Shown in pieces: positions 1 through 64,000 of a stretch of DNA of 64,000 bases (positions within the stretch are counted from its first letter, which is position 1; every line of letters begins with the position of its first letter). The notes under the pieces are model-generated. The model saw only the letters and a list, made by a program, of their open reading frames with translations, ran no database searches and was not told the DNA's origin. The translations under genes and the position numbers were made by a program. The stretch is from a virus. The stretch lies in the IMG/VR virus record IMGVR_UViG_3300033144_006696, positions 59,867-123,866 of that record. One strand, written 5' to 3'.

Positions 1-19
1 AGAATATAATCTTCCTGTA

Positions 20-367
20 ATGATGGAAAAAGAATATATGATTCCTGTTATTATTGAAAAAGAGTATGAACTTCCAATACTGATGGAAAAAGAATACGAA
101 AAACCAATACTGATTGAAAAGGAATATGAACTTCCTGTTGTAGCTGCTAAAGAATTCAAAGAGATCATTGAAGCATCCAAAGCGATGATTTGGGAATTAA
201 ATACAATAATTATTGGATTGAAAGAAACCATTAATCAAATAAATTCAACAATACCAAATCAGATCAAAATTCCTGAAATTGTGCATGAAAAAGTTTTAGT
301 AAAGGATGTTAAAATCATAGAAGAAACAATTACAGTTATTGGCAAAGTTATAACCAGAGGTAAATAA
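20..367 (+). CDS. hypothetical protein with decapeptide repeats
   Basis: Four tandem xEKEYxxPxx repeats; lies in the structural gene block. Confidence 0.6.
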   Translation: MMEKEYMIPVIIEKEYELPILMEKEYEKPILIEKEYELPVVAAKEFKEIIEASKAMIWELNTIIIGLKETINQINSTIPNQIKIPEIVHEKVLVKDVKIIEETITVIGKVITRGK

Positions 368-368
368 A

Positions 369-680
369 ATGGCAAGTTCACAGTATCATGAATTAAATCA
401 TCCAAGAAAAATATCTTCTGTTGAAGATGGTGAAATTGCTATTTATGGTACAAGTGATGGTGGGACAACTTGGCATCCAATTTCAGTAGATTCTTCTGGG
501 AATCTTAATATTGTAAATGGTTTAGTTCCTTCAGGATATGATTATATTGCACTATCATATACGGGAGATAATCTCACAGGAGTAGAATATAAAGAAGGAG
601 GAATCTCGGGTACTGTGGTTGCTTCATTGACACTTGTGTATGATTCCAATGACAATATAACATCCATTACTAAAATTTAG
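369..680 (+). CDS. putative virion/tail-associated protein
   Basis: Tightly packed ORF; YDYIALSYTGDNLTGVEYK beta-rich motif seen in phage tail-region proteins. Confidence 0.55.
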   Translation: MASSQYHELNHPRKISSVEDGEIAIYGTSDGGTTWHPISVDSSGNLNIVNGLVPSGYDYIALSYTGDNLTGVEYKEGGISGTVVASLTLVYDSNDNITSITKI

Positions 681-689
681 GTGTAAAAT

Positions 690-914
690 ATGGCTTATGT
701 ATTCAATGTTCTTACAGGAAATCTTGATTATTATGAACCAGCTTCTTCATCTCCCCCTGTATCAGTGGATGCTTATTTTCCTAAGTATGTTTTAACAAAC
801 GAAGAATTAACAATTCAAGCATTTGGGCAATATGTTCTACACGGAAAAGTTGCATTAACTTTAAATGGAACTGCTGAAATAATCTTAGAAGAAGGTGCGG
901 AGGTAATACTTTGA
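690..914 (+). CDS. hypothetical tail-region protein
   Basis: SD-like AGGTG upstream; packed operon. Confidence 0.55.
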   Translation: MAYVFNVLTGNLDYYEPASSSPPVSVDAYFPKYVLTNEELTIQAFGQYVLHGKVALTLNGTAEIILEEGAEVIL

Positions 915-1099
915 GTGAACCAGCAAAAATCATACTAACAATGGGCACATCTATCCCTGCACAAAATCCAGCAATTGGAAAAATTGCACTATACCCAAAA
1001 ACAGATGGATGGTATCAACTTGATTCTGATGGTGTTGAAACAAAAATAGAAGGTGGAGTAATACAAGAAGAAGCAATTATGTGGGCAATGGTTTTATAG
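911..1099 (+). CDS. hypothetical tail-region protein
   Basis: TTGA overlap with the previous stop; GKIALYPKTDGWYQLDSDGVE motif typical of tail fibre modules. Confidence 0.5.
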   Translation: MSEPAKIILTMGTSIPAQNPAIGKIALYPKTDGWYQLDSDGVETKIEGGVIQEEAIMWAMVL

Positions 1100-1108
1100 G
1101 AGTATTTT

Positions 1109-3823
1109 ATGATTGTTTTAGAAATAGGGGATAAAATTCAAGGAGTAGCTTCAGTTAATTCTGTAGTTGATTTTTCACTTTCTGGATTGGATAACAATAC
1201 TTTAAGTCTTCTTAGTACAGGCCAAATAAGTTCATCTCTTGCAGATTTATATACAGCAGATAGTGTTGATGTAGTTAAAACACTGACATTTGTCAATACT
1301 CACTCTGATGTTGTATATTTGAATTTATATGTTCTTCCATTTGAAGGTGTTGCAAGAAGAATTTTAGCGAAAGATTTGAAACTTTCAATAGGTACTGCTA
1401 TTCATACTGATGGTGAAATTTTCTCACTTGTTCATCCTGTTGAAGAATCTTTTTTGGCAAGTGTTGATGATACACCATATGATGCAACAACATGGAATGG
1501 AAATACAGATGCTGCTACTAAAAATGCAATTCGTGATAAAATAGAAACTCTTGCAAGTGGTCATGATGCAGTAACTATAGATACAGCAAATGGTTTATCT
1601 CTCTCTACTCAAGTACTTTCCCTTGCTGCTGCAACTAATTCTATTCCTGGTGCAGCAACAGCAGCACAAATCACTGCCATTGAAGCAAATACAGGAAAAA
1701 CTACTAACGCAACACATACTGGTGATGTGACTGGTGATGTTATTTTAACTCTTGATAAAACTGCAATAACAGGACAAACTACAGTAACTGCTGATAATGC
1801 TGATTATGTGGTTATATCAGATACGAGTGACACAGGGGCATTGAAAAAAGCACTTGTTTCTGATTTTGGTGGTATTGCTATATCAAGCTTTACTCAAGAT
1901 TCAGGGATACTTGTAGGGACTGGTGCAGGCACATTTCAGGAAGAAACAGGTGCAACTCTCAGGACAAGTTTGAATGTTGATGTCTCTGGAACAGATAATA
2001 GCACTGATGTCACCTTGCATGCTTCCGCCACAACTGGAGGATTAAGCTTATCAACTCAAGAAATAAGCAGTCGAGCCGCATCAAACGCATTGACAGGCTA
2101 TGCCACAGCAGCACAAATAACAGCCCTTGAACTGGCCACAAACATCGAAAATTATGCAAATTCTCCAATGGTTATCACAGGCGGTGAAATTACCACTTTG
2201 GGAGCAGCTGCCGGGACTTTTGATGTATCTGCTATCACAGCGTTGGTAAGATCTACAGATAGCTATACAGGTGCCTTGGTTTATATAACTTTAGGGGATC
2301 AAAGTGATGTTACTATTTCATTAGCGAATACCACATATTTTGTGTTTTTGGATTATAACGGTGGCGCCCCTCAAATAAATTTAGATACAACAAATGTTTA
2401 TGAAGCAGGTACAGATAGAACACAGCTTCCTATTGGAAAAGTGATGAAGGACGGTTCCGATGTTGTTCATTATATTTCTGGTGGATATAATTTTCAAGAT
2501 GGTGTCAGAAAATTACAACGCAGAATAAGAGATTTACACAATCTTACTCTTGCTTCTGGATCTACAATAGAATATCAGGCCACGAATCAATTTACGATGA
2601 CTCAGGCGGTAATATATGCAGGTGTAAATAAATTCACTATTGCCAATTACGACAGTAATGCAACGGATTTTATTCATTTTTATTCAGCAGGAGGCGGTAA
2701 TTTTACTTATACCGCTGCGACTGACACAATAGATTTTGCTAATTACGATGCGGGTGCAGGATCTCTTGATAGCGTTAGTAATGCTAAGTTTGGGTGTTTT
2801 TGGGTGTATGTACATATTGATGGTCATGCATATGTGCGGTATGGGGAATGTAATGGATCATTAGCGGAAGCAGAAGCCTCGTTAGAGCCAAGTAAACCTA
2901 TACACTTGGCTGACTTTGGTATTTTGGTTGGTAAATTTATAATGCCTGCTGCCGGGGGTAGTTTTTCACTTGTTCAAATGGTGACTGATACACAATTTAC
3001 GGCAGTATCTGCGGCTGATCATGCTAATTTAACCAGTCTTGCTTACGCGAATTCTGGGCATACGGGTTTTGCAACTGATGATAACACCACTGATGTGACA
3101 CTGAGCGCTTCCGCCACGACTGGGGGAATGAGTCTATCCGGACAGGAAATCAGTAATAGATCTGCCACAAACGCGTTGACAGGATATGCTACTGCTGCAC
3201 ATATTACGGCTATCGAAACTAATACGGACAAAGTAAGTCTTGAAGATAATTCCGTTACTCTTGCAAAAATGGCAGGCGGAACTGATGGTAATTTAATCAC
3301 TTACGATGCGGCTGGTGATCCTGCCTATGTTGCTACAGGGACGGTAGGTCAAGTTCTAACAAGTGCTGGAGCTGGCGCAGCTCCTACTATGCAGGATGCT
3401 GGCGGTATTTCTGATGTGGTTAATGATACCACCCCTACGCTTGGCGGACCGCTGGATGCCGATGATAAAATAATCTCAAAGGCAGTAATGAAAGATACCG
3501 GAGAGACAATCAATGTTCTCGGAGACCTCGGGGGTGGCACAGATGATATTGATCTTGAAGATGGGAATGTGGTAACTGCTACTGTTTCCACAGCAGAGCA
3601 GACATTCACTTTTTCAAATCCTCCGGCAAGCGGAACGAATGGGAGCTTTACTTTGATCCTCACGAATGGTGGCTCGCAGACTGTTAATTGGCCTGCAAGC
3701 GTTGATTGGGTCGATGCCACTGCACCCACTTTAACCGCTGCTGGTGTTGATGTTTTGGTGTTTACGACCATAGATGCTGGTACGATTTATTTAGGCTTCA
3801 CCGCCGGATTGGATGTGTCATAA
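1109..3823 (+). CDS. tail fibre protein
   Basis: 904 aa, T/A/G/S-rich, three internal repeats; C-terminal TFTFSNPPASG...NWPASVDW...DVLVFTT domain typical of phage tail fibres; RBS GGAG. Confidence 0.8.
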   Translation: MIVLEIGDKIQGVASVNSVVDFSLSGLDNNTLSLLSTGQISSSLADLYTADSVDVVKTLTFVNTHSDVVYLNLYVLPFEGVARRILAKDLKLSIGTAIHTDGEIFSLVHPVEESFLASVDDTPYDATTWNGNTDAATKNAIRDKIETLASGHDAVTIDTANGLSLSTQVLSLAAATNSIPGAATAAQITAIEANTGKTTNATHTGDVTGDVILTLDKTAITGQTTVTADNADYVVISDTSDTGALKKALVSDFGGIAISSFTQDSGILVGTGAGTFQEETGATLRTSLNVDVSGTDNSTDVTLHASATTGGLSLSTQEISSRAASNALTGYATAAQITALELATNIENYANSPMVITGGEITTLGAAAGTFDVSAITALVRSTDSYTGALVYITLGDQSDVTISLANTTYFVFLDYNGGAPQINLDTTNVYEAGTDRTQLPIGKVMKDGSDVVHYISGGYNFQDGVRKLQRRIRDLHNLTLASGSTIEYQATNQFTMTQAVIYAGVNKFTIANYDSNATDFIHFYSAGGGNFTYTAATDTIDFANYDAGAGSLDSVSNAKFGCFWVYVHIDGHAYVRYGECNGSLAEAEASLEPSKPIHLADFGILVGKFIMPAAGGSFSLVQMVTDTQFTAVSAADHANLTSLAYANSGHTGFATDDNTTDVTLSASATTGGMSLSGQEISNRSATNALTGYATAAHITAIETNTDKVSLEDNSVTLAKMAGGTDGNLITYDAAGDPAYVATGTVGQVLTSAGAGAAPTMQDAGGISDVVNDTTPTLGGPLDADDKIISKAVMKDTGETINVLGDLGGGTDDIDLEDGNVVTATVSTAEQTFTFSNPPASGTNGSFTLILTNGGSQTVNWPASVDWVDATAPTLTAAGVDVLVFTTIDAGTIYLGFTAGLDVS

Positions 3824-5973
3824 TGAGTTTACTTGCGAACAAATTAATAATGTGTGCAGGGAGTGGAGATGAAGAAATCCTCCCTGAAGCCATAGACTTT
3901 GACGGTACGAATGATTATTTGAGTCGGTCAAGTGATTTGGTGGGTAATACAGATGGTAAGACTTTTACTTTTAGTTGTTGGGTTTATAATTATCATACAA
4001 CGTCTCTTTCATTGTACTCAAGCAAAACGTCGGCAGGTACTATAAACATATATGTTAATAATTCAGGTACCTTGTATATACAGATGGTTAATGCTACCGG
4101 TACTGAGATTAGACTTAACTGGGAAGCACCGAGCAAAACAATACCTTTTGGCACATGGGTTAATATTATCATTAGTATGAATATGGCAAGTACTTCTTAT
4201 AGACATATTTATGTTAGTGATAAAGTAGTAACTGGTGCATATACCTTTTATGCAAATGAAGATATTTTATTTGCTCATACGGATCATTATATCAATAGTA
4301 ATTTGGGTAGCAGTGAGCGAGGCAAGGGCCGACTCTCTCATGCCTTCCTTGATTACACCTACAGAGATTTATCCACAGAATCAAACCGCCGTCTATTTTG
4401 CACTGAAGACCTAAAACCAGCAGATCCAGCCACATTAATTGCATTAAACCCGATTATGTATATGCAATTAACAGACCCAGACACAGCTCACGTAAACAGC
4501 GGCACAGGCGGGGATTTCGTGCTTAATGGGACTGTGGCTCTTAGTGAGCGGGGACCTAATCAGGATAATTGTGTGGCTTCTGAGTTTGATGGGAGTGCGG
4601 ATTATTTAAGTGTTGGAAGTGTAATCGGCTTATCTGATGGAAAAGAGCTAACATTATCATTTAATCTTAATCCACAAAGAACTGGAAATTCTGATACTTA
4701 TCAATTATATGTTGCGGATGGTGCTAACTACAAACTTCTTTTACGCTATGGCAGCGATGATATTATGCAGTTTGTTGTTAGAAATTCATCAAATACCGTG
4801 GTGTTGAATGTTACATATGCCTCTATCGGACCAGAGTTTAAGACTTATAGCATCGACATCTCAGTAGATTTGACTAACGCAGCAAATAGACATTTCATTA
4901 TTAACGGTGTTGATCTTACATCATCAGTCACATGGTCAATTTATACAAATAACAACATGGATTTAACTGGTGATACCTACGAAATAGGTCGAGGGTTTGC
5001 AATATTGCAGCCACAAACCATAGGAGAGTTTTGGTTCAATACCTCCTACACAGACCTATCAACATCAAACCCATTCTGGGACTCAGACCTAAACAAACCT
5101 GTACCAGTAAGACAAGTAATAGAAAACACAGGCGTAACGCCGTTAATTGCTTTGCCTATTAGAGCTGATGACGCAGGGAATAATCTTGGTACTGGTGGGG
5201 ATTTCACCTTGTATGGTGGTGGGCTGGTGGGTGCAAGAGGTGTATCTGAATTTTGGGCGAGATCTGCTAATTTTGATGGGAGCACTAATTATTTATCACG
5301 TACAACTCCGTTAGTTGGATCAGTGGATAGCAAACAAACTACTTTAGTATTTAGTTTTAATACAGATAGCGTTAGTGGAAATCATACTCTTTTTCATGCT
5401 CGTGATAGCACATCAAACAAGACGGCTGTAGTGTGTGATAACAATAGTACGTCATTGAGATTCTATCTCCAAGATAGTTCAGGGCAAATTCTGGCAATAT
5501 CGGGTGTTATGAGCACTGCTTTATCTATAAATACTTGGTATACTGTGCTTATTTCTGATGATAGAAGCACATCCACTACTCGTATTTATGTAAATGAAAT
5601 ACAACAGACCCCAACTCCATCAGTTGATATTGATAGTAATGTGACTTTAGCTAATGTGTGTATCGGAATAGGCGTGAATGAATATGATGGAGATTATGCA
5701 AATGATGGCTATTTTGATGGGGATATCGGATTTTTATATTTCTCAATAGATTACATAGACTTTTCTCAGGAATCAAACCGCCTATTATTTGTTGATGCTC
5801 TTGGATACCCAACAGACCTACAAAAGAAAATAGATGCCGGAGAAGTGCCTGAACCATTAATCTATATGCCATTTGATGACACAAGCGATTTTGGTGTCAA
5901 TTCAGGAACGGGTGGTGACTTCACTGAAAACGGAACAATAACAGCAGGCGCAGACATAGACCCTAACGCATAA
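3823..5973 (+). CDS. LamG/concanavalin-A-like lectin repeat protein (receptor binding)
   Basis: Three FDGxxxYLS-initiated beta-sandwich units separated by repeated NxGTGGDFxxNG linkers. Confidence 0.75.
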   Translation: MSLLANKLIMCAGSGDEEILPEAIDFDGTNDYLSRSSDLVGNTDGKTFTFSCWVYNYHTTSLSLYSSKTSAGTINIYVNNSGTLYIQMVNATGTEIRLNWEAPSKTIPFGTWVNIIISMNMASTSYRHIYVSDKVVTGAYTFYANEDILFAHTDHYINSNLGSSERGKGRLSHAFLDYTYRDLSTESNRRLFCTEDLKPADPATLIALNPIMYMQLTDPDTAHVNSGTGGDFVLNGTVALSERGPNQDNCVASEFDGSADYLSVGSVIGLSDGKELTLSFNLNPQRTGNSDTYQLYVADGANYKLLLRYGSDDIMQFVVRNSSNTVVLNVTYASIGPEFKTYSIDISVDLTNAANRHFIINGVDLTSSVTWSIYTNNNMDLTGDTYEIGRGFAILQPQTIGEFWFNTSYTDLSTSNPFWDSDLNKPVPVRQVIENTGVTPLIALPIRADDAGNNLGTGGDFTLYGGGLVGARGVSEFWARSANFDGSTNYLSRTTPLVGSVDSKQTTLVFSFNTDSVSGNHTLFHARDSTSNKTAVVCDNNSTSLRFYLQDSSGQILAISGVMSTALSINTWYTVLISDDRSTSTTRIYVNEIQQTPTPSVDIDSNVTLANVCIGIGVNEYDGDYANDGYFDGDIGFLYFSIDYIDFSQESNRLLFVDALGYPTDLQKKIDAGEVPEPLIYMPFDDTSDFGVNSGTGGDFTENGTITAGADIDPNA

Positions 5974-5981
5974 GGATAAAT

Positions 5982-6533
5982 ATGAGATACTACGATGAAA
6001 ACACACAAAGAATATTGACAACCAAAGGCGTTAGGAAAGCAGTTTACCCTTCTTGCCTGCCAAAGAACTTTACTCTTGGAAATATTATCAGTTTTGGAAT
6101 TAAAGGATACGCTGAAACTCAAAAACCAGAGCCATCAACAAATCTAAAAAAGATCATTGCCGGTGATCCTGTTCAAACTGAAGATGGTAATTGGGCGCAG
6201 GTTTGGGCTGAGGTTGATAAATTCTCAGACATTCCGGATAGCTTAACCAAAGCAGAACAAGAAACAGCATATCTTGCAGAATTAATAATTAGTTCCAGGA
6301 TCAGAATCCAGAATCAAAACAAGGCAAATTGTAAATCACTTATATATACCAGGTACAATCAAGAATTTCAAAACAATATGGGAATTGGATTGATCCCGGA
6401 AGCCACAGCCGCAACCGCAGCAACTTGGATCATGGACATGCGCGAAGAAGAGAACAGGGTATTTGATCTACTTGAAGCAGCAACAACCCTTGAAGAGCTC
6501 AATGCAATAGAAACCCCCACATGGGAGGTATAA
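5982..6533 (+). CDS. tail fibre assembly-like protein
   Basis: Follows the RBP; C-terminal AATTLEELNAIETPTW is typical of tail assembly chaperones. Confidence 0.55.
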   Translation: MRYYDENTQRILTTKGVRKAVYPSCLPKNFTLGNIISFGIKGYAETQKPEPSTNLKKIIAGDPVQTEDGNWAQVWAEVDKFSDIPDSLTKAEQETAYLAELIISSRIRIQNQNKANCKSLIYTRYNQEFQNNMGIGLIPEATAATAATWIMDMREEENRVFDLLEAATTLEELNAIETPTWEV

Positions 6534-6534
6534 A

Positions 6535-6690
6535 ATGGTAAAGCACAACTTAGACAGAACAGAATTTGAAGCGAAAAAAGTGGCAAAGGATGAATTAAAA
6601 AAACCACATACTCCTGCTAATTCAGTGCCGGGGATACGGGCGCGGGTTGATTTGATTGAACAGGTTTTGGGTATTGTAGTCGAAGAATAG
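6535..6690 (+). CDS. small hypothetical protein (51 aa)
   Basis: Read manually: MVKHNLDRTEFEAKK...; GGAGG SD; fills the gap exactly. Confidence 0.6.
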   Translation: MVKHNLDRTEFEAKKVAKDELKKPHTPANSVPGIRARVDLIEQVLGIVVEE

Positions 6691-6703
6691 CCCGGAGGCG
6701 GAT

Positions 6704-6895
6704 ATGGAATGTAAAGACTGCACGGAACATACCGGAATCATAGCGAGGATCGTATCTTTGGAAAAACAAACAGAACATCAGCAAGAATGCCTTGAACAAA
6801 TGAAGGGTCGATTAAATCAAATCTTAGGAGCCGTGCTTGTGTCTGTGATTGGGGTTTTGGGCCAGGTGCTTTATGCCATGACCAAGGGGGGTTGA
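6704..6895 (+). CDS. coiled-coil plus C-terminal TM protein (XhlA/holin-like)
   Basis: GGAGG SD; coiled coil followed by hydrophobic ILGAVLVSVIGVLGQVLY. Confidence 0.6.
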   Translation: MECKDCTEHTGIIARIVSLEKQTEHQQECLEQMKGRLNQILGAVLVSVIGVLGQVLYAMTKGG

Positions 6896-6896
6896 T

Positions 6897-7070
6897 ATGA
6901 GCCTTGCACCGATTTCAAAAAGGATGATAATTGGTGGTTTAGTTGCCATGGGAATCATTGCAACTGCCGGCATGATTTTTAAATTAGTTGAACCTGTGAA
7001 CGCTATGTCTGTTATCACACCGATTGTCACAGGTTTTTTTGCACTCCTGAATCTTGGGGACGGTAAATGA
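6897..7070 (+). CDS. putative holin (57 aa, two TM segments)
   Basis: Read manually: MSLAPISKRMIIGGLVAMGIIATAGMIFKLVEPVNAMSVITPIVTGFFALLNLGDGK; ATGA overlap with next gene; upstream of lysozyme. Confidence 0.6.
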   Translation: MSLAPISKRMIIGGLVAMGIIATAGMIFKLVEPVNAMSVITPIVTGFFALLNLGDGK

Positions 7071-7543
7071 AAAAAATCGATATGCCGATTATGAGACCGG
7101 TGCCTGTAAATACCAAAAACCAATCAACATTTACTCAGTTAAAACGCTGGATAACCATCGTTAGGCAGTGGGAAATCATGGAAAACTGGCAATTCACACT
7201 GCCAAGCGGGGTAAAAATCACCATTCCAGCAGGTTTTGTTTTTGATGGTGCCAGTGTTCCTCGTGTTTTTTGGTGTGCCTTGTCCCCCACTGGTATTTTA
7301 TTTATTCCAAGCCTGATTCATGATTTTGGGTACCACAATGGGTTTTTCTGGGCTACATCGGAAGATGGGCATCGGTATCAGTATGGCGAACTTTTCAACC
7401 GGGAAACTTTTGATCAAATTTTTTATGATGTCTGTAAAAAGGTCAATGGGATAAAATATGTTTCCAGGGCAGCATGGTTAATGATTTGAATGTTTGGATG
7501 GACTTCCTGGAACAAAAATGAAAAGACGAGGGTAGGGATATGA
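7067..7543 (+). pseudogene. DUF1353-family protein with in-frame TGA at 7487-7489
   Basis: GFVFDGASVP and SLIHDFGY motifs; frame continues MFGWTSWNK to TGA 7541-7543, which overlaps the lysozyme ATG. Confidence 0.7.
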
Positions 7544-7953
7544 TAATCAATAAAATACATAAATTGATCAAAGAGCATGAAGGGTTGAGACTTAAACCTT
7601 ACCGATGCACGAAGGGTAAACTTACAATTGGATGGGGCCATAATCTTGGAAATGGAATTACAGAAGACACAGCGCAATTTATTTTTGGTGAGGATCTGGC
7701 AGACTGTGCAGCAGACCTTGAATCAATATTCCCCGGGCAGCTTCAAAAATTGCCGATGGATGTTCAAATGGTTTTGATGGATATGCGATTCAACCTGGGG
7801 CATGGTGGTTTCCGGGGATTCAAAAAAATGATCCAAGCTGTTAAGCGGAGCAATTTGAAAGAGATGATTCGTCAGATGAAGGATTCCATGTGGTATCGGC
7901 AGGTGCCAGGCAGGGCCGAGGATTTAATCAAGATGATTAAAATTTTTGTTTGA
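7540..7953 (+). CDS. endolysin, GH24 T4-type lysozyme
   Basis: HEGLRLKPYRCTKGKLTIGWGHN catalytic motif; MRFNLG; WYRQVPGRA. Confidence 0.9.
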   Translation: MIINKIHKLIKEHEGLRLKPYRCTKGKLTIGWGHNLGNGITEDTAQFIFGEDLADCAADLESIFPGQLQKLPMDVQMVLMDMRFNLGHGGFRGFKKMIQAVKRSNLKEMIRQMKDSMWYRQVPGRAEDLIKMIKIFV

Positions 7954-8115
7954 TTAAATTTTAAATTTATGTAATGTTATTAAAGATTATTTTTATAAAA
8001 TAAAATAAAATAAAATATTGTACACTAAAATGTTTTGCAAGTAATTATTATATTTTGATTTTAAATGATTGAAATCAAAATAGTAATATAAATCCTATTA
8101 CAAGGAGATTTAAAA

Positions 8116-9138
8116 ATGTCAGAAATAGCTGATCGCAATGATAAAGAAAAATTCTACAAGGGACATTACGGAATTACAGGTACTTTTGCCCAAAAAATCA
8201 AAGAACTTGCTGTTGCTCATGATTACATTTACACTGATGGTTTATTGGCAATTGATTCCACTGATGGTGAAGTTATTATTACTTTGCCTCTTATGGCTGA
8301 AATTGAAGAAAGAGAATACAGACATATTTTCCCTATTATGCATGTTGCTGGAGACAACAATGTAAAAATTCAATGTTCTGGCTCAGAAACTTTTGCAAAT
8401 GGAGCAACTTTTTTTAATCTTGGAAAAGGATTATTTTGTTTTGATCTTTTTGTCCTGCAAACCGCTACTTATTCCACTTTTGGATTGTATTCACCATTAA
8501 CCATTAAAGCTAATCATACTTACGCTGGAACTTTTGACACTGCTTTATTTGCAACAACTGCTATTGCTCCATTGGCAACTGTGAAAAATAATGATCAAAG
8601 TGAAATCTTTCTGCTTCAGGGATTGTCTGATGGTACATTTACTTCCTGTGCCGATAGTACCCCTATTGGAGGAGATGTAGTTGTCACTGATGCCGCCCCT
8701 CATGGATTGACAACAGGTGAAGTCATTACAATTGCAGGAACAACCAGTTACAACAATGAATATGTAGTAACAGTTTTGTCCACAACTACTTTTTCCATTC
8801 CTACTCCACTTGCAGTAGGTACTGAAGCGGGTACTTGGATTCGTTCTGCTCGTTGTACCTGTCTTTTGACTGGACGATATAAAGTTGGATACCAAATGAC
8901 TGCTGTATCAACTGGTGGTGCTGCTTGGGTTATTACTGGATCTATTTTCAAAAATGGTTCTCTGCTTGCAAATACTTCAGTAGTACGAGGTGGTATTGTT
9001 TCTGGAACGGAATCTCTTGCTCTGCCAATGACAGATATTGAATTGGCTGCTGGGGACTTTATTGATCTTCGTGTTGATAATGATTCACTGACTGGCGCAT
9101 TGACAATTGCAATGCTTTCCGTGGAAATTACTGTTTAA
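8116..9138 (+). CDS. putative virion protein (FCCH-like module plus C1q-like C-terminus)
   Basis: AAPHGLTTGEVITIAG module; LLTGRYKVGYQ C1q-like strand; AAGGAG SD. Confidence 0.55.
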   Translation: MSEIADRNDKEKFYKGHYGITGTFAQKIKELAVAHDYIYTDGLLAIDSTDGEVIITLPLMAEIEEREYRHIFPIMHVAGDNNVKIQCSGSETFANGATFFNLGKGLFCFDLFVLQTATYSTFGLYSPLTIKANHTYAGTFDTALFATTAIAPLATVKNNDQSEIFLLQGLSDGTFTSCADSTPIGGDVVVTDAAPHGLTTGEVITIAGTTSYNNEYVVTVLSTTTFSIPTPLAVGTEAGTWIRSARCTCLLTGRYKVGYQMTAVSTGGAAWVITGSIFKNGSLLANTSVVRGGIVSGTESLALPMTDIELAAGDFIDLRVDNDSLTGALTIAMLSVEITV

Positions 9139-9154
9139 TTTATTGTTTCTATGT

Positions 9155-9205
9155 AAAAAAGCTAAACATCTTAAAATATCACAGAGTATTGTTGTTTAGC
9201 TTTTT
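9155..9205. terminator. bidirectional intrinsic terminator
   Basis: AAAAAGCTAAACA...TGTTTAGCTTTTT inverted repeat between convergent gene blocks. Confidence 0.75.
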
Positions 9206-9218
9206 ACAAAAGAATTGA

Positions 9219-9539
9219 TCAATAGTTTCCATGGAATTTTTTATGGAAACTATTATTAATTTCAGTATATTCATTATCCCACTTTTCACCATGTTTTCCA
9301 TCTGGGCCGATGGCTACGTGGGCCAGTTCATGAGCTAAGACATCAATTGCGCCTATTATCGAGATTTCTACATCAATACTTACAATAGGAATCCCGCCGT
9401 CATTCGGGAAAAATGTTTCTCCGTATGCATCCGCTTTTTCTTTCATGCCTTGGACATATTGAACGATTACTTTTTTCTTTGGATGTCGCTGCTCAAAAAT
9501 ATCTATTATTACTTGTATTGGATCTTGGAATGCTATCAT
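9219..9539 (-). CDS. HExxH zincin/SprT-like protein
   Basis: VLAHELAH and HGEKW motifs. Confidence 0.6.
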   Translation of the reverse strand: MIAFQDPIQVIIDIFEQRHPKKKVIVQYVQGMKEKADAYGETFFPNDGGIPIVSIDVEISIIGAIDVLAHELAHVAIGPDGKHGEKWDNEYTEINNSFHKKFHGNY

Positions 9540-9757
9540 TTTTTTATCCTTTTTAAATTGAGAGTTTATATATATTATAAATTCACATAAATACCAGATC
9601 CCGCTGATACTATATTAGAGACATGTGTTGTGATAATTTCATCTTGAGATAATTCTTTCCCAGAATTTTCACAAATACTTGGATAGCCATTGATAAACCA
9701 CGGTACACCTTCTGGGTGGACATATACAAAATTCCATCAGATCTAATTTTAATTTTA

Positions 9758-10297
9758 TCATTGATTTCCTTTTCGTCTATAATTCCACCAAGTAAACCAT
9801 CCTCCAATTGCAACACCAATATATGCCATATAAGGTAAAACTTTCATTCCTGTTATATACCAATTAATTAAACAAAATAATTTATCAGATTCATGTTTTG
9901 ATATTGGAATTTCTTTAAGATCGTGCATTCCTTCATTAATATTAGAATAATTCAATGCAAGAATTACATTTCCTTCTTTATAACATCTGTCATGAAAAAT
10001 TGCGCCAATGTACAATACACCTTCAGGAGAAACAAAACTTCTTAGAGGTTTTGGGATAGATACGCCATCTACTTCTGTTCCTTTTGGAAGTTTTATGTAA
10101 ATATGACTATAAGGTTTATTATTCACCATAAATTCAAAAGGAATATAAAGATAATAGTCTTCATCAATTATTATCTTTCTTGAAAATTTCAGAAAAATTA
10201 AAGCTCTTTTATACCAAGGAAGCAATCTTGTGTTTAATGGTACTTTTCTTTCCCACGGATATTCCATTGTGCCTTTTTCAAGATTGACGATTTTCAT
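9758..10297 (-). CDS. DUF1353-family protein (second copy)
   Basis: DGVSIPK, AIFHDRCY, ESDKLF, VAIGGW motifs. Confidence 0.75.
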   Translation of the reverse strand: MKIVNLEKGTMEYPWERKVPLNTRLLPWYKRALIFLKFSRKIIIDEDYYLYIPFEFMVNNKPYSHIYIKLPKGTEVDGVSIPKPLRSFVSPEGVLYIGAIFHDRCYKEGNVILALNYSNINEGMHDLKEIPISKHESDKLFCLINWYITGMKVLPYMAYIGVAIGGWFTWWNYRRKGNQ

Positions 10298-10323
10298 TTT
10301 AATATTCCTTTTAAGTTTATTTT

Positions 10324-10482
10324 CTAATCATTTAAAGCTTCTCTTTCATAGCCATTTAATTTATGTGTTTTTGCACATATTTCACAAAGAAAGATTTTTG
10401 TATTAGTTTTTATGTGAAAATATACATGACCATCTGTGTCTGGATTTTTACATTCTGCACATGAAATTGGCAAATCTTTCAT
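10324..10482 (-). CDS. small CxxC-CxxC zinc-finger protein (52 aa)
   Basis: Read manually: MKDLPISCAECKNP...FLCEICAK; AAGGAG SD. Confidence 0.6.
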   Translation of the reverse strand: MKDLPISCAECKNPDTDGHVYFHIKTNTKIFLCEICAKTHKLNGYEREALND

Positions 10483-10491
10483 AAATTCTCC

Positions 10492-11343
10492 TTAATAAAT
10501 ATCTTTATAATGGTCAATGATTTCATTGATATCAGATTCATAAAGTTTCAAGGCGATTTCATAAAGCTCCCCAAGCATTCCAAGACCATTTTCTACGAAA
10601 TCAACCATACTTTTTGATTTATATTTATGAGTTGCATCATACTTTGCTCTTCGTATTTGCAGATTCATATGATATTTTCTACTAAAATGATCATATAACA
10701 ACTGCCATCTTTTTTGGAAATCAGATCCTTTGAACCTGACAACTTTGTTCAACACTTGTCTTTGTGCTTCTAATCCAATTGATTTGCAAATTCCATCAAT
10801 AACTTCCTCTTTATATTCTAATTCTTTTTGAACTTTTTTATTAGTTTCTTCCAGAATTAATTTCTGTTTTTCTGAAATGACCAACTGCTCTAACGCTTCA
10901 ATATAATTAGTAGGAGTTATTTTTTTTGCAATCTTTTCCATTTCAATGAAATACTTTCTTGCTTCTTTTCCTTTCTGATTTCTTTCAACCATAGATAATT
11001 CTTTTGCCATATCAATTTTAATTGTATATTCTTTCCTTATAGAAGATCCTCTTACATTATTCTTACGTTTGATTTTTCTATCAAACGTAATAAAGTTTTG
11101 ATTTTCAAGAAAATCATAATCTTTTATTCTTTTTGTAATCCATGTTGTATATTCTTGTTTGCTTTCAAGAAATATCCATAATTCTCTTGCATCAACTGAA
11201 TTAACTTCTTCTTTTCCAATTGTTTGTTTTTCAATAATAATCAATTCTTTTGAATCTGTCATATTTACGATTTTTGGTTGCTTTGTTAATTGTTTCTGAT
11301 TTCGTTTTTTCTGTGTTTGTTTCATTGATCGTTTTTTTGCCAT
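10492..11343 (-). CDS. AntA/AntB-family antirepressor
   Basis: VDARELWIFLE, WITKRI, AKELSMVERNQKGKEARKYFI; start moved to the ATG with AGGAG SD. Confidence 0.85.
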   Translation of the reverse strand: MAKKRSMKQTQKKRNQKQLTKQPKIVNMTDSKELIIIEKQTIGKEEVNSVDARELWIFLESKQEYTTWITKRIKDYDFLENQNFITFDRKIKRKNNVRGSSIRKEYTIKIDMAKELSMVERNQKGKEARKYFIEMEKIAKKITPTNYIEALEQLVISEKQKLILEETNKKVQKELEYKEEVIDGICKSIGLEAQRQVLNKVVRFKGSDFQKRWQLLYDHFSRKYHMNLQIRRAKYDATHKYKSKSMVDFVENGLGMLGELYEIALKLYESDINEIIDHYKDIY

Positions 11344-11372
11344 TTCATTTCTCCTAAAATAAAAAAGCCTAT

Positions 11373-11430
11373 TAAGAGTGGTGATGACTGGAATGTAGAA
11401 ACCAATAACCCTCGAAGGGTTCACTCTCTT
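11373..11430 (-). promoter_or_regulatory. structured leader upstream of antA
   Basis: AGAGTG/CACTCT outer stem enclosing an AACCCT-TCG-AGGGTT hairpin. Confidence 0.45.
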
Positions 11431-11447
11431 TCAATATTGAACTTCTA

Positions 11448-12202
11448 TTAATCAGTAATTAAAATTTTATATTTCACTAAAGAATTATAAACACGATTAT
11501 CTAAAACTTCTATATATTTATTTATCATGATTTTGATTTGTTCTTCTTTTGCTTTTTTATAAACTAAAAAAGTTTTTTCAGGATTACAAAAACATCTAAG
11601 ATATTTTTGTTTTCCATTTACAGCTATTTGTGCTATAAATTTATTTGATGATTTATCAAAACAAACCCCAATAGGATATTTACCTCTTGATTTATCACAT
11701 TTAACCAGTAATAAATTAATTGATTGAGGAACAAAGGAACAAAATTCAGGACAATATATTTTATTTTCTCTTTTAATAATATCTTTATCAAGTTCCACTC
11801 TTTCATCAAGAAGTTCATAGTAATTTTTATGAAACCATTCAGCAAAATTCTGAAAATTCAACCATTCTTTACACACGAAAACATCTTGATAAGTTTGTCT
11901 TCTGTTTATTGTATATGGTTCATAACATCTTCGTAGCATATTCTGCCATGTTTGATATTTAATGGTTTTTTGTTATTTATTTTTGTTTTATATTTACCAA
12001 TCCCAAAATAACCAATTCCATAAATACTTGGAAATAAGGGATCTTTTACGTTTCCTTTTTTAAAATGATTATAATCTGTCTTTATAATATACCCAGTTTT
12101 GAATTTAACTTTAATATCTCTTGCATTATTGTATTCAACGATCTTCATTAATCCATAATGACCTTTCTTAATTTCCCCAGTTCTATCAATAAATCTACCC
12201 AT
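11448..12202 (-). pseudogene. HNH/AP2-type homing endonuclease copy 1 (frameshift at A6, 11966-11971)
   Basis: Track ORFs 11906-12229 and 11448-11939 join into a homologue of intact copy 29185-29940; CKEWLNFQNFAEW and YPIGV motifs. Confidence 0.75.
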
Positions 12203-12222
12203 AACGTACTCCAAAAATAAAA

Positions 12223-12288
12223 ATGGCAACGTATTTTATCAGGTTGCGTATATGAAAATAAATCCATATCCAATAAAATAGTTGCCAT
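12223..12288 (-). promoter_or_regulatory. ATGGCAAC...GTTGCCAT long hairpin
   Basis: Inverted repeat followed by a T-run on the - strand; homologues at 29961 and 57843. Confidence 0.6.
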
Positions 12289-12369
12289 GTATATTCACAG
12301 ATTGTCCCTTGACGCAACTCAAAGTTAAGATCAATATATCATAAGTTATATAAAGAATCAAGAATATTC

Positions 12370-12734
12370 AATATAAGCATATACTCAAAACCGGAATACT
12401 CCTCTGATCTGCAATAAATGCTCTTAATAGACTTGATAAGCTTAATGTACATTTTTCTGAATCAATCACAATTCATCAAAGTTAAGATCAATATATCACA
12501 TCTTGATAAATTTGCAAATATAATCTTTGAAATTAAACTCAATTGATCAATTTTAGCTTATTTAACGATGATAAAAGTCAAATTAGATGCAATACTCTCA
12601 TTGTTTTGTAATCAAAGCGAAATGAGCAAAGATTGATCTTGATGTGCAATGAATAATCTTGAATCTGCAAAGATCAAGGATTTTTAATTCAACAAAGAAT
12701 CTTATTGCAATCAAAGCGAAGCTCCTTTCCCAGC
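12370..12734 (-). repeat. conserved cassette tail, copy A
   Basis: Shares GCTGGG...GCTTCGC, CATTGCAC and GAGTATTCCGGTTTTG blocks with 27472-27700 and 57559-57776. Confidence 0.75.
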
Positions 12735-12847
12735 AAACTTGCACAAGCAAGTTGTATAGAGTTGTAATCTTATGTTGTTGTGTATGATGTAATCATACTT
12801 AAATAATAACTTGTTATTGTTTATCAACATAAGAGTACAGCTCTTTC

Positions 12848-12904
12848 TATAGTTAGACATCTGTGTCGCACTATATTTGTCAGAGACACAGATGTCTAAC
12901 TATA
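12848..12904. repeat. 20-bp inverted repeat, cassette A
   Basis: TATAGTTAGACATCTGTGTC-17 nt-GACACAGATGTCTAACTATA. Confidence 0.9.
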
Positions 12905-12909
12905 TAAGT

Positions 12910-13573
12910 TTAAATATTTATTCTTAATTTCCTGAAACGACCATCAAAATATATTTCCTCAATTAATCCTTTGTTCATAAGCTTGATTCTATTTCGTTGA
13001 ATTGTTTTAGAAACACATGAAAGCAATTCAGCAGCTCTTGTATCAGATAATCCTGTAATACCTCCCTCAGAACCATTAGAAGCTTTATTTGGTGTTGTTG
13101 AATATGCTTTATACAACATAAGTAAAACTAATTCTATCGGACTTAATTTTTCTTCATCTTTTTTTATTCTGAATTAATTCTTCAAATATATTTCTTCTCA
13201 TGGTAAATTCTCCTGTGGAATTTTTCCAGTATATGCAAGATTTCAAAGCATAGGCTCCACATAATTTTAATTCTAACAAAATATCATGATATGGAATACC
13301 ATTATTTCTGATGAATTTTTTAAACATAATATATTGGTATTCAAAATCAGCAGATATTTTTGTAATTCCATATTTTAAAATTACAGAATAATTTATTGAT
13401 TCAGTTTCACGTTCAACAATAATATTGAAATCTTTGCAGACTTCCCTTAACTCTTGTAATGGATTTTTTGTTCTGAAGAAATTTGAATCCACAAATCTAA
13501 GCTCTTTGTGGTTTTTATTTTGGATTCTTTCGTAATAGAGATCTTCTTTGGAGGGAATTTTCTTGTTAAACAT
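12910..13573 (-). pseudogene. cassette A wHTH protein (frameshift at A7, 13159-13165)
   Basis: Removing one A joins the two track ORFs (QNKKDEEKLSPIELVLLMLYK); C-terminal LSDTRAAELLSCVSKTIQRNRIKLMNKGLIEE winged HTH. Confidence 0.6.
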
Positions 13574-13595
13574 AATTTTACCTTTTGCCACAAGT

Positions 13596-13687
13596 AGCCA
13601 TAAATGAATGTGGGAAAAGAGAATGGCAAATTCTCAGTTCAATACAAGGAGCAACCCTTATATCTATCCCCACAATTTTGGATGACT
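13596..13687 (-). ncRNA. cloverleaf leader RNA, copy A
   Basis: AGUCAU/AUGGCU and UGUGGG/CCCACA stems plus two internal hairpins; homologous to 26347 and 56563. Confidence 0.6.
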
Positions 13688-13688
13688 A

Positions 13689-13717
13689 AGTATAACAGAA
13701 GGTAAAATTTGAAGCAA
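13689..13717 (-). promoter_or_regulatory. sigma70-like promoter
   Basis: TTGCTT-17-TATACT immediately before the leader. Confidence 0.65.
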
Positions 13718-13923
13718 GATTATTTTTAAAATGTTTGAATATAATAGAAAATTAATACAAGAAAGTCAATAAGAATAATGATTTTTTCAATAAAAATTAT
13801 TAATTAAAAATCGTCTTCTAAGAGCTATTTGTTGTTCTATATATCATTATATTCATTTTCTCTAAATCATTGTTAAATCGCATATAAAGCTTATTAAATC
13901 AATAAGTATTTTCAATGAGTGTT

Positions 13924-14244
13924 TTAATGAAGATTTTTAATGATCTTTTTTGTTTCATGTTCAGGCAAAGAATATATTACATGACCATTATTTTTAAATT
14001 TATTCAAATATTCTTGTTTAACAAAAATATTTAAAATCATCTGGATATTTTTATATATGCTCTGTTTTACTTCAGAAGCCTTAAAAGATGTTAAATCAGA
14101 AATAAAATATGTTCCTTCAATATTTGGACCATGTTTTTGAATTACATTTTTAATTTTTTCAGTCTGGATTTTTTTGCATAAATCAAGTATCATCTTTCTA
14201 TTTGAATTCATAAATTTCCTTTTAATCCCCAGAGGTACATGCAT
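13924..14244 (-). CDS. hypothetical protein (possible wHTH)
   Basis: ORF; LNIFVKQEYLNK...VIYSL wing-like end. Confidence 0.45.
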   Translation of the reverse strand: MHVPLGIKRKFMNSNRKMILDLCKKIQTEKIKNVIQKHGPNIEGTYFISDLTSFKASEVKQSIYKNIQMILNIFVKQEYLNKFKNNGHVIYSLPEHETKKIIKNLH

Positions 14245-14327
14245 ACTCTGCGTCTTTATTTATATTGCACATAAGATTTGCTTATGGATGCCCTGATTGA
14301 ATGCACATGGGGAAATTATTTGAATTT

Positions 14328-14987
14328 TTACAACATTCCAGTTTCACTTAATTTTTTAATATCATTTTTATATTTTTCATATAATTTTTCAAAAATCACA
14401 GGAGTGCAAAAATAAAATTCAGCCAATAATGGCAACATCACTTCCCTTATTTGTGGATGTGATTTTTTACTGCATCTTAATTTAAATACATGCATCCATT
14501 CACGAAGATTACAAGACATCACAATACTTGTAGATAATGAATTTGGCAGCACTGAACGAGCTTCTTGTGCTGTAGCACCTCGTTTCAATAAAGTTATATA
14601 TGATTCTTCAGCTACCTGACAAGCTTGCTTCCACAATGTATATTGCATATGATTTGAAGGCCAAAAAATAGGGCGAATAACAGTAATTTCATTTCCAAAT
14701 TTATCTTTGCTGAAATTACAATATCGTGTGCTTTGGATGGCAAAACTTGATAATCTATGTCTTGTTAATTCTGCCATAACACCACGATCACAAATTATTT
14801 TGACTGTAGCAGAAGCAAATTCCAGTGGTGTTTCATGTCCATTTTTAATTAATTGTGAAATAAATTTTGAAGTATTTTCCGCAGTTGTTATTTCTGAAGC
14901 ATAGCAATTTCTACCAGCAATTTCAATTTTTTCAAGAGCATTTTCTGTAAAATCTATAATTTCAACTGATGGTGTGATAATTTTCAT
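14328..14987 (-). CDS. thyX: FAD-dependent thymidylate synthase
   Basis: GHETPLEF, ELTRHRLSSFAIQSTRY, QEARSVLP, NLREWMHVFKLR. Confidence 0.95.
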   Translation of the reverse strand: MKIITPSVEIIDFTENALEKIEIAGRNCYASEITTAENTSKFISQLIKNGHETPLEFASATVKIICDRGVMAELTRHRLSSFAIQSTRYCNFSKDKFGNEITVIRPIFWPSNHMQYTLWKQACQVAEESYITLLKRGATAQEARSVLPNSLSTSIVMSCNLREWMHVFKLRCSKKSHPQIREVMLPLLAEFYFCTPVIFEKLYEKYKNDIKKLSETGML

Positions 14988-15178
14988 TTTTTCTTTCCCC
15001 TTTTCTTTGGTTTATATTTTGCTGCCTGTTTTTTATTGAATGCTGTTTCATCTTCTTTAATAAGATCTTGGCAATTTTTACAAACATTACTTCCAGGCTC
15101 ATAATTCATTTTTGAAATTACTTGACTACAAACTTTACATTTCATATTGATGATCTTTCCAATGGAATATCTCTCCAT
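14984..15178 (-). CDS. small CxxC protein
   Basis: CKVC...CKNC; ATGA overlap with thyX; start uncertain. Confidence 0.45.
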   Translation of the reverse strand: MERYSIGKIINMKCKVCSQVISKMNYEPGSNVCKNCQDLIKEDETAFNKKQAAKYKPKKRGKKK

Positions 15179-15327
15179 TCAAAAACTTTATCAAGATTAA
15201 CCCATTTCTGCTGAAGAACATAAACTGAACCACCATAAACAGTAACCAAGGCAGGAGGATCATTTTCTGGAGTTGGATTCACTTCTTGCCATTTCAATTC
15301 GAGTGTAGGTGCCCATATATCTGACAT
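15142..15327 (-). CDS. hypothetical protein
   Basis: AAGGA SD; LQQKW motif. Confidence 0.55.
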   Translation of the reverse strand: MSDIWAPTLELKWQEVNPTPENDPPALVTVYGGSVYVLQQKWVNLDKVFEWRDIPLERSSI

Positions 15328-15338
15328 TTTAAAATTCC

Positions 15339-15689
15339 TTATAAAAACTTATATTTTCGATAATTTGAAGAATTAACACTTTCTTCAGCCCAATTACGTT
15401 TTACAGCAATTACTAAAACAATTCTCCAAAACCATTTACTTTCTTTCATTCCTCCTGGAATTTGATTTGCATGATATCTCAAAGTATCTTTTCCACATCC
15501 ATTTTTTAAACAATGACCATTTTCACTATGATAAAGTCTGTGTAATTGTTTCCAACCAGTTCTGAATTTACTTTCTGGTAAAATTAACATATTAATATCT
15601 TGTCTTTCTGCTTTCAAATATTGAAGTAAAGTTTCAAGTTCATCTAGATGGCCAAATGTTTTATTAAAAATACGCTCAATAGATGTCAT
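15339..15689 (-). CDS. hypothetical protein
   Basis: ORF with AAGGA SD in a packed operon. Confidence 0.55.
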   Translation of the reverse strand: MTSIERIFNKTFGHLDELETLLQYLKAERQDINMLILPESKFRTGWKQLHRLYHSENGHCLKNGCGKDTLRYHANQIPGGMKESKWFWRIVLVIAVKRNWAEESVNSSNYRKYKFL

Positions 15690-15796
15690 AATATTTTATT
15701 CCTTTTTAATCCCCAAAATATGATGTCAATTTATTCTGTAAACACTTGACCACAATAAGAACAAATATAATTTAAGGTTCTTGTATTTTTTCAATT

Positions 15797-16058
15797 TTAC
15801 CATATTTTGTACCCAATTGCATGATTACTATTTATAGACATTTTATATTTACCTATACCAAGATATCCAGTTTTATAAATACTTGGAAATAAAGGATCTT
15901 TTACATTTCCAGTTTTAAAATGATCATATCTTGCTTTTACAACTGTTCCTGTTTTGAATTTAACTTTAATGTCTCTGCAACCATTATATTCAATGATCTT
16001 CATTACACCATAATTACCATTTTTAACCTCTCCAACTTTATTTTTTTAGTTTAGCCAT
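15797..16058 (-). pseudogene. HNH/AP2-type endonuclease copy 2, N-terminal remnant
   Basis: MKIIEYNGCRDIKVKFKTG...KDPLFPSIY; truncated; extra frameshift at A7 16041-16047. Confidence 0.7.
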
Positions 16059-16059
16059 T

Positions 16060-16773
16060 TTATTCCTTTTTAGAAAAAAAACTCTGTCCACAATAATCAC
16101 ACACTTTCATCATTGAATGTAAACTTTTAATTAGATGTCCATGATTGCATTTAGAACAAATATCTTCCATTGTAGATTTAAGTGCAGGTTCAAATTGATT
16201 AGATCCAGGACTGCATATTGTGTTTTTTATTAGAATTTTATTAATATATAAATCAGTAAAAACTTTTTCAATATGAGTTTTTAATTCATCCAAAGTTCCA
16301 TTATTATAAATATAAAGAGAATAGTCATATCTACCATACATTTTGTCACCTGTCAAAGATAGACATGATCGTTCTGCTTCCAATTCCTTATTTGTATTAC
16401 TAATTCTGCAAGTATGGCAAATGACTTTATTTTCTCTGCACCATTTAACAAGTTTATCAATTTCTGACGGTTCTCGGATATCCGTCACAATTAGGTCAAT
16501 TTCAGATGCTATGCTTTCTTTAATAACAGAAATAATTTTCTTAGTTGGTAAATTATTATATTTTATCATCGCTTGTTTCATTGTAGAAAGAAGATTTCTT
16601 CCAGCAGTATCTTTAACACCATTCCACCCAAAACTTTCTTTGGCAACTTCTTTGATATATTGAATTGAACTATATTCTTTTACATCCCAATCAAGAAGAA
16701 TTTCATCAATGAATTTGAACACTTCACCTTTGCCTGATCCAGCAGCACCGTTTAAGATAAGAATTTGCACCAT
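16060..16773 (-). CDS. dNMP kinase-like P-loop protein with C-terminal zinc ribbon
   Basis: GAAGSGKG Walker A; DTAGRNLL; DIREPSEI; CSKC...CDYC. Confidence 0.7.
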   Translation of the reverse strand: MVQILILNGAAGSGKGEVFKFIDEILLDWDVKEYSSIQYIKEVAKESFGWNGVKDTAGRNLLSTMKQAMIKYNNLPTKKIISVIKESIASEIDLIVTDIREPSEIDKLVKWCRENKVICHTCRISNTNKELEAERSCLSLTGDKMYGRYDYSLYIYNNGTLDELKTHIEKVFTDLYINKILIKNTICSPGSNQFEPALKSTMEDICSKCNHGHLIKSLHSMMKVCDYCGQSFFSKKE

Positions 16774-17123
16774 TAAAATATTCCTTTTTCCCTTTCCTTT
16801 GTACCTTTATATTTTTGCCAAATAACCATCTTTTCCCATTTTCCAGGTTTTGCATCTTCTAATCTATCATGACATAAGATACCTTTTGCAACCAAAACAT
16901 CCACAACTGCAAGGAAATGACCTACCTCAGTTTCTAATTTTTCTTTATTTGTTTGATCTGGATTCAGTGTATTATTGAAAGTGTCTAATAAACCAAACCG
17001 TATTACTTTGGATTTGGCTTGTATAACTTCTGCTGCTTCCTCTGCCAATTCTTCAAGTACTAATGTGTAATCAGTAAACAATGTAGCTAAATCCTTTTTC
17101 TCAATAGTCATTTTCAACGCCAT
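16773..17123 (-). CDS. MazG-like nucleotide pyrophosphohydrolase
   Basis: LAEEAAEVIQA and LETEVGHFLAV motifs. Confidence 0.75.
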   Translation of the reverse strand: MALKMTIEKKDLATLFTDYTLVLEELAEEAAEVIQAKSKVIRFGLLDTFNNTLNPDQTNKEKLETEVGHFLAVVDVLVAKGILCHDRLEDAKPGKWEKMVIWQKYKGTKEREKGIF

Positions 17124-17287
17124 ATTCCTCTTATCAATTGTAGTCCAGTTAATTTATCTATCTTCTTTTCAATTCTATCTAATCTATTGATGACTTCTTT
17201 GTATAATTTTACAATATTATCTTCTCTTTTCTTTATTTCTTCAAAAAGGAATGTTTCCTTTGGCCAATTATTAAATAAATTACTCAT
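17114..17287 (-). CDS. small coiled-coil protein (57 aa)
   Basis: Read manually: MSNLFNNWPKE...RLDRIEKKIDKL; overlaps both neighbours. Confidence 0.5.
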   Translation of the reverse strand: MSNLFNNWPKETFLFEEIKKREDNIVKLYKEVINRLDRIEKKIDKLTGLQLIRGIWR

Positions 17288-17570
17288 ATTTATCCATTTT
17301 TTTAAGTAATGCTAATCCACGCATTCCTGAAAGACTGTGACATGCTTTTCTAACAAGGTTGACCACCTGGATGCATACAAATTTCACAATAATGAATTTA
17401 TAGACATCCAATTTATGAATCTGATATAAAGTCCATTGAATCTTATCCATTTTAAATTGCCAGCATATACACTGTGAATTTAATTCATGGCATTTTCTGC
17501 ATCGATCTTCAACGTATATCAAAGTTTCACTTATTGTTAAACTTTCTGTATTTAGTACGGCCATTCCCAT
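17280..17570 (-). CDS. hypothetical Cys-rich protein
   Basis: GGAG SD; CRKC, CIC. Confidence 0.45.
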   Translation of the reverse strand: MGMAVLNTESLTISETLIYVEDRCRKCHELNSQCICWQFKMDKIQWTLYQIHKLDVYKFIIVKFVCIQVVNLVRKACHSLSGMRGLALLKKMDKYE

Positions 17571-17580
17571 AAATTTCTCC

Positions 17581-17898
17581 TTATATTTGCCTTTTCATTC
17601 GTTTAAGTTGCCGTCTAAAAGTATCAATACCTTGGTATTCTTTTTGTGAATCTTTGGCAGATTCTAAACATAACTCAATAAGTTTGTTAAATGAAGTATT
17701 ATTTTCATAAATACCAAAATGTTCAAAAATTATATTATCTATTTCTTGACTCATTTTAGTAAGTCCAGTTAAATATCTTTTATATGGACCACCTACACCA
17801 AATTTAAAAAATTGCCAATCTTCTTTAGAAAAAAGTTTTACTGCGTTTTCAAATTCATTTTCTAGTATTTTTAGAGCATATTCAATAGTTACTGCCAT
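17581..17898 (-). CDS. hypothetical protein
   Basis: AAGGAG SD; packed operon. Confidence 0.55.
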   Translation of the reverse strand: MAVTIEYALKILENEFENAVKLFSKEDWQFFKFGVGGPYKRYLTGLTKMSQEIDNIIFEHFGIYENNTSFNKLIELCLESAKDSQKEYQGIDTFRRQLKRMKRQI

Positions 17899-18940
17899 TT
17901 AAAATCTCCTTTATAAGTTTTTCACTAAGTAATGTAGGTCTGTAGATAGTAGCTTTTTCAATTTCCTCTGTAATTACCATCATTAACCAATTATTCCAAA
18001 ATTTTTGATTAACTTTATTTGGTAAGTTTGTTGTCTGTGATAAAATCTCAATTTCATTCATAAGACTTTCTAAAATTGGAGCAACTTGAGTGAGATAATT
18101 AAATTTACCCATTTTAACATTTCTCAAAAAATCAGCATTTTTCAAAGGAAAGATAATATCACCTTTAGTAAATAAATCTCTTATCTGCCAAGCATATCTT
18201 ATTGCATGTGAGACAGCTTTCCAATCAATTCCTTTGTTCTTCTCAGCTTCTTTTGCTCTGTGCCCATATGATTCTATAAATTTATCAAGTATGTCTTTAC
18301 AATAGCTTATATTTGCTGTTTTTTGTAGTCTTTTTCCGCATACTTGATAAAATACTTCAGTAGAATCTTTCTTGCCTCCTGTGACAAAATGTATATGATC
18401 GCCTTTGGGAAGTTTATCCCAAACATAACTCATTGATCTTATTGCGCCATACTTCCAAATCTGATTCCCAAGAAAATCAGAAACCTTTCTTGCATCAGCA
18501 ATACGACTTCCTTTAATACCATATTTTGCTGCCTGTTTTCTACAATACCCAACAAATCCTTTCAGATTATTTGTATAGAACAGGTTTTTATGCTTATGAA
18601 TAAATGTCCAGACTTGTGTGTACTCTATACAACTTTCTCTATTAACGTGAAGCATGTCAATTGCTACAGTCTCACCTTTGAAAGCAAGCTCTAAAAAATA
18701 ATGCAAAGAATATAACTCAATGTCAATATCTTCTTTAATATTCTTTGCATTTGGATTTCCACTACTGAATTGAATACATTTTGGAATCTTGTTGAGTAAG
18801 ATTTCTTCTTTTGTGGGCATAAAAATACCTTTGTAATCAGAATCGCTCTCCTTTGTTTCAGTGCCATAAAGATGAGAACCAAATTTCATAAGCAAGATTA
18901 TTTTTCTATTACCAATTACTTCTTTTAAATGTTCATTCAT
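17882..18940 (-). CDS. nucleotidyltransferase (Pol beta superfamily, T4 NrdC.11-like)
   Basis: FGSHLYGTETKESDSDYKGIF; IDWKAVSHAIR. Confidence 0.85.
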   Translation of the reverse strand: MNEHLKEVIGNRKIILLMKFGSHLYGTETKESDSDYKGIFMPTKEEILLNKIPKCIQFSSGNPNAKNIKEDIDIELYSLHYFLELAFKGETVAIDMLHVNRESCIEYTQVWTFIHKHKNLFYTNNLKGFVGYCRKQAAKYGIKGSRIADARKVSDFLGNQIWKYGAIRSMSYVWDKLPKGDHIHFVTGGKKDSTEVFYQVCGKRLQKTANISYCKDILDKFIESYGHRAKEAEKNKGIDWKAVSHAIRYAWQIRDLFTKGDIIFPLKNADFLRNVKMGKFNYLTQVAPILESLMNEIEILSQTTNLPNKVNQKFWNNWLMMVITEEIEKATIYRPTLLSEKLIKEILNGSNY

Positions 18941-18984
18941 TTTGAATACAACTCCTTATTCTGTAATATCTATTAATTTAATAG

Positions 18985-19590
18985 TCAAGAAATAATCTCT
19001 GTAACTGTTGAAATATCATCTGTCTTAGTTACAATAAATTGCTTATCAGCATATTTTGCTAATGATTTTGAATGTGTTACAATTATGAATTGTAATCCAC
19101 CTTCCATTTTGCTTAACTGACTGATCATCATTGATGCCAATTCATGTTTTTCCAAAGAAAGGTACTTTGTGGGTTCATCCAAAATAAGAATATTGTTTGA
19201 ATCATTATCAAGTTTCCAATAAGCAACACGTAATGCCAAAGAAGCAATATCGGATGCACCAAACCCACATGAATTTAATGGTGAAAGTAGTTTTCCATTT
19301 CTGGAGAACCATAAATCGGTTTCAGTACTATTTCTTCTTGAAACAAAATTAACTACAAATTTATATGGAAAACCAACAGCTTCTAATGCGTTGGATACGA
19401 TCTTTTCAATTTGTGAAGATAATTGTACTTGAGTCATCTGAGAGGCTTTTTGGAAAATGACTCTTGCCTCTTCAAGATTATCAAGATGCTGAAGATGTTT
19501 ATCCAACTTTGACATCTCAAGTTCCAAAATCTTCTTAGTCATTTTTCTATTTGTTATATGTTCAGAAAGAGATTTCATTAATTTTTTCAT
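18985..19590 (-). CDS. sbcC: SbcC/Rad50 ATPase, C-terminal half
   Basis: Coiled coil, variant signature SCGFG, Walker B ILILDEP, H-loop IIVTH. Confidence 0.8.
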   Translation of the reverse strand: MKKLMKSLSEHITNRKMTKKILELEMSKLDKHLQHLDNLEEARVIFQKASQMTQVQLSSQIEKIVSNALEAVGFPYKFVVNFVSRRNSTETDLWFSRNGKLLSPLNSCGFGASDIASLALRVAYWKLDNDSNNILILDEPTKYLSLEKHELASMMISQLSKMEGGLQFIIVTHSKSLAKYADKQFIVTKTDDISTVTEIIS

Positions 19591-19835
19591 TAATCATTTT
19601 CCAATAAATTCTGGTATTTCTTTTTAAAAGCACTTTTACCTTTAGCATAATGTGCCTCCATTTTTTCAACTTCTTTTTTCTTGATAGTAAGAGCTGTATT
19701 TGCTTCAGTTTTTGAATTAAAACCTAAATTTCCAAGTTCTTCAATAATCATACTTTTCCTACCCAATAGTTTGTCACGCAGTTTTTCTTTGTTTTTTATA
19801 ATTTCTGACATTTTTATTAAGTCAACTTCTGGCAT
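19590..19835 (-). CDS. small coiled-coil protein
   Basis: 81 aa helical protein between sbcD and the sbcC C-half. Confidence 0.55.
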   Translation of the reverse strand: MPEVDLIKMSEIIKNKEKLRDKLLGRKSMIIEELGNLGFNSKTEANTALTIKKKEVEKMEAHYAKGKSAFKKKYQNLLEND

Positions 19836-19850
19836 TTTTATCTCCTATTT

Positions 19851-20765
19851 CTATGCAATTCTTTCCATTGTATTTGAAATAATGTCCCTTACATTTTTTT
19901 TCGGGTTAGTTTGATTGATAACACTTTGTAAAATGGTTTTAAAATTTGGTTTTTCACGTTGATTCTTTGGTAAAGAGTCAATAAATTTAGATATCTTTTC
20001 TTCAGCTAATTTTTTGGATTCATCTTTCATTTCAGCAATTGCTATTTTACCAAAATCAAAAACATCTTTAGAAGGTAAACAAGGAATCTTAATAGCTTGT
20101 GATGTCCAGTCAGCAGTATTAACTCTATAGATTCTGGGTTGAAAATTAATTTGACTTTTTGTTGATCTCATCATAGACCCACAATTTGTATTAATAGCGC
20201 CATTTACACATAAAGAATGAGGTAAATGGTTATCGCCAGAAATAATTGCCTTTGACCATGGGTACTTACGTAAAATTGCATATGCGGAACTGTAATTAGT
20301 TTGTCCAGGCCATAAAGGATCTTTTTTAACTATCATTTTATGTATTACCAATACATCTGCTTCTATTTCAGGAATCTCTCCCCATCCAGCACCAACGAAA
20401 GAAATTCCATTAGATTTATATACTTCATTATTTTTTAAAATATGAATTACATTAGCAGCTTGTAAAATTCCAAGAGGCGTATTATTAAGTCCAGAAACGT
20501 GGTATCTCTGATCATGCTGGCCTGTTACCGATAATATATTTACATTACTTTTTTGAATGAACTCCAAAACTTTCCTTGTTACTTTGTATGGGGCCATGGC
20601 AGAATCGAAGAAATCGCCCGCAATCACTAATATTTTTGAATCAGTCTTTTCTGCTGTTTTCAAAATAAATTTAAATTTATCTATTATTTGAGAAAAATAA
20701 TCACCCTTTCTGTTTTTAGGAACTTTATTAGTTATGTGTAAATCTGCCGCACAAATGAATAACAC
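19851..20765 (-). CDS. sbcD: SbcD/Mre11 metallophosphoesterase nuclease
   Basis: ADLH, AGDFFD, GQHD, GDNH, CGS motifs. Confidence 0.9.
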   Translation of the reverse strand: MLFICAADLHITNKVPKNRKGDYFSQIIDKFKFILKTAEKTDSKILVIAGDFFDSAMAPYKVTRKVLEFIQKSNVNILSVTGQHDQRYHVSGLNNTPLGILQAANVIHILKNNEVYKSNGISFVGAGWGEIPEIEADVLVIHKMIVKKDPLWPGQTNYSSAYAILRKYPWSKAIISGDNHLPHSLCVNGAINTNCGSMMRSTKSQINFQPRIYRVNTADWTSQAIKIPCLPSKDVFDFGKIAIAEMKDESKKLAEEKISKFIDSLPKNQREKPNFKTILQSVINQTNPKKNVRDIISNTMERIA

Positions 20766-20803
20766 GTTATTTTCTCCTTTTAATCTGTAATTTCATCAAA
20801 GAA

Positions 20804-21019
20804 TCATAACTTATATTTTTCAACATTTTCAACATCAAGAGCTTTTTCATAACACTCACACATATTACAATCATATTCAGTTAATTTATATTTACACCAA
20901 TAAATATTTGGAGGAAATTTTATGTTTTGTATATTTTTAGTATATGTACAAAAAGGTTCTGCAATTGTACTGCATTTGCGATTTGCATTATATGTACAAG
21001 TTAAATATTTATTTTTCAT
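20804..21019 (-). CDS. Cys-rich hypothetical protein
   Basis: ORF with six Cys. Confidence 0.45.
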   Translation of the reverse strand: MKNKYLTCTYNANRKCSTIAEPFCTYTKNIQNIKFPPNIYWCKYKLTEYDCNMCECYEKALDVENVEKYKL

Positions 21020-21048
21020 TATATTACTTCTTTTGTTAATTTCATATT

Positions 21049-22275
21049 CTATCCTTTACGCCCGCAGACAGGGCAAGCTTGATTAATCCATATTTCTTTG
21101 TATGTTATTTCTTCCTCATTCAAAGTTTTAATCACCCATTCAAGATCTTTTTTATTTGTACTAAATTTTTCCAGAACTGCTTCAATTTTTTCAATTTCAT
21201 CCTTATATTTTGTAATTTCAGTTTGTTTAAAATCAAGCTGTTTTAAAGCTGTTGCTGCTTCAGTGATATCAGTAGTAGCATTCAATTGTGTATTAACGTC
21301 ATTCAGTGTGATAATCAAGTTAAATAGAGTATTATATGCTGATTTTTTATCAAAGATTGTTTGATTATATTTTTTAAGTTTTTTAATTTCTAAATTCACT
21401 TGAACCAAATAATCATAATGTGTTAATTTATTATCTACTTTATTTAGCTCATCAAGAACATTATTGAGTTTTTTATATTCAGAAGATTTAATTGCTAATT
21501 GCTTTTGTTTTGTTTTCAATTCATTAATTTCTTTAACAGCTTCATCAACCATTAAATATTCAGCAATCTCAAGATCTACTTTATTTATTTCATAAATTAC
21601 AGAATCTAATTCATCACATATCTCTTGTTTATTCATTATCTTGAATTCAATATCTTCAAGTTTTGATGCCATTTTTTTAGCGAAATCAACCCATTCCGTA
21701 TTTTCTATCTCTTCTAATCTTGTATCAATTTCAAGTTTGGACACTTTTATTAAAGTATTACAGGATCTGACTTGTGAATTTATGTTTTGTATAGCTTTAT
21801 CCATTACAACAAGTCCAGCAACTTTATTGAACTCTTTTGCAATTTGTCCAGGTTTGTCACCAATTAGAAAATATTGATCACTGGGATGTTGAGTCTGTAT
21901 ATTTACATCTTTTATTCTGGTAATTTCTTGAACTTCATCAGGAACATCTGATTTTAAAGCTCTTAAAGGCTCTCCATCATTTATCTCATAATGATTAACT
22001 CCGCCTGAAGCTCCATCTCTTGCTCGTAAAATATTTTTTTTATCATATTTTATATTTACTTCTGTTAATTTAAGTTTATCCTTTTTTGAATCACTTAATG
22101 AATCACTTCTATAACTATCTCCTTGTGGACGATTATGTGCATTCCATTTTATTGCTCTAATTATACTGGACTTTCCGTTGTCACTCTCACCAACCAGAAC
22201 ATTACAGCCAGAATGTAATTCAATATGTGTATCTTTATGAGATTCAAAATTTTTGATTGATATGGAATTTATCAT
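21049..22275 (-). CDS. sbcC: SbcC/Rad50 ATPase, N-terminal half
   Basis: SIKNFESH, Walker A GESDNGKSS, long coiled coil ending in CPVC zinc hook. Confidence 0.85.
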   Translation of the reverse strand: MINSISIKNFESHKDTHIELHSGCNVLVGESDNGKSSIIRAIKWNAHNRPQGDSYRSDSLSDSKKDKLKLTEVNIKYDKKNILRARDGASGGVNHYEINDGEPLRALKSDVPDEVQEITRIKDVNIQTQHPSDQYFLIGDKPGQIAKEFNKVAGLVVMDKAIQNINSQVRSCNTLIKVSKLEIDTRLEEIENTEWVDFAKKMASKLEDIEFKIMNKQEICDELDSVIYEINKVDLEIAEYLMVDEAVKEINELKTKQKQLAIKSSEYKKLNNVLDELNKVDNKLTHYDYLVQVNLEIKKLKKYNQTIFDKKSAYNTLFNLIITLNDVNTQLNATTDITEAATALKQLDFKQTEITKYKDEIEKIEAVLEKFSTNKKDLEWVIKTLNEEEITYKEIWINQACPVCGRKG

Positions 22276-22286
22276 TTTGAATCCTT

Positions 22287-22589
22287 TTATTTTCTTTTTA
22301 CATAAATTGTTGGCACATGACCTTGTGCATTTTCAATTTTTAAATAAAGACCTTTTTGATCAACAATAATATCACTTATTCTTTTCAACATCTCTTGTTG
22401 TGTGACGAAATTATTATCATGATTATATATCGGAACTGACATATTAAAATTTAATGAATGTTCAATAAATGCAATTGCCATCAAATATGTTCTTCCTGAA
22501 CCTCTTTGTCCCATTGGATTAGTCAACCATTTAACTGCTTCATAATACTTGAATTGATTTTTACATAAATTTATTGAAAATGGTTTCAT
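22287..22589 (-). CDS. hypothetical protein (degenerate P-loop)
   Basis: GQRGSGRT. Confidence 0.5.
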   Translation of the reverse strand: MKPFSINLCKNQFKYYEAVKWLTNPMGQRGSGRTYLMAIAFIEHSLNFNMSVPIYNHDNNFVTQQEMLKRISDIIVDQKGLYLKIENAQGHVPTIYVKRK

Positions 22590-22958
22590 TTATTTACCTT
22601 TTAATAATTCTATCGATGCACTCTTTATATTAATTATCATTTTGCCGCTGATAGATGTCACGAAGGGAATATCAGTGATTGGAAATTCAAGGACTATTAT
22701 TGAATCTTCTGGTAATTGTATTTTACCTTGATCTTCTAAGCCAACCATTTTATCTGGAATCATTCCTGGCAGGGCTTTTAATTCTATCAATTCGTCCACA
22801 TCATCAGGATTTAAATCAGTTGGTACTTCATACTCCTTGTAATTATCTTCTTTGTTAGCCGTACATAAATACCAATCCATATCTCCATCTATTTCTTCCT
22901 CACTCACCCATGATCCATCGGGCCAGACCATAATAATTATGTGATTTTTATCAGTCAT
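22590..22958 (-). CDS. hypothetical acidic protein
   Basis: GGAG SD; VWPDGSW. Confidence 0.55.
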   Translation of the reverse strand: MTDKNHIIIMVWPDGSWVSEEEIDGDMDWYLCTANKEDNYKEYEVPTDLNPDDVDELIELKALPGMIPDKMVGLEDQGKIQLPEDSIIVLEFPITDIPFVTSISGKMIINIKSASIELLKGK

Positions 22959-22968
22959 TTTATCTCCA

Positions 22969-23415
22969 TTAATTATTTAATTTTTGCCATTCTTCCTGAA
23001 AATTACGACCAATCATAAAATCAACATAGATTGAATTATCTTGACGGAGATAATAATCAACAACATTTTTTAGATTCAATATTAATTCTTTTGGATATAT
23101 TGTTTTTGTTTCTTCAAGAAAACTGATGCAGAAGAGAACAATACTTGAAATATGAATATCTTCTTTCTTTTGATTATCTTTGGACATTATTTGATTGAAT
23201 TTTTTCAGGTAAATTTCAATTTCTTTTTTATTTTGGATAAAGATATTATTATCTCTTGCAAACATACCATTGAGTTGATTAGTGACAAAGAAGTCAATAT
23301 TTTGGAGTTTTGTTCTTAATCTTCCAGGTTTTAATGGTTCTTTTAAAAAAGACTGAAGAGACTTTAGAATACCTAACTCTGATAGTGTAACAAGTGTATT
23401 ATGTGAAGCTTTCAA
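22969..23415 (-). CDS. hypothetical protein
   Basis: TTG start with AGGAG SD. Confidence 0.5.
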   Translation of the reverse strand: MKASHNTLVTLSELGILKSLQSFLKEPLKPGRLRTKLQNIDFFVTNQLNGMFARDNNIFIQNKKEIEIYLKKFNQIMSKDNQKKEDIHISSIVLFCISFLEETKTIYPKELILNLKNVVDYYLRQDNSIYVDFMIGRNFQEEWQKLNN

Positions 23416-23429
23416 AATAAATCTCCTTT

Positions 23430-24167
23430 TTATAATGGATATCTTTTCCGCATGGAAAGAACATCATTTCTTATTTTTTCTTTAATATCATAAAAATTTG
23501 TAAATAAACAAGAATAACTTTGCATTGCACTTTCTCCACAATTATATGATGTAGTTCCTTTGCCTGGATGCGATATTCCTTTGTTCAAATCAACATCAAT
23601 TCTTGTAATAGAAGACTTAGGAACATACCATCTACGTATTCTCGTGAATTCTTCAATAATGTATTTAGCTTTGTAATCTCCTTCTGGCATTGCTATTGTT
23701 AAATTACCAGAAGATATAATTTCTTTGACCGTTTTATAATCACCAAGAAAGAAATCAATAAGATTAAAATTCCAAGAATGCTTGAATGTACTTCCTTTAC
23801 TATATCCACATTCATCACAGAACCAAGAAAACCAAATAGTCCAATCAAATATCCTGACATTAGTTGTTAATCCATTGTATATCTGTTTTTTATGGAACCA
23901 ATTTCTGATTTTCTTTGTAAATATACTCTCATACACAAAATAAAATCTACCTATAATTGGAAGACTTAGATTACATTGAAAATCTTCTTCTTCATCCCCG
24001 ATGGTAAATCCAATTGAGCAATGAATCCCGCCAAAATGCCATTCAGTTCTAAACTCTTGCTGGTTTTTTCGTCCTAATCTTAACCAGCATCTACCAGCTT
24101 TAAGCATTGATTTTTTATCAAGCACTTGTGAATGAAAATGATAAATTGGTTCACTTAAATTTTTCAT
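23430..24167 (-). CDS. hypothetical phage protein
   Basis: GAGG SD; HPGKGTTSYNCGE motif. Confidence 0.6.
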   Translation of the reverse strand: MKNLSEPIYHFHSQVLDKKSMLKAGRCWLRLGRKNQQEFRTEWHFGGIHCSIGFTIGDEEEDFQCNLSLPIIGRFYFVYESIFTKKIRNWFHKKQIYNGLTTNVRIFDWTIWFSWFCDECGYSKGSTFKHSWNFNLIDFFLGDYKTVKEIISSGNLTIAMPEGDYKAKYIIEEFTRIRRWYVPKSSITRIDVDLNKGISHPGKGTTSYNCGESAMQSYSCLFTNFYDIKEKIRNDVLSMRKRYPL

Positions 24168-24396
24168 TTCTTTTCCTCAATCTCACCAAAAAATTCATTT
24201 AGTTCTGGATCATCAACATCAATATACAATAAGTCAAAAAATCACAAGAATTATTAGTTAGCCCAATAACATGTTCATAGTGATCACTACCATGTCTATT
24301 CGTAACTGTTGGTGCTATGTAAAAAATCGTACCCTTTGGAATTATAATATCTTTCTTTAGTATTTTTGGCATTTGTATTTGCTCCTTTATTTTAAA

Positions 24397-25017
24397 TTAA
24401 ATTTTCTTTCGTTTTCTTTTTCGTAATTTGTTATTTGCTTTAAAAACAGCATTTGCAAATCCTTCGGGGGTAGTACTTCTTATCTCAACCCTTTCTGGAG
24501 TATTAGGAAGCAAATGCATTTTACTACCTTGTGTTGGTTCAACCTCGTTCTTGATAGGCATTATGAAACCACCGCCAGTCCATAAACATGTTCTTTTTTT
24601 ATATGGATCACCATACATGTATGGATGAAAAGTGTAATTTGGTTTTCTCCAATATGTGCTTATTGTACTTACAGGATTTTCAATGTAATATGGTGCTTCG
24701 CACCATTCTGCAATTTTAATTGAAACTTCAAATAATTTTAATGCATTAATCAAAGCACCAATACCTTTATCTTTGAACCATCTTGCTCCAGATACTGCTA
24801 CATCTGTACATGGAGGATAGAATGCTGCAAATTTAATATTGCCTTTTGGGGGTAACCAATTTAGCATATCTGCGCCAACTTTTATTATATTTCCTTCTTT
24901 ATGCTCTCCTTTAGTATGTTGTATATCAACACAATAACAAAAATAACCAGCATCAGCCCATGGTTTTGCTCCAATAGTGGATTTATCAAAACAACTGATC
25001 ATTACAGGTCTACTCAT
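24397..25017 (-). CDS. DNA cytosine methyltransferase-like protein
   Basis: YPPCTDVAVSGARWF (motif IV), IENPVS (motif VI), KRTCLW, RSTTPEGFA. Confidence 0.8.
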   Translation of the reverse strand: MSRPVMISCFDKSTIGAKPWADAGYFCYCVDIQHTKGEHKEGNIIKVGADMLNWLPPKGNIKFAAFYPPCTDVAVSGARWFKDKGIGALINALKLFEVSIKIAEWCEAPYYIENPVSTISTYWRKPNYTFHPYMYGDPYKKRTCLWTGGGFIMPIKNEVEPTQGSKMHLLPNTPERVEIRSTTPEGFANAVFKANNKLRKRKRKKI

Positions 25018-25190
25018 CTTTTAAATCTCTCTTTTAGTAATTTTCTATTTTTATGCAATTCCAAAAGTAATTCTTGAATTGCATTTTTATTTTCATCATT
25101 TGTTAAATGCTCATTACCTTTTAATTCAAGAAAAAGAGAATCAGATAAACGATCACATAATAGAATCATTTTATTTATGGTTTCGTTCAT
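25014..25190 (-). CDS. small hypothetical protein (58 aa)
   Basis: Read manually; ATGA overlaps at both ends. Confidence 0.5.
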   Translation of the reverse strand: MNETINKMILLCDRLSDSLFLELKGNEHLTNDENKNAIQELLLELHKNRKLLKERFKR

Positions 25191-25381
25191 TTGGCATCAT
25201 CTCTTGTTGATTCTACTCTTTTCAGATTTGATTCTTTACAGTCTTTATTCCAAAGTCTTGACTTGCATTGAGGGCACGCAATTGGCTTTTTAGTTCTTGG
25301 CAGCCATTTATGATTGCATCTTTTGCAGGTTAATTCAATAAACACTTCATTAAACACTTCACGCACTTTTTGATCTTTCAT
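25187..25381 (-). CDS. zinc-ribbon protein
   Basis: CKRCNHKW...CPQCKSRLWN. Confidence 0.65.
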   Translation of the reverse strand: MKDQKVREVFNEVFIELTCKRCNHKWLPRTKKPIACPQCKSRLWNKDCKESNLKRVESTRDDAK

Positions 25382-25397
25382 TTAATAAGTTTTCCTT

Positions 25398-26168
25398 TTA
25401 TTTGTATTTTTCTTTCAATCTATTACAAAAATAAATCTGACCTAAAGGAGTAATCATTACTCTCTTTGATAATCTGACACCAAATAATGTGTTATAAGTG
25501 GTTTCTATTACATTGAAAAAGCCTTTTTCTAACATATTTTGGTAGGGTAAATTGTTATCCATGATATATTTCTGAGTTCTCATCCATTTATAAAGACGAT
25601 TCCTGCCAATACCTAAATGTTGATCTTTAACGAGTTTGGCAAATGTTTCAAAATCAATTGCATCATTAGAATTAGAAACTTGTTCTGCAAATTCTACAAG
25701 TGGTTTATCATTCTTGATTTTCTCCTCTAATGTTATTGCTTTCTTTTCTGCTTTATAATAAGCTTCTAATAATTCTAATTTAGTTCTTGGTTGAATTGAA
25801 TATGATCCTGTTTTCCTAATTGTAGGTAAAACTTCTGTTTTTATCCATTTTTTGAAAGCTTTTGCTTTGGGCATTTTACTACCAAAAATTGCCTCATATA
25901 ATCCTGATTCATTTATAACTGTTTGATTTCTATACTGATTTGAGCTGACATTCCGTAACGGCGTGTTAGCTTTTTCATCTTTATCAAGTCTTTTAGTCAT
26001 TTTATTTGTGCCAGAATATTCTAAAATATCTGCAATCTCTTTGGCAATAAACCAAGCTTCTCCGTCTTTTTCAAGAACAGTAAGTTTTCCAAATTCATTA
26101 TTTTTGAAAATTGTTAATTCTGAATTTTTATTTACTTTAATTTTTTCAATTCGTTGTAATTTTTTCAT
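25398..26168 (-). CDS. BRO-N plus ANT/KilAC antirepressor
   Basis: WFIAKEIADILEY, INESGLYEAI, EVLPTIRKTGSY, IGRNRLYKWMR, ITPLGQ. Confidence 0.9.
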   Translation of the reverse strand: MKKLQRIEKIKVNKNSELTIFKNNEFGKLTVLEKDGEAWFIAKEIADILEYSGTNKMTKRLDKDEKANTPLRNVSSNQYRNQTVINESGLYEAIFGSKMPKAKAFKKWIKTEVLPTIRKTGSYSIQPRTKLELLEAYYKAEKKAITLEEKIKNDKPLVEFAEQVSNSNDAIDFETFAKLVKDQHLGIGRNRLYKWMRTQKYIMDNNLPYQNMLEKGFFNVIETTYNTLFGVRLSKRVMITPLGQIYFCNRLKEKYK

Positions 26169-26198
26169 TCTTACTCCTTTATAATTAATGTTGAAAAT

Positions 26199-26227
26199 AC
26201 AGTATCATGATAAAGAAGCAATGTCAA
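26199..26227 (-). promoter_or_regulatory. sigma70-like promoter for the BRO gene
   Basis: TTGACA-17-TACTGT. Confidence 0.55.
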
Positions 26228-26263
26228 TTTATTATTTTTTCATTGATTTGAGTCGATTTTATA

Positions 26264-26292
26264 TTGACTTTTTCACTTGATTATCATAATAT
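26264..26292 (+). promoter_or_regulatory. sigma70-like promoter, duplicated at 56056
   Basis: TTGACT-17-TAATAT; near-identical block at 56056-56084. Confidence 0.7.
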
Positions 26293-26315
26293 GATTTCTC
26301 AATAAAATAAATAAC

Positions 26316-26344
26316 TTGCTTCATAATAATATCTCTGTTACACT
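26316..26344 (+). promoter_or_regulatory. cassette B promoter
   Basis: TTGCTT-17-TACACT before the leader. Confidence 0.6.
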
Positions 26345-26346
26345 TC

Positions 26347-26436
26347 AGTCATTCAAATTGTGGGAATAGATTCAGCCTTATAACCTGAATTGAAAATCGG
26401 CTTTGTTAACCGACCTTCCCACATCTTTTTAATGAC
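26347..26436 (+). ncRNA. cloverleaf leader RNA, copy B
   Basis: GUCAU/AUGAC, UGUGGGAA/UUCCCACA, AUUCAG/CUGAAU, UCGG/CCGA stems. Confidence 0.6.
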
Positions 26437-26458
26437 ACACCGTAACAAAGGTGAAAGT

Positions 26459-27073
26459 ATGAATCAGAAATTTAGTGATGAAATTTATGAAAAACTCCTC
26501 GAAGATCCTCCTTTAGCAAAATTATACCTTTCTGGCTATCCTGAACAAAAATCCAAAGTAAAGAAAATATTCCCAAAAGATTTTATTTGGTGGAAGAATA
26601 AAAAATTCAATAATATCAAAAAGAGATATAAACCTATTGAAGCCATAATTACTGAATTTAACAGTAAACCTAATAGATTATCTCACACTAAAGCTCTTAT
26701 AGAATGTGAAGGAATGGATTTAAAGCATTATGTCTTTATAAAAAATAAGAATAAGAGTAAAAGAGATAAAAGTAATCAATACAAACATCCAGCATTGTTA
26801 AAATTAAACTGTAAGGTGATGATTGCTGAAAAACTGGGCATTTCTATTTATTCAATAAAAGAATATATTGCAATGCTTGTCCGGTGCGGCATATTAAGAG
26901 TCACACATCTTGGAAATGGAAAAATATATCTTTCATCAGGTTATTGGCAATTTTATCCATGCGAAGACAAAACAACAAGATATAAAGTTCAACCATACAT
27001 GAATGAAAAAATCGGAAAAAACCTTCTTGATCCAGACAAAGCTTATCTTAGAAAACCAAAATTAAAATTTTAA
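26459..27073 (+). CDS. cassette B wHTH DNA-binding protein
   Basis: MIAEKLGISIYSIKEYIAMLVRCGILRV winged HTH; homologous to 56674-57243; start at ATG with AAGGTG SD. Confidence 0.75.
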   Translation: MNQKFSDEIYEKLLEDPPLAKLYLSGYPEQKSKVKKIFPKDFIWWKNKKFNNIKKRYKPIEAIITEFNSKPNRLSHTKALIECEGMDLKHYVFIKNKNKSKRDKSNQYKHPALLKLNCKVMIAEKLGISIYSIKEYIAMLVRCGILRVTHLGNGKIYLSSGYWQFYPCEDKTTRYKVQPYMNEKIGKNLLDPDKAYLRKPKLKF

Positions 27074-27075
27074 TT

Positions 27076-27119
27076 AAAGGGAATATTCAAACAAACTATC
27101 TTTGAATATTCCCTTTTTT
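27076..27119 (+). terminator. intrinsic terminator
   Basis: AAAGGGAATATTCAAA/TTTGAATATTCCCTTT followed by T-run. Confidence 0.8.
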
Positions 27120-27148
27120 ATAAAATTGAAATGTATTACGATGTAATT

Positions 27149-27247
27149 TCATGGGTGTGTCGGACACACCCATGATTATTCCCTAAAACACACCCATGAT
27201 TTTCTAAGAAGTGCGTCAATGCTGGATGTTGAAAATCATGGGTGTGT
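27149..27247. repeat. four ACACACCCATGA repeats in two inverted pairs, cassette B
   Basis: 27149-27175 tight pair; 27188-27247 wide pair. Confidence 0.9.
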
Positions 27248-27471
27248 TGAAGCATTTATACATTTCTTTCATCTCTTTAATGATTTCAATAAGTTACAAG
27301 GATTTTCAAAACTACTTTTTGAAGTCTCCCTATTAAAACCTACATACTTACTGTATATATATAGAATACTTCATATTTTATTTTAATTTGTTAATACTCC
27401 TTTGGAGCTAAGACGTTACACATCTTCTTTATTATCAAATTAAAAAAAAGATAAAGTATTACGCGTTGTTC

Positions 27472-27700
27472 CAACGCTGGGGAAAGAGGCTTCGCCTTGG
27501 TTGCAAGAGCTTAATCCTATTGCATATCATTACTCATTGCAAATTCATGAATATCATTGCACAACAAGATCAATTCTTGTTCATTGCAGAGCATTTCAGA
27601 AATATCCTATATATTGCTATTCAAGATTATCATTGCAATTCTAAGAACATCTTATTGCACATCAGGGGAGTATTCCGGTTTTGAACATATGCTTATATTA
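27472..27700 (+). repeat. conserved cassette tail, copy B
   Basis: High identity to 57559-57776; repeated ATTGCA; GAGTATTCCGGTTTTG. Confidence 0.8.
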
Positions 27701-27890
27701 ATACTAAACCACGTCCAATTTTATATTTGTGTTTTGGTCTACTGTATTCTAAATCAGATATTTTACGATCTATTTCTCTATTTTTCTTTGCATCTTCACA
27801 ATTACACTCAAAGTAATTTGTCATTTCATCCCAATGCTCTTTCTTTTCTTGACCACAAAAAAAGCATGTACTGCTAAAATCGTTTTCCAT
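27693..27890 (-). CDS. small Cys-containing protein
   Basis: GGAGG SD; CFFC, CNC. Confidence 0.55.
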   Translation of the reverse strand: MENDFSSTCFFCGQEKKEHWDEMTNYFECNCEDAKKNREIDRKISDLEYSRPKHKYKIGRGLVLI

Positions 27891-27915
27891 ATTTCCTCCA
27901 ATAAGAATTAATATA

Positions 27916-28110
27916 TTATAAAGTTGAACTTGTTGTAATGAAATGGTCTTTCAGAATAAATTTTGGACATAACCACCCATTTATTGAAGCCCGTAATTCT
28001 CCAGAAAAATTCATATATTCTTTATAGTCAATACTTGTCTGTGATTTACATCGTTGACATTGTGTTGCCAATGGACAATATGTTGCTATACAATACACAT
28101 CTATAATCAT
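27916..28110 (-). CDS. small Cys-rich phage protein
   Basis: CIATYCPLATQCQRC. Confidence 0.5.
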   Translation of the reverse strand: MIIDVYCIATYCPLATQCQRCKSQTSIDYKEYMNFSGELRASINGWLCPKFILKDHFITTSSTL

Positions 28111-28137
28111 TTTATTCCCATCAAATTTAATGCACTG

Positions 28138-28371
28138 TTAATTCTTATCTGTTTTTGGACATATAGTAAGTGAAGGAAGTGTGCGTCTTGGTGTTTTTCC
28201 CAAATAAAATTTACAATCATTACACTTATTTATAAATCCAAATTCTCCTAAAAGTTTATATAATTGACTTATAGGATCAACAGGTTCTTCTTTTAATCTA
28301 TCTCTTAATTCCTCTGGAGATAATGTAAGTAGTTCTTCAAAAACTTTCTGCATTGCCTGATTGACATCCAT
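28138..28371 (-). CDS. hypothetical protein
   Basis: AAGGAG SD. Confidence 0.5.
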   Translation of the reverse strand: MDVNQAMQKVFEELLTLSPEELRDRLKEEPVDPISQLYKLLGEFGFINKCNDCKFYLGKTPRRTLPSLTICPKTDKN

Positions 28372-28402
28372 ATTTCTCCTTTAAAATAGATTATCTGTTT
28401 TT

Positions 28403-29173
28403 TCATATAAGCACTCTTTGTTTTGGTTTTTTCTCATTTTTTATTGCTTCAATAATTCTATTCTTTGCAATTTTGAAATATTTAGATTCTTTTTCAATAC
28501 CTATGCCGTTTCTGTTTAAGTTTTTAGCTGCTACTATAGTTGTTCCACTGCCCATTGTAAAATCCAAAACTGTTTCGTTTTCATTTGTATATGTTTTAAT
28601 TAAGTATTCCATTAGTGTTACTGGCTTTTGGGTTGGGTGTACTGTCCTCCCTAATTCTCTGGGGTAGTTTAAATATGTTATGGGATATTTATATTTATAA
28701 GTTTTTTCTGTCCACTTTTTATCAGGATTATTTTTAACAGGAATAGCTTCGCTTGTTTTTACACTGCCTGCATTAATAGGTTTATCTCTCAGTGTCATTT
28801 GTGGGTAATAATTTGGTAATGTTTTTTCTATACTAAAAACACTGATTGTTTCAATAGTTTTTAATGGCATCCTTTTAACTTGAACAAAATTACTGTCAAA
28901 TTTTTTATTCCAATACCAATCATACTTATAATTCTTAATATTACTCATCCGCAAAGCGGAACTGAAAGGTTCACTTCCAAACAATACAATTGCACCATTA
29001 GATTTAATTAGTTTATTAAGTCTTAACCACATCTTATCAAATGGTATAATTGAATCCCATTTGCAGGCAACAATTCCAAATGGTGGATCTGTGATAATAG
29101 CGTCTACTTTAATATTATCACAGATCAATTTATCCATTACATCTAAACAATCACCACGATAAAGTTTTATCAT
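28403..29173 (-). CDS. DNA N4/N6 methyltransferase (beta class)
   Basis: ITDPPFG, HPTQKP, VLDFTMGSGTT. Confidence 0.92.
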   Translation of the reverse strand: MIKLYRGDCLDVMDKLICDNIKVDAIITDPPFGIVACKWDSIIPFDKMWLRLNKLIKSNGAIVLFGSEPFSSALRMSNIKNYKYDWYWNKKFDSNFVQVKRMPLKTIETISVFSIEKTLPNYYPQMTLRDKPINAGSVKTSEAIPVKNNPDKKWTEKTYKYKYPITYLNYPRELGRTVHPTQKPVTLMEYLIKTYTNENETVLDFTMGSGTTIVAAKNLNRNGIGIEKESKYFKIAKNRIIEAIKNEKKPKQRVLI

Positions 29174-29184
29174 AATTATCTACT

Positions 29185-29940
29185 TTAATCTATAATTTCA
29201 ACTTCATATTTCATCAAAGAATCATAAACTCTGACATTCAAAACTTTTCTATATTTGTTTGCCATTATTTTAATCTGTTTTTCTTTTTCAATTTTATAAG
29301 CATTGAAAGCTTTTTTCGGAGTAGAAAATAATCCAAGGTGTTTTTGTTTTCCATTAATAGCCACTTTTGCTATATATTTATTTGATGGTTTATGAAAGTA
29401 TGCCCCAATAGGATATTTACCTCTTGAATTATCCCCCTTAATTAATAAACAATTAATTGAGTGTGGTACAAAAGAACAATTTTTTGAATTATAATGTTTA
29501 TTTCCTCTTTTTATTATATCTTTATTCAAATCTACTTTTTCATCAAGGAGTTCATAATGATTTTTATTATACCATTCTGCAAAGTTTTGAAAATTCAGCC
29601 ATTCATCACATATCGTTGCATTTTGATAAGTTAAATTTTTATTTATTATATAAGGATCATAACATCTTTGAATCATATTATACCATGTTTCATATTCAAT
29701 AGTCATTTTACAATTTATTTTTGCTTTATATTTACCAATTCCAAGATAACCAGTCTCATAAACAATGGGAAATAATGGATCTTTTACTTCACCATTTTTA
29801 AAATTATTGTATTGAGTTTTTATAATACTTCCAGTTTTAAATTGAACTTTGATATCCATACAACCGTTATATTTAATGATTTCCATTAAACCACAACTAC
29901 CTTCCCTAATTTCACCTATACGATCAATAAATGTTACCAT
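29185..29940 (-). CDS. HNH/AP2-type homing endonuclease copy 3 (intact)
   Basis: WYNMIQRCY, ICDEWLNFQNFAEW, NCSFVP, KHLGLFSTPKKAFNAYK; start set at ATG 29940. Confidence 0.75.
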   Translation of the reverse strand: MVTFIDRIGEIREGSCGLMEIIKYNGCMDIKVQFKTGSIIKTQYNNFKNGEVKDPLFPIVYETGYLGIGKYKAKINCKMTIEYETWYNMIQRCYDPYIINKNLTYQNATICDEWLNFQNFAEWYNKNHYELLDEKVDLNKDIIKRGNKHYNSKNCSFVPHSINCLLIKGDNSRGKYPIGAYFHKPSNKYIAKVAINGKQKHLGLFSTPKKAFNAYKIEKEKQIKIMANKYRKVLNVRVYDSLMKYEVEIID

Positions 29941-29960
29941 TTTAATTCCCCAAAATAAAA

Positions 29961-30025
29961 ATGGCAGTAAAGTAAATGGGGTGATATATATCAATAAATT
30001 GATATCCCATAAACAGAACTGCCAT
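29961..30025 (-). promoter_or_regulatory. ATGGCAG...CTGCCAT long hairpin
   Basis: Same family as 12223; ends 20 nt upstream of the endonuclease start. Confidence 0.55.
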
Positions 30026-30066
30026 ATTATCTACGAATTGTAAACTTGATATCACACAAGTTAATG

Positions 30067-30294
30067 TTAAAATTCAGCGGCGCTGCCACTCATATAAAGT
30101 TCATGATGAAACTCTCTGGCGTCCGTTGCAATTTCTTTATTAGGAGGCTGCTCAATTGCAACGAGTAGGCCCCTAACAAAAGGCTCCCATTCAGCCGGAA
30201 TTTCATACCCGAATAAGGGGCTATACTCTGGTGGCTTCAACTGGGGCCGTACTTCAAAATACTTTTTGATTAATTCGTGGTCGATATGTTCCAT
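30067..30294 (-). CDS. hypothetical protein in a GC-richer patch
   Basis: GAGGA SD; visibly higher GC than flanks. Confidence 0.5.
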   Translation of the reverse strand: MEHIDHELIKKYFEVRPQLKPPEYSPLFGYEIPAEWEPFVRGLLVAIEQPPNKEIATDAREFHHELYMSGSAAEF

Positions 30295-30349
30295 CTAAAA
30301 TGTCCTCTTAATAGTATTATTGCATAGATTTGTAAGATTCACAAGAGAA

Positions 30350-31666
30350 TTAACGATTTAACATATCTTTCAATGTATCAGCATGATCTTTATCGAACCG
30401 AAATTCAAGTGAATCAATCTTACCCTGTGATTTCTTTCTTCTTGGCAAGTAAAGTGAATAGCATTTTGAAGATTTATCCTTGATTAGTCCCTCATAATCA
30501 ACTGAAATAATTTTACCAATATGCTCATCCCAATCCATTGCTCTCATTTCGTCTGAAAATCCAGAAATACTTACTTTCACTTTACCATCTTCTGATTCAA
30601 CCAATACAGCACCCATCATTTCAGAAAATCTTGTATCTTCTTTACCATATTTCCACCCCACAACCCTCATTTCTGCTGTGTCTATATTTTTTAATTTAAC
30701 CATATCAGGAGAATTGTGGAACTTCCATTTACCATTATAATTCTTTATGATGGCACCTTCACGATTAGTTGCTCTCATTCTATCATAAAACTCCCGAGCT
30801 TCTTCATAATTTTGTACAATTTCAGTTTCAATAGCAGTAAACAAATCATTATTAATATGGTGCACAATATTTTTTATTTTTCCCCATCTTTCAATATAGG
30901 AAACATTGAACACTTCTTCAAAGAAGGCTTTTTCACTTATACAATCCCATACTTTACAAATTATATTTTTTGCATCTTTAAGATCAGCAGTACCTTGTAA
31001 ACAAGAATTTAAGATTCCATTCCCTGTTTTTCTATCAAGAATTTTACCATTTTTTTTAACAAGCAATTCACCATGAATCATTAAATGTTGTGGAAAATCT
31101 TTAAATAGTTCAGTAATATGTTCTATTTGGTGAATTGCTTTCCAATTTCTTGTTCTTGCCTCGCATTTGCTTGTTGAAAAATTTACAAAACATCCATCAG
31201 CTTTTTCTTGGACAAGTGCAGGATATTTTATATTATTGATCTTTTTTGAAGTGCTACAACGCATATACGGAGCCGAGAAAACAGTATTTGGTTTTGCTTT
31301 ATTTATGGACTTCACCCCAAAGCCACATTTACAATCTTTCACAACAATCATTTTTACAATATCGTAAGTTTTTTGATCAATACTTGCCAATTGCACAAGC
31401 ATTGCTTTATCTAAATTAGTAGTTCCTTTTTGTGTTGCCAGAAGTTCCAGTAAATCAAACAATTCCTTATTCCCTTTGGTGTGAAATCCTCTCTTCATTG
31501 GAGGCATTTTCTTAATACCATATTGGTAATTTGAATCATAAATAAATTTAATAACTCTTAGAAAAGTTTCATCCTCAAGAAATTCTTTAAGTTTATCAAT
31601 CTTGTCATTGGTCCCTGGTGTATTTTTAATTTCCATTAAGAAATCGTAATGCTCTTTTAAACTCAT
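30350..31666 (-). CDS. ATP-dependent DNA ligase
   Basis: VQEKADG adenylation motif, HGEL, EGAIIK, VKLK, OB-fold LYLPR. Confidence 0.92.
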   Translation of the reverse strand: MSLKEHYDFLMEIKNTPGTNDKIDKLKEFLEDETFLRVIKFIYDSNYQYGIKKMPPMKRGFHTKGNKELFDLLELLATQKGTTNLDKAMLVQLASIDQKTYDIVKMIVVKDCKCGFGVKSINKAKPNTVFSAPYMRCSTSKKINNIKYPALVQEKADGCFVNFSTSKCEARTRNWKAIHQIEHITELFKDFPQHLMIHGELLVKKNGKILDRKTGNGILNSCLQGTADLKDAKNIICKVWDCISEKAFFEEVFNVSYIERWGKIKNIVHHINNDLFTAIETEIVQNYEEAREFYDRMRATNREGAIIKNYNGKWKFHNSPDMVKLKNIDTAEMRVVGWKYGKEDTRFSEMMGAVLVESEDGKVKVSISGFSDEMRAMDWDEHIGKIISVDYEGLIKDKSSKCYSLYLPRRKKSQGKIDSLEFRFDKDHADTLKDMLNR

Positions 31667-31674
31667 AATTCTCC

Positions 31675-32145
31675 TTATTTCCAGTTAAATTTCCATTCAG
31701 TGAAGTTTTTGCAAGAAACAATATTACCAATCTCTGAAAATAATGCTATTGTATCCAGATCTGGGTATAATCCTGAATAAACAATTCTTTTTGGTTTTAT
31801 TCCCAAAAGCATCTTTGCACAGATAATACAGGGAGAATGTGTAATATAAATATCACAACCTTTTATATTGACACCTGTGATTGCTGCTTGAATAATGAGG
31901 TTTTGTTCTGCATGATCAGCAAAACATTTCTCATGCTGCTTTCCTGATGGAATATTCTGTTCATCTCTTAGACAACCACCCCTATCTTCACAATGCATTA
32001 TATTGGGTGGCGCACCATTGAAACCAGTGGCAAGACATCGTTTATCTCTCACAGCAACAGCCCCTACATTACGACGTAGACAGGTAGATCTGGTAGCAAC
32101 TAATTGTGTTTGTTTTATCCAATACTCATCCCAAGACTCTCTCAT
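31675..32145 (-). CDS. dCMP deaminase
   Basis: RSTCLRRNVGAV, TGFNGAP, HAEQN, PCIICAK. Confidence 0.93.
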   Translation of the reverse strand: MRESWDEYWIKQTQLVATRSTCLRRNVGAVAVRDKRCLATGFNGAPPNIMHCEDRGGCLRDEQNIPSGKQHEKCFADHAEQNLIIQAAITGVNIKGCDIYITHSPCIICAKMLLGIKPKRIVYSGLYPDLDTIALFSEIGNIVSCKNFTEWKFNWK

Positions 32146-32864
32146 TTGAATTCCGCCTTTAGTTTATTGCAAAACCATACTTGACCTAAAGGAGTTATCA
32201 TGATTCTTTTTGAAAGACGAATACCAAAAGAAGTATGATATGTCGTTTCTACAACAATAAGGAATTGTCTTTCTATTATGTGCTGATAGGGTAAATTGTT
32301 ATCCATGATATATTTTTGAGTACGCATCCATTTATAAAGACGATTCCTACCAATAGGGATAAATTGGTCTTTAACCAATTTTGCAAATGTCTCGAAATCA
32401 ATTGCATCATTACTCTTTGTAACTTGTTCTGCAAATTCAACTAATGGACGATCTTCTTTTATCTTTTCTTCTAATATTTCATTTTTTTCAATTTCATCAG
32501 CAAGTTGTCTGAGATGTTCAGAATAAGTTTTTTTAGTAAATGAATATGATCCAGTTTTTCTGATTGTAGGCAAAACTTCATCAGTTACCCAATCTTGAAA
32601 ATCTACAGCACTTGGAAGATGTGAACGCATAATCAATCTATATAAATCTTTTTCATTAATAATCTGTATTCCCCTTGGAGGAACTTCAAATGGAAATTTC
32701 AGAGACTCCGCAATGTCTTGTTTGAGTATTTTCAAATACTTACAATGCATTCTGATAGCTTTTCCAGTGTCTTTGTATCCAAGTTTATCTGCTACTTCTC
32801 TTCCAATAAACCAAACATCATTGTCATCAGAAATGACTGTTAAACTACCAAATAGATCATGCAT
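32142..32864 (-). CDS. BRO-N plus ANT antirepressor, second copy
   Basis: WFIGREVADKLGY, INEKDLYRLI, EVLPTIRKTGSY; probable true start near 32936 with a frameshift at A7 32922-32928. Confidence 0.85.
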   Translation of the reverse strand: MHDLFGSLTVISDDNDVWFIGREVADKLGYKDTGKAIRMHCKYLKILKQDIAESLKFPFEVPPRGIQIINEKDLYRLIMRSHLPSAVDFQDWVTDEVLPTIRKTGSYSFTKKTYSEHLRQLADEIEKNEILEEKIKEDRPLVEFAEQVTKSNDAIDFETFAKLVKDQFIPIGRNRLYKWMRTQKYIMDNNLPYQHIIERQFLIVVETTYHTSFGIRLSKRIMITPLGQVWFCNKLKAEFK

Positions 32865-32964
32865 AAATTCTTTAACTTCTGCGGATTTTGTAAATTTTGC
32901 TGGTGATGTAATTCTCTGTAATTTTTTTATTTTTCATTCTCCTTTAAATACTTCTTAATAGTTT

Positions 32965-33129
32965 TCAACTAAATTTCCATTTCATAAAGTTTTTGTTTGT
33001 CATAATTAATTTACTAACTTCAGATAATAAATCAATTGAATCAGCATCTATGCTACGATGTAAACATGTAGATCTGGCAGTAACCAATCGTGTTTGTTTT
33101 AACCAATATTCATCCCAAGATTCTCTCAT
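32965..33129 (-). CDS. internally deleted dCMP deaminase mini-copy (54 aa)
   Basis: MRESWDEYWLKQTRLVTARSTCLHR joined to DADSIDLLSEV...FMKWKFS; GGAG SD. Confidence 0.7.
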   Translation of the reverse strand: MRESWDEYWLKQTRLVTARSTCLHRSIDADSIDLLSEVSKLIMTNKNFMKWKFS

Positions 33130-33140
33130 TTTTCTCCATG

Positions 33141-33335
33141 TTATTCAGGAACATTGTACATTATGCATTCTTTTACATCTGCAAGAGGGACCATCTTCAT
33201 AATTCCTTTTCCAATCCAAAATACAACTCTATCATTCTGACCAAAAGACGCATATGGGATTTTCTTTTTTTCATAAACTGTACCATTTTTCATTTTAATT
33301 GTAATTGTTATTTCTTCATTCATCGTTTTTTCCAT
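33141..33335 (-). CDS. hypothetical protein
   Basis: ORF; start uncertain. Confidence 0.5.
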   Translation of the reverse strand: MEKTMNEEITITIKMKNGTVYEKKKIPYASFGQNDRVVFWIGKGIMKMVPLADVKECIMYNVPE

Positions 33336-33785
33336 TCTCCTTTTTTAAATAATTCCATTCGTCTGTAAAATTCAACTTGATATTCTTTTTCATCACCAAA
33401 ACAAGGAGCACATAGTACAGACATACATGATCTGTTATTTGATCTCGTTGATCAGTGTCATCATATCCTCCTTCAACTATTTCAAGGAGTAGATCAGAAG
33501 GAAGACCACTTTCTTTTACCTGTTCTGGTGTAAACTCAAACCCCCAAACATTTTGTTACTTCTTTCCATTTTTCATCAGAGATTATTTTCATCAATTTTG
33601 TATTCACATCTTTAAGAAACAATTTATACCTCCTTCAGTTTATGTACTTGTTTTTCAAGACATTCAATTTTTTCTGGAATTCTAAATACATCAATTTTTG
33701 ATTTGTATTTTAAATGGGCTATTTCATTATAAGTCAGAAACATTCCAGCATGAGGGCGTCTATGAATTGAAATCTTGTAGTTTTT

Positions 33786-33926
33786 TCATTTTTCATTTTT
33801 TTTTAAATATTTTTTAATAGTTTTTAATAAAACTTCTGTCATGGTCGTTCCATTTTTTAATGCTGCAATTCTAAATCGCAATCTAAGATCAGATGGAATT
33901 TTTATTGTAATTGTAGGTGATTTCAT
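33786..33926 (-). CDS. ribbon-helix-helix regulator (46 aa)
   Basis: Read manually: MKSPTITIKIPSDLRLRFRIAALKNGTTMTEVLLKTIKKYL. Confidence 0.75.
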   Translation of the reverse strand: MKSPTITIKIPSDLRLRFRIAALKNGTTMTEVLLKTIKKYLKKNEK

Positions 33927-33946
33927 TGTAATTTCCTTTTATTACG

Positions 33947-33996
33947 CTAACACTGCTATAATATCTATTAATAGCAGTGTTAGTATGCAATGTCAA
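33947..33996 (-). promoter_or_regulatory. promoter with overlapping 13-bp operator palindrome
   Basis: TTGACA at 33991-33996, weak -10 TATTAA; CTAACACTGCTAT-11-ATAGCAGTGTTAG. Confidence 0.65.
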
Positions 33997-34064
33997 GCGA
34001 ATTTTTATAAAAAAAGCTAATATAATATAAAAGTGTATTAGTTTTAAAAAGTACATAAGTCATT

Positions 34065-34349
34065 TTACTTTTTTAGTGTCAAAACTGCTTCAGATTTTAA
34101 TGTGATTGGTGCTATTGGTTCAGGTAATGAATCAATAGAAATACTTATTGGATTATTATTTTTCAATTTTAATGGGTATTTAATATTGCCTTTTTTCAAT
34201 TGAAATATTGCAGGAAAAAGTACTTCTGCATAATTCAAATGTAAATTGTGTGTTCTGAAACTTATAGAATCCATGCTTCTTGTAATTGTGTAATCTTGAA
34301 AATACATATTTCTCTCAACATTGATAGTAAATATATTGACATCTTTCAT
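34065..34349 (-). CDS. hypothetical protein
   Basis: AAGGA SD. Confidence 0.5.
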   Translation of the reverse strand: MKDVNIFTINVERNMYFQDYTITRSMDSISFRTHNLHLNYAEVLFPAIFQLKKGNIKYPLKLKNNNPISISIDSLPEPIAPITLKSEAVLTLKK

Positions 34350-34350
34350 T

Positions 34351-34899
34351 TTACTTTCCTTTTAAAAATGAAGGTTTTAATTTAAATTCTTCATAGAATT
34401 TTTTGAGAGTTTTTGAAAGTTTTTTACCATTTTTTTCATCTTGTGCATTATAAATAAAACAAGAAGGAATTTTTCTATTTGAATAATTTACTTGAAAAAG
34501 CTTCATGAGTTTTTTAACACTGGTCTTTTTTAATCGTTTGGGTTTAGGAGCTTCAGAAGGATGAAGATATTGAAGATGAGTTAAAGGTGGATTTTCAATA
34601 AAATCTGCCAGATTTCTAAGAAATTCAGGAAGTGAAATATTAAATTTATGCAGTCCTACCCTGATATATGAATTGGCTATCTTACCTTCTATTGAATTAG
34701 AAGCTCTATGAATTACACCACGAATTAATCCAATTTCATTAGGTTTTCCAAGATTTTTTGCATTATTAGCATGCTGATGATCTACCACCATATCTTCTAC
34801 AGGAAATTTCATTTTGAGAATAGGGCATATTCCATTTTGTTTTTTATGAAAAAATGCCCTAATCTTTTTTAAATCTTTTTGTTTAAGTTGTTTTGACAT
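34351..34899 (-). CDS. recombination endonuclease VII-like Holliday junction resolvase
   Basis: QNGICPI, VVDHQH, IRGVIHRASNSIEGK, YLHP. Confidence 0.85.
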   Translation of the reverse strand: MSKQLKQKDLKKIRAFFHKKQNGICPILKMKFPVEDMVVDHQHANNAKNLGKPNEIGLIRGVIHRASNSIEGKIANSYIRVGLHKFNISLPEFLRNLADFIENPPLTHLQYLHPSEAPKPKRLKKTSVKKLMKLFQVNYSNRKIPSCFIYNAQDEKNGKKLSKTLKKFYEEFKLKPSFLKGK

Positions 34900-34983
34900 A
34901 TTTATTCTTTTGCATTAAAAATAACGTCTAACGCTTGTTTAATCTTCTGCCCACTGTATGACGTAGGTACCATATTAAAAGCT

Positions 34984-35136
34984 TCACAGAGGAGAAATAA
35001 AGCTTCTTTTTTTTGGAGATAATGAATCAATCATGCATCTCTTATTTCTACATTTAGGACACATAGATAAATCTTGTTTATTAAATCTGATAAAACCACA
35101 TATAGTACATCGACAATGCTTTTTTTTATCTGTCAT
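34984..35136 (-). CDS. small zinc-ribbon protein
   Basis: CTIC...CPKC. Confidence 0.5.
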   Translation of the reverse strand: MTDKKKHCRCTICGFIRFNKQDLSMCPKCRNKRCMIDSLSPKKRSFISPL

Positions 35137-35320
35137 AATAATCCTCAATAAGTTCTTCACCAGTTTCAATAATAAAACCAATATCTCCACATGTACATTG
35201 TATTTCTTTAAGAAGTACATGCTCAGGTCTGATTGCCATCCATCTATATAAACATTTTAAGCAAATAACTTCAGACAGTTTGTGAGACATATTGGTTTCA
35301 ATAGGTACTATATCTGCCAT
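35126..35320 (-). CDS. small zinc-ribbon protein
   Basis: CLKCLYRW...CTCG. Confidence 0.6.
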   Translation of the reverse strand: MADIVPIETNMSHKLSEVICLKCLYRWMAIRPEHVLLKEIQCTCGDIGFIIETGEELIEDYYDR

Positions 35321-35757
35321 TATTTCAATCCTTTATTTTTCTTTTTAAAAACCCAATTGAATTTCTTTTTTGACCATTTAGCAACTGCTTTAACAGAACT
35401 ATCTGAACTTATCTCCCAGACAAAATCACCATCATCACCAATTTCATCAAGAGCTTGATCCATAATGTCAAATATTCCAGCACTATATGTTGAAAATTCT
35501 CTTCCCATTTCATTGCCAATTGCATACTTTTTAATACTGTATCGCAACTTCTCTATTGATGGTGATGGTAATGGGCCAATCCAACCAAAAATAACTTTCT
35601 TGTAAGGTTGATCAGATCCAGGCCGACTCCATTTATTATCAGAAGACCAGACCAATAATTCCTTCTTAGGATAGGGAGCATTGCCAATATCAGAATAAAC
35701 CACATAAGTACCTATTTTAGTTGGATATCCTGTTCTGATATTAATTTTCATATTCAT
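35320..35757 (-). CDS. hypothetical protein
   Basis: GWIGPLP motif; packed operon. Confidence 0.55.
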   Translation of the reverse strand: MNMKINIRTGYPTKIGTYVVYSDIGNAPYPKKELLVWSSDNKWSRPGSDQPYKKVIFGWIGPLPSPSIEKLRYSIKKYAIGNEMGREFSTYSAGIFDIMDQALDEIGDDGDFVWEISSDSSVKAVAKWSKKKFNWVFKKKNKGLK

Positions 35758-35926
35758 TCTTATTCTTCAATGCTCTATCGCTATAATCTCGATATACTTT
35801 ATTTCCACATCTAAAACAATAGCAAGGAGATGTTTTTGAAGATCTTGCTGTATCATAGCTACATTTTGTACATGGTTTATACCATCTATCATAATCTTTT
35901 AGCTTATATGTCTTTTTATTATTCAT
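35741..35926 (-). CDS. small zinc-ribbon protein
   Basis: CTKC...CFRC; GAGG SD. Confidence 0.55.
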   Translation of the reverse strand: MNNKKTYKLKDYDRWYKPCTKCSYDTARSSKTSPCYCFRCGNKVYRDYSDRALKNKNEYEN

Positions 35927-35930
35927 TATT

Positions 35931-37940
35931 TTACCTCAACTTTAATGATTTACACCAAAAATCAATATCTGAAAGAATTGCTTTAAAATTATACTTTTCT
36001 GCAATCCTGATTAATCCTTTCTTTTTCAATCTATCAGGGCGAATAGAATATTTTGGTGTGCCTCTGAATGGTAATATTACCAATGCTTTATTACGATTTA
36101 TTACGTCCTTACCGCGTCGACTTTCAATTGCTTTATAAGCTTGTGTTGTTGGTTTCATTTTTCCAGTAATGTAATTGAGCGCACCTTTTTCGGCCACGTG
36201 TCTTTGTTTTTTTGTTGGATCTGATTGTGGGATTGGGACACCTTTGACATTATCAGAAACGCAATTACTACTCCATGCAACAGTACCATTTCTTCTGATC
36301 AATATTGTATGATGTGGTTCTGTAGTAATGTCATATACAAAGTCATTAAAAGGTATTTTTGTTATTGTTTTTTTCATGATATTTGCATTTTTTGATTTAT
36401 TAATTTTTAAATGATAATTTGTAGAACTTACTCCAGATTTTCCCCTAATATTCCATTCTCTTCCATCTCTTTTTATAATTTTTGTAGCATGACCAAGTTT
36501 AATTGCAATTTCTTGAACATCATCAATTAATTTTTTACTACTGGAAAAATAAGAAATTCTTTCAGTTATTCCTTCTTTTCCAAAAACATTATACTCTTCT
36601 ATTGAAACACAGCCATCACCAGATATTAATGAATTAAATAAAATTTGCAATTGTTCCCGTGATAAATTAAGAAATTCTCTTGGTATATATTTTTCTTTTG
36701 CTTTTCCTAATTGATTTAAATATTCAGCCAATTGAACATTATCAGTTCTCCATCCTTTTTTACCTCTACACCAATTCCAAGGGGTTGCAAATAATATTGG
36801 TGTAAAGAAATCTAATTTTCGTTTTTTACATGCTGATATTCCTATTGTCCCTATATTACCATTTCTATTTTTAGAAACATGACCATCAGCAAGATATATG
36901 CCCAAAAAAGATAACCATATATCCATATCTATTTCAACGGGGTCAAATTTTCTTGTTGATATAAATTTTCCTCTTATTTTACAATTAGTTTCCCATTGGA
37001 TAGTGATTTCAGGAAGTAAAAATTTATCTTTTTTTATTCCATTCCAATCTGATGTGAGTGGTATTGTAAAATTTTTATATTTAACAATTTCTTGAATCTC
37101 TTTAAAGGTAATTATACTTTTTGATTTTTTTGTTGGATATGCTTGTGTAGTACTGCCAAAGAATTTATGATTTGGAGTTACAACAAAATCTATTAATCTT
37201 CCTTTTATCTTATACATTTCTCCTTTATAAATATATTTAATTCGTTTTGTTATTTTTTCATAAGAAGCATTTCTTGAAAGAGGGTCCATACTATATACTT
37301 TGTCTGATTTTTTAATACTTGGAAATTGAATCCATCCTCTATCAGTTAAAATTTCTGTTTTTTTATCAAAGCATCCGCCAATTGCCTTAATCCTTTTCCA
37401 CATCTTTGGTTCAATGTTGTATTTATTTTCAAAGTCAGTTATGGAAAAGAATGCATCAGTTTTTGCATTTAAAATGCAGATATTGTTGGTTATAATTTGA
37501 TATAGATCATGGTCAGTTGTACATATTACTATTTGATTATCTGAATATGATTTGCAAATTCTACCAATAATGTCGTCTGATTCAAAACCATCTTCACCAA
37601 ACATATTCATACACCCAAGAGTAGGTAATACATAATTAATTATTTCATCAAATTGAGGGTATGCAAGAGCATCAAGACGTTTTTGTTCTTCTGTCTTATT
37701 CACATAGCTTCTATTCTCTTTATACTGAGCGTATATTTGCTTCCTGAGTGATGTTTTGCTATCAAGACCCCATACAATTACATTTGCTTTTGATTTCTTT
37801 ATCAGAGCGTTTAATTTAAACAAAAATCCATAAATAATGAAAGTCTTTTCATCAGCTTTTGTTAATCTTCCTTTTCCAATACTGTATTTTAATTGATGCA
37901 ATAATGAAAGAGTATCAATTAATAAAATTCGTTTAAACAT
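35931..37940 (-). CDS. 5'-3' exonuclease (T5 D15/FEN-like) containing an intein
   Basis: LLIDT, WGLDSKTSLRKQIYAQYKENR, FESDDIIG, TTDHDLYQ; H3TH motif GG|CVSDNVKGV split by the intein. Confidence 0.88.
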   Translation of the reverse strand: MFKRILLIDTLSLLHQLKYSIGKGRLTKADEKTFIIYGFLFKLNALIKKSKANVIVWGLDSKTSLRKQIYAQYKENRSYVNKTEEQKRLDALAYPQFDEIINYVLPTLGCMNMFGEDGFESDDIIGRICKSYSDNQIVICTTDHDLYQIITNNICILNAKTDAFFSITDFENKYNIEPKMWKRIKAIGGCFDKKTEILTDRGWIQFPSIKKSDKVYSMDPLSRNASYEKITKRIKYIYKGEMYKIKGRLIDFVVTPNHKFFGSTTQAYPTKKSKSIITFKEIQEIVKYKNFTIPLTSDWNGIKKDKFLLPEITIQWETNCKIRGKFISTRKFDPVEIDMDIWLSFLGIYLADGHVSKNRNGNIGTIGISACKKRKLDFFTPILFATPWNWCRGKKGWRTDNVQLAEYLNQLGKAKEKYIPREFLNLSREQLQILFNSLISGDGCVSIEEYNVFGKEGITERISYFSSSKKLIDDVQEIAIKLGHATKIIKRDGREWNIRGKSGVSSTNYHLKINKSKNANIMKKTITKIPFNDFVYDITTEPHHTILIRRNGTVAWSSNCVSDNVKGVPIPQSDPTKKQRHVAEKGALNYITGKMKPTTQAYKAIESRRGKDVINRNKALVILPFRGTPKYSIRPDRLKKKGLIRIAEKYNFKAILSDIDFWCKSLKLR
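36264..37373 (-). mobile_element. intein (370 aa) with LAGLIDADG endonuclease
   Basis: C1 CFDKKTEILT; block B VTPNH; FLGIYLADG and LISGDG; ends WSSN followed by Cys+1. Confidence 0.9.
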
Positions 37941-38022
37941 TTTGAATATTTTCCTTTACATATTCTATATTTTATACTATGAGCCATTGACGCAAGATCG
38001 AGTATCAGTATTCTTGGGTGAA

Positions 38023-38529
38023 TCATAAATGTTTCTCTACTATTGCAATAGTACAATGTTGTGCGCCACCATGTGCAAAAACACACATTTTTAATAATTT
38101 ATACCCTCTCTTTTTGCCAAGAAAAGAGGAATGATAACCAAATGAAATTATATTCGCATTTTTAGTTATTATATCTGGCAATACATCAGCTATTCTTTTA
38201 AATCTACTACTATAATTTCCCTTATACATCTCTATTGCCTTCCTAAAAGAATATGGTGGATCAAGTATTACTGTGCTGAATTTTTTATTGTTGTGTTTAT
38301 TTTTCCAAAATTTAATAAAATCTAATGCATCATATTGATATTTTGCATTTACAATTATATCAATATCATTTCGTATTTCTTTTATATTTAATTTTGTTTT
38401 TCCAGCAAATAAGTTAAGAGTAATTCCATTTTTATTACATTGATCTTCTGTCCATTTTTTTATTTTTTTATTCTCAAAAGTATATCTTCTTAGATTTGTT
38501 TTTATTAATTTAATTTTTGTATTCGGCAT
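38023..38529 (-). CDS. short amino-methyltransferase-like protein
   Basis: LNLFAG motif I and ILDPPYS motif IV. Confidence 0.7.
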   Translation of the reverse strand: MPNTKIKLIKTNLRRYTFENKKIKKWTEDQCNKNGITLNLFAGKTKLNIKEIRNDIDIIVNAKYQYDALDFIKFWKNKHNNKKFSTVILDPPYSFRKAIEMYKGNYSSRFKRIADVLPDIITKNANIISFGYHSSFLGKKRGYKLLKMCVFAHGGAQHCTIAIVEKHL

Positions 38530-38621
38530 TTCTTAACCTATGAAAAAGGGGCACTCAAAATGAGTGTCCCTTTTATTTACTCAATAATGGCTTTAGCCAT
38601 GTTATTTATCAAACTGTATCA

Positions 38622-39275
38622 TTAGTCATCTTCCCATTCTGAGTCATCCCATTCATCCGTACCATCACTACTGTCTTCACTGCTGTCGGTAGAATCATCT
38701 TCTTCAAACAATGCATCAATCACAGCAAGACGGAGATCATTGATCTTTTTATGATCTTTGTGATCAAGATCATTAATACCTTCTGTTTCGATGAGTTCAG
38801 CCAGTTCCTTACGTTTCATGACCATGATTTTTTCTTCTGAAATTTCATCTTTCTCATCAGGGGTATCTTCAGGTTCGGACTCTTTGTGTTCTAGTTCATC
38901 ATCAGAAGTATCTTCAGATTTGGACTCTTTGGGTTCCGATTCATCATCAGGGGTATCTTCAGGTTCCTGTGCATCACCATCAACCACATCTTCATATGGT
39001 TTGAGTTTTTCATCAACTTTTGCTTCAACAGTTTCAAAGATCGTATCCAGTGCAGCATTGACATCAGCATCAGCAGAGATTTGTTCTGTAACAGAAAATT
39101 CAATACGAGTGGATTCAAAATCACCGAGATTAACGGTTCTGGATTGTACAGCACAGATTGTTTTCATTGGGATTTGTTTGATCATTTTTTCTTCCTTTTG
39201 TGTTTCTGTTTTTTTGGGAGTTTCTATTTTTTTGTCAACGCTTGTTGGTGTTGTTCTAACTTTTCTTTTAGCCAT
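38622..39275 (-). CDS. highly acidic protein
   Basis: TVNLGDFESTRIEF domain followed by a D/E-rich repetitive tail. Confidence 0.7.
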   Translation of the reverse strand: MAKRKVRTTPTSVDKKIETPKKTETQKEEKMIKQIPMKTICAVQSRTVNLGDFESTRIEFSVTEQISADADVNAALDTIFETVEAKVDEKLKPYEDVVDGDAQEPEDTPDDESEPKESKSEDTSDDELEHKESEPEDTPDEKDEISEEKIMVMKRKELAELIETEGINDLDHKDHKKINDLRLAVIDALFEEDDSTDSSEDSSDGTDEWDDSEWEDD

Positions 39276-39277
39276 TC

Positions 39278-40429
39278 TTAATATTTCCTTTTTCTTTGAG
39301 GTCGTAATTTTTCCATAATGGAATCATATGTTTCTTGACAAATTTGGAACAAATCATCTTCTAAATTATTATTTTCAATATACAAAATAAGTTGTGCTTT
39401 ATTGGTACCTTTTTTCTCTTTCTTCTTGCTGTCAAGAGAATTTGGGGCAAATCCATTTGTGTTGACTACGCCTTTTGCATCTGTCCAATTACCTTCATCA
39501 CATATAAAATTAATGCATCCAACAATATTATCGACTCCATAATCAAATAGAATTGGAAAGTAAGCTTCTCCATGTCTACCAGTCAATTTGTTTTTTGTTA
39601 TTTTTGCAATAACATTGGTTACTACTGTACGTTTGCCTTTTTTTTCCTTCTTTTCACAAGCAAGCCAAATTTCATGAGCAGCATAGAACCTCAATGCTTT
39701 TCCACCTGATCTTACTTTTGGAGTAAACTTTGCACCAAATCCAATGTTGTCTCTTGTCTGAGAAATAATTATAAGTAATGACCCATGGTCTGATAAATCT
39801 TGGATTCGCTGAGAAAACATTTCTGATGCCTTCTTTGCTTTTCCATCACCATAACTACCATCAGTTTTATTTCCCTTTTCTCTTTTAGTTCTATTTTCTG
39901 AATCTTTTTTTATTGCAGCTTCAGAAGTAAGACCATCAAAAGAATCTAATATGTAAATAAACTTTTTATCATCTTCTAAAGCTCTGGCAAGATTATCATT
40001 GAACTCTTCAATGGTTTTACTTCTGATAGTTTGGTCAATTCGATCATTAACTTTATTACCAAAAAGATAAGGAAGATCAAATTCATTTGCAGCTTCAACA
40101 TCATCATAAATGAATTCAAAATCATCAAATCTTTCTTGTAATGAACATTCAGCAAATGTAGTCAGCGCAAATAGGGTTTTACCCGCAGAACTATCACCTA
40201 TTATATTGATAAGTTTACCTAATGCAAATGCACCTTCAATTCTACTAGAACATTCAAGATTAAAAGTAATTGATCCAGTTGGAACAAGTTTAGCAGGATC
40301 AATCTTCATACTTGATGATGAAGTTTTTTGCTTAAATGATTTTGAAAGTTGTTTTTCAATCTTACTTACACCTTTTGTAATATTCTTGACAACTTTTTTA
40401 TCAGTATCTATCTTTTTGATTCGTTTCAT
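39278..40429 (-). CDS. recA: RecA/UvsX-like recombinase
   Basis: GDSSAGKT Walker A, YILDSF, IISQTRDNIG, SGGKALRFYA, KITKNK. Confidence 0.9.
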   Translation of the reverse strand: MKRIKKIDTDKKVVKNITKGVSKIEKQLSKSFKQKTSSSSMKIDPAKLVPTGSITFNLECSSRIEGAFALGKLINIIGDSSAGKTLFALTTFAECSLQERFDDFEFIYDDVEAANEFDLPYLFGNKVNDRIDQTIRSKTIEEFNDNLARALEDDKKFIYILDSFDGLTSEAAIKKDSENRTKREKGNKTDGSYGDGKAKKASEMFSQRIQDLSDHGSLLIIISQTRDNIGFGAKFTPKVRSGGKALRFYAAHEIWLACEKKEKKGKRTVVTNVIAKITKNKLTGRHGEAYFPILFDYGVDNIVGCINFICDEGNWTDAKGVVNTNGFAPNSLDSKKKEKKGTNKAQLILYIENNNLEDDLFQICQETYDSIMEKLRPQRKRKY

Positions 40430-40439
40430 TTAGATATCC

Positions 40440-41366
40440 CTATTTTCGACGACGACGTTTCTTCCGATCAACAGGACGTTTTCTTTGAACTTTTTTCTTT
40501 GGAGGATCATCATCAAATGGCATATCATCAGGCATATCATCAGGCATATCATCAGACATATCATCAGGCATATCATCAGGCATATCATTTTCCAGAAGAT
40601 TCATAATCTTCAAAGTTGCTTTAAGCTCTTTTTTAATAATATCATATTCAGGATGCATATTCACAATATTATCAAGAGGGAAAGTAGAATCAAGAATTCT
40701 GTTTGGTATTGGTGATTCACGTTCTACAAAGCGATGACCCAAGAATTGTGTGTTTTCCATTCCAGAACCTTTACGAGTCCATGCCAATGATTTGCCTGTA
40801 TCTGGATGTGAGAAATTTTCAAATCCTCCACCTCTTGGAAGTTGTGCAATTTCTTCAATCTTCTCTTCCATGAAGAAATGAGATGCTTCAAAAATCTGTA
40901 CTCCTTTCTTCTCATCTTCTTTTGTAGCGTGTGACCAGATCAAATATACAACTCGGTGCTTGGCAACAAGTTTTTTCCAATCTTTCTTATCAAGACGATT
41001 TGCTTTGATAAATTCACAGATAGGACAAGGTTCACCAAAATTTTCATATGGACAGACATATGGTTTTTTCATTTTTCCAACATTCTGATGTACAAACAAA
41101 TCAAGAACATAATCAAGATTGCCTTCAGGTGTTATAGGTTTAAGTTTTTCATCAAATGGCATATTTGAACCAGCTTCAAACGGTAAGATATCAAGAAGAT
41201 GTTTCCCTTCTGCACACTTCCAGAACTCTACTCCTTCTGGAACCTTATTTTTATCAAATATTGTTGGATATCGTCCCCCTCCACTAGTCTTTTTTGTTCC
41301 TGCATTATGACGTTTTTGAAGAGTTCTTTCACCTTTGTTTTTTGCCATTCTATCGCGAAACGACAT
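40440..41366 (-). CDS. single-stranded DNA-binding protein (gp32-like)
   Basis: LFVHQNVG, YVCPYENFGEPCPICE; acidic tail; adjacent to recA. Confidence 0.75.
   Translation of the reverse strand: MSFRDRMAKNKGERTLQKRHNAGTKKTSGGGRYPTIFDKNKVPEGVEFWKCAEGKHLLDILPFEAGSNMPFDEKLKPITPEGNLDYVLDLFVHQNVGKMKKPYVCPYENFGEPCPICEFIKANRLDKKDWKKLVAKHRVVYLIWSHATKEDEKKGVQIFEASHFFMEEKIEEIAQLPRGGGFENFSHPDTGKSLAWTRKGSGMENTQFLGHRFVERESPIPNRILDSTFPLDNIVNMHPEYDIIKKELKATLKIMNLLENDMPDDMPDDMSDDMPDDMPDDMPFDDDPPKKKVQRKRPVDRKKRRRRK
40519..40588. repeat. 12-bp tandem repeat encoding (DMPD)n
   Basis: About six GGCATATCATCA units. Confidence 0.9.
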
Positions 41367-41369
41367 ATT

Positions 41370-41897
41370 TTAATTCCTTTTTATCTTTTTACGTTTACGG
41401 GATATTACCCTTATACCTTTGTCTTTTTCTTCATTTAATACTTGTCTCTGTGCTATTCCAACTTTACCTCCTTTTGATATTTGTCTGACTTTATTTTTTG
41501 GTTCAGAATAAAAACCACTTATTTTCAGTGATACTAAATTACTTAATGCCAGTTTCCTGTGATCAAAGGAAGTTTTTACATTAAGAAAAATATTAGCATT
41601 TCTAGTTGCTTTAATAAATGTCAATTCAGCTTCTCTATATTTTGGATTTCTGGTTATCCATTCCTTTATTGCAGCTTCAGTTGGTTTGGAATCAAAATGC
41701 TTTTTCCAATCCTTTTTAACCTCATCATACAATATTGAATGCGTATAATCCAATTCAGACTTTTTTAAATCCTTTTGATAAATTGCTTCTGCATGACTTT
41801 CACTATAATACAAATAATAAGATGGTTGTGTTAGCCATTCATTTTCCAAATTACAAGGATCAATAAGGATCTCTTTTGCATAATCATGATCTTTCAT
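41370..41897 (-). CDS. UvsY-like recombination mediator
   Basis: Helical; KPTEAAIKEWI motif; next to SSB and recA. Confidence 0.55.
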   Translation of the reverse strand: MKDHDYAKEILIDPCNLENEWLTQPSYYLYYSESHAEAIYQKDLKKSELDYTHSILYDEVKKDWKKHFDSKPTEAAIKEWITRNPKYREAELTFIKATRNANIFLNVKTSFDHRKLALSNLVSLKISGFYSEPKNKVRQISKGGKVGIAQRQVLNEEKDKGIRVISRKRKKIKRN

Positions 41898-42067
41898 ACC
41901 ATATAACCTTCAAGTTCTTCTTTCTCTACAAACCAAGGCTCAATTTCCACTACTAAATCATCATAGTCATTAATTACTGATTTTGGTATCCAAACATCTC
42001 TCTCATCAAAATAAAATAAAACCGCATCATCTGTTTCATGACTAACACCATCATGGCAAATTTCCAT
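41894..42067 (-). CDS. small acidic protein (57 aa)
   Basis: Read manually: HETDDAVLF...VWIPKS...EPWFVEKE. Confidence 0.65.
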   Translation of the reverse strand: MEICHDGVSHETDDAVLFYFDERDVWIPKSVINDYDDLVVEIEPWFVEKEELEGYMV

Positions 42068-44169
42068 TATTCACCCCCAAACACAGATTTATAACAAGCT
42101 AAAGTTAATCCTGCTTTCCCAGAATCAAAGAAATTATTCTCAAAATTTTCCATCATGAAAAATATATTGTCATCACCATTATTAAGCATGATAGAATTCA
42201 TGTACATTAATATTGGCCTTCTTGCTGATTCACCATCACCTTTAAAATCTTTTAGGATTTTTTTAATCTTTGCCCATTTTGTTTTTGGAGGCATATTGTA
42301 ATGTGAAAGAGTTCTGCAAATTTCAATAACCTCAGTTTCACTGGTTCCTGCTGATTTAAGGGTATTAATGGCACGTTCAGAATCATCCATATCAATTACT
42401 TGATCAAGAAGTTTCAATGCTTGCCCTGCTGAACCATCTGCAAGCTCAATGATGTGATCTCTTACATCCATTGAAATACATTCGCGTTTTTCTTTCTTTA
42501 AAATCATTCTGAAAAGTTTTTGAAGATCAGAACTTTTCAGAAATTCAAGTTCATACGTGTGACATCTACGTTTTAAAGTGGATTTTAACGCTTCTGGATT
42601 CGTTGTACACAAAATCCAATGCACATATGCAGGAGGTTCTTCAAGTGCCTTAAGTAAACTTTCCTGTGCAATTTTTGTTATAGAGTGACAATTGTGAACC
42701 ATATTTCCATTTGCAATATAAGAATGATTTTCTTTTACTTGCAAATCATAGAACTCTACAAAGCCTTGATCTCTTTCTTTATGTCCAATAATACTTGAGA
42801 AAGATTCATCATTACTTCCTCGTTTGTAAATCTCAACACTTTCCACCCTTTCCATCGAAGAAGAGACTCTTTCTTTTTGTCCAGTTTTCGTCTCTGAATA
42901 GAGTTGTGTCCCTTTCCGTCTATTTCTATTGCAATCTTTAATTTTGGATTTCCCAAATCCACTTTGTAAGAAGTTGGAATTCTTTTTTTGCGGCACCAAA
43001 CTTCCCGTTGTTTCATAGGCAAATGATCTGCTGTTTTCACTGCAACTTCTGATTGCCAAGCTAATGCAGCCATTAATAATTTCTGTGGTTCTGTCAACTG
43101 ACCATTCCCACCACGCTTTCCTTTCCAAACATGAAGAGTTCCATTTACTCTTTTTGTTTCTATTGCCTTCTCTTTCACACCAGAAAGATTCATCGGATTG
43201 TTTTCCTTCATACGTTCTGATGATTTTTGTGCAAATTCCTTGCCTTCTTTTGTTTGATAAAAATCTAAAGACTTTTTGCTTATTTTTTCCCTTGTCTCTT
43301 TTGATCGTCCAGTTTTCTTTACACAACTTTTTGCATATTTCCCTGAACAACTTTTTGAGCAAAATTTTCGTGTCTTTCGATCTGTGGTAAATATCTTTTT
43401 GCACCATAAACAACTTTTTGAATCTAAAACACTTTTTTCTTTTAATGATTCTCTGTAAAATGCTGAACAACTGTTTGAACAAAACTTTCTGCTTTTGTTC
43501 TTCGGAAAAAATTCCTTTTCGCAAAATTGACATATCTTTTTGTAAGTCATTTTGTACCTCGCATAGTGAACTTGTGTTAATCATAGGTTCACTATACCTT
43601 ACAAGAAGTATGTTTGTCAAGTCTTTTGCTTTAATCCAATTACCATCAAGATAATACTCCTGATCTTCAGAACAAAATGTACTTGACCCGTCAGATTTAT
43701 TGATTTTAATAACCCTACTTAAAGGAACTTTGTTAATAAATACTTTCTCAACAATATCAGTTCCATTTAAGTTAAAAACTGCGTCATTAACTTTAATTAA
43801 ATCAATTCTCTTTTGTCCTTCTGAAGTTGGTATTGAAGTACAAGCACTAAAGCACTCATCTAATAGAATAACTTTTTTAGTTCCTGATAAAGGTGCAAAC
43901 TTCATTGATTGAATTAATCCCCTTACCCCATCAATACCTCTATCATCAGCAGCATTTAATTCTTTAAAATCAGCATCAGAACATTTTAAAGCTCTTTTGA
44001 TAACTCTTCCCATACTGGTTTTCCCGGTCCCAGATCCCCCAGTGAATAAAAATGCAGCAGGAGGATTATCTCTTTTTAAAACAGCAGAGAGACTTTTTTT
44101 AACATCATCATTTCCAATAAAAGTTTTAAATGATTTTGGTCTGTAAAATGTTGCTAATCCTGCCATCAC
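42067..44169 (-). CDS. dnaX: clamp loader, DNA polymerase III gamma/tau-like, containing an intein
   Basis: YRPKSF, GGSGTGKT, LLDE|CH Walker B split by the intein, LLKALEEPP, LKRRC. Confidence 0.9.
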   Translation of the reverse strand: MMAGLATFYRPKSFKTFIGNDDVKKSLSAVLKRDNPPAAFLFTGGSGTGKTSMGRVIKRALKCSDADFKELNAADDRGIDGVRGLIQSMKFAPLSGTKKVILLDECFSACTSIPTSEGQKRIDLIKVNDAVFNLNGTDIVEKVFINKVPLSRVIKINKSDGSSTFCSEDQEYYLDGNWIKAKDLTNILLVRYSEPMINTSSLCEVQNDLQKDMSILRKGIFSEEQKQKVLFKQLFSILQRIIKRKKCFRFKKLFMVQKDIYHRSKDTKILLKKLFREICKKLCKENWTIKRDKGKNKQKVFRFLSNKRRQGICTKIIRTYEGKQSDESFWCEREGNRNKKSKWNSSCLERKAWWEWSVDRTTEIINGCISLAIRSCSENSRSFAYETTGSLVPQKKNSNFLQSGFGKSKIKDCNRNRRKGTQLYSETKTGQKERVSSSMERVESVEIYKRGSNDESFSSIIGHKERDQGFVEFYDLQVKENHSYIANGNMVHNCHSITKIAQESLLKALEEPPAYVHWILCTTNPEALKSTLKRRCHTYELEFLKSSDLQKLFRMILKKEKRECISMDVRDHIIELADGSAGQALKLLDQVIDMDDSERAINTLKSAGTSETEVIEICRTLSHYNMPPKTKWAKIKKILKDFKGDGESARRPILMYMNSIMLNNGDDNIFFMMENFENNFFDSGKAGLTLACYKSVFGGE
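42691..43854 (-). mobile_element. intein (388 aa) at the DE/CH site with an out-of-frame nested endonuclease
   Basis: C1 CFSACTSI; ends FYDLQVKENHSYIANGNMVHN followed by Cys+1; central region reads as off-frame sequence. Confidence 0.9.
42756..43550 (-). CDS. DUF559/Vsr-like endonuclease with zinc-ribbon repeats, nested in the +1 frame of the intein
   Basis: CxxC...FCSxSC twice; YKVDLG, IAIEIDGKGH, DKKKESLLRWKGWKVLRFTNEEV; own SD GAGGT 5 nt before ATG. Confidence 0.88.
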   Translation of the reverse strand: MTYKKICQFCEKEFFPKNKSRKFCSNSCSAFYRESLKEKSVLDSKSCLWCKKIFTTDRKTRKFCSKSCSGKYAKSCVKKTGRSKETREKISKKSLDFYQTKEGKEFAQKSSERMKENNPMNLSGVKEKAIETKRVNGTLHVWKGKRGGNGQLTEPQKLLMAALAWQSEVAVKTADHLPMKQREVWCRKKRIPTSYKVDLGNPKLKIAIEIDGKGHNSIQRRKLDKKKESLLRWKGWKVLRFTNEEVMMNLSQVLLDIKKEIKAL

Positions 44170-44417
44170 TTCTCCTTTTTAGGAATATACCCTGCACATG
44201 TTAATGCTTCATGCCTGGGTGCTTTGCACACAATGCCAAAATTTCTACAGTATTCATTTTCTTGATGAATACATCCATTGCCAAAATTACATTGTTCTTC
44301 CCACTTAAAGAGAATTTCACCAATAAATCTGGATCTTGATACTCCTTTTTTTTTTGCACAATCCCTAAGTTTTTTTTCTAATGGTTCTGGGATCGTGATG
44401 CTGAAGGTCATTCCCAT
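44166..44417 (-). CDS. RHH/CopG-like regulator with Cys-rich tail
   Basis: TFSITIPEPLEKKLRDCAKKKGVSRSRFI. Confidence 0.7.
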   Translation of the reverse strand: MGMTFSITIPEPLEKKLRDCAKKKGVSRSRFIGEILFKWEEQCNFGNGCIHQENEYCRNFGIVCKAPRHEALTCAGYIPKKEK

Positions 44418-44516
44418 TTTTTCACCTATTTATATGATTGACTAATCATTAAAATTCACAGCTAAAATTATTATAATGATTTCTTAATGAAAAGTCAATC
44501 ATTAATTAATAAGAAT

Positions 44517-44828
44517 TTAATTAATTTCGACTTCATTCATCAATTCTTTATACGATTTAGACAATTTGAAGGAAACAGAAGCTTTTGCAGGGACATCAAC
44601 AGATTTTCCAGTTGCTGGATTTCTTGCTTTACGTGCAGCTCTCTCTTTATATTTAAAAATTCCAAGATCATTAATCCTTACATTTTCACCTTTACTTGTT
44701 TGTTCTTTGAGTGCTTCAACAAAAGATTCAATCACATCATTGGTTTGTTTTTGAGTGACAGTTTCATCATCAACATACGCATAAACTTCTTTGGTAAATT
44801 CCTTGTAATTCATAGTAACTTTCTCCAT
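44517..44828 (-). CDS. HU/IHF-family DNA-binding protein
   Basis: VRINDLGIF, ARKARNPATG, VPAKASVSFK. Confidence 0.92.
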   Translation of the reverse strand: MEKVTMNYKEFTKEVYAYVDDETVTQKQTNDVIESFVEALKEQTSKGENVRINDLGIFKYKERAARKARNPATGKSVDVPAKASVSFKLSKSYKELMNEVEIN

Positions 44829-44920
44829 TGATTAATTGTTTATTTCTCAAACATAAAAACACTATACAACAAACTGATTAATAAATCATTAACTTTTTAT
44901 TTTATTTTTAACTTAATTTG

Positions 44921-47900
44921 TTAATACATTTTATTTATTTGATCAATATCTATCTCCTCCATAAAGGCAAAATTACCTCCTTCCTCTTTTAATTTTGATA
45001 ATTCAAATTCCATTTCAATAGGAACAATTAACCATTTGAACTTATTTTTAAGATTTTTAACAATATCATTTACACCATTTAAAATAAATTTGATTTCTTC
45101 TTTATGTAGGTTAAAAATTATTGAATCGTGCACTTGGCCAGTTATTTTGGTTTTACATTTATTTTTTCTGAGGAATTTTTCAACTTCGATCAAAGTAAAT
45201 AATAATAAATGAAAACTGGTAGATTGTATAGGAAAATTGGTGCATTGCTTCTTATTCATGTATCCAGTAAATCTGAATCCAAAATATGTTTCAATAAAAC
45301 CATACCTTTGATAAGACTCAACTATGTTCTCTTTCCATTCTGTATAAACTGGAAATCTTTCTTTCCACATTTTACTTTCAATATTTTTACAATGTTCAAG
45401 GAATGAACCAGGAGTTGGTTCATATTTTATCATTTCCCCAAGTTCATATATTCCTTGACCTTCAAGCCAATGTTTTACTGTTTCACCATTTGGAAGTGTT
45501 AATCCAGCTTCTACTACATTTTCCCATAAATTCGGAGCACATGACCCAAACCAATCACCATAAAATTGAGCAAATGTCCAATTATTCTTGGCATAAAATC
45601 GAATATTTTTGATCATTTTTATTTGAGCTTTGCTATACCCAGGATAATGTTTATTCATTAGTTTAAGTGGTAATTTAAACAATTCCATTGCCAGATCACG
45701 ATGCATGTCCCCCTGAGTTACGTCAAAAATAAACGTAGGGTCTTTATGATATGCTGCCGAAGTTATTATTTCAGCACCAGAAAAATCACACTCACACAAA
45801 ACACAATTTTTTGAAGGAACTATGCCTTTTCGTACTAATGCTTTAATTTCGGGATTTCTGGCAGGAAGATTTTGGTGATTTGGCTTACTGGATGAATTAT
45901 GCACACAAATTTCATTTACAAAAAAGTTATGACAATCCTCAACTTCAATATCATAAACATCAGTTTTTTTACCTATCCACTCAATCTTAGTTATTATATG
46001 ATTTCCAGGTTTAAACTCTCCGAATTGATTTCTCCATTTCCTCTTTGAATCAATTCCATAATAATCATATAATTCAAGTAATCTATAATGGTTATGACCA
46101 AGAATATCTTTAACTTTTGCCCTTCCAAGTTTTGATAAGTCTTCAAGTCTTTGTTTTGATATAAATTTATCATGTTTATCAAAACATAAGTTTATTTTTT
46201 TCCAATTAATTTTATTAATTACAAGATATTTTTTGAATGTACTAAAATCTATTGAAAATTTATCTGCTGTTTTTTTTGGTTTGCCAGCACATTCCATTAA
46301 CATACAAACACACTGATCTTTTGATAAATTAAATGATCGTGGATTATCTTTGCCTCTTTTTATTGTGTGATCATATCTTCCTTCTTTCCATCCTTTCTTA
46401 ACTGCTTTAATATTATTTATTCTTGACTTCTTTGAACATATAGTATCTTTACTGTGTAACTTTGCATGACTTGATTTTGTATGTTTTTCAAGATTTAATG
46501 GATTATGATTAAAATGATTTTTATCTTTATGGTGAACAATGTCACCACATGTCAATTCACCTATAAAATTTTCATAAATTAATCTATGCTCTAATACGCC
46601 CTTTCCACCTTGTAAATGTCCTGTAAAATTTAATTTATCTCCACTTCTTTTACATGCTAAAGCCCTACAATTTCCATCCTTTGCTTTACTTTTTTTATAG
46701 TGTTGTTTTTTTAAGAGGTTTTGAGCTTCTACATACTTACCATTTATTAATCTAACTTTATGCTCAGGTGTGCAATCAAAATGTCCATGACCACCTTTTC
46801 TATAATAATAAACACGAATTATTTCCCTGTGTCCTGTTTTTCCTTGCCATAATACTTTTTTAATTGCAGGATTTAATTCATTATCAAAACAATATACATA
46901 ATCACCAACTTTAATGTCTTTTATTGGGATTCCTTCTGGATGTAATTCAAAATCTTTCGCCACAAGAACTTTTTCATATTCAGCAATACAGGAACGGTAA
47001 CTTACTGGAATATGAAGATCCCAAAACGGATGAATAATACCTTTATAAACTTCTCTTGCAAATTGTGCAAGATAGGTTCCTTTTGCTTTCTCAAGCTTTT
47101 TCATTTGAATAAGTTTATCAACAAATGGCAAATTTAAAGATTCAAGAGTCAATGCATCTGTTTTGTAATTATTATTTGCTGTATATACTGGAGTTTTACC
47201 AAGCACTTCATAAAAAAGTTTGCCAAGATCAGTATTTGATGTAATGTTTATTTCTTTTCCAATTTGTTCTTTAAATTTTTTTGCTTCTCTACCTTCAGTT
47301 AATTCCTTCTTTGTTATGTCAATTCTTTCTTTTAATTCAACATTTGTCTTTTTGTAATACTCAGTATTAACAGTGATACCATTGAGTTGTATAGTTCCCA
47401 TTGTACGGATTCCACGCATAAAGAACTTAAAAGCATTATGTAATTTATCCATTTTTGAAAAATAAGCTTTTTGATCATTATAAAGCATGTATGTGAAAAT
47501 ACAATCAAGACCATTATAAACCAAAAGATCTTTTAAAGGTACTTTCTCTACTGTATTAAACTCTGTGCCTTTTTTTGATTTTAGAAAAGGTGATATTGAG
47601 TCATCGTAAGGGCGAACACCATATCGTACAAATGCTTGAAACTTCAAACCTATTGCAGCAGCTCTATTATCAGTGCATTTTTGACCAATCATCGTACAAT
47701 GAATTACATTTCTTATACGAGTTCCAATTTGAATGGCTGACCACATGTCCTCAAATTTTGCATTGTGCGCTATCTTTTCAATATCTTTATGTGCAAGAAT
47801 TTCTTTCCATAATGCTTTGATTTCACTTAATTCACTTTTTGTCCAGAAAGAATTAAAATCAAATGGAAATGCATATGCTTTTTTTGCTGATATTGCAAGA

Positions 47901-48685
47901 GCTATCGTAACTATTTTGTGTCCATTACGATATGGTTTCAAACCAGTTGTCTCATAATCAAAAGCAATTTTTTGTTTTCTTTTTATGACTCGTTTTAAGA
48001 GTGATTTAACGTCGATAAAGTTTGTAAGAGTGACAACATACTTCTCAAAGTTTGTTTGCTTCTTATACGTCTTATTTAAACATGTATTAATGAGTTTTAG
48101 ATCTCGTTTAAACGTAGAATGTAGATTTTTGTCTTTATCTTTTTTAACAAGTTCCCATGGATGAAATAATGGAAGTACATAACACTTAAATTTTTCATCT
48201 GGAATTTGAAATGCACGCCAACGCATTATTTTACGATTGGAAAAGTTTTCACCAAATACAGATGTTATTGCAATACTCCCAAGTAGTACAATAAGTTTTG
48301 GTTTAAGTTTAAGAATTGTCCTTTGTATCATTGGATAACAACAAGAAATTTCTTTATGTGAAGGGATTCTATCATGTGGAGTTCTACAATTTACAGCTCC
48401 AATTTTCCAACAATCCTTATGCAGTGAAATTTTTATATGTCTTAGTTCTTTTTTTAGGAAATCACCATTTTCACCAACAAGATGAATCCCAAACTCATCT
48501 TCTTCTTGTCTTGGAGCTTCCCCAATTATCAGAATCCTTTTTACACCTTCACCAGTAACATCTAATTTAGGATGCAAACAATTTTTATATAATCCACATT
48601 TTCCACAATCAGGAGTTAATTGGTTTATATCAATTTTTTTCTTTGTTTTTTTAACTAATTCACTTTTGGTAAAAAATCCAACCAC
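44921..48685 (-). CDS. polA: family A DNA polymerase with N-terminal UDG-like and 3'-5' exonuclease domains, containing an intein
   Basis: CGKCGL, IIGEAP (UDG family 4-like); FDYETTG; RS|SSSKPNHQNLP split; CDFSGAEI; NFPIQST; QVHDSI. Confidence 0.92.
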   Translation of the reverse strand: MVGFFTKSELVKKTKKKIDINQLTPDCGKCGLYKNCLHPKLDVTGEGVKRILIIGEAPRQEEDEFGIHLVGENGDFLKKELRHIKISLHKDCWKIGAVNCRTPHDRIPSHKEISCCYPMIQRTILKLKPKLIVLLGSIAITSVFGENFSNRKIMRWRAFQIPDEKFKCYVLPLFHPWELVKKDKDKNLHSTFKRDLKLINTCLNKTYKKQTNFEKYVVTLTNFIDVKSLLKRVIKRKQKIAFDYETTGLKPYRNGHKIVTIALAISAKKAYAFPFDFNSFWTKSELSEIKALWKEILAHKDIEKIAHNAKFEDMWSAIQIGTRIRNVIHCTMIGQKCTDNRAAAIGLKFQAFVRYGVRPYDDSISPFLKSKKGTEFNTVEKVPLKDLLVYNGLDCIFTYMLYNDQKAYFSKMDKLHNAFKFFMRGIRTMGTIQLNGITVNTEYYKKTNVELKERIDITKKELTEGREAKKFKEQIGKEINITSNTDLGKLFYEVLGKTPVYTANNNYKTDALTLESLNLPFVDKLIQMKKLEKAKGTYLAQFAREVYKGIIHPFWDLHIPVSYRSCIAEYEKVLVAKDFELHPEGIPIKDIKVGDYVYCFDNELNPAIKKVLWQGKTGHREIIRVYYYRKGGHGHFDCTPEHKVRLINGKYVEAQNLLKKQHYKKSKAKDGNCRALACKRSGDKLNFTGHLQGGKGVLEHRLIYENFIGELTCGDIVHHKDKNHFNHNPLNLEKHTKSSHAKLHSKDTICSKKSRINNIKAVKKGWKEGRYDHTIKRGKDNPRSFNLSKDQCVCMLMECAGKPKKTADKFSIDFSTFKKYLVINKINWKKINLCFDKHDKFISKQRLEDLSKLGRAKVKDILGHNHYRLLELYDYYGIDSKRKWRNQFGEFKPGNHIITKIEWIGKKTDVYDIEVEDCHNFFVNEICVHNSSSKPNHQNLPARNPEIKALVRKGIVPSKNCVLCECDFSGAEIITSAAYHKDPTFIFDVTQGDMHRDLAMELFKLPLKLMNKHYPGYSKAQIKMIKNIRFYAKNNWTFAQFYGDWFGSCAPNLWENVVEAGLTLPNGETVKHWLEGQGIYELGEMIKYEPTPGSFLEHCKNIESKMWKERFPVYTEWKENIVESYQRYGFIETYFGFRFTGYMNKKQCTNFPIQSTSFHLLLFTLIEVEKFLRKNKCKTKITGQVHDSIIFNLHKEEIKFILNGVNDIVKNLKNKFKWLIVPIEMEFELSKLKEEGGNFAFMEEIDIDQINKMY
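45896..46990 (-). mobile_element. intein (365 aa) with HNH endonuclease
   Basis: C1 CIAEYEKV; CTPEH block B; EHRLIY...VHHKDKNHFNHNPLNL; VYDIEVEDCHNFFVNEICVHN followed by Ser+1. Confidence 0.92.
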
Positions 48686-48699
48686 TTTACAATACCTCC

Positions 48700-49698
48700 T
48701 TATGAAAAAAATAAAGTAAGCAAAGAGAAACTATTTCCAGTTTGTAGTTTTGCTTTATCATCACCAACAGTAATAGTTGCTGAATGAGACATCATCTCTT
48801 TGAGAAAATCTGGATTTATTGTAAAATTAATTTCTTCACCATTATATTTGATTTTTGATCTGTGAGTAATAGTTCCTGCATCTGAATTTGAAGACAGCAT
48901 ACAAAAACCTTTAGTGATCTTGAATTTGATAGCAGGGTCAGAATCCCCAGCCAGGATGGATGTTAAATTAATACCTTCTAGAATTTCTTTTGGAAGATTT
49001 ATTTCTTTTCCATCAAAATTAAAGAACTGAAGATAATCAGGAAATTCCCCAGTAATCTTTCTAATTGAGAAAATACAATTATCAGCATTTTTAAAATGAA
49101 GCCAAGACTTAGTGATTGAGTATTGTTTAGGTTGTATAGTATCAAGGTTTTTAATTTCAGATGCTTTAATGAACATATCATCCATTTCTTCTGTCAATAT
49201 TGCATGAGAAATCCTGTTATTATCAGATGATATGCAGTTTTTCCCATCAATATTTACACAGGTAAGAGTTCCATCAGAATCTTTTGTAGATGTAGAGGGT
49301 AAACAGAGGATTATACTATTACAAAAGTTTTCTGGTAAGGATTTCCATTTTACTTTTTTTAGGGAATCAGAAACATTTTTAATTTTCTCTATCATCTCTG
49401 AATCATTTATTGTATTTAGATTGGCTTTAAGAGTTTTGCAGGTTAAATTTAATTTATTATTTTTTTCTTCAATCTTAATTTCTTTTTCGGTGAGTTTGGA
49501 AATTAATTTATAAAGATCCTGTGCTTTTACAAACAAATTAAATTCAGATTTGAACGGATGTTGAATGGATATTTGATCATTATAAGTAATGATATCTGTA
49601 CCAGAAAAATAAAAATAGGTCATACTTTCAATAACATTTTTTGAAGCAATTCCCGGTTTTACCATTTCTAAAACAGTTAATAATTCTTTTGTTTTCAT
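48700..49698 (-). CDS. DNA sliding clamp (beta-clamp-like)
   Basis: 332 aa; GEFPDY and FTINPDFL motifs; adjacent to polA. Confidence 0.75.
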   Translation of the reverse strand: MKTKELLTVLEMVKPGIASKNVIESMTYFYFSGTDIITYNDQISIQHPFKSEFNLFVKAQDLYKLISKLTEKEIKIEEKNNKLNLTCKTLKANLNTINDSEMIEKIKNVSDSLKKVKWKSLPENFCNSIILCLPSTSTKDSDGTLTCVNIDGKNCISSDNNRISHAILTEEMDDMFIKASEIKNLDTIQPKQYSITKSWLHFKNADNCIFSIRKITGEFPDYLQFFNFDGKEINLPKEILEGINLTSILAGDSDPAIKFKITKGFCMLSSNSDAGTITHRSKIKYNGEEINFTINPDFLKEMMSHSATITVGDDKAKLQTGNSFSLLTLFFS

Positions 49699-49700
49699 AG

Positions 49701-50822
49701 TTATATCCCATTATTTTTATACATTTGAATATCTTCTTTTATCATATTATGATTTGTGATAGCATCTTTTGATTCAATATATTCTTCAAAAGACATCTTT
49801 GAATATATACCACGCATTAACCAATAAAAACGAAATGCACGACCAAGCCTAAGAGTCCAATGTTTCCCAATAAAAAGATCTTTTGTGCTAAGAATATTTA
49901 ATGGTTTGTAATATTGAGGATAAGGACGAACTTTCATATCAAAGCAAGTTTTCGCTCTGTAATAAGCATCCTGCGGTTTATCAGTGAAATTGAATAGAAC
50001 ATAGGACATCATACTGTTCGGAGATACTCCAGCATCCAAAAGCATTTTAACAGCATTCTGAAATACTCCATCCTCTTCAATTCTATCAAAAGCTACCCTC
50101 ATACCATTACGAATATACTTGAGTTTTGCTAATCTTGGAGCCATTTCTTTGGTGATATATTTTACATCAAATCCATTTTCAAAAAGAACTCTTTTATCAT
50201 GCTTCAAAGCAAAATCAATTACTTCATTTAGATGCTCAATGGGAGCAGCAGATAAATTGTTATCAAAGATCATGAGATTTGGTTTTGAAAGATCCACAAC
50301 TTCTTTCCAATGCTTATTAATCCATAATCCTTTTTCTATTCTTGGTACAGGACAATATGCACATTTATTGACACAGCCCCTGGTTGTAAATACATATGAA
50401 AATGTGTACCATGGATCTTCAATATTTCCCATAATTTCAGGATCAGGAGTATAAGTATCTAATCTTTTTGAGTATCCAGAAAACAAGAATGTATTTTCAA
50501 AATCTTTAAAAACTTTTGGCATTAGTGAAGAAAAGACTCCACCAAATAAAATTGGAGTATCAACATTAAAGAAACTACGCTGTTTAGTGATCTCAAATAC
50601 TGGTTTGGAATAATATGTAAATAGGGTTGTAACACATATTAGGTCAAATTTCTTCGGAAGGATATGGTTTGCAAATTCAACATGTTTACCTTTACTGAGT
50701 AAATATGATTTTATTTTTGCAAGACCAAGGGGTGGATATTTCTTTTTATATTCTGGTTCTATCAGCAATACTGAATTTGCTTTATCAAACATTTCAAAAA
50801 CAGCTTTTTCAGATATAATCAT
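49701..50822 (-). CDS. radical SAM protein with B12-binding-like N-terminus
   Basis: YPPLGLAKI; TTRGCVNKCAYC (CxxxCxxC); FDNN; FENGFD. Confidence 0.85.
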   Translation of the reverse strand: MIISEKAVFEMFDKANSVLLIEPEYKKKYPPLGLAKIKSYLLSKGKHVEFANHILPKKFDLICVTTLFTYYSKPVFEITKQRSFFNVDTPILFGGVFSSLMPKVFKDFENTFLFSGYSKRLDTYTPDPEIMGNIEDPWYTFSYVFTTRGCVNKCAYCPVPRIEKGLWINKHWKEVVDLSKPNLMIFDNNLSAAPIEHLNEVIDFALKHDKRVLFENGFDVKYITKEMAPRLAKLKYIRNGMRVAFDRIEEDGVFQNAVKMLLDAGVSPNSMMSYVLFNFTDKPQDAYYRAKTCFDMKVRPYPQYYKPLNILSTKDLFIGKHWTLRLGRAFRFYWLMRGIYSKMSFEEYIESKDAITNHNMIKEDIQMYKNNGI

Positions 50823-51643
50823 AGAGCATCCTCCAATAACCATAATTTTAGCAAAGAATAAACACATAAAGGAACTTGACCATTTCCTACTGCGGCTATT
50901 CTTTGTTTTTGATTTTTTACTGATTTTATTGGTTTTATTTTTCGCATATTATTTATTGTCCATTTAGGAATAAGAATTTTCTTTAGTGGTTTTAGGGATG
51001 TCCAATTTAATGGCCATCCCATTATGAATTCAAATACAACAGGATTTGTATTTTGTGGATTAGTGATTAATTTTGTACTTGTTTTTAAATCATATACATT
51101 CAATAATTTTCTTATATAAGAATCAACAGATGATCCAATTCTAAAACCAGCACAAGAACTAATTGTTGTCACTACTGGTTTTCTTACCAAAAATCCATAA
51201 TCTATTCCTTTTATGGAGTGCTCCCACATCTTTTGCTGATAAAGTACTCCATCTAATATCATACCCGAGTTTGGACAAGTTTCCGAATATGGAGTAAGTG
51301 TAGGGAAAATTGAGCATGTTCGATACGTTTTCAAAAAAGAAAAATCTTGGTTGAATGATGCGAACGGTTTCTTGCGTTGCTGGCCACATATCTCTTTCAT
51401 CGTCTTCAGCTTGACGTAATCCCGAGCTTGCGAACGGTTGGCAAGGCGGACCTCCTGTAATGATATCAACCATTCCCTTATATGCTTTGGCGTAACCTTC
51501 TGAATTGAAAGTCCTAATATCTCCAAAGATTGGACATTTATGCAAGAGTTCATCTTTTTGTCTTTGAATAAGGACTTTTTGACAGTATTCATTATATTCC
51601 ACCATTCCAATAGTCTCAATCCCAAGATGCAAGGAAGTGCCAA
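50819..51643 (-). CDS. C5-methyltransferase C-terminal (beta) polypeptide in an overlapping frame
   Basis: NPVVFEFIMGWPLNWT (motif IX), RIAAVGNGQVP (motif X); true start uncertain. Confidence 0.7.
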   Translation of the reverse strand: MALPCILGLRLLEWWNIMNTVKKSLFKDKKMNSCINVQSLEILGLSIQKVTPKHIREWLISLQEVRLANRSQARDYVKLKTMKEICGQQRKKPFASFNQDFSFLKTYRTCSIFPTLTPYSETCPNSGMILDGVLYQQKMWEHSIKGIDYGFLVRKPVVTTISSCAGFRIGSSVDSYIRKLLNVYDLKTSTKLITNPQNTNPVVFEFIMGWPLNWTSLKPLKKILIPKWTINNMRKIKPIKSVKNQKQRIAAVGNGQVPLCVYSLLKLWLLEDAL

Positions 51644-51701
51644 TTAGACCACCTCCTGCACCAGAGAATAAACTGAGTTCTTTAAGAATTGTCGTTGACA
51701 T
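51159..51701 (-). CDS. C5-methyltransferase N-terminal (alpha) polypeptide
   Basis: LFSGAGG, GGPPCQPFA, FENV, HKRNRLW (motifs I-VIII). Confidence 0.88.
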   Translation of the reverse strand: MSTTILKELSLFSGAGGGLIGTSLHLGIETIGMVEYNEYCQKVLIQRQKDELLHKCPIFGDIRTFNSEGYAKAYKGMVDIITGGPPCQPFASSGLRQAEDDERDMWPATQETVRIIQPRFFFFENVSNMLNFPYTYSIFGNLSKLGYDIRWSTLSAKDVGALHKRNRLWIFGKKTSSDNN

Positions 51702-52311
51702 GTTTCATAACACAAACAACAGTGGAAACTGTACTGGTGATGTTTCTGCCTGGAAATTTATCTTGAATAACTTCCACAATTTCTTTTGTAGTAGTAATAT
51801 TATCTAAAATATACACTCTAACTGCTTCAGCAACAATGCCAAGATTCTTACCTGGAGAAGTAGTTAGTTTTTCTTTCTTTTCTTTCTTTTTTTCATTAGC
51901 AAGGGCAGATTTCTTGATCTTCTTGGTTTTTTTAGTCTTTTTGGTTTTCTTATCATCAGGAACATCAGCATCAGAAACATCTTCTATATCTTCTACATCA
52001 TTAGAAACATCAACATCAGAAACATCTTCTATATCTTCTACATCATTAGAAACATCAGCATCAGAAACATCTTCTACATCATCAGGAGCATCTTCTGCAA
52101 TAAATTCATTATAGAAATCTATAACACTTTCTGGCAGTGCCTTTATTTTATCATTTTCAATAAAATCAAGAACTGCATTGGTAAAATCTTCAATAACCTT
52201 CGCTTTCTTTACAGCAACGATCTTGATAGTAGACTTTTCATCAGCTTTCAGAACTGCATTCAGGGCTGAGACTGCTTCTTTAAATTCTTTGTTTGGCATA
52301 CTTTTGGTCAT
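51682..52311 (-). CDS. acidic/basic low-complexity protein
   Basis: D-rich tandem repeats followed by a K-rich stretch; AAGGAG SD. Confidence 0.7.
   Translation of the reverse strand: MTKSMPNKEFKEAVSALNAVLKADEKSTIKIVAVKKAKVIEDFTNAVLDFIENDKIKALPESVIDFYNEFIAEDAPDDVEDVSDADVSNDVEDIEDVSDVDVSNDVEDIEDVSDADVPDDKKTKKTKKTKKIKKSALANEKKKEKKEKLTTSPGKNLGIVAEAVRVYILDNITTTKEIVEVIQDKFPGRNITSTVSTVVCVMKHVNDNS
51961..52085. repeat. 45-bp tandem repeat encoding DVEDIEDVSDADVSN-like units
   Basis: About 2.7 copies. Confidence 0.8.
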
Positions 52312-52545
52312 TTTAAAACTCCTTCTTGTGGTTTGTTATTACTTATTGAATTTACAATACATTATTCATTTAAAAACATAATAAGAATTTAATAATTTTT
52401 AAATAAAAAGTCAATGAAAAAATGTTTAAAAAATAATAATAATTGAAAATAATAATGTTCATTTTTGTAAGTGCTTTAATTTGTATGATTTTTCACCAAT
52501 TATTATTTATTCAATTCTTCATAAAAATCCCTATAATCTTCTTTT

Positions 52546-53292
52546 TTAATCAGTAATTAAAACTCTATAATTCATCAGTGAATTATAGATACATGCATCC
52601 AAAACTGCTTTGTACTTATTTGTCATTATTTTAATATGTTTTTCTTTTTCAATTTTATAAACTTTGAAAGTTCCTCCAGGAGTAGAAAAATACCCAATAT
52701 GTTTACCGCATAAATAAGAGACATATCTATTTGTACTTTTCTGCAAGTTTACTCCAATAGGATATTTACCTCTGGATTTATTTCTTTTAGTTAATAATTT
52801 ATTAATTGATTAGGGAACAAAAGAACAAAACTCAGGAGAATAGACTTTATTACCTTTTCTGATAATATCTTTATCAAGATTTACTTCTTCATCTAAAAGT
52901 TCATAATAATTATTTTGGAACCATTCAGCAAAGTTTTGGAAATTCAACCATTTTTCACAAACTATAACATTTTGGTATGTTAAATTTTTATTTATATAAT
53001 ATAGATCATAACAATGTCTAAGCATATTATGCCATGCATTATACCAAATTGTATTTTTACCATTTATTGATAGTTTATATTTTCCTACCCCAAAATAACC
53101 AATCCCAAAAACATTTGGAAATAAAGGATCTTTTACATTTCCAGTTTTAAAATGATTATACTGTGTTCTTACAATTGGACCAGTTTTAAATTTAACTTTA
53201 ATATCATTTGAGCCATTGTATTCAATAATTTTCATTAAGCCACTATTGCCTTTTCTGATTTCGCCTGTACGATATTTTATTTGTATTACCAT
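52546..53292 (-). pseudogene. HNH/AP2-type endonuclease copy 4 with in-frame TAA at 52810-52812
   Basis: FCSFVP*SINKLL versus FVPQSINLLL in copy 1; frame continues to ITD*. Confidence 0.75.
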
Positions 53293-53443
53293 TTTTCAGT
53301 ACTCTTGATTCTTGTTCTTTCTTAATTACTCTTTTCATATATTGGTATAATATATCTGACATTGTTGTTTTTTTCATAAGTGCAATAGTTTTGAACTGCA
53401 AATGTTCTTCTTCAGATACAGCAAAAATTAAATTCTTTTTCAT
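53243..53443 (-). CDS. ribbon-helix-helix regulator
   Basis: LIFAVSEEEHLQFKTIALMKKTTMSDIL. Confidence 0.75.
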   Translation of the reverse strand: MKKNLIFAVSEEEHLQFKTIALMKKTTMSDILYQYMKRVIKKEQESRVLKNGNTNKISYRRNQKRQ

Positions 53444-53497
53444 TTTACTCTCTTATTAATTTATTTGTTTATTATTATATTCTTGCTGTGTCAAGAA

Positions 53498-55018
53498 CTA
53501 TTTAAAAGGATAATACGAATCCAAATATGAACATCCGGCCTTCAAATCCACCAAAACTGTACAAGTCTTTCCAGGAATAAATGGTTGTGATCGTGCTTCA
53601 GTGATTCCATATCGAATAATACCTTTTTCCTTTTCTTCAGGAGTTTGATTAAGACCACACATGGTGTTGACATGTTGGTTTTTTCCATAATATCCACCTT
53701 GATGCGTTGAATTCAATGTTTGTGCTGAATGTCCTTCCTTATTGGCTTGTGTTGCTGTAATAAACAAAGCATTATACTCACCTGCCATACGTGCAACTAA
53801 TTTCCATGCTTGATCCACCGCTCTATAGTCATCAAACTTTGATCCAATATCTAAGATATCAATATAATCTAAAATAAAAATATCAGGAACAAAACCATCT
53901 TGAGCATTCAATACCTCTATATCTCTTTTCATTTTGTCATATGTAAGAGTGTATTTATTATGCACAGAAAGTCTTCCATATTTTCCTAATACATCACTAA
54001 GACCTACTGCTCTATCTGTTCCTGTGAGCATATTATTTACTGTAAAGATATCATCAGCATCTCTGTAGATTTGATCATAGTAAATTGTCATAGTAAATTT
54101 ATGTGGTCCTTTACCGTACATACATTTTGTACAAGGAATATGACTCGGGTCTTCTAAAACTTCATCATCTTCTAAAACAATAACAGGAGATAATCTATCA
54201 ACACATTCACCAGTCTGATTTTTGAGACAATCAAAAGTTGGGAATGTGTAAATTCCTGGTTCTTCAATCATAGGATGGAATGCTTTCATAATTCTTGGTG
54301 TGATTTCTGTTTTTGTCATTTCTATTGACCAGAAGATTGTTTTCTTTTTTTGTAAAACTGCATGTTTAAAATGATCTACAAGGGCGAAGGTCTTGCCTTT
54401 TTTAGCCGCAGCATAGTATCCTACAACATCCCCTCTTTTGAAAGCACCAAGATATCGTCCAAGATCTCCTGGCATTTTGAAAAACTTTTTATCTCCTTCT
54501 TCCCGCTGCTTATATATTTCAGTAATTTGATCAAGATTACCAAGATTTATCAGAGATCCAGCATCAAGTTCCAAAGAGACTTTGGTAAAATCAGTGATTA
54601 TTTTTTCAGCTTCATCATAATCACCCCTTTCTTTTAAAATTGATAGATTATTTACAACAATCTCTAATTCTCTTTTACGGATATAATCAACTGCACAATC
54701 TCTGAGATAATCAACATTAACAGAATCAGGATCATATTGATCAGAAAGGGTTTCTAAAAGCTCACCAATCAATTCAGCGTCAGTTTCTTTGAGGCGATGA
54801 GATTCAGATTCATAAATATCCTTTATATGTATATTTGGCACTTTTTCATGTTCTTGATAAAATGCTATTGCCCAACTTGCAACTGTTCTGAGATATGAAT
54901 TTGTGAAATGATCAAGTTCAAGAATTGGTAGAATTTCTTTTGTGAATTTATCTGATGTGATTAATGCTATAGTTATTCTTTTTTCTTCGGTTACTGATAC
55001 AGTACGGGATTGAATCAT
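53498..55018 (-). CDS. dnaB: replicative helicase, DnaB-like
   Basis: AAAKKGKT Walker A, WSIEMT, ILDYIDIL, TATQANKEG. Confidence 0.85.
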   Translation of the reverse strand: MIQSRTVSVTEEKRITIALITSDKFTKEILPILELDHFTNSYLRTVASWAIAFYQEHEKVPNIHIKDIYESESHRLKETDAELIGELLETLSDQYDPDSVNVDYLRDCAVDYIRKRELEIVVNNLSILKERGDYDEAEKIITDFTKVSLELDAGSLINLGNLDQITEIYKQREEGDKKFFKMPGDLGRYLGAFKRGDVVGYYAAAKKGKTFALVDHFKHAVLQKKKTIFWSIEMTKTEITPRIMKAFHPMIEEPGIYTFPTFDCLKNQTGECVDRLSPVIVLEDDEVLEDPSHIPCTKCMYGKGPHKFTMTIYYDQIYRDADDIFTVNNMLTGTDRAVGLSDVLGKYGRLSVHNKYTLTYDKMKRDIEVLNAQDGFVPDIFILDYIDILDIGSKFDDYRAVDQAWKLVARMAGEYNALFITATQANKEGHSAQTLNSTHQGGYYGKNQHVNTMCGLNQTPEEKEKGIIRYGITEARSQPFIPGKTCTVLVDLKAGCSYLDSYYPFK

Positions 55019-55030
55019 ATTTTAGATCCT

Positions 55031-55816
55031 TTAAATATTTTCTAATAAATCTAAAATGAACTCACGGCCCTTCTCGGTCCAAACTGTAGAATGGGAGGTT
55101 TGTTTACTTACTTGTCTACCATTATTAATGATATGAGTTCGTGTATTAACCAATCCTCTATCTTGGTATTGTTGTTTAAGCAACCATTGACCACTTTGTT
55201 TAAATTGAACTCCAGACTGTTCAAGAACTGTATTTAAGGAATGAGCCGTCATTTCGACCTGTTTCGCAATCTGAGTTATTGTAAAATCTGATTTTGAATC
55301 CAGAACTTTATCATAATATTTGACTTTTGGGCGATCTTTTTTGATTTTGCGTGTTTGCTTTTTTACTACTTTTTTCTGTTTTTCAATTTCTTCAAGAGCA
55401 AGAACCTTTTGCTTTTCTGAAATGACTAACTGTTCTAATGCTTCGATATAATTAGTGGGCAATGATTCTTTTTTGTTATAATCTGTAAATGCTCTCATAA
55501 TCTGAATTGATCTTTTCACAGCAATGTCAGATCTAAGAATTGAAGAGAGTTGATTTGCTCCATATTGTGTAAAAATGTATGTAAGTGCTGGGGATTGTTG
55601 ACTTATCGCATTTTGCGATAACAGAAATTTCTGTTCAATATCAGTGACTTGGAACATAAAATCATCAGGGAATTTATTTTTATTTCTTTTTACTGCTTCA
55701 TTTAATCGTCCAGTTTTAACTTGATAAATCTTTGCAAGATCTTTTGCAAACATTCCGTCAGGTCTTCCCGGTAAACTTATGATTAAAGATTGGATTCGTT
55801 CAATTATTGCTTTCAT
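55031..55816 (-). CDS. ORF6N plus ANT/KilAC antirepressor
   Basis: DLAKIYQV, LNEAVKRNKNKFPDDFMFQ, FTQYGANQLSSIL; TITQIAK, TVWTEKGREFI. Confidence 0.9.
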   Translation of the reverse strand: MKAIIERIQSLIISLPGRPDGMFAKDLAKIYQVKTGRLNEAVKRNKNKFPDDFMFQVTDIEQKFLLSQNAISQQSPALTYIFTQYGANQLSSILRSDIAVKRSIQIMRAFTDYNKKESLPTNYIEALEQLVISEKQKVLALEEIEKQKKVVKKQTRKIKKDRPKVKYYDKVLDSKSDFTITQIAKQVEMTAHSLNTVLEQSGVQFKQSGQWLLKQQYQDRGLVNTRTHIINNGRQVSKQTSHSTVWTEKGREFILDLLENI

Positions 55817-55958
55817 TTTCTTTCTCCTTTTCTTTAATAAAATCCTTCATCATTTCAATAATTATATGAGTCATTGGTTTATCCTCTTTCAATGCAGCAA
55901 ATTTAAAGTTTCTGTGCAGCTCTCTTGGTATTAAGATAGTCATGGAAAATTTTTGCAT
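55800..55958 (-). CDS. ribbon-helix-helix regulator (52 aa)
   Basis: Read manually: MQKFSMTILIPRELHRNFKFAALKEDKPMTHIII; AAGGAG SD. Confidence 0.75.
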   Translation of the reverse strand: MQKFSMTILIPRELHRNFKFAALKEDKPMTHIIIEMMKDFIKEKEKENESNN

Positions 55959-55993
55959 TTTTGCTCCTTTATTTTTTTTGATTAAACTATTAT

Positions 55994-56023
55994 TTTATAC
56001 AATAAAAAGTTATATATTGTCAA
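55994..56023 (-). promoter_or_regulatory. sigma70-like promoter
   Basis: TTGACA-18-TATAAA. Confidence 0.6.
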
Positions 56024-56055
56024 GCTTTTTTTAATATATTTTTATTAAGTTTTTA

Positions 56056-56084
56056 TTGACTTTTTCACTTGATTATCATAAGAT
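56056..56084 (+). promoter_or_regulatory. sigma70-like promoter, duplicate of 26264
   Basis: TTGACT-17-TAAGAT. Confidence 0.7.
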
Positions 56085-56105
56085 GATTTCTCAATAAATT
56101 ACTTC

Positions 56106-56170
56106 ATGATTTTGATAGCAAAGGGTCCATGGCCCTGGGAGGATTGGTCTCCTCCCTGCTATCATAATTT
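56106..56170 (+). ncRNA. GC-rich three-way-junction leader
   Basis: UGAUAGCA/UGCUAUCA closing stem, GGGUC/GGCCC hairpin, GGGAGGA/UCCUCCC hairpin. Confidence 0.5.
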
Positions 56171-56200
56171 TCAATGACCACCATTAACCAAGGTGATATT

Positions 56201-56515
56201 ATGTTTAATCTGGATATTTATGCAGAACTTCTTGAGAAAAATCCCTCTTTAGCAAAAACATACTTTGAAGACCATTCACAACCACAAGATTTACCTACTC
56301 ATAAAGTACCTTCATTACTAAATCCTGATATTATTGAGACATTGGCTAAAAAATTTGGATGTTCAGTTGAAGAATTAACTGAAAATTTTGATTTTTTAGT
56401 TTGTGTTGAAGAATTAGAAAAATATGATATTGATGGAGTAATCCATTATGCAGTAAATGAAGATTCTGATTTTCATAATTATGTACGTGATACAGGTGAA
56501 TATCCTAAGTTATAG
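56201..56515 (+). CDS. hypothetical protein sharing its N-terminal motif with cassette proteins
   Basis: DIYAELLEKNPSLAKTY; AAGGTGA SD. Confidence 0.7.
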   Translation: MFNLDIYAELLEKNPSLAKTYFEDHSQPQDLPTHKVPSLLNPDIIETLAKKFGCSVEELTENFDFLVCVEELEKYDIDGVIHYAVNEDSDFHNYVRDTGEYPKL

Positions 56516-56531
56516 TAATTAAATAAACTTC

Positions 56532-56561
56532 TTGCTTCTTTCATAATACTTCTGTTATGCT
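56532..56561 (+). promoter_or_regulatory. cassette C promoter
   Basis: TTGCTT-18-TATGCT. Confidence 0.6.
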
Positions 56562-56562
56562 T

Positions 56563-56652
56563 AGTCATTCAAATTGTGGGAATAGATACGAAAGTCATGA
56601 GTCGTATTGAAAATTGATCCCGTCAATCAACTTTCCCACATTCTTTTATGAC
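56563..56652 (+). ncRNA. cloverleaf leader RNA, copy C
   Basis: GUCAU/AUGAC, UGUGGGAA/UUCCCACA, AUACGA/UCGUAU, UUGAU/AUCAA stems. Confidence 0.6.
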
Positions 56653-56673
56653 GGCTTTTGGCGGGAAAATATT

Positions 56674-57243
56674 ATGAATAACCAAGAAATATATCAAAAA
56701 TTCCTCGAATTAGATCCTTCCTTTGCTAAGAAATTCAAAACAGAAAACATCACAAAATCCAAAAAGAAAATCCCCTGGCCTTTAAAACACAAATGGTATC
56801 ATCATAAAAAATTCGATAGCGTCAAGAAGCGTTTCAAGTATCTTGAGACAATTCTTATTGAGATTGGTAATTCTCTATATAGATTAACCCAAAATAAATG
56901 TAAAAAACTAATATCTAATGATAAACTTACGAAAGATCATTCTTTTATTCTTAATAGAAAAAGAAAAACTCCTGCGTTTATGCGCTTAAATTGCAAATTC
57001 TTAATTGCAAAGAAAGTTGGTTGTTCTGTCCGTACTGTTGAATACATACTTAGAGCTTTAGTTCGTATAGATGCATTAAAAGTTTCAAATTTTGGAAAAG
57101 GAAAATCATATTATCATTGTGGTTATTGGGGAAAGTACAAAAACAAAGAAGATGTAATTGATTTCAAAATCCATATGTACATGAATCAAAAAGTTGCTAA
57201 AGAAATGGCTGATCCAGATAAATTCTATAAAAGAAAAATCTAA
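56674..57243 (+). CDS. cassette C wHTH DNA-binding protein
   Basis: LIAKKVGCSVRTVEYILRALVRIDALKV; homologous to 26459-27073. Confidence 0.78.
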   Translation: MNNQEIYQKFLELDPSFAKKFKTENITKSKKKIPWPLKHKWYHHKKFDSVKKRFKYLETILIEIGNSLYRLTQNKCKKLISNDKLTKDHSFILNRKRKTPAFMRLNCKFLIAKKVGCSVRTVEYILRALVRIDALKVSNFGKGKSYYHCGYWGKYKNKEDVIDFKIHMYMNQKVAKEMADPDKFYKRKI

Positions 57244-57256
57244 AATATAGCTCTAA

Positions 57257-57358
57257 TTTAAGATACGCCCGGGCGTATCTTAAATATTCCACTGGGGCGT
57301 ATCTTAAAATTCGTAAGTGATTGATTTTATTAATTTCAAGAATTTTAAGATACGCCCC
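57257..57358. repeat. four TTAAGATACGCCC repeats in two inverted pairs, cassette C
   Basis: Perfect 28-bp palindrome 57257-57284; wide pair 57294-57358 encloses an IHF consensus at 57314-57326. Confidence 0.9.
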
Positions 57359-57558
57359 AATGAAAATCAGTAATATTGATATTTAGAGTTATTTCAATAG
57401 ATTACAATAGAATTAATATTCTGTTTTGATTTTCTATGGAAAAATACATAAGAGTACCCCTTATATAGAGAGTCTTTTCCGTTCGACTTACGTTATTGTA
57501 AGCATCATGTTATCACATGTCTTTAGTCTCTCTCCAAAGTACTCTCATGCGTTGCAAA

Positions 57559-57776
57559 GCAACGCTGGGGAGAGGGGCTTCGCTTTGGTTACAAGAGCAT
57601 ATCGTTGTTCATTACACAGCAAGATTATTCATTGCACAACAAGATCAATTCTTGCTCATTGCAGAGCATTTTAGAAATATCCTATATATTGCTATTGCAT
57701 ATTAATCATTGCATATCTAAGAGCATTTATTGTAGATCAGAGGAGTATTCCGGTTTTGAGCATATACTTATATTGA
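57559..57776 (+). repeat. conserved cassette tail, copy C
   Basis: Homologous to tails A and B. Confidence 0.8.
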
Positions 57777-57842
57777 TTCTTTTTCTATGATATGATAAGA
57801 TTTAATTTCTCAAGTTGATTAAGTATGCAATATGTTTTTATT

Positions 57843-57929
57843 ATGGCAACTTATTTTATCGGATGCACGAAGAAATTATTACCTAAAAGATTTCTCTTTG
57901 CATATTGACCTGATAAAATAAGTTGCCAT
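57843..57929 (+). promoter_or_regulatory. ATGGCAAC...GTTGCCAT long hairpin
   Basis: Perfect 18-bp stem ATGGCAACTTATTTTATC/GATAAAATAAGTTGCCAT followed by a T-run. Confidence 0.65.
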
Positions 57930-58127
57930 TTTTTTAAGAGAATCTTTTGATTCTCCTCAAATAGGAATAGCTCTGATTAATTTTCAGAGCTATTTAAGAT
58001 TATTGACTATCTTGTTGTGAAAAAGTTCTTATAATGAGCTATATTACTTTCAAATTCACTTAGTAAAAATAATATAAAACTCTTAAAGAAATACAAATAC
58101 ACACAATAGAATTATCTTTTACATTAT

Positions 58128-58439
58128 TTATATCTGTTCTTGTTGATCAGTAGCGTCATCAATTATTGAATCAATGGGAGTCCATCCAAAAGTGGTATAT
58201 TTACCAAATTTGTGAAACAATTTTCTCATTGTCTGTGCTTCTTCCTCTGTAATATTCATTATAGTAATATCAAAAATAATGTCATTTGTACTTTCAAATT
58301 CATAATTCTTATTAGAACTAAAATATACTTCAATTGGATATTTTACAATTTTGAGACTTCTTTCAAATTTGGCATATTTTTCATCTGACATCAATTCAAA
58401 TCCAGCCCAGTTTTCTTTTTCCCATTTTACTAATTTCAT
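58128..58439 (-). CDS. hypothetical protein
   Basis: AAGGAG SD. Confidence 0.6.
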   Translation of the reverse strand: MKLVKWEKENWAGFELMSDEKYAKFERSLKIVKYPIEVYFSSNKNYEFESTNDIIFDITIMNITEEEAQTMRKLFHKFGKYTTFGWTPIDSIIDDATDQQEQI

Positions 58440-58459
58440 TTTTCTCTCCTTGTTTTGGA

Positions 58460-59410
58460 TTATATATGTGCGTCAACCATCGTAATCAATGAGTCTTCTG
58501 GAATTTCTTTCCAAAGCTCTTTGAATTGACTTCCCCAATCACTTTCTTCATTTACAGACATTCCAAACATCAGCATCTTACCTTTCTCATACCACTTTCC
58601 TTCGTAGACAAGAGCGTAAGGATACCACACTGAATTACAGGCAACGTATTCTTCTTTTGTCATGTTTATTAATCTTTCCATCGCTTCAGCAATGCGAAAG
58701 TATCCGATATTCTCATTTATCCACTTAATCTGCTTTTTATCATCATCTCTGAGAAATTTGATTTCATTGTGCCACTGTGACCATGTACTTGATGCACGTT
58801 CACGCATGGGTTTTTCCATACCTTTAATGTCAATCTGTCCCTTCTTTGCAATATCAGCACGATTAGAGGTAAAGGTTTCATTCATAAAGTTTTTTTCCTT
58901 AAACTTTGCATCTTTGGAATATCTGTCTTTTTTCCATCGTTCCATGATTGCATTGATCAGTTTTGTTTTGCCCTGGTATTTTGCAGTAATATGATTAAAT
59001 ACATCCTTGTCATGCTCAAACTTCTTGAATAATCCAAACATTTCATTATCCAAAAAACCCAGCTCATTCGTATTGGTATTTTGATCTTTCAGCAGAGGAA
59101 TAGGTTTAATGACAAGTTCACCACTCCAGCGACCACCAACCTGAAACCAATCCCATTTTGAATTTGGATTAGTGAAATTTCCCCACTTTTTTGTTTTCTC
59201 ATCGAACTCATATCCATAATATTCTTCTATGAAATTACTCTTTGATGTATACTCTTCGCCATATTGAATATAATCCTGATCAACTTCTTCCATATCTGCC
59301 AGAACAAAACTGACAAATTCATCCAGTATACCTGTGCTTTCATACTCATGGTATGGCTGCAATTGTTTCTCAAAATCATTTCCAACCACCATAATGGTAA
59401 AATGACTCAT
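58460..59410 (-). CDS. conserved hypothetical phage protein
   Basis: MSHFTIMV, NPNSKWDWFQVGGRW, GKWYEKG, VDAHI. Confidence 0.75.
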   Translation of the reverse strand: MSHFTIMVVGNDFEKQLQPYHEYESTGILDEFVSFVLADMEEVDQDYIQYGEEYTSKSNFIEEYYGYEFDEKTKKWGNFTNPNSKWDWFQVGGRWSGELVIKPIPLLKDQNTNTNELGFLDNEMFGLFKKFEHDKDVFNHITAKYQGKTKLINAIMERWKKDRYSKDAKFKEKNFMNETFTSNRADIAKKGQIDIKGMEKPMRERASSTWSQWHNEIKFLRDDDKKQIKWINENIGYFRIAEAMERLINMTKEEYVACNSVWYPYALVYEGKWYEKGKMLMFGMSVNEESDWGSQFKELWKEIPEDSLITMVDAHI

Positions 59411-59451
59411 GTTTAAATCTCCTTTAAAATTAAATATGCTGTTTTACTTCT

Positions 59452-59709
59452 TTAATCAATCGTTAGTTCATTTAACAACATTTTGAGAACTTTTTCGTAA
59501 ATTTTACCTTTATTAAGTTTTCTTGGTTGATCTATAATAAATTCACGAATTGCATATTGAACTCTATTTTCCTTACAATACGAATTATTTGCTTTAATGA
59601 AACAATACATAGATTCAAATTCCCTAATAACACCCATCAGTGTTGTATTGTCAATTGTTACAGCACCATGATATTCTTCTTCATATTTTGCTAATTCATT
59701 TTTGAGCAA
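59452..59709 (-). CDS. hypothetical protein
   Basis: ORF; start uncertain. Confidence 0.45.
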   Translation of the reverse strand: MLKNELAKYEEEYHGAVTIDNTTLMGVIREFESMYCFIKANNSYCKENRVQYAIREFIIDQPRKLNKGKIYEKVLKMLLNELTID

Positions 59710-59763
59710 TTTTAATAATGGAGATTCTTTAATTGCTATTTCACTCCTTATTTTAACTTTTTA

Positions 59764-59815
59764 ATCCCCGCTAGAAATACATGAAAATTTGAATTAAGTA
59801 AAATCTAGCGGGGTT
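59764..59815. repeat. CCCCGCTAGA...TCTAGCGGGG inverted repeat
   Basis: 10-bp perfect GC-rich arms in an AT-rich intergenic region. Confidence 0.65.
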
Positions 59816-59902
59816 TTCAATAATAAATGATAACAAAGGAGACGAACCTCCAAGAACATCCCCTATTTGATACTCTTCTTACATAAATCACCTCCCAACG
59901 GG

Positions 59903-60190
59903 TTAGTTTATAATTTGTATTTGCCATCCAGTTTTATAAATATACACTAATTTTCCATACGTTCCTATATTTTTATTGATTGTGTTTACAAAAGCAAATT
60001 TCACACTGAATTCTCTTCTATCTGGATACAATTCTACTACAATGTTGCCTACTCTATTTATTGCCATTTGTTCAAGATGTTTCATGTTCTTTTTTAATGA
60101 CTCTCTTAAAGGATTATGCCATGCAAATTGCAGTAATTCAGTAAACTGTCCTTCTGTTTTATCAATAATTATATCGTAGTTAATTTTCAT
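59903..60190 (-). CDS. hypothetical protein
   Basis: ORF in the - strand early region. Confidence 0.5.
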   Translation of the reverse strand: MKINYDIIIDKTEGQFTELLQFAWHNPLRESLKKNMKHLEQMAINRVGNIVVELYPDRREFSVKFAFVNTINKNIGTYGKLVYIYKTGWQIQIIN

Positions 60191-60491
60191 TTATCTTCTT
60201 ATCCATTTGATGAGTTTCTTTGTATCTCATAAAGCACTTTTGCATTTTGGACATGTACAGACATCTGTTTTTTTTTGGATTTCATTCATATTATACCGCA
60301 AATATTTTAATTGGTATTTAATTTAAATTATCTTACTTTGAAAGTATACTTATAAAGTAAGATAATCAACAACAAAATACACAATGTAAAATCTTTTATT
60401 AAATCTCTTTTCAGTGCGTTTCTATGTTGATTTTAAGCACTTTGAAGTATTTCTGATGTAATAGTATATCTTTTGGAATAATGTTTATTAT

Positions 60492-60917
60492 TCAACTAAA
60501 ATATATATTGTTAATCTCTTTGTATAATCTTTCTCCGTTTGCATAACATTTATAGTAAGAATAACGCGGATCAAGATATTCAAAAAGCCATACAACCTGT
60601 TTAGAAATAATATTAAATGAATCTTTATGCCATTTGTTATTTGAATTTTTATCTATTTCATCTATAAATGTCAATATCATAGAAAATGATATTATTGCCT
60701 TGGATACCTCACTTATTGTTTCCATAGCTCCAATATGAAATGTTTTCTCTATCAAATATTCTACTATTTTATTAATTTGTTTTATCTCTTTTTTATTAAT
60801 TAATCCACCAGGATAATTACTAGTTATTGTTTGACAAGATTTTCTCAAAACGCTCACTCTGTATTTGAGTTTTGGATCTATTGACGTTTCCTCAGCCTTT
60901 TGTAAAATGGCCATCAT
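60492..60917 (-). CDS. hypothetical protein
   Basis: AGGA SD. Confidence 0.55.
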   Translation of the reverse strand: MMAILQKAEETSIDPKLKYRVSVLRKSCQTITSNYPGGLINKKEIKQINKIVEYLIEKTFHIGAMETISEVSKAIISFSMILTFIDEIDKNSNNKWHKDSFNIISKQVVWLFEYLDPRYSYYKCYANGERLYKEINNIYFS

Positions 60918-61044
60918 ATATCCTAAAATGCTAAAATCTCTGTTTCGTATATTAATAATATCACCTCATTTTTAATCTGTAATTTTGATTTCATATTGCA
61001 TTAATGATTTAAAAACCTTTATTTCCCAGAAATCCATTTTTATT

Positions 61045-61239
61045 TTATTTCTCCTTTATTGTTTTTAGTAACTTTATTGATAATTCTACAGCACCATGAT
61101 CAGGATTATGTTTTACTATAGATCCATCATCAATTTTATATTCAACTTCACCTGTCTTTGGATCAACTTTTCCTGTATTTACAGCAGATCGTGTCATAAT
61201 AGGATTACCATTTATCATTATTGCAACGGATATCATCAT
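61045..61239 (-). CDS. hypothetical protein
   Basis: GGAG SD. Confidence 0.6.
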   Translation of the reverse strand: MMISVAIMINGNPIMTRSAVNTGKVDPKTGEVEYKIDDGSIVKHNPDHGAVELSIKLLKTIKEK

Positions 61240-61325
61240 TCACTCCATTTTAAATAATTCTAATATCACTGGCTTCAGGCCCATAACCATATAGAAAATT
61301 GCTAAATAAATTGTTTGTTAATATA

Positions 61326-61622
61326 TTATAATAAAGTCTCTATTTTTCTAACCATCTCGTTGTGACCCTTGACAGCTTCATCCCATGTTTCGTATCTATT
61401 CATTTCACCATCAATAGGTCCACCAAAAACCAATGTTTCAAAAAGCAATGGAGACCCATCTTTGAAAGAGTGGTCCAACCCTAAAAACACGGTTGAAATA
61501 TCCGATTTCCCCACAATTTCTCTTTTTACTTTTCTATCTGCTTTAGCCAGCCATTCTCCCCATAATTTTATATCAATACATGGGGTCACATCATGTCTAT
61601 CAAGTATGTAAAAATCTCCCAT
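61326..61622 (-). CDS. conserved hypothetical phage protein
   Basis: ISTVFLGLDH...PLLFETLVFGG...RYETWDEAVKGH. Confidence 0.75.
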   Translation of the reverse strand: MGDFYILDRHDVTPCIDIKLWGEWLAKADRKVKREIVGKSDISTVFLGLDHSFKDGSPLLFETLVFGGPIDGEMNRYETWDEAVKGHNEMVRKIETLL

Positions 61623-62420
61623 TTCATCTCTCTTTTAAATCAAACTTAATGCCCTGTAAAATTAAATTTTATAGAGTATTGCCAGTTTTAATTAACAACA
61701 TACAGAAATTCATGAGTCTATTGATGATTCATGTTGCCTGTTTATGTGGGATAACTTCATTTGCATCAAGAACTGTTTATACAGAATGAAATGCTGGTGC
61801 CGGTCTATTCATCACGATCATACTACAATACACATCTGATTCAAAATCACTTGGCTCTGTAATGGGTATTAATTGATGCCAATTTGTGTACAATTTATCA
61901 TTTGTTTTAATATAAGCTTGTACCATGACCTACTTAAGTCTTGAATCTTTGCGAAAAAACATTCAATTAAGTTGAGAGTGCAATATGTTGACTTGATGTA
62001 AAACATTGACCGTATTCTGTCTTCTCTTTGCTATCATATTTAAACTTAAATACTCTACCTTTTGAAGTATTCATGATTATCCTAGGTTCCATTACCAATC
62101 TTTTTGAGTCCTGCAATGTGAATCTCATTGATCTTAGTGAACACTGCATGAGAACCACTTACATAATCTGATATTTTTTTACTAAATTACAATATTCCTT
62201 TGAAATTCCATTTTTAGAGAATAATTTTTCAGGTTCAGTTATGTATAAAATTTTTTTTATTTCTGCTGTCATTATGATTCCTTCTTTTAACTTAATTGTT
62301 ATTTTCCAAAAATTTCTATTAGAGCAACAAAAAACATGATATCTATAACAACAGAACCGAAATATAATGCCGTAAAATCACCTTTATATTTGGCATCAAT
62401 AAATGCAATTATTGCTGTAA

Positions 62421-62570
62421 TCATGATTTTTCCTTTTGGTCCTTCTTCACTTGTCTTTTGATACAAGCAATTAAAATATCAGTCATAGTCTTTTTCTGTT
62501 TAAGAGCTGCCATTTTGAAAGCTGCTCTTAACTCTTCTGGTAATTTAATGGTAATTGTTGTTGATTCCAT
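62421..62570 (-). CDS. ribbon-helix-helix regulator (49 aa)
   Basis: MESTTITIKLPEELRAAFKMAALKQKKTMTDIL; AAGGAG SD; TTGACA at 62629-62634. Confidence 0.78.
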   Translation of the reverse strand: MESTTITIKLPEELRAAFKMAALKQKKTMTDILIACIKRQVKKDQKEKS

Positions 62571-62812
62571 ACATCTCCTTTTTATTATATTGTGTAATGA
62601 AATCATAATATAATAATATTATTACGTTTGTCAATAATTTTCTAAATATTTTTTTGAATATTTTAAAATCTTTTCTGAATTTCTGCTTTATGATCTTTCA
62701 ATTGACTCAAATATTGATTTATAATGCAATAATCTTCTGTTTCAGCGTGTTTCAATAGTTTTATATATGCTTGCTTATGTTAGAATAAAAACTGTCTTAA
62801 ATCAGCTCAAAA

Positions 62813-64000
62813 TTAGCTATCACATCTTTGAGATAAATTTCTTTTTGATTTAGATTTTTTCTTTAATGTATTTCCTCTAACCATAATATCAATAAAATCA
62901 TCTTGTGTAATTTCGGTTGAAATATATCCCAATTTCCAAGTAACACCTTTACTTATCATTTTCTGCAATATAAAATTGGTAAATACATGTATCATTGCAA
63001 TTTTTGGGCGAATCCCTATTTGATCAGAAATAAATTCATATTCTTTTTCAACTTCATCTATGAATGTTGCTGCATTATTTAAATTATAAATGGATAATTT
63101 TTCAAAAGCTTCAATATCATGTTTATTGTTTTCTTTTTCAATTTTCTTTTTGAGATTCTTATATAATAATTTGGCTTTTTCTGATAAAGCATCATTACCT
63201 TTCATAAATCTGGCACCCCAAGTAAGTAATGGTGACCAAGGTTCTTTGTTAATATTTACGTCAAAGATAATAAATTGTTTTATATTCTTAATTGATTTTT
63301 TATTAAATTTCATCTGATATGCAAAAACATCAGCAAAGAAATCAATCTGATTAATCCAATCTTCATCATCTCCCTTTTCAAAGTTGTTTGCTCTTAGAAG
63401 AGGTGATTTATATTTTTTTGGATTAGGATTAAATAATTCATGAATACAATCCATTGTGTCAAAGTATGATTGTTTAGTTTCAATTTGTTTTGTAGATCCT
63501 AATCCAAGCAATTTGATATAAATTTGATGATCTGAAATGGTATGTTTCCATTCTCCTTTTGCAATCTTTGAATTTGATTTGCAAGATTTATTGTTTGCTT
63601 TGCGATCTGAAACATCCGGGGTAGGAACAATATGTTTTGCAATGTTTGAACTTGATGTGCAATTAGATGATTTGGATTTGATCTTTCTTTTTCTCTTACG
63701 AACTTTCTTAATTGCAACATTTCCCCCCTTCTCACACGCTGCGCTTTTTGCAGCGTGTTGTAAAGATTTATCTTTACTTAAATGATTCTTTTCAAAATTG
63801 ATTCTCTTATGTCTATCGTTTTCGATAGTAGTACTACTGTTGATTTCGATAGTAGTCTCCCCACTACTGTTGTTTTCGATAGCAGTACTACTGTTGTTTT
63901 CGATAGCAGTACTACTGTTGTTTTCGATAGCAGTACTACTGTTGTTTTCGATAGCAGTATATTCTCTGTCATATAATCTTGAATATGGAAAGAGATATTC
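62813..64000 (-). CDS. replication initiator-like protein, 5' partial, with internal iterons
   Basis: One frame is open from the window end to 62813 (EYLFPYSRLYDREY-(TAIENNSS)4-...-LLGLGSTKQ); lambda-O-like layout of repeats, basic linker and C-terminal domain. Confidence 0.65.
   Translation of the reverse strand, partial: EYLFPYSRLYDREYTAIENNSSTAIENNSSTAIENNSSTAIENNSSGETTIEINSSTTIENDRHKRINFEKNHLSKDKSLQHAAKSAACEKGGNVAIKKVRKRKRKIKSKSSNCTSSSNIAKHIVPTPDVSDRKANNKSCKSNSKIAKGEWKHTISDHQIYIKLLGLGSTKQIETKQSYFDTMDCIHELFNPNPKKYKSPLLRANNFEKGDDEDWINQIDFFADVFAYQMKFNKKSIKNIKQFIIFDVNINKEPWSPLLTWGARFMKGNDALSEKAKLLYKNLKKKIEKENNKHDIEAFEKLSIYNLNNAATFIDEVEKEYEFISDQIGIRPKIAMIHVFTNFILQKMISKGVTWKLGYISTEITQDDFIDIMVRGNTLKKKSKSKRNLSQRCDS
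63818..63958. repeat. 24-bp tandem iteron-like repeats
   Basis: Four perfect ACTACTGTTGTTTTCGATAGCAGT units (63863-63958) plus two degenerate copies. Confidence 0.92.

Follow-up and report, generated by a model that had tools for sequence, protein, structure and literature searches.

Modules in which an initiator gene lies beside its own origin have been described from iteron plasmids and phages, including lambda O/ori, SPP1 G38P/oriL-oriR and RepA_N plasmids such as pSK41. The Inc18 plasmid origin (pAMbeta1 RepE/ori) has a primosome assembly site downstream. Sulfolobus chromosomes contain multiple origins, each beside its own captured initiator gene (cdc6-1, cdc6-3, whiP); capture from mobile elements is presumed for these pairs, which origin mapping has proven. 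Phage homing-endonuclease genes (I-TevI, mobE and similar) carry structured leaders that mask the ribosome-binding site.

Three cassettes (A, B and C) in the genome of an uncultured 124-kb phage resemble each of these systems in part, and no description of their layout was found in the literature. Like the lambda O/ori, SPP1 and RepA_N modules, they place the gene of a small winged-helix-type protein beside its own repeated sites, which the protein would bind, and an AT-rich stretch; the specificity, judged from sequence, appears private to the module. They differ in several respects. Sequence searches did not place their proteins in the lambda O, RepA_N or RepL families, and the sites, arranged as a palindrome plus a split pair and not as an iteron array, are found outside the gene. 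A common tail is present, three specificities occur in a single genome, and the origin activity is putative. As in pAMbeta1 RepE/ori, a promoter, regulated leader, protein gene, site directly after the stop codon and AT-rich DNA come in this order and are followed, some hundreds of bp farther along, by a generic element, whereas RepE homology is absent, the tail has no significant single-strand fold and cassette B has a terminator-like hairpin 3' of the gene. Several dispersed origin-initiator pairs (putative here) with distinct specificities and winged-helix proteins share one replicon, as in Sulfolobus; there the pairs are archaeal and chromosomal and the origins are mapped, whereas the present replicon is that of a phage, its proteins have no relation to the archaeal ones and its origins are putative. 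The leaders have the P1-UAG-P2-(U)GAA-P3 arrangement of homing-endonuclease leaders, with a P3 loop complementary to the ribosome-binding region and a promoter directly 5', but precede proteins without a nuclease domain and are part of a larger unit that also includes private sites and a tail.

Layout of the three cassettes

The window is the whole 64,000-nt stretch analysed. Self-BLAST of the cassettes against the entire 123,866-bp record identified exactly three copies, all within the window and none elsewhere, in agreement with the initial annotation. In each, a promoter and a leader RNA precede a gene for a predicted DNA-binding protein, whose stop codon is followed by copy-specific repeats, then a spacer and a common tail. 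The features are as follows.

13689..13769, minus strand: cassette A, upstream promoter-like site TTGACT-17-TATTAT (13769-13741) and cassette promoter TTGCTT-17-TATACT (boxes 13717-13712 and 13694-13689); boxes conserved in the copies and in L019, L020 and L216
13574..13689, minus strand: cassette A leader RNA, three-way junction (covariance model, covariation, loop pairing)
12910..13573, minus strand: cassette A gene, split (ORF 13573-13154 and frame 13173-12910), with a C-terminal HTH-like segment
12758..12907, minus strand: cassette A repeats, IR1 (12907-12885 / 12867-12845) and IR2 (12844-12825 / 12777-12758)
12368..12757, minus strand: cassette A tail, with short hairpin, GCTTCGCTTTGATTGCAA box, TTGCA-type repeats, an insertion of ~190 nt and conserved end GGAGTATTCCGGTTTTGA...
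26264..26344, plus strand: cassette B, upstream promoter-like site TTGACT-17-TAATAT (26264-26292) and cassette promoter TTGCTT-17-TACACT (26316-26321 and 26339-26344)
26345..26458, plus strand: cassette B leader RNA, three-way junction (covariance model, covariation, loop pairing)
26459..27073, plus strand: cassette B gene, 204-aa protein of an orphan winged-helix family (family search, AlphaFold model)
27148..27248, plus strand: putative private sites of B, four copies of (A/T)TCATGGGTGTGT
27249..27460, plus strand: cassette B spacer with AT-rich stretch (lowest 80-nt GC 0.20)
27461..27703, plus strand: cassette B tail, with hairpin GCGTTG/CAACGC, box GGCTTCGCCTTGGTTGCAAGAG, seven direct (C/T)ATTGCA repeats and conserved end
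56056..56515, plus strand: first unit of the C island, with promoter-like site (56056-84), leader-model match (56099-56206) and paralogue (56174-56515)
56532..56673, plus strand: cassette C promoter TTGCTT-18-TATGCT (56532-37 and 56556-61) and leader RNA (covariance model, covariation)
56674..57243, plus strand: gene of cassette C, encoding 189 aa; same orphan winged-helix family as B
57257..57357, plus strand: putative private sites of C, four copies of TTTAAGATACGCCC in B-like geometry
57358..57778, plus strand: cassette C spacer (lowest 80-nt GC 0.175) and, from about 57549, tail, with hairpin GCGTTGC/GCAACGC, box, CATTGCA repeats and conserved end
62813..64000, minus strand: C-terminal part of the canonical initiator, for comparison only, outside the cassettes

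The promoter and leader are ~79% identical over ~170 nt among the cassettes, and 26258-26309, upstream of B, is 94% identical to 56050-56101 in the C island. The TTGCTT-17/18-TAYRCT promoter first read from the three copies recurs in the relatives L019, L020 and L216; a consensus scan missed it, the -35 box being too weak. The proposed structured leader was confirmed as a three-way junction, its pairs being kept through compensatory changes. Covariance model matches to the leaders of A, B and C scored 121.5, 112.5 and 118.1 bits, respectively. The P3 loop of A is complementary to a stretch immediately 5' of the ribosome-binding site (UUUGCCAU with GUGGCAAA), that of B pairs beside this site (CUUUGUUA with UAACAAAG), and that of C pairs UCCCGUCAA with UUGGCGGGA. 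The leader is absent from Rfam.

The B and C proteins are 38-40% identical and thus homologues, as had been noted; they belong to a family of 26 cluster representatives found mostly on 1-3 kb contigs. The AlphaFold model of the B protein has a pLDDT of 90. A C cassette lies where it had been placed, although its island additionally holds a truncated 113-aa paralogue of the family (hhalign E 2e-5) with its own leader, a weak match to the model (25.5 bits, E 0.005).

Cassette A departs from the initial annotation, which described a gene of ~190-220 aa for a divergent homologue of B and C. A single extra A in the run 13165-13159 breaks the gene into two ORFs, whereas its relatives have one unbroken ORF of 215-220 aa. 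Homology to B and C was rejected (hhalign probability 0.5%); the protein is unrelated, and only a weak HTH signal was obtained for it.

Over 235 nt, the tails of B and C show 82% identity. Cassette A has three tail blocks in common with them, and the final 35 nt vary at 1-2 positions among the copies. The tail length first given as ~220-360 nt holds for B and C (about 220-240 nt) but not for A, where the insertion extends it to about 390 nt. The repeat motif of the tail varies between phages and is common to the cassettes within one genome. Because an unrelated protein stands between the same leader and tail in A, the tail appears to be a generic element.

Private sites and recognition helices

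Copy-specific inverted repeats after the stop codon are present in all three cassettes, as had been observed. In A, IR1 is copy-specific and IR2 is nearly identical in L216. In B, two sites form a tight palindrome, a third lies inverted 24 bp farther along, and a fourth, in direct orientation, is 87 bp from the first. All five B/C-type cassettes (B, C, L019, L020 and L022) have four sites of 13-15 nt each, differing in sequence between cassettes and constant in geometry within 1 bp (second to third site 23-24 bp, first to fourth 86-87 bp). The four copies within a cassette stay perfect and change together. Nothing supports the suggestion that an iteron half of the unit became non-coding: the palindrome-plus-split-pair geometry is fixed and unlike a lambda-like iteron array.

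Across the B/C-type cassettes, the site type follows the recognition helix. The helices SVRT and SVRS of C and L020, respectively, accompany AAGAT..CGC-type sites, and SIYS and SVSS of B and L019, respectively, accompany CA(A)TGG(G)TGT-type sites. Although L019 differs very little from L022, GGTG has become GTCG in every site copy, accompanied by a K-to-E substitution in the helix. Across the 124-kb genome, the site motifs of A, B and C are confined to the cassettes; therefore each protein would act at its own cassette only, and the differing specificities initially postulated are upheld. These data support the view that a predicted DNA-binding protein and its own sites form a self-contained pair in each cassette.

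The origin reading and its alternatives

The cassettes are interpreted here as mobile, private initiator-plus-origin modules that serve as accessory replication-origin units, with a probability of roughly 40%. Each would be a self-contained module, in which the promoter and the three-way-junction leader begin the transcript and the leader, which is of the homing-endonuclease-gene kind and has a loop able to pair with the ribosome-binding region, probably holds protein output low. The small sequence-specific protein would bind as dimers to its own array directly 3' of the gene, which in the B/C type combines a tight palindrome with a split inverted pair, and would thereby act on the adjoining spacer and tail; the tail would be read by machinery common to all cassettes. 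The modules would then fire as private origins with non-overlapping specificities beside the canonical initiator.

Several observations argue for this interpretation. The ends of the cassettes are conserved and the middles variable, the seven tail repeats run in one direction 17-30 bp apart, and the differences between A and L216 are concentrated in the HTH helix and the inner portion of IR1. The syntenic relative G001 has one cassette at the B site, whose protein is closer to that of C, and lacks one at the C site. The B-site cassette lies within a replication block (ligase, recombinase, SSB, clamp loader, polymerase, clamp, helicase). The same leader class precedes HNH and other endonuclease genes; this and the missing C cassette of G001 fit the selfish-module idea raised initially. 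The weak leads for the family all indicate initiator-type winged helices: HTH_36 is matched by 10 of 20 B/C family members below its cut-off, the B model matches DnaD-NTD (Z 5.5) and pSK41 RepA (Z 5.1) over most of its length, and RepL and RepA_N are Atlas leads.

Other findings weigh against it. No Pfam family reached the gathering score for the cassette proteins (the HTH_36 and FaeA matches to B are below threshold), so the lambda-O-type kinship originally suggested is not retained; RepA_N and RepL gave no match. An initiator-like fold was likewise not substantiated, since Z scores of about 5 equal those of ordinary MarR, Fur and Crp-type regulators, and Foldseek found no significant match; the winged-helix matches are generic, and the likeness to DnaD-NTD and RepA is weak. 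The AT-rich stretches listed initially rank between the 2nd and 12th percentiles of an AT-rich genome (B at the 5.6th, and therefore not exceptional) and are not among its 25 least stable windows. No factor reading the tail was found, GC skew has no inflection at the cassettes, cumulative skew following gene strand, and the A gene is frameshifted. The separate main initiator annotated at 62813-64000 is genuine, with a bona fide N-terminal HTH_36 domain and in-gene 24-bp tandem repeats across the assembly junction, and its homologue comes after the helicase in G001; as this initiator and a UvsX-like recombinase are already present, extra origins would be unneeded.

The proteins may instead be local transcription switches, activating or repressing only at the neighbouring non-coding DNA, so that the cassette is a regulator-plus-target RNA unit; this is unlikely, at about half the weight of the origin reading. 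The generic fold is as close to MarR, Fur, IscR and Crp-type regulators as to initiators, and the hairpin 5' of the tail box keeps its pairing despite sequence change. The target would be a transcript from the spacer or tail, or the promoter-like site and long T-run hairpin that follow the tails of A and C. Cassette B has neither beyond its tail because a converging gene ends inside it, the tails fold no better as RNA than shuffled sequence (z -0.6 to -1.7), no conserved promoter was found between sites and tail, and ~200 bp separate the sites from the tail, a long distance for an activator of the sigma-70 type.

Equally unlikely on its own, and compatible with the origin reading, is a nuclease-free selfish element that spreads like a homing-endonuclease gene through tight DNA binding without cutting. 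The bound protein would be a fork barrier or recombination hotspot that biases gene conversion under recombination-dependent replication or, alternatively, the element would be an exclusion or immunity determinant during mixed infections. In its favour are the leader class, otherwise tied to homing endonucleases and found on selfish genes in the same genome (34098, 39582) and in other phages, and the syntenic relative without a C cassette; protein types are shuffled between sites. The rapid joint shift of helix and sites, the abundance of HNH genes and inteins in a genome with a UvsX-like recombinase, and the short contigs, expected from repeats, point the same way. Against it, neither a nuclease domain nor conserved catalytic residues were found in the proteins, a barrier in the element's own genome favours its loss over gain, and no such mechanism is established in phages.

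It is improbable that the cassettes are decaying remnants, functionless duplicates of mobile genes whose ends are kept alike by inter-copy recombination. The frameshift in A, the truncated paralogue adjoining C and the variable tail length among relatives would suit such decay, but the reading frames of B, C and their relatives are intact (34-50% identity), the motifs are conserved and the fold is confidently predicted, the site copies are all perfect, and compensatory changes preserve the leader pairs. A centromere-like tether or packaging-recognition region is very improbable: short same-direction repeat arrays recall type II and III centromeres as well as certain pac sites, and a TubR fragment is among the fold matches (Z 4.5), but no partition NTPase or terminase gene adjoins any cassette, three units of differing specificity have no evident packaging use, and why a lytic-type 124-kb phage would need partition is not obvious.

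The cassettes thus look like accessory, possibly selfish, replication-origin units, which may spread or be swapped between related phages via recombination in their conserved ends.

Cassette architecture and genomic setting

Three cassettes of one layout (A, B and C) are present in the window, each composed in order of a promoter, a leader RNA, a protein gene, private repeats or sites after the stop codon, a spacer and a tail. A separate initiator gene lies outside them.

13717 to 12370, minus strand: cassette A
26316-27700, plus strand: cassette B
56532-57776, plus strand: cassette C
62813-64000, minus strand, across the assembly junction to genome positions 1-435: main initiator, with an N-terminal HTH_36 domain and in-gene repeats

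BLAST of A, B and C against the whole record bore out the three-copy claim of the initial annotation, giving exactly three copies with conserved leader and tail. The promoter and leader share ~79% identity across ~170 nt, and the copy-specific part of each cassette is its middle (gene, repeats and spacer). The promoter hexamers (TTGCTT/TAYRCT, with TG two bases before the -10) recur in L019 and L020, two relatives with a B/C-type cassette, and in the A-type relative L216. A second promoter-like site of the TTGACT-17-TAATAT type is located ~50 nt upstream in A and B; at C, it precedes an extra small gene. When IMG/VR was scanned for exact patterns of the tail end, tail box and leader core, most of the matches were chance occurrences within coding sequence.

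The 123,866-bp IMG/VR virus record has a GC content of 31% and a 114-bp direct terminal overlap, so the assembly is circular and closes on itself. No tRNA gene or Rfam family was detected in the 64,000-nt window, which spans bases 59867-123866 of the record. Genes are encoded almost throughout on the minus strand from 9219 to 64000. This block includes genes for a ligase, UvsX-like recombinase, SSB, clamp loader, Pol III-type polymerase, sliding clamp and DnaB-like helicase, as well as several HNH genes and intein-size insertions. The large insertions in two of its products are probably inteins.

44921-48685: polymerase, 1254 aa, large internal insertion with HNH hits
42067-44169: clamp loader, 700 aa, large internal insertion

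Relatives of the helicase (40-81% identity) are common on ~100-kb metagenome contigs. In GenBank phages, neither the cassette DNA nor the B/C protein family nor the helicase has a relative, and the phage lineage is therefore uncultured yet widespread.

The main initiator predicted in the initial annotation is supported by its HTH_36 domain (35 bits, above the cut-off) and by tandem 24-bp repeats (TAIENNSS units) within the gene. Its locus is probably the main origin, and in the syntenic relative G001 a homologue of this gene follows the helicase. With a separate main initiator, the phage would be independent of the cassettes for an origin.

The cassette neighbours are KilAC/Bro-N/ORF6N/AntA proteins, HNH nucleases, methyltransferases and small unknown ORFs. 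The AntA (10492-11424), Bro-N+KilAC (25398-26168) and ORF6N+KilAC (55031-55816) genes adjoin cassettes A, B and C, respectively. A Bro-N-like gene is located upstream of the L020 cassette, and the upstream region of L216 resembles that of B. Neighbours of the KilAC-type, Bro-N, ORF6N or AntA kind thus occur at A, B, C and L020, and at L216 by this likeness, but not at L019.

Cassette proteins and their private sites

The B (204 aa) and C (189 aa) proteins share 38-40% identity. An exhaustive profile search placed them in a family of only 26 cluster representatives, none of them named, and no relative was found in the genome collection. Invariance across the family is limited to P, W and S residues. 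At E up to 1, no Pfam family exceeded its cut-off for the A, B or C protein, and a scan of the 20-member alignment returned generic HTH families only. The HTH_36 (PF13730) scores are 16 bits for B and 12 for C, against 35 for the main initiator and a curated cut-off of 25; weak HTH_36 matches in 10 of the 20 family members (best E 0.0033) and FaeA matches in three are all sub-threshold. The lambda-O-type initiator identity first proposed for the three proteins was not upheld, as these scans assigned none of them to an initiator family. RepL and RepA_N appear as weak Atlas leads for the B/C family, and the RepA_N (PF06970) and RepL (PF05732) profiles found nothing across the genome at E up to 10. 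No nuclease domain (HNH, GIY-YIG, LAGLIDADG, PD-(D/E)xK or similar) was found in the cassette proteins in Pfam or PHROGs.

An AlphaFold model of the B/C family reached pLDDT 90 with the 20-sequence alignment (38 with a three-sequence input). In the modelled fold, a helical N-terminal region bearing the invariant WP....W is accompanied by a winged helix and a long beta hairpin. Foldseek returned no match at E up to 0.001. VIA-align gave Z scores of 5.7-5.0 for the RecJ C-terminus, DnaD-NTD, SarX, PerR, IscR and pSK41 RepA; the scores for 8ojj (5.5 over 92 residues), 4pta (5.1 over 105) and 2vn2 (4.9) tie with those of SarX, PerR and IscR. The modelled evidence amounts to a tie between initiator-type and regulator-type winged helices. 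A role of each cassette as a local transcription switch is possible. A wider regulon is ruled out, as the site motifs are unique to their cassettes.

The A protein, described earlier as a divergent homologue of B and C, belongs to a different family (hhalign probability 0.5%). It is a single ORF of 215-220 aa in the relatives P0149, P0151 and L216, whereas here the gene is split by one extra A within a run of seven (13165-13159). The split gene may be a pseudogene or reflect a homopolymer assembly error or slippage. Contigs of 1-3 kb carry most members of both cassette protein families (P0003-P0024 and P0149-P0159), although P0149 lies on one of 18 kb. Repeated cassette ends would break short-read assemblies, and such contigs fit the presence of several cassette copies per genome elsewhere.

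The C island contains one additional unit of the B/C family.

56056-56515: 113-aa truncated paralogue unit, with a promoter-like site of its own; the cassette leader model also matches it weakly

Its ORF (56174-56515) encodes a truncated B/C paralogue (hhalign E 2e-5), which may modulate the C protein since it lacks both the WP....W segment and the beta hairpin.

Cassettes B and C each contain four perfect or near-perfect copies of a private 13-14-nt motif, and A contains one inverted-repeat pair. In B and C, two copies form a tight palindrome, an inverted copy follows 24 bp on and a direct copy lies 87 bp from the first. The same layout is found within 1 bp, in other sequences, in L019, L020 and L022 (a further B/C-type relative), so that site geometry is conserved and site sequence differs among the five B/C-type cassettes. 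The recognition helices SVRT (C) and SVRS (L020) accompany AAGAT..CGC-type sites, and SIYS (B) and SVSS (L019) accompany CA(A)TGG(G)TGT-type sites. Grouped by the spacer that separates the third site from the fourth, B goes with L020 and C with L019 instead. In these comparisons, site type goes with the recognition helix and not with overall kinship. L019 and L022 are near-identical, but GGTG is changed to GTCG in all site copies together with a K-to-E change in the helix. Differences between A and L216 fall mostly within the HTH helix and the inner part of the first inverted repeat (IR1), and the second inverted repeat is nearly identical in the two. When up to 2 mismatches were allowed, the only sequences elsewhere in the genome that resembled the A, B or C motifs were two single near-matches to the B motif. 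Taken together, the conserved geometry, the helix-linked site type and the uniqueness of the motifs amount to good, though indirect, evidence that the protein of each cassette binds the adjacent sites of that cassette and acts at no other place. Whatever their function, the five B/C-type cassettes offer matched protein-site pairs in which fold and geometry are constant and sequence varies. Such a set lends itself to work on how winged helices change their target recognition, and it may also yield orthogonal DNA-binding parts.

Leader RNA, spacer and tail

RNAalifold of the leaders of five cassettes gave a three-way junction with the order P1, UAG, P2, (U)GAA, P3. The P1 helix is invariant (GUGGGAA/UUCCCAC), and pairing in the P2 and P3 helices is kept by compensatory changes despite differing sequence. 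Two-sided changes occur in 9 of 22 pairs among the five sequences. In an alignment of 13 matches fitted to a covariance model, two rows of which are antisense matches, 93.5% of cells pair and 20 of the 22 pairs show two-sided changes; none of 500 shuffles reached the observed level, and slid controls gave 37-58%. The model built from the five cassette leaders aligned the L216 leader at 56 bits and also matched the leader of the 113-aa gene in the C island. It further matched leaders that precede HNH/AP2-type endonuclease genes, both in other phages and in a Marvinbryantia MAG. Two further leaders with this layout lie in this genome outside the window.

Genome 34098-34164: three-way-junction leader before a 617-aa zinc-finger nuclease-like gene
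Genome 39582-39649: three-way-junction leader before a 177-aa HNH/AP2 gene

The leader pattern gave 80 matches in 596 Gb of genomes, of which one was real (the Marvinbryantia MAG, with an endonuclease-type leader). No Rfam family covered either the leader or the tail at E up to 5. Inspection of the junction sequences ruled out a hammerhead or a tRNA-like reading of the leader. Here, a homing-endonuclease-type leader heads non-nuclease genes. The P3 loop in A, B, C, L019 and L020 is complementary over 6-9 nt to a stretch ending at or next to the ribosome-binding purine tract, but non-cognate loop/site pairs score nearly as high. This contrast is weak, and a putative translational brake is proposed by analogy with homing-endonuclease leaders.

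The spacer contains the AT-rich stretch reported earlier, which is nevertheless ordinary for this genome: its lowest 80-nt GC (0.175-0.225) corresponds to the 2nd to 12th genome percentile, and none of these stretches ranks with the 25 least stable windows.

The B and C tails share 82% identity, A shares three blocks with them and the three copies are almost the same over the final 35 nt. The tail starts with a 5-8-bp hairpin whose pairing is kept with different sequences, followed by a box, GGCTTCGCYTTGGTTRCAAGAG, in this phage and L020 (looser in A, L019 and L216). Short repeats in one direction, 17-30 bp apart, are (C/T)ATTGCA here, ATCCTTG in L020 and GTTGCA in L019. The tail elements are unique to the cassettes within the genome. 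The L216 tail is cut to ~80 nt by a converging gene, so the hairpin and box may be the tail core. A structured RNA was ruled out, as folding on both strands was no better than for shuffles, and coding sequence was ruled out because B and C differ in length by a number of nucleotides not divisible by 3 and share no frame. The tail region is longer and GC-richer in L019 (5780-6320) and L022 (700-1080), with a duplicated AAGGGCAAG..TTGTTGCAA unit; one copy is missing from L022 through a ~110-nt deletion, and an HU-like gene converges on the region.

Directly after two of the tails lies a further promoter-like site.

12361-12205, minus strand: promoter-like site (TTGATT-17-TATATT / TAAGAT) after the A tail
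57780-57940, plus strand: promoter-like site (TTGATT-17-TATATT / TAAGAT) after the C tail

It is followed in both by a long hairpin (ATGGCAACTTATTTTATC ... GATAAAATAAGTTGCCAT) and a T-run. The unit in C may be a small RNA, as no gene follows it, and that in A may be an attenuator, as a 107-aa gene follows.

Mobility and possible function as origin modules

The syntenic G001 record (61.6 kb, estimated 53% complete, 33-73% protein identity to this phage) contains one cassette, at the B site, and its protein, with 42% identity to C and 34% to B, is nearer to C. In G001, helicase and initiator lie ~470 bp apart at the C site, compared with 7.8 kb here. A survey of 79 related phage loci found no B/C-family member within 10 kb of the helicase. 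Three features point to a selfish, mobile element: the homing-endonuclease-type leader, the presence or absence of cassettes among relatives, and the rapid coupled change of helix and sites. This fits the selfish part of the initial annotation and is compatible with a private origin as well as with a nuclease-free exclusion or recombination role.

The cassettes fit best as accessory replication-origin modules, with a probability of roughly 40%. This reading draws on the self-contained pair of protein and private sites, a tail that accompanies proteins of two unrelated families, the location within the replication block and the initiator-type leads, weak as they are. Counted against it are the ordinary AT-rich stretch, a GC skew that follows gene strand only, the lack of initiator family membership and the tied fold evidence. 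As in iteron-type origins, repeated predicted initiator-binding sites adjoin the gene. Unlike the lambda-O-type initiator, whose origin repeats are in-gene, the cassettes carry their sites after the stop codon. The cassettes differ from partition systems (ParB/ParR/TubR with a centromere) in that no motor NTPase gene adjoins them, and from homing endonucleases in that their proteins have no nuclease domain.

A more speculative and rather unlikely extension of the origin reading joins it with mobility. Each cassette would be an orthogonal initiator-origin pair replicating only its carrier genome; its specificity would diversify fast and so escape use by co-infecting relatives; and these private origins would spread between phages as nuclease-free selfish elements, with leader RNA control as in homing endonucleases. 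If true, lytic phages would carry mobile replication modules of a new class.

If the cassettes fire as origins, this phage would have several origins at dispersed positions, and each would be served by a separate initiator with a distinct specificity; the arrangement would be a bacterial-virus counterpart of the captured origins in archaeal chromosomes. Replication specificity would then evolve like an immunity or incompatibility determinant.

Follow-up and report, generated by a model that had tools for sequence, protein, structure and literature searches.

The int-alpA motif (Rfam RF02996), which we assign to the set of 224 candidates published by Weinberg et al. (2017), has a catalogued form built from a closing stem, UAG, a first hairpin whose stem has 3-4 bp and whose loop, about 4-5 nt long, is UCGC-like, (C)GAAA(A), a second hairpin with a loop complementary to the tail, a CUG junction back to the closing stem, and the closing strand. 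Its pseudoknot site lies about 5-10 nt beyond the closing stem, and its genes encode an integrase, AlpA or nucleases. The motif is entered in Rfam as 'Gene; sRNA' and is not discussed in the main text of PMC5737381. A literature search yielded no functional study of int-alpA and no experimentally shown function. The c4 RNA of phage P1 and the CI RNA of P4 are small, structured, leader-encoded RNAs, the loops of which pair with downstream ribosome-binding sites and give a sequence-specific 'immunity'. The homing-endonuclease mRNAs of T-even phages also carry structures that sequester the ribosome-binding site (PMC3014915), and in I-TevI, I-TevII, I-TevIII, mobE (Aeh1) and segB a leader structure pairs with the ribosome-binding region and limits translation. 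These hairpins are simple and local, without a shared fold, and those of I-TevI are promoter-dependent.

Five leaders, designated copies A to E, were found in the genome of an uncultured virus. A first-pass annotation had presented three of them (A, B and C) as a covarying cloverleaf RNA, conceptually like the P1 c4 and P4 CI antisense RNAs or else a cis translational switch. These three share with the int-alpA consensus the order of closing stem, UAG, hairpin, (C)GAAA(A), hairpin with a tail-complementary loop, and closing strand. They resemble c4 in logic only, as a leader-encoded loop would pair with a ribosome-binding site downstream on the same transcript; their fold differs, and covarying targets were found for only one of their loops, whereas c4 has two loops and two target sites and is released to act as a separate RNA. 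As in the T-even phages, pairing with the ribosome-binding region may limit translation, but copies A to C differ from the T-even hairpins in having a conserved three-way junction and a loop that would pair at a distance, often with two alternative sites.

Genome setting and inventory of the leaders

The window, the whole stretch of DNA that was analysed (64,000 nt), covers positions 59867-123866 and is the second half of a complete virus record of 123,866 bp. It has about 30% G+C, holds most of its genes on the minus strand and contains a replication module with DNA polymerase, helicase, ligase and a UvsX-like recombinase. The DNA polymerase open reading frame (ORF; window 44921-48685, minus strand, 1254 aa) carries an HNH-endonuclease-like insert at residues 667-771, and a DNA methylase gene lies at window 28403-29173 (minus strand). 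In the other half of the genome, the type-P1 twister ribozyme reached 42.8 bits (E = 4e-6) at positions 21317-21389 (minus strand; L008 1317-1389), short of its cut-off of 67.2. An IMG/VR search with the phage DNA ligase gave no close relative of the phage, and the ligase relatives in cultured phages are only about 30% identical.

The three copies described at first are all present in the window at the places given for them, but a structural descriptor applied to both strands of the whole 124-kb genome found five, A to E, and no other site. Two or more leaders of the same type also occur on other viral contigs, namely L126 (40-107 and 4941-5009) and L147 (3739-3832 and 14072-14169), so carriage of several copies is common. 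A further leader was found on one metagenome contig, L004, which encodes a homologue of the proteins behind copies B and C; its closing helix, UAG and UGAA are kept, and its first hairpin has a new sequence that still pairs. The features are as follows, with window positions for copies A, B and C and genome positions for copies D and E.

13689..13717, minus strand: promoter-like stretch of copy A, with TTGCTT (13717-13712), a 17-nt spacer and TG-n-TATACT (-10 at 13694-13689)
13609..13674, minus strand: core of copy A, with the closing stem 13674-13667 paired with 13616-13609 and UAG at 13666-13664
13664-13641 and 13635-13619, minus strand: first and second hairpins of copy A, with GAA at 13640-13638 and the second loop, UUGCC, at 13629-13625
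13154..13573, minus strand: gene after copy A, with a product of 139 aa that has no family assignment and is unrelated to the B and C proteins
26316..26344, plus strand: promoter-like stretch of copy B, with TTGCTT (26316-26321), 17 nt and TG-n-TACACT (26339-26344)
26359..26423, plus strand: core of copy B, with the closing stem 26359-26366 paired with 26416-26423 and UAG at 26367-26369
26369-26391 and 26397-26413, plus strand: first and second hairpins of copy B, with GAA at 26392-26394 and the second loop at 26401-26409
26459..27073, plus strand: gene after copy B, encoding a winged-helix DNA-binding protein of 204 aa from a rare family
56532..56561, plus strand: promoter-like stretch of copy C, with TTGCTT (56532-56537), 18 nt and TG-n-TATGCT (56556-56561)
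56575..56640, plus strand: core of copy C, with the closing stem 56575-56582 paired with 56633-56640 and UAG at 56583-56585
56585-56608 and 56614-56630, plus strand: first and second hairpins of copy C, with GAA at 56609-56611
56674..57243, plus strand: gene after copy C, a paralogue of the copy B gene (189 aa, 36% identity)
34098-34152 of the genome, in its other half: copy D, before the gene of a 617-aa protein
39582-39636 of the genome, in its other half: copy E, before an HNH_3 endonuclease gene

Upstream of the core, copies A, B and C share the box CTTGCTTC, followed 17-18 nt on by CTGTTAYRCTT (an extended -10, TG-n-TAYRCT) and then by AGTCAT; the promoter-like stretch is kept in all three and less strictly in L004. 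A consensus promoter scan called the TTGCTT/TAYRCT pair at none of A, B and C (copy A was missed because TTGCTT matches TTGACA at only three of six positions), and with this scanner the promoter-like matches in the AT-rich DNA around the three copies were at the level of shuffled sequence. We infer a promoter from the conservation of the stretch, and the leaders would be transcribed from a putative start downstream of it.

The outer helix P1 (AGUCAU/AUGAC) that had been proposed to close a cloverleaf did not hold up. In copies A and C the 5' strand of this helix starts 1 nt past the -10 hexamer, and in B 2 nt past it. Sigma-70-type transcription starts lie about 5-8 nt after that hexamer, so AGUCAU lies upstream of a plausible start and at most its last one or two bases would be present in the RNA. 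P1 has no two-sided change and one U-G pair in copy A; L004 lacks AGUCAU and keeps AUGGC without a 5' partner, and no P1-like helix was found in D, E or 29 other members. The AUGRC box itself (13601-13597, 26432-26436 and 56648-56652) follows the closing stem at a distance of 7-9 nt in A, B, C and L004, and overlaps the proximal loop-partner site in C and L004, which may in part account for its conservation. An upstream reading frame starting at this box was considered and rejected: it would have 3, 7 and 9 codons, its AUG is in frame with the main gene in copy B, and no Shine-Dalgarno sequence precedes it.

Fold, covariation and pairing of the second loop with the tail

In copies A, B and C alike, an 8-bp closing stem is followed by UA, one variable hairpin, GAA(A), another variable hairpin and the closing strand; UAG and GAA are invariant in all three. 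As the first-pass annotation had noted, the closing helix (P2, UGUGGGRA/UUCCCACA) is common to the three copies, an invariant UGAA separates the inner hairpins in the alignment, and the two hairpins (P3 and P4) are unrelated in sequence between copies while pairing is kept in all. Without P1, the fold is a Y-shaped three-way junction in place of the cloverleaf described earlier, with a putative pseudoknot that the earlier description had missed. It is the minimum-energy structure of each copy folded alone (z = -2.5 to -3.4 against shuffled sequences), and RNAalifold returned the same fold.

MAFFT applied to the core sequences misaligned D and E, and model-guided alignments were therefore used. 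Across six copies (A to E and L004), 99.1% of the cells pair and 15 of the 19 pairs show a two-sided change, a result that none of 500 shuffles reached. The same alignment has ten G-U cells against one mismatch, which indicates that this strand is the folded one. Among 24 distinct sequences from other viral contigs, 98% of the cells are paired and 117 are changed on both sides (0 of 500 shuffles), so the foreign set alone covaries strongly. Parts of the leader are near-identical although the B and C proteins are only 36% identical, which argues that those parts are under selection, and the variable parts go on pairing; fold and covariation together bear out the earlier suggestion of an RNA selected for structure, with copy-specific loops. 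A tRNA or tRNA-like element was rejected, as ARAGORN found no tRNA in the window and the four-arm cloverleaf with T and anticodon loops is lacking; pattern matches to real tRNAs (L005, L022) arose by chance through their acceptor-like stem.

The first hairpin loops of copies B and C contain 6-nt palindromes (UUAUAA in B, window 26376-26384; UCAUGA in C, 56592-56601), that of L004 (about 509-514) contains AGCU, and those of A, D and E have no palindrome. The palindromic loops of B and C could reflect loop-loop dimerisation or chance, the latter with a frequency of about 7% per loop.

In all six copies the tail that runs from the closing stem to the start codon contains a complement of the second-hairpin loop. 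The partner sites in copies A, B and C are:

13578..13589, minus strand: predicted pseudoknot partners of copy A, GGCAA (13589-13585) and GGUAA (13582-13578), the latter inside the Shine-Dalgarno sequence AAGGU; start codon 13573-13571
26443..26450, plus strand: predicted pseudoknot partner of copy B, UAACAAAG, an 8-nt perfect complement of the loop; start codon 26459
56650..56665, plus strand: predicted pseudoknot partners of copy C, GACGG (56650-56654, proximal) and GGCGGG (56660-56665, Shine-Dalgarno region); start codon 56674

The 5-nt perfect complement in copy A (loop UUGCC with GGCAA) was reached by 84 of 5000 tail shuffles, that in copy B, which overlaps the first 3 nt of the Shine-Dalgarno sequence AAGGUGA, by 63 of 5000, and the better site in copy C (loop CCCGUC with GGCGGG) by 58 of 5000. 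The match is CUUGUC with GGCAAG in L004, 7 nt long in D and 6 nt in E, and over the copies the shuffle frequency ranged from 0.012 to 0.15. In A, B, C and L004 the main site differs in sequence but lies 18-19 nt past the closing stem; the distance is 5-7 nt for D and E and about 9 nt for the Rfam consensus. Between C and L004, a change of CC to UU in the loop is mirrored by GG to AA in the tail. The most stable duplex of every loop is with its own tail, with a tie between the copy A loop and the L004 tail. In leaders of the type of A to C the main site ends 8-12 nt before the AUG and abuts or overlaps the Shine-Dalgarno sequence. A second, weaker or equal partner is present in A (GGUAA), C (GACGG), E (UGAGA, at the Shine-Dalgarno sequence) and also L004. 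The 49 foreign members gave the same picture: 35 have a loop-tail site against 11.5 expected (threefold over shuffled loops), 21 have two sites against 2.8 expected (about sevenfold) and 28 have a site no more than 12 nt from the start codon against 7.6 expected (nearly fourfold). Upstream of the start, the sites of these members fall into two groups, at 3-13 and 17-30 nt.

It is very improbable that the inverted repeats act as DNA, either as operators of the downstream winged-helix proteins or as cruciform or recombination sites of a mobile cassette: copies B and C do precede DNA-binding proteins and the inner repeats are copy-specific, as for operators of paralogous regulators, but the same fold precedes nucleases and many unrelated genes, the ten G-U cells become A/C mismatches on the other strand, covariance models score the reverse strand at noise level, and a double-stranded operator would have no use for long-range pairing or pseudoknot covariation. 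We give equally little credence to a 5'-terminal stabiliser, in which the closing stem would only shield the mRNA from decay that depends on the 5' end. The predicted start does lie 0-5 nt before the closing stem in E, L004 and the contig L084, but this reading leaves the conserved junction, the second hairpin and the covarying pseudoknot with its sites beside the Shine-Dalgarno sequence unexplained.

The enrichment of two mutually exclusive partner sites (the 21 of 49 members) also suits a sensor, either riboswitch-like or a protein-binding aptamer, in which the UAG/GAAA junction would bind a small molecule or else a protein of the phage or its host, and so set whether the loop takes the proximal partner or the one beside the Shine-Dalgarno sequence. 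The nucleotides of the junction hardly vary, in contrast to all the helices, and aptamers are commonly built as a three-way junction with a pseudoknot. Such a sensor is nevertheless unlikely in our judgement: the downstream genes, unrelated to one another and to metabolism, point to no ligand or protein, the junction is very small (2 + 4-5 + 0-3 nt), and the evidence fits a constitutive brake equally well.

Relationship to the int-alpA family

Searches with the Rfam covariance models gave no family match for A, B or C at the gathering level or at E <= 10, with the C4 model or any other, and this speaks against membership of the P1 c4/P4 CI antisense family. Copy E, however, scored 36.0 bits against RF02996 and passes its gathering cut-off of 35.8 bits. 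The RF02996 model misses copy D, and it misses A to C, whose first hairpin is long and whose pseudoknot site is displaced. On other viral contigs it matches L126, L156, L120 and L135 (four members, five sites) at 37.8-47.7 bits, and L113 falls just under the cut-off at 34.5 bits. A 20-nt core common to D, E and the contig L028 was found in 93 IMG/VR stretches, against an estimated few expected by chance.

A covariance model built from A, B, C and L004 only (R1) recovered copy D at 31.7 bits (E = 5e-5), copy E at 21.9 bits (E = 0.013) and no other site. A second model (R3) was built solely from 29 IMG/VR members on other viral contigs, several of which pass RF02996 at 43-48 bits; its alignment was made with a model (R2) that includes A to C, so column placement could be biased, though not the sequences used. 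In the window, R3 recovered C (47.6 bits, E = 4e-11), B (42.2 bits, E = 2e-9) and A (37.4 bits, E = 6e-8), with the next match at 16.8 bits; as calibration was shortened, the E-values of both models are rough. R3 also recovered D, E, the L084 leader and L004 (33.1 bits). Novelty of copies A to C as a kind of RNA was not borne out. Judged from sequence and predicted structure, A, B and C are a divergent variant of the catalogued int-alpA family, RF02996.

The variant shares with int-alpA the 8-bp closing stem followed by UAG and the loop-tail complementarity, and its junction reads GAAAA in B and C and GAAC in A. It departs from the catalogued form in its first hairpin, which has 7-10 bp and loops of 4-10 nt (likewise in L004), in the junction back to the closing stem, which is YY in place of CUG, in the main pseudoknot site at 18-19 nt, in being AT-rich, and in its association with winged-helix genes at B and C. 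Copies D and E have 9-bp closing stems wholly unlike those of A to C in sequence, followed by UAG, a first hairpin that has 3-4 bp and a UCGC loop, GAAA(A) and another hairpin; the tip of the first hairpin of copy A resembles the whole hairpin of D. Two exact-pattern scans of IMG/VR for leaders of the type of A to C returned nothing, or only a tRNA and one chance hairpin, and the 17 matches of such a scan of the GTDB genomes were all chance matches or tRNAs.

Downstream genes and proposed function

The only recognisable feature of the B and C proteins is a C-terminal winged helix, with weak Pfam matches to FaeA and HTH_36 and weak matches to MarR/ArsR-like winged-helix folds; no nuclease fold was found by fold comparison. 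Only nine members of this rare family turned up among 5.8 billion clustered proteins, and relatives of the gene were found on no viral contig and in no cultured phage, but on one metagenome contig (L004). The B cassette adjoins a divergent antirepressor-type gene with Bro-N and KilAC domains (window 25398-26168, minus strand), and the C cassette a divergent one with ORF6N and KilAC domains (window 55031-55816, minus strand).

In the product of the copy D gene, treble-clef zinc fingers occur together with a restriction-endonuclease-like domain. The start that gene callers assign to the HNH gene behind copy E (genome 39574-40191; L008 19574 onward) is about 30 codons too early, as it is in the metagenome homologues P0012 and P0015-P0017, so that the int-alpA leader is translated as a false N-terminal extension (conserved 'DR', 'EKW', 'ENI' and 'RG'). 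Among 80 IMG/VR loci encoding HNH_3 homologues of the copy E gene, the fold was found only in L028 and L084, which indicates that the leader does not track that nuclease family as such. In L028 (IMG/VR contig 3300014914_000048), a group I intron (RF00028, 104 bits; 1357-1580) lies directly after the leader-bearing HNH gene.

Of 51 distinct foreign int-alpA cores, 50 are followed on the same strand by an ORF that starts within 90 nt (8-82 nt), which is weak evidence by itself, phage genomes being densely coded. The products are mostly proteins with homing-nuclease domains, including zinc-finger/restriction-endonuclease proteins (Pfam: HNH_3 10, HNH 3, HNH_5 3, NUMOD4 5, GIY-YIG 2, DUF4379 3), and further include DNA methylases, an integrase, a TnpB, helix-turn-helix proteins and tail-tube proteins.

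This position argues against a trans-acting sRNA, in which a fold of about 70 nt would be freed by termination at a U-rich stretch or by processing and its loops would hit other transcripts, as with P1 c4. Besides the Rfam entry as an sRNA gene, such a reading could draw on a run of 3-5 U beginning 2-4 nt past the closing stem in A to C, and on the palindromic loops of B and C, which could make kissing contacts. Yet the best partner of each loop is its own tail, GC-rich members lack the U-rich stretch, and no terminator-like site was called at A, B or C, a result on which a terminator was also rejected; we consider a trans-acting sRNA improbable.

Since each loop matches its own tail best, the evidence favours the cis translational switch that was the other of the two functions first suggested. 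As we picture it, the leader would stand at the mRNA 5' end of an autonomous small gene and fold into a three-way junction, and the loop of hairpin 2 would pair with the transcript's own tail to form a pseudoknot. It would have one or two alternative partners, one junction-proximal and one abutting or overlapping the Shine-Dalgarno sequence and ending 4-12 nt before the AUG. Pairing with the latter would hinder 30S binding and keep translation of the downstream gene low, and the alternative site may tune or switch that pairing. By analogy with the T-even leaders, loop pairing beside the ribosome-binding site probably limits translation, and the most likely function that we infer is to brake or switch, in cis, the translation of autonomous accessory or selfish genes. 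The more specific proposal, that A to C are divergent int-alpA leaders in which a pseudoknot on the Shine-Dalgarno side limits translation of each copy's own small gene, is favoured with moderate confidence.

Several points count against a brake. Rfam types int-alpA as an sRNA gene. The best site in A and L004 abuts the Shine-Dalgarno sequence and does not cover it, and D has a single good site, which ends 17 nt upstream of the AUG, so blocking of the ribosome is not evident in all copies. Being transcribed first, the proximal site could win and leave the Shine-Dalgarno sequence free. The UAG/GAAA junction is invariant across very distant phages, which hints at a tertiary fold or a bound factor, and a simple anti-Shine-Dalgarno brake needs no invariant junction. 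A bolder account would make int-alpA a self-contained two-state switch, the UAG/GAAA junction sensing a signal and moving the loop between a decoy and the site beside the Shine-Dalgarno sequence, with RNA-RNA dimerisation added in the palindromic long-hairpin variant. Candidate signals are a ligand, a protein, the traffic of ribosomes and the stage that infection has reached. We regard this account as quite unlikely; if true, it would define a new class of regulatory RNA over selfish and accessory genes across many phages.

The int-alpA family reaches well past the detection of its Rfam model, into AT-rich and long-hairpin forms. It sits as a 5' leader, apparently right on the mRNA of autonomous genes for homing nucleases, winged-helix proteins and others, and its loop covaries with its one or two partner sites at the ribosome-binding region. 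If confirmed, a translational brake or switch of this kind would account for the ability of phages to harbour numerous selfish genes that are potentially toxic and that each have a promoter of their own.

Follow-up and report, generated by a model that had tools for sequence, protein, structure and literature searches.

Where does an intein keep its homing endonuclease when its own reading frame carries only a basic, stop-free filler between the two splicing domains? The clamp-loader gene described here raises this question; it lies in a stretch of 64,000 nucleotides (the window) of the IMG/VR virus record IMGVR_UViG_3300033144_006696. The first-pass annotation had proposed that the nuclease is a separate gene overprinted on the intein and that the filler is spliced out, a reading that is supported by the comparisons and structure models presented below. 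We consider it quite probable that the locus is a mobile cis-splicing intein in the Walker B motif (DE/C) of a phage clamp loader, and that its homing endonuclease has a gene of its own, overprinted on the intein in the +1 frame.

An intein in the Walker B motif of a clamp loader

The host gene, the intein and the nested ORF all lie on the minus strand (Table 1). The clamp-loader ORF matches PHROG 5846 ('clamp loader of DNA polymerase', E 3.7e-58) and the Pfam families DNA_pol3_delta2 (E 1.8e-16) and AAA; using the gene as blastn query we found no match among GenBank phages. As the first-pass annotation had it, an intein of 388 codons splits the Walker B motif, which reads VILLDE/CH around the insertion and LLDEAHCLT in the intein-free relatives. 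Intein-free alleles of the insertion site are present in L016, L017 and L020-L024 (64-73% identity), and in one relative the intein position is shifted two codons downstream; by sequence, both observations count for mobility of the intein.

Table 1. Features of the clamp-loader locus, in coordinates of the window
Feature	Position	Strand	Basis or remark
DnaX-like AAA+ clamp-loader gene, intein included	42067..44169	minus	700-aa precursor ORF
N-extein, last residues Walker B ...VILLDE	43855..44169	minus	translation
Intein, 388 codons, CFSA...MVHN	42691..43854	minus	translation, relatives' profile
N-terminal splicing domain, intein residues 1-~90, contains block B CSEDQ	43585..43854	minus	pLDDT 86-95, alignment to gp41-1 intein
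Block-B codon CAG (Gln)	43660..43662	minus	His expected from family alignment
Promoter-like TTGACA-18-TATAGT within the N-terminal splicing domain, 40 nt ahead of the nested start codon	43591..43620	minus	11/12 consensus match; hint only
Intein-frame filler, residues ~91-331, basic, stop-free	42862..43584	minus	pLDDT 25-50, omega, stop avoidance
Shine-Dalgarno GAGGT, 5-nt spacer, then ATG at 43548-43550	43556..43560	minus	sequence
Nested gene, 264 aa + stop, +1 relative to the host frame	42756..43550	minus	two FCS-type zinc fingers, helical linker, EDxHD/Vsr-like (DUF559) nuclease
Two Cys4 FCS-type zinc-finger modules, nested residues 7-28 and 47-68	43347..43532	minus	conserved Cys columns
Nuclease core, nested residues ~141-264, D198/E209/D211/H215/D224	42759..43130	minus	conserved columns, 51 sequences
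Dual-coding stretch: nuclease C-terminal helices and first C-domain strands	42756..42861	minus	both models confident
C-terminal splicing domain, intein residues 332-388, ...FVEFYDLQVKENHSYIANGNMVHN	42691..42861	minus	pLDDT 73-94, conserved in alignment
+1 Cys directly after the intein	42688-42690	minus	translation
C-extein, first residues CHSITKIAQESLLKALEEPP	42067..42690	minus	translation

With a profile built from nine relatives, the best match among solved inteins was gp41-1 (6qaz, E 1.1e-13), and the same profile also matched PI-MtuI and the DnaB, DnaX and DnaE inteins. The Pfam Intein_splicing model gave the window's intein 26.2 bits, under its cutoff of 35.8, and gave the relatives 37-47 bits. 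Cys1 of CFSA is the N-terminal nucleophile, a position held by Cys in 82/82 family members, and the intein ends in HN followed by the +1 Cys (HN occurs in 63 members of the family, SN in 18 and GN in 1). A Met before VESVEIY could serve as internal start of a C-intein made separately, but it occurs only in the window and in the related locus L003 and was dropped as a conserved feature.

Block B is where this copy departs from its family. The first-pass annotation had remarked that it lacks the usual histidine of the TxxH motif, and indeed it reads S-E-D-Q; the column holds His in 80/82 relatives, and Gln occurs in the window's copy only among the 82 family members. Since Gln stands in place of His, the splicing competence of this copy is in doubt, and to judge from the sequence the intein may be slow or non-splicing; the CAG codon may also come from a base-call error. 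The unique Gln would equally suit a decaying element, in which inefficient splicing or a dead nuclease leaves an impaired clamp loader or a copy that is being lost, and relatives that are intein-free or broken do exist (L046 with a single host-frame stop in the filler, P0041 with a frameshift, and the truncated L012). Decay is nevertheless improbable: neither frame is broken, the nuclease retains its catalytic residues and the intein its C1, terminal HN and +1 Cys, and the gene is kept open in a CheckV-complete genome of 124 kb. Moreover, the block-B His is absent from some active inteins, such as Tko CDC21-1.

The nested nuclease gene and its start signals

The ORF nested in the intein is a real gene, and the zinc repeats, the DUF559/Vsr core and the GAGGT-5 nt-ATG start that had been annotated for it were all recovered. 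Its product matches Pfam DUF559 (PF04480) with E 5e-13 and 49 bits (cutoff 20.6), is predicted to fold with a pLDDT of 93.4, and has profile matches to PDB 3hrl (E 1.5e-13) and to I-Bth0305I (3r3p, E 1.4e-4); with the model as query, Foldseek placed 3r3p_B first (probability 1.00, E 2.6e-3). The catalytic residues D198, D211 and H215 never vary across 51 homologues, at least 90% of which also have E209 and D224. H215 aligns with H213 of I-Bth0305I (an Ala in the crystal construct), and the 17 residues that separate D198 from H215 equal the D196-H213 spacing of that enzyme (2011, PMC3239194). Like I-Bth0305I, the nested protein joins an N-terminal DNA-binding region to a C-terminal Vsr-like catalytic domain, but I-Bth0305I belongs to a group I intron of recA and carries NUMOD-type motifs, whereas here the gene is overprinted on an intein and the DNA-binding region consists of FCS-type zinc fingers. 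The two modules carry the FCSxxC motif, with the Cys sets C7/C10/C24/C28 and C47/C50/C64/C68; the FCS finger 2l8e is a weak PDB match to them, and PF06467 was found in relatives.

How would this gene be translated? In the family the start is a conserved ATG, at a median of 5 codons ahead of the first zinc-finger Cys. Upstream of it, an SD-like motif was found in 37/59 loci compared with 17.5% of control ATGs, and in about one third of the relatives among these 59 loci no SD could be detected. The nested frame is closed upstream of the ATG, by a stop at 10 codons in the window and at 0-37 codons (median 10) in the family. The conserved ATG and the enrichment of SD motifs support separate translation of the nested gene, as far as can be read from sequence. 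The promoter-like site listed in Table 1 is kept in L003, and a TATAnT lies 19-40 nt upstream in 7/12 loci; in DNA this rich in AT, 13 matches to the promoter consensus were found compared with 8.8 expected.

Both frames could also be used by programmed ribosomal frameshifting. A +1 shift near the end of the N-splicing domain would make an IntN-nuclease fusion, or a shift back a bifunctional intein, and the nuclease would not be free-standing. In the helicase relative P0030 the nuclease continues the frame of the N-extein and IntN, and a fused product would thus be compatible with function. However, the position of the conserved ATG, the enriched SD motifs and the closure of the nested frame just ahead of the start all speak against this explanation, and the full bifunctional intein would require two shifts; we regard it as very unlikely.

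Selection on the two frames

Over the overlap, the host and nested frames have 0 stops, the third frame of the same strand has 24 and the opposite strand 5-19. From base composition the chance of a stop is 8.5% per codon, so that 265 open codons have P ~6e-11, near the ~1e-9 of the first-pass annotation. When the nested protein and its codon usage were held fixed and synonymous codons were shuffled, the host frame acquired a mean of 20.9 stops and remained open in 0/10,000 shuffles. The gene avoids precisely the codons that would do harm: T-ending codons occupy 0/61 of the eligible risky contexts compared with 60% elsewhere (P ~3e-25), and stops are likewise avoided in all of the 13 loci first examined. 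A host-frame stop needs a nuclease codon ending in T followed by one that starts with AA, AG or GA, so that the overlap places no amino-acid constraint on the nuclease. What holds the host frame open is the choice among synonymous codons of the nuclease, and nothing else.

Comparison of the window with L003 gave an omega of 0.22 for the nested frame, 1.58 for the host frame over the overlap and 0.19 for the host gene outside the overlap, and in every pair tested the host-frame omega over the overlap was 1.0-1.6. Selection is thus purifying on the nested frame, and in the host frame only stops are selected against. The ~265-residue filler of the first-pass annotation was confirmed except for its end. 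Along the intein frame the pLDDT is 86-95 in the N-domain, 25-50 in the middle and 73-94 in the C-domain, and the overlap stretch as a whole (residues 102-367, 266 residues, with the C-domain overlap included) has 24% K+R and a pI of 10. The middle is a basic, low-confidence filler; the final ~35 nested codons overlap the C-terminal splicing domain, which is folded in the model, and by that prediction they are dual coding, not filler. Third positions of the nested codons are more conserved in the dual-coding stretch (identity 0.57 vs 0.34-0.42 elsewhere), and the distance from the nested stop to the end of the intein is exactly 65 nt in every clamp-loader locus checked.

The strong basic charge, together with helices predicted at low confidence in residues 94-177, would suit a filler with a function of its own, such as a basic linker that binds nucleic acid or has a regulatory role, for which the frame would be kept open. 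We give this idea very little credence. Neither the host-frame omega nor the pLDDT of the middle fits it, the motifs conserved in the host frame mirror conserved motifs of the nuclease frame, and the need to reach the C-extein suffices to explain why the frame is open.

Recurrence of the arrangement and its known counterparts

The arrangement recurs in other phages. A search of IMG/VR gave at least 356 matching stretches, and at least 85 loci were examined; in 85/87 viral loci a homologue of the nuclease lies in the +1 frame within an open host frame, flanked by the intein N- and C-domains, and both splicing domains could be located in about 80 of the 85 +1 loci, at DE/C or DExH/C junctions. 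The hosts of these inteins are the Walker B motifs of clamp loaders, SF2 helicases and SNF2 helicases, and the arrangement persists down to ~30% protein identity (trees were quick IQ-TREE runs). It is also present in the helicases of the GenBank Vibrio phages CP-T1 and 1.088.O, and a second +1-nested intein lies in a helicase gene of the same genome as the window. In-frame relatives of the nuclease are rare (P0121 and P0122, both in UvrD inteins), and one database protein, P0041, starts out in the host frame and midway changes to that of the nuclease, which resembles a frameshift. That the nuclease is truly in frame and was displaced by two compensating indels in the contig, the error against which the first-pass annotation had warned, would fit these few proteins but is hardly credible, as the +1 phase and the open host frame are shared by 85/87 independent metagenomic loci, by two GenBank isolates and by another gene of this genome, an indel error would not create a stop-free alternative frame of 265 codons, and a stop 10 codons ahead of the nested ATG closes that frame. 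P0121, P0122 and P0030 are evolutionary variants and are no argument for an error in the window.

With a separate overprinted nuclease gene as the preferred reading, the locus would work as follows. Ribosomes translating the clamp loader would stay in the host frame across the nuclease gene, placing an unstructured basic stretch of ~240 residues between the splicing domains of the precursor, the N-terminal of which is gp41-1-like. Protein splicing would then excise the whole 388-residue intein and join LLDE to CHS. The nuclease, with its two FCS zinc fingers and EDxHD/Vsr-like domain, would be translated separately, from an SD and ATG of its own and possibly with the help of an internal promoter, and would presumably cleave intein-less Walker B alleles, leading to homing.

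The principle of an out-of-frame intein nuclease is already published (Gorbalenya 1998, as cited in later preprints; Gosselin 2025; Phillips 2026), which justifies the caution of the first-pass annotation about novelty. Our literature search (intein with DUF559; intein with overprinting) returned neither a description of contiguous inteins with an EDxHD gene in +1 on the same strand nor one of a large family of them. In the cyanobacterial DnaX intein, as citing preprints present it, the nuclease lies in an overlapping frame (Gorbalenya 1998). That intein resembles ours in its DnaX-family host, its disordered or low-confidence intein-frame middle, a nuclease ORF with its own SD, and omega values that are low for the nuclease ORF and high for the intein frame (Phillips, DeSimone & Gogarten, bioRxiv 10.64898/2026.09.14.751524). 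However, it is chromosomal and carries a LAGLIDADG enzyme in a +2 ORF, whereas the inteins described here are found in phages, carry an EDxHD/Vsr-like nuclease with FCS zinc fingers in +1, and span the Walker B motifs of clamp loaders and of SF2 and SNF2 helicases.

The non-canonical inteins of actinobacteriophages (Gosselin, Arsenault & Gogarten, bioRxiv 10.1101/2025.01.02.630785) also belong to phages and have the HEN outside the frame of the splicing domains. They include Vsr-like HENs matched to I-Bth0305I, which the authors state to be otherwise known only from split inteins, and it was proposed that a free-standing HEG invades an intein and that exteins are switched via shared nucleotide-binding motifs. 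Their Vsr-like HENs are on the antisense strand, the only same-strand case being an EndoVII-like HEN in frame 3, and the inteins interrupt terminase, polymerase, capsid and thymidylate synthase, whereas here the nuclease is same-strand +1 and the hosts are clamp loaders and helicases. In the ShiLan-type phage methylase (Arsenault et al. 2025, PMC11855218) an HNH endonuclease is similarly hidden out of frame in an insertion that is stop-free in the host frame, but that insertion is without splicing domains and its loop stays in the host protein, whereas here intein domains flank the insertion.

The nuclease also has a parallel in fractured genes, in which a free-standing Vsr-like/EDxHD HEG lies between the two halves of a split intein, gp41-1 included (Dassa et al. 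2009, PMC2677866). Both systems have the same nuclease family in phage DNA-replication genes, gp41-1 is the solved intein to which the window's splicing domain is closest, and the 3' end of the HEG overlaps the C-intein in both, by 6-69 bp in fractured genes and here with the nested stop inside the intein. Fractured genes have their host in two ORFs, each with one intein half, and splice in trans; in the window and in 85/87 loci the host frame is continuous, which points to cis-splicing. Only L046 has a stop, and this one filler stop turns the contiguous form into the fractured form.

Taken jointly, these data allow a wider reading, for and against which we see the case as evenly balanced: the window would be a member of a large, apparently undescribed phage intein clade that targets Walker B/motif II sites (DE/C, DExH/C) in clamp loaders and in SF2 and SNF2 helicases, with a +1 EDxHD gene in nearly every locus and an arrangement that is old and stable. 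Because one stop codon interconverts the two forms, the clade would correspond, as a cis-splicing form, to the gp41-1-type split inteins of fractured genes and may have given rise to them. Since every member already has a stop-free -1 frame, nuclease modules would be exchangeable between co-resident inteins, and the helicase intein of this genome appears to be a case of such an exchange.

The one-mutation bridge leads to split inteins that are used in protein engineering, and gp41-1 is among the fastest of these known. The family is also a possible source of new site-specific nucleases and of inteins that target Walker B. The nested nuclease escapes gene callers, which makes phage records candidates for re-annotation; those of CP-T1 and of Nahant Vibrio phage label the precursor just 'helicase'. 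Inteins are usually taught as a single polypeptide with an in-frame nuclease, and the family provides a large natural data set of another kind, with splicing and homing divided between two overlapping genes. An overlap upheld by synonymous choice alone is a clean model for the persistence of overprinted genes, and the family supports the view of the origin of intein nucleases in which splicing came first and the nuclease invaded later.

The intein of the clamp-loader gene and the nuclease gene within it

The clamp loader was identified from the two ends of its protein, which matched PHROG 5846 (E 3.7e-58), the Pfam family DNA_pol3_delta2 (E 1.8e-16) and AAA; every feature of the element lies on the minus strand. 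A profile of nine relatives of the intein matched many solved inteins, the best match being gp41-1 (6qaz, E 1.1e-13), a split intein known from the "fractured genes" (Dassa et al. 2009, PMC2677866). Since AlphaFold2 confidence in the intein frame is low between the two splicing domains and high within them, the central ~240 residues are, on these models, passenger read-through. The whole overlap stretch of 266 residues, C-domain overlap included, is 24% K+R, with a pI of 10.

Features of the clamp-loader element and of the second intein in the same record
Feature	Position	Strand	Description
Clamp-loader ORF	42067..44169	-	700 aa; ORF translation
Intein	42691..43854	-	388 codons, CFSA...MVHN, then Cys; inserted after Walker B VILLDE
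N-terminal splicing domain	intein residues 1-88	-	AlphaFold2 pLDDT 86-95
Filler	intein residues 91-331	-	AlphaFold2 pLDDT 25-50
C-terminal splicing domain	intein residues 332-388	-	AlphaFold2 pLDDT 73-94
Block-B codon CAG (Gln)	43660-43662	-	block B CSEDQ
Sigma-70-like site TTGACA-18-TATAGT	43591-43620	-	within the N-domain coding region of the intein; 40 nt before nested ATG
Nested ORF	42756..43550	-	264 codons, +1 frame of intein; GAGGT, 5-nt spacer, ATG
Dual-coding stretch	42756-42861	-	last ~35 nested codons, over the folded C-terminal splicing domain
Second intein, same record outside the window (L014)	host ORF 689..3082, nested ORF 1477..2100; G000:C1:9551-10102	-	SF2 helicase, Walker B DE/CH

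The first-pass annotation had noted a block B lacking its histidine, and the CAG codon bears this out: the column is His in 80 of 82 family members, and the nearest relative of the window, L003, reads CSQDH. The window intein may splice ordinarily, may carry a compensated block B, or may owe its CAG to a base-call error.

The ORF, SD sequence, zinc modules and nuclease core proposed for the nested gene were all recovered. The protein, modelled by AlphaFold2 with a mean pLDDT of 93.4, contains a pair of Cys4 zinc modules bearing the signature FCSxxC, followed by a helical linker and a Vsr-like core. The modules are backed by a weak match to the FCS finger 2l8e, by PF06467 in relatives and by the match of nested-protein residues 2-79 to PHROG 1271, annotated "HNH endonuclease". 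The match of the ORF itself to Pfam DUF559 exceeds the gathering score (E 5e-13), and a profile of 51 homologues found the DUF559 structure 3hrl (E 1.5e-13) and the I-Bth0305I catalytic domain 3r3p (E 1.4e-4), the latter ranking first in Foldseek. Among these homologues D198, D211 and H215 never vary, and E209 and D224 hardly do. The general base of I-Bth0305I, H213, is the counterpart of H215 in the alignment, and D198 has a spacing equal to that of D196 in the same enzyme (PMC3239194). The nested protein is a member of the EDxHD family.

Selection on the overlapping frames

Over the overlap both the host and the nested frame are open, and the third frame of the same strand contains 24 stops and those of the opposite strand 5-19. 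The early estimate that such dual openness is improbable by chance was upheld: at this base composition the stop probability per random codon is 0.085, giving P ~6e-11 for 265 open codons, and 10,000 synonymous-codon shuffles that preserved the nested protein sequence and the codon usage of its gene had a mean of 20.9 host-frame stops, with none fully open. A host-frame stop arises only where a nested codon ending in T precedes one beginning with AA, AG or GA. T-ending codons occupy 0 of the 61 eligible stop-risk contexts, compared with 60% of eligible codons elsewhere (P ~3e-25), and because of this avoidance the host frame is open beyond shuffle expectation. The same avoidance was present in all 13 loci first examined.

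Selection was compared by the Nei-Gojobori method between the window and L003, whose nested proteins are 74% identical. Omega was 0.22 for the nested frame, 1.58 for the host frame over the same bases and 0.19 for the host gene outside the overlap, a pattern unchanged in more distant pairs. Both checks agree with the first reading of the nested frame, whose claim of a ~265-aa filler was correct for the poorly modelled stretch between the splicing domains and failed for the last ~35 nested codons, which cover the folded C-domain. There, nested third-position identity is 0.57, compared with 0.34-0.42 elsewhere, and this stretch is true dual coding. The distance from the nested stop to the intein end is exactly 65 nt in all clamp-loader loci checked. 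As a speculation, the stop-free -1 frame of a 250-codon gene may stem from GC-rich genomes, in which alternative frames are often open, and may then have spread with purifying selection against stops.

Recurrence, variants and known systems

The source virus record (123,866 nt, with the window at 59867-123866) is CheckV-complete. In GenBank phages, tblastn hits to the nested protein fall within genes annotated "helicase" in Vibrio phages CP-T1 and 1.088.O, and each homologue is read in the +1 frame of a DE/CHH intein. IMG/VR, scanned twice, yielded 87 loci; 85 of them have the homologue in the +1 frame with the host frame open across it, and HMMs found both splicing domains in ~80. Most junctions are DE/CH or DE/CQ, the remainder DExH/C or DExHx/C. 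Clamp loaders make up 40 of the 76 unique host sequences, the others being SF2 ResIII/DEAD and SNF2-type helicases. Assembly error, under which homologues would carry the nuclease in frame, is excluded because the +1 arrangement recurs in these independent loci, in CP-T1 and 1.088.O, and in a second gene of the same genome; in-frame exceptions are few. The overprinting first noticed is confirmed by both ORFs, the profile matches, the folds and this recurrence.

The variants take several forms. In the clamp-loader relative L046 (2298-4442) exactly one stop interrupts the host frame within the filler, giving ORFs 2298..3260 and 3261..4442 with the nested nuclease intact; L046 is a one-mutation "fractured gene" form. 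At L099 (2803-4570), an SF2/SNF2-like helicase gene that lacks the intein and has an intact DEIH box is directly preceded by a free-standing 210-aa nuclease relative, with a 17-nt overlap. In protein P0030 the nuclease is joined in frame to the N-terminal splicing domain, in P0041 the host frame passes midway into the nuclease frame via a frameshift, and the UvrD helicases P0121 and P0122 carry a canonical in-frame Vsr-like domain at DE/CQD without zinc fingers.

Several neighbouring observations were made. L011 and L012 (IMGVR 3300003877_000001 and 3300003876_000014) encode an SNF2-type helicase with two inteins, a LAGLIDADG-type one upstream and a Walker B one that ends SN instead of HN and has a +1 nested gene; L012 is a truncated version without the C-terminal splicing domain. 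Next to the clamp loader, a 1254-aa PolA-type ORF (44921-48685, minus strand) contains an in-frame insertion, CIAEYEK...ICVHN/S, with HNH-like His motifs. The insertion is apparently an intein of canonical type, its nuclease in frame, unlike that of the clamp loader. JQ177061 (CP-T1 gp10), MG592463 (NVP1088O_73) and other GenBank records label the precursor "putative helicase" or "P-loop NTPase" and annotate neither the intein nor the nested gene.

According to citing papers, an out-of-frame nuclease in an intein (Synechocystis DnaX) has been known since Gorbalenya 1998. The +2-frame LAGLIDADG gene of cyanobacterial dnaX inteins (Phillips et al. 2026, 10.64898/2026.09.14.751524) has a structural and omega pattern like the present one. 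Actinophage inteins carry antisense LAGLIDADG, antisense Vsr-like and frame-3 EndoVII-like nucleases, Vsr-like ones being otherwise known only alongside split inteins (Gosselin et al. 2025, 10.1101/2025.01.02.630785), in the split "fractured" genes of Dassa et al.; an HNH hidden out of frame, with no splicing domains, has also been described (Arsenault et al. 2025, PMC11855218). Literature searches, with incomplete journal coverage, found no contiguous Walker B intein reported to carry an EDxHD gene in the +1 frame of the same strand. The principle is already published, and this variant appears new as far as we found.

Probable mobility and separate translation, and a possible module exchange

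Close intein-free clamp-loader homologues (64-73% identity) read LLDEAHCLT. L019/L038 (IMGVR_UViG_3300005264_000759) carries a homologous intein, likewise with a nested gene in +1, two codons downstream (LLDEAH/CFDRR...VHN/CLTKPSQ), its junction employing the native Cys of DEAHCLT. This sporadic distribution fits a mobile element. Quick trees group the nuclease cores by host type (5 changes vs 25.6 in shuffles). The 207-aa EDxHD protein encoded in the +1 frame of the L014 intein breaks this pattern: its nuclease core is placed among those of the clamp loaders (SH-aLRT 95; 65% identity to the core of the window's nested protein), whereas the L014 splicing domain groups with helicase inteins and is just 32% identical to that of the window, which suggests, from sequence relationships, that the nuclease module was exchanged between co-resident inteins of this genome.

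Start signals were surveyed in 72 unique nested proteins having an N-terminal CxxC. In 59 an ATG precedes the first Cys by no more than 15 codons (median 5), and for 37 of these 59 an SD-like motif lies 7-17 nt further upstream, compared with 17.5% of the remaining ATG trinucleotides of these genes. The sigma-70-like site is conserved in L003, and 7 of 12 loci have a TATAnT at 19-40 nt upstream. The only other 11-of-12 promoter match within the scanned 42000-44500 is at 44470-44498, ~50 nt upstream of a small ORF (44166-44417, minus strand) that precedes the clamp-loader gene; as a putative internal promoter of the nested gene, the site is only a hint. The original reading, a homing nuclease that would be translated separately from within a splicing intein, is supported by comparison with relatives.
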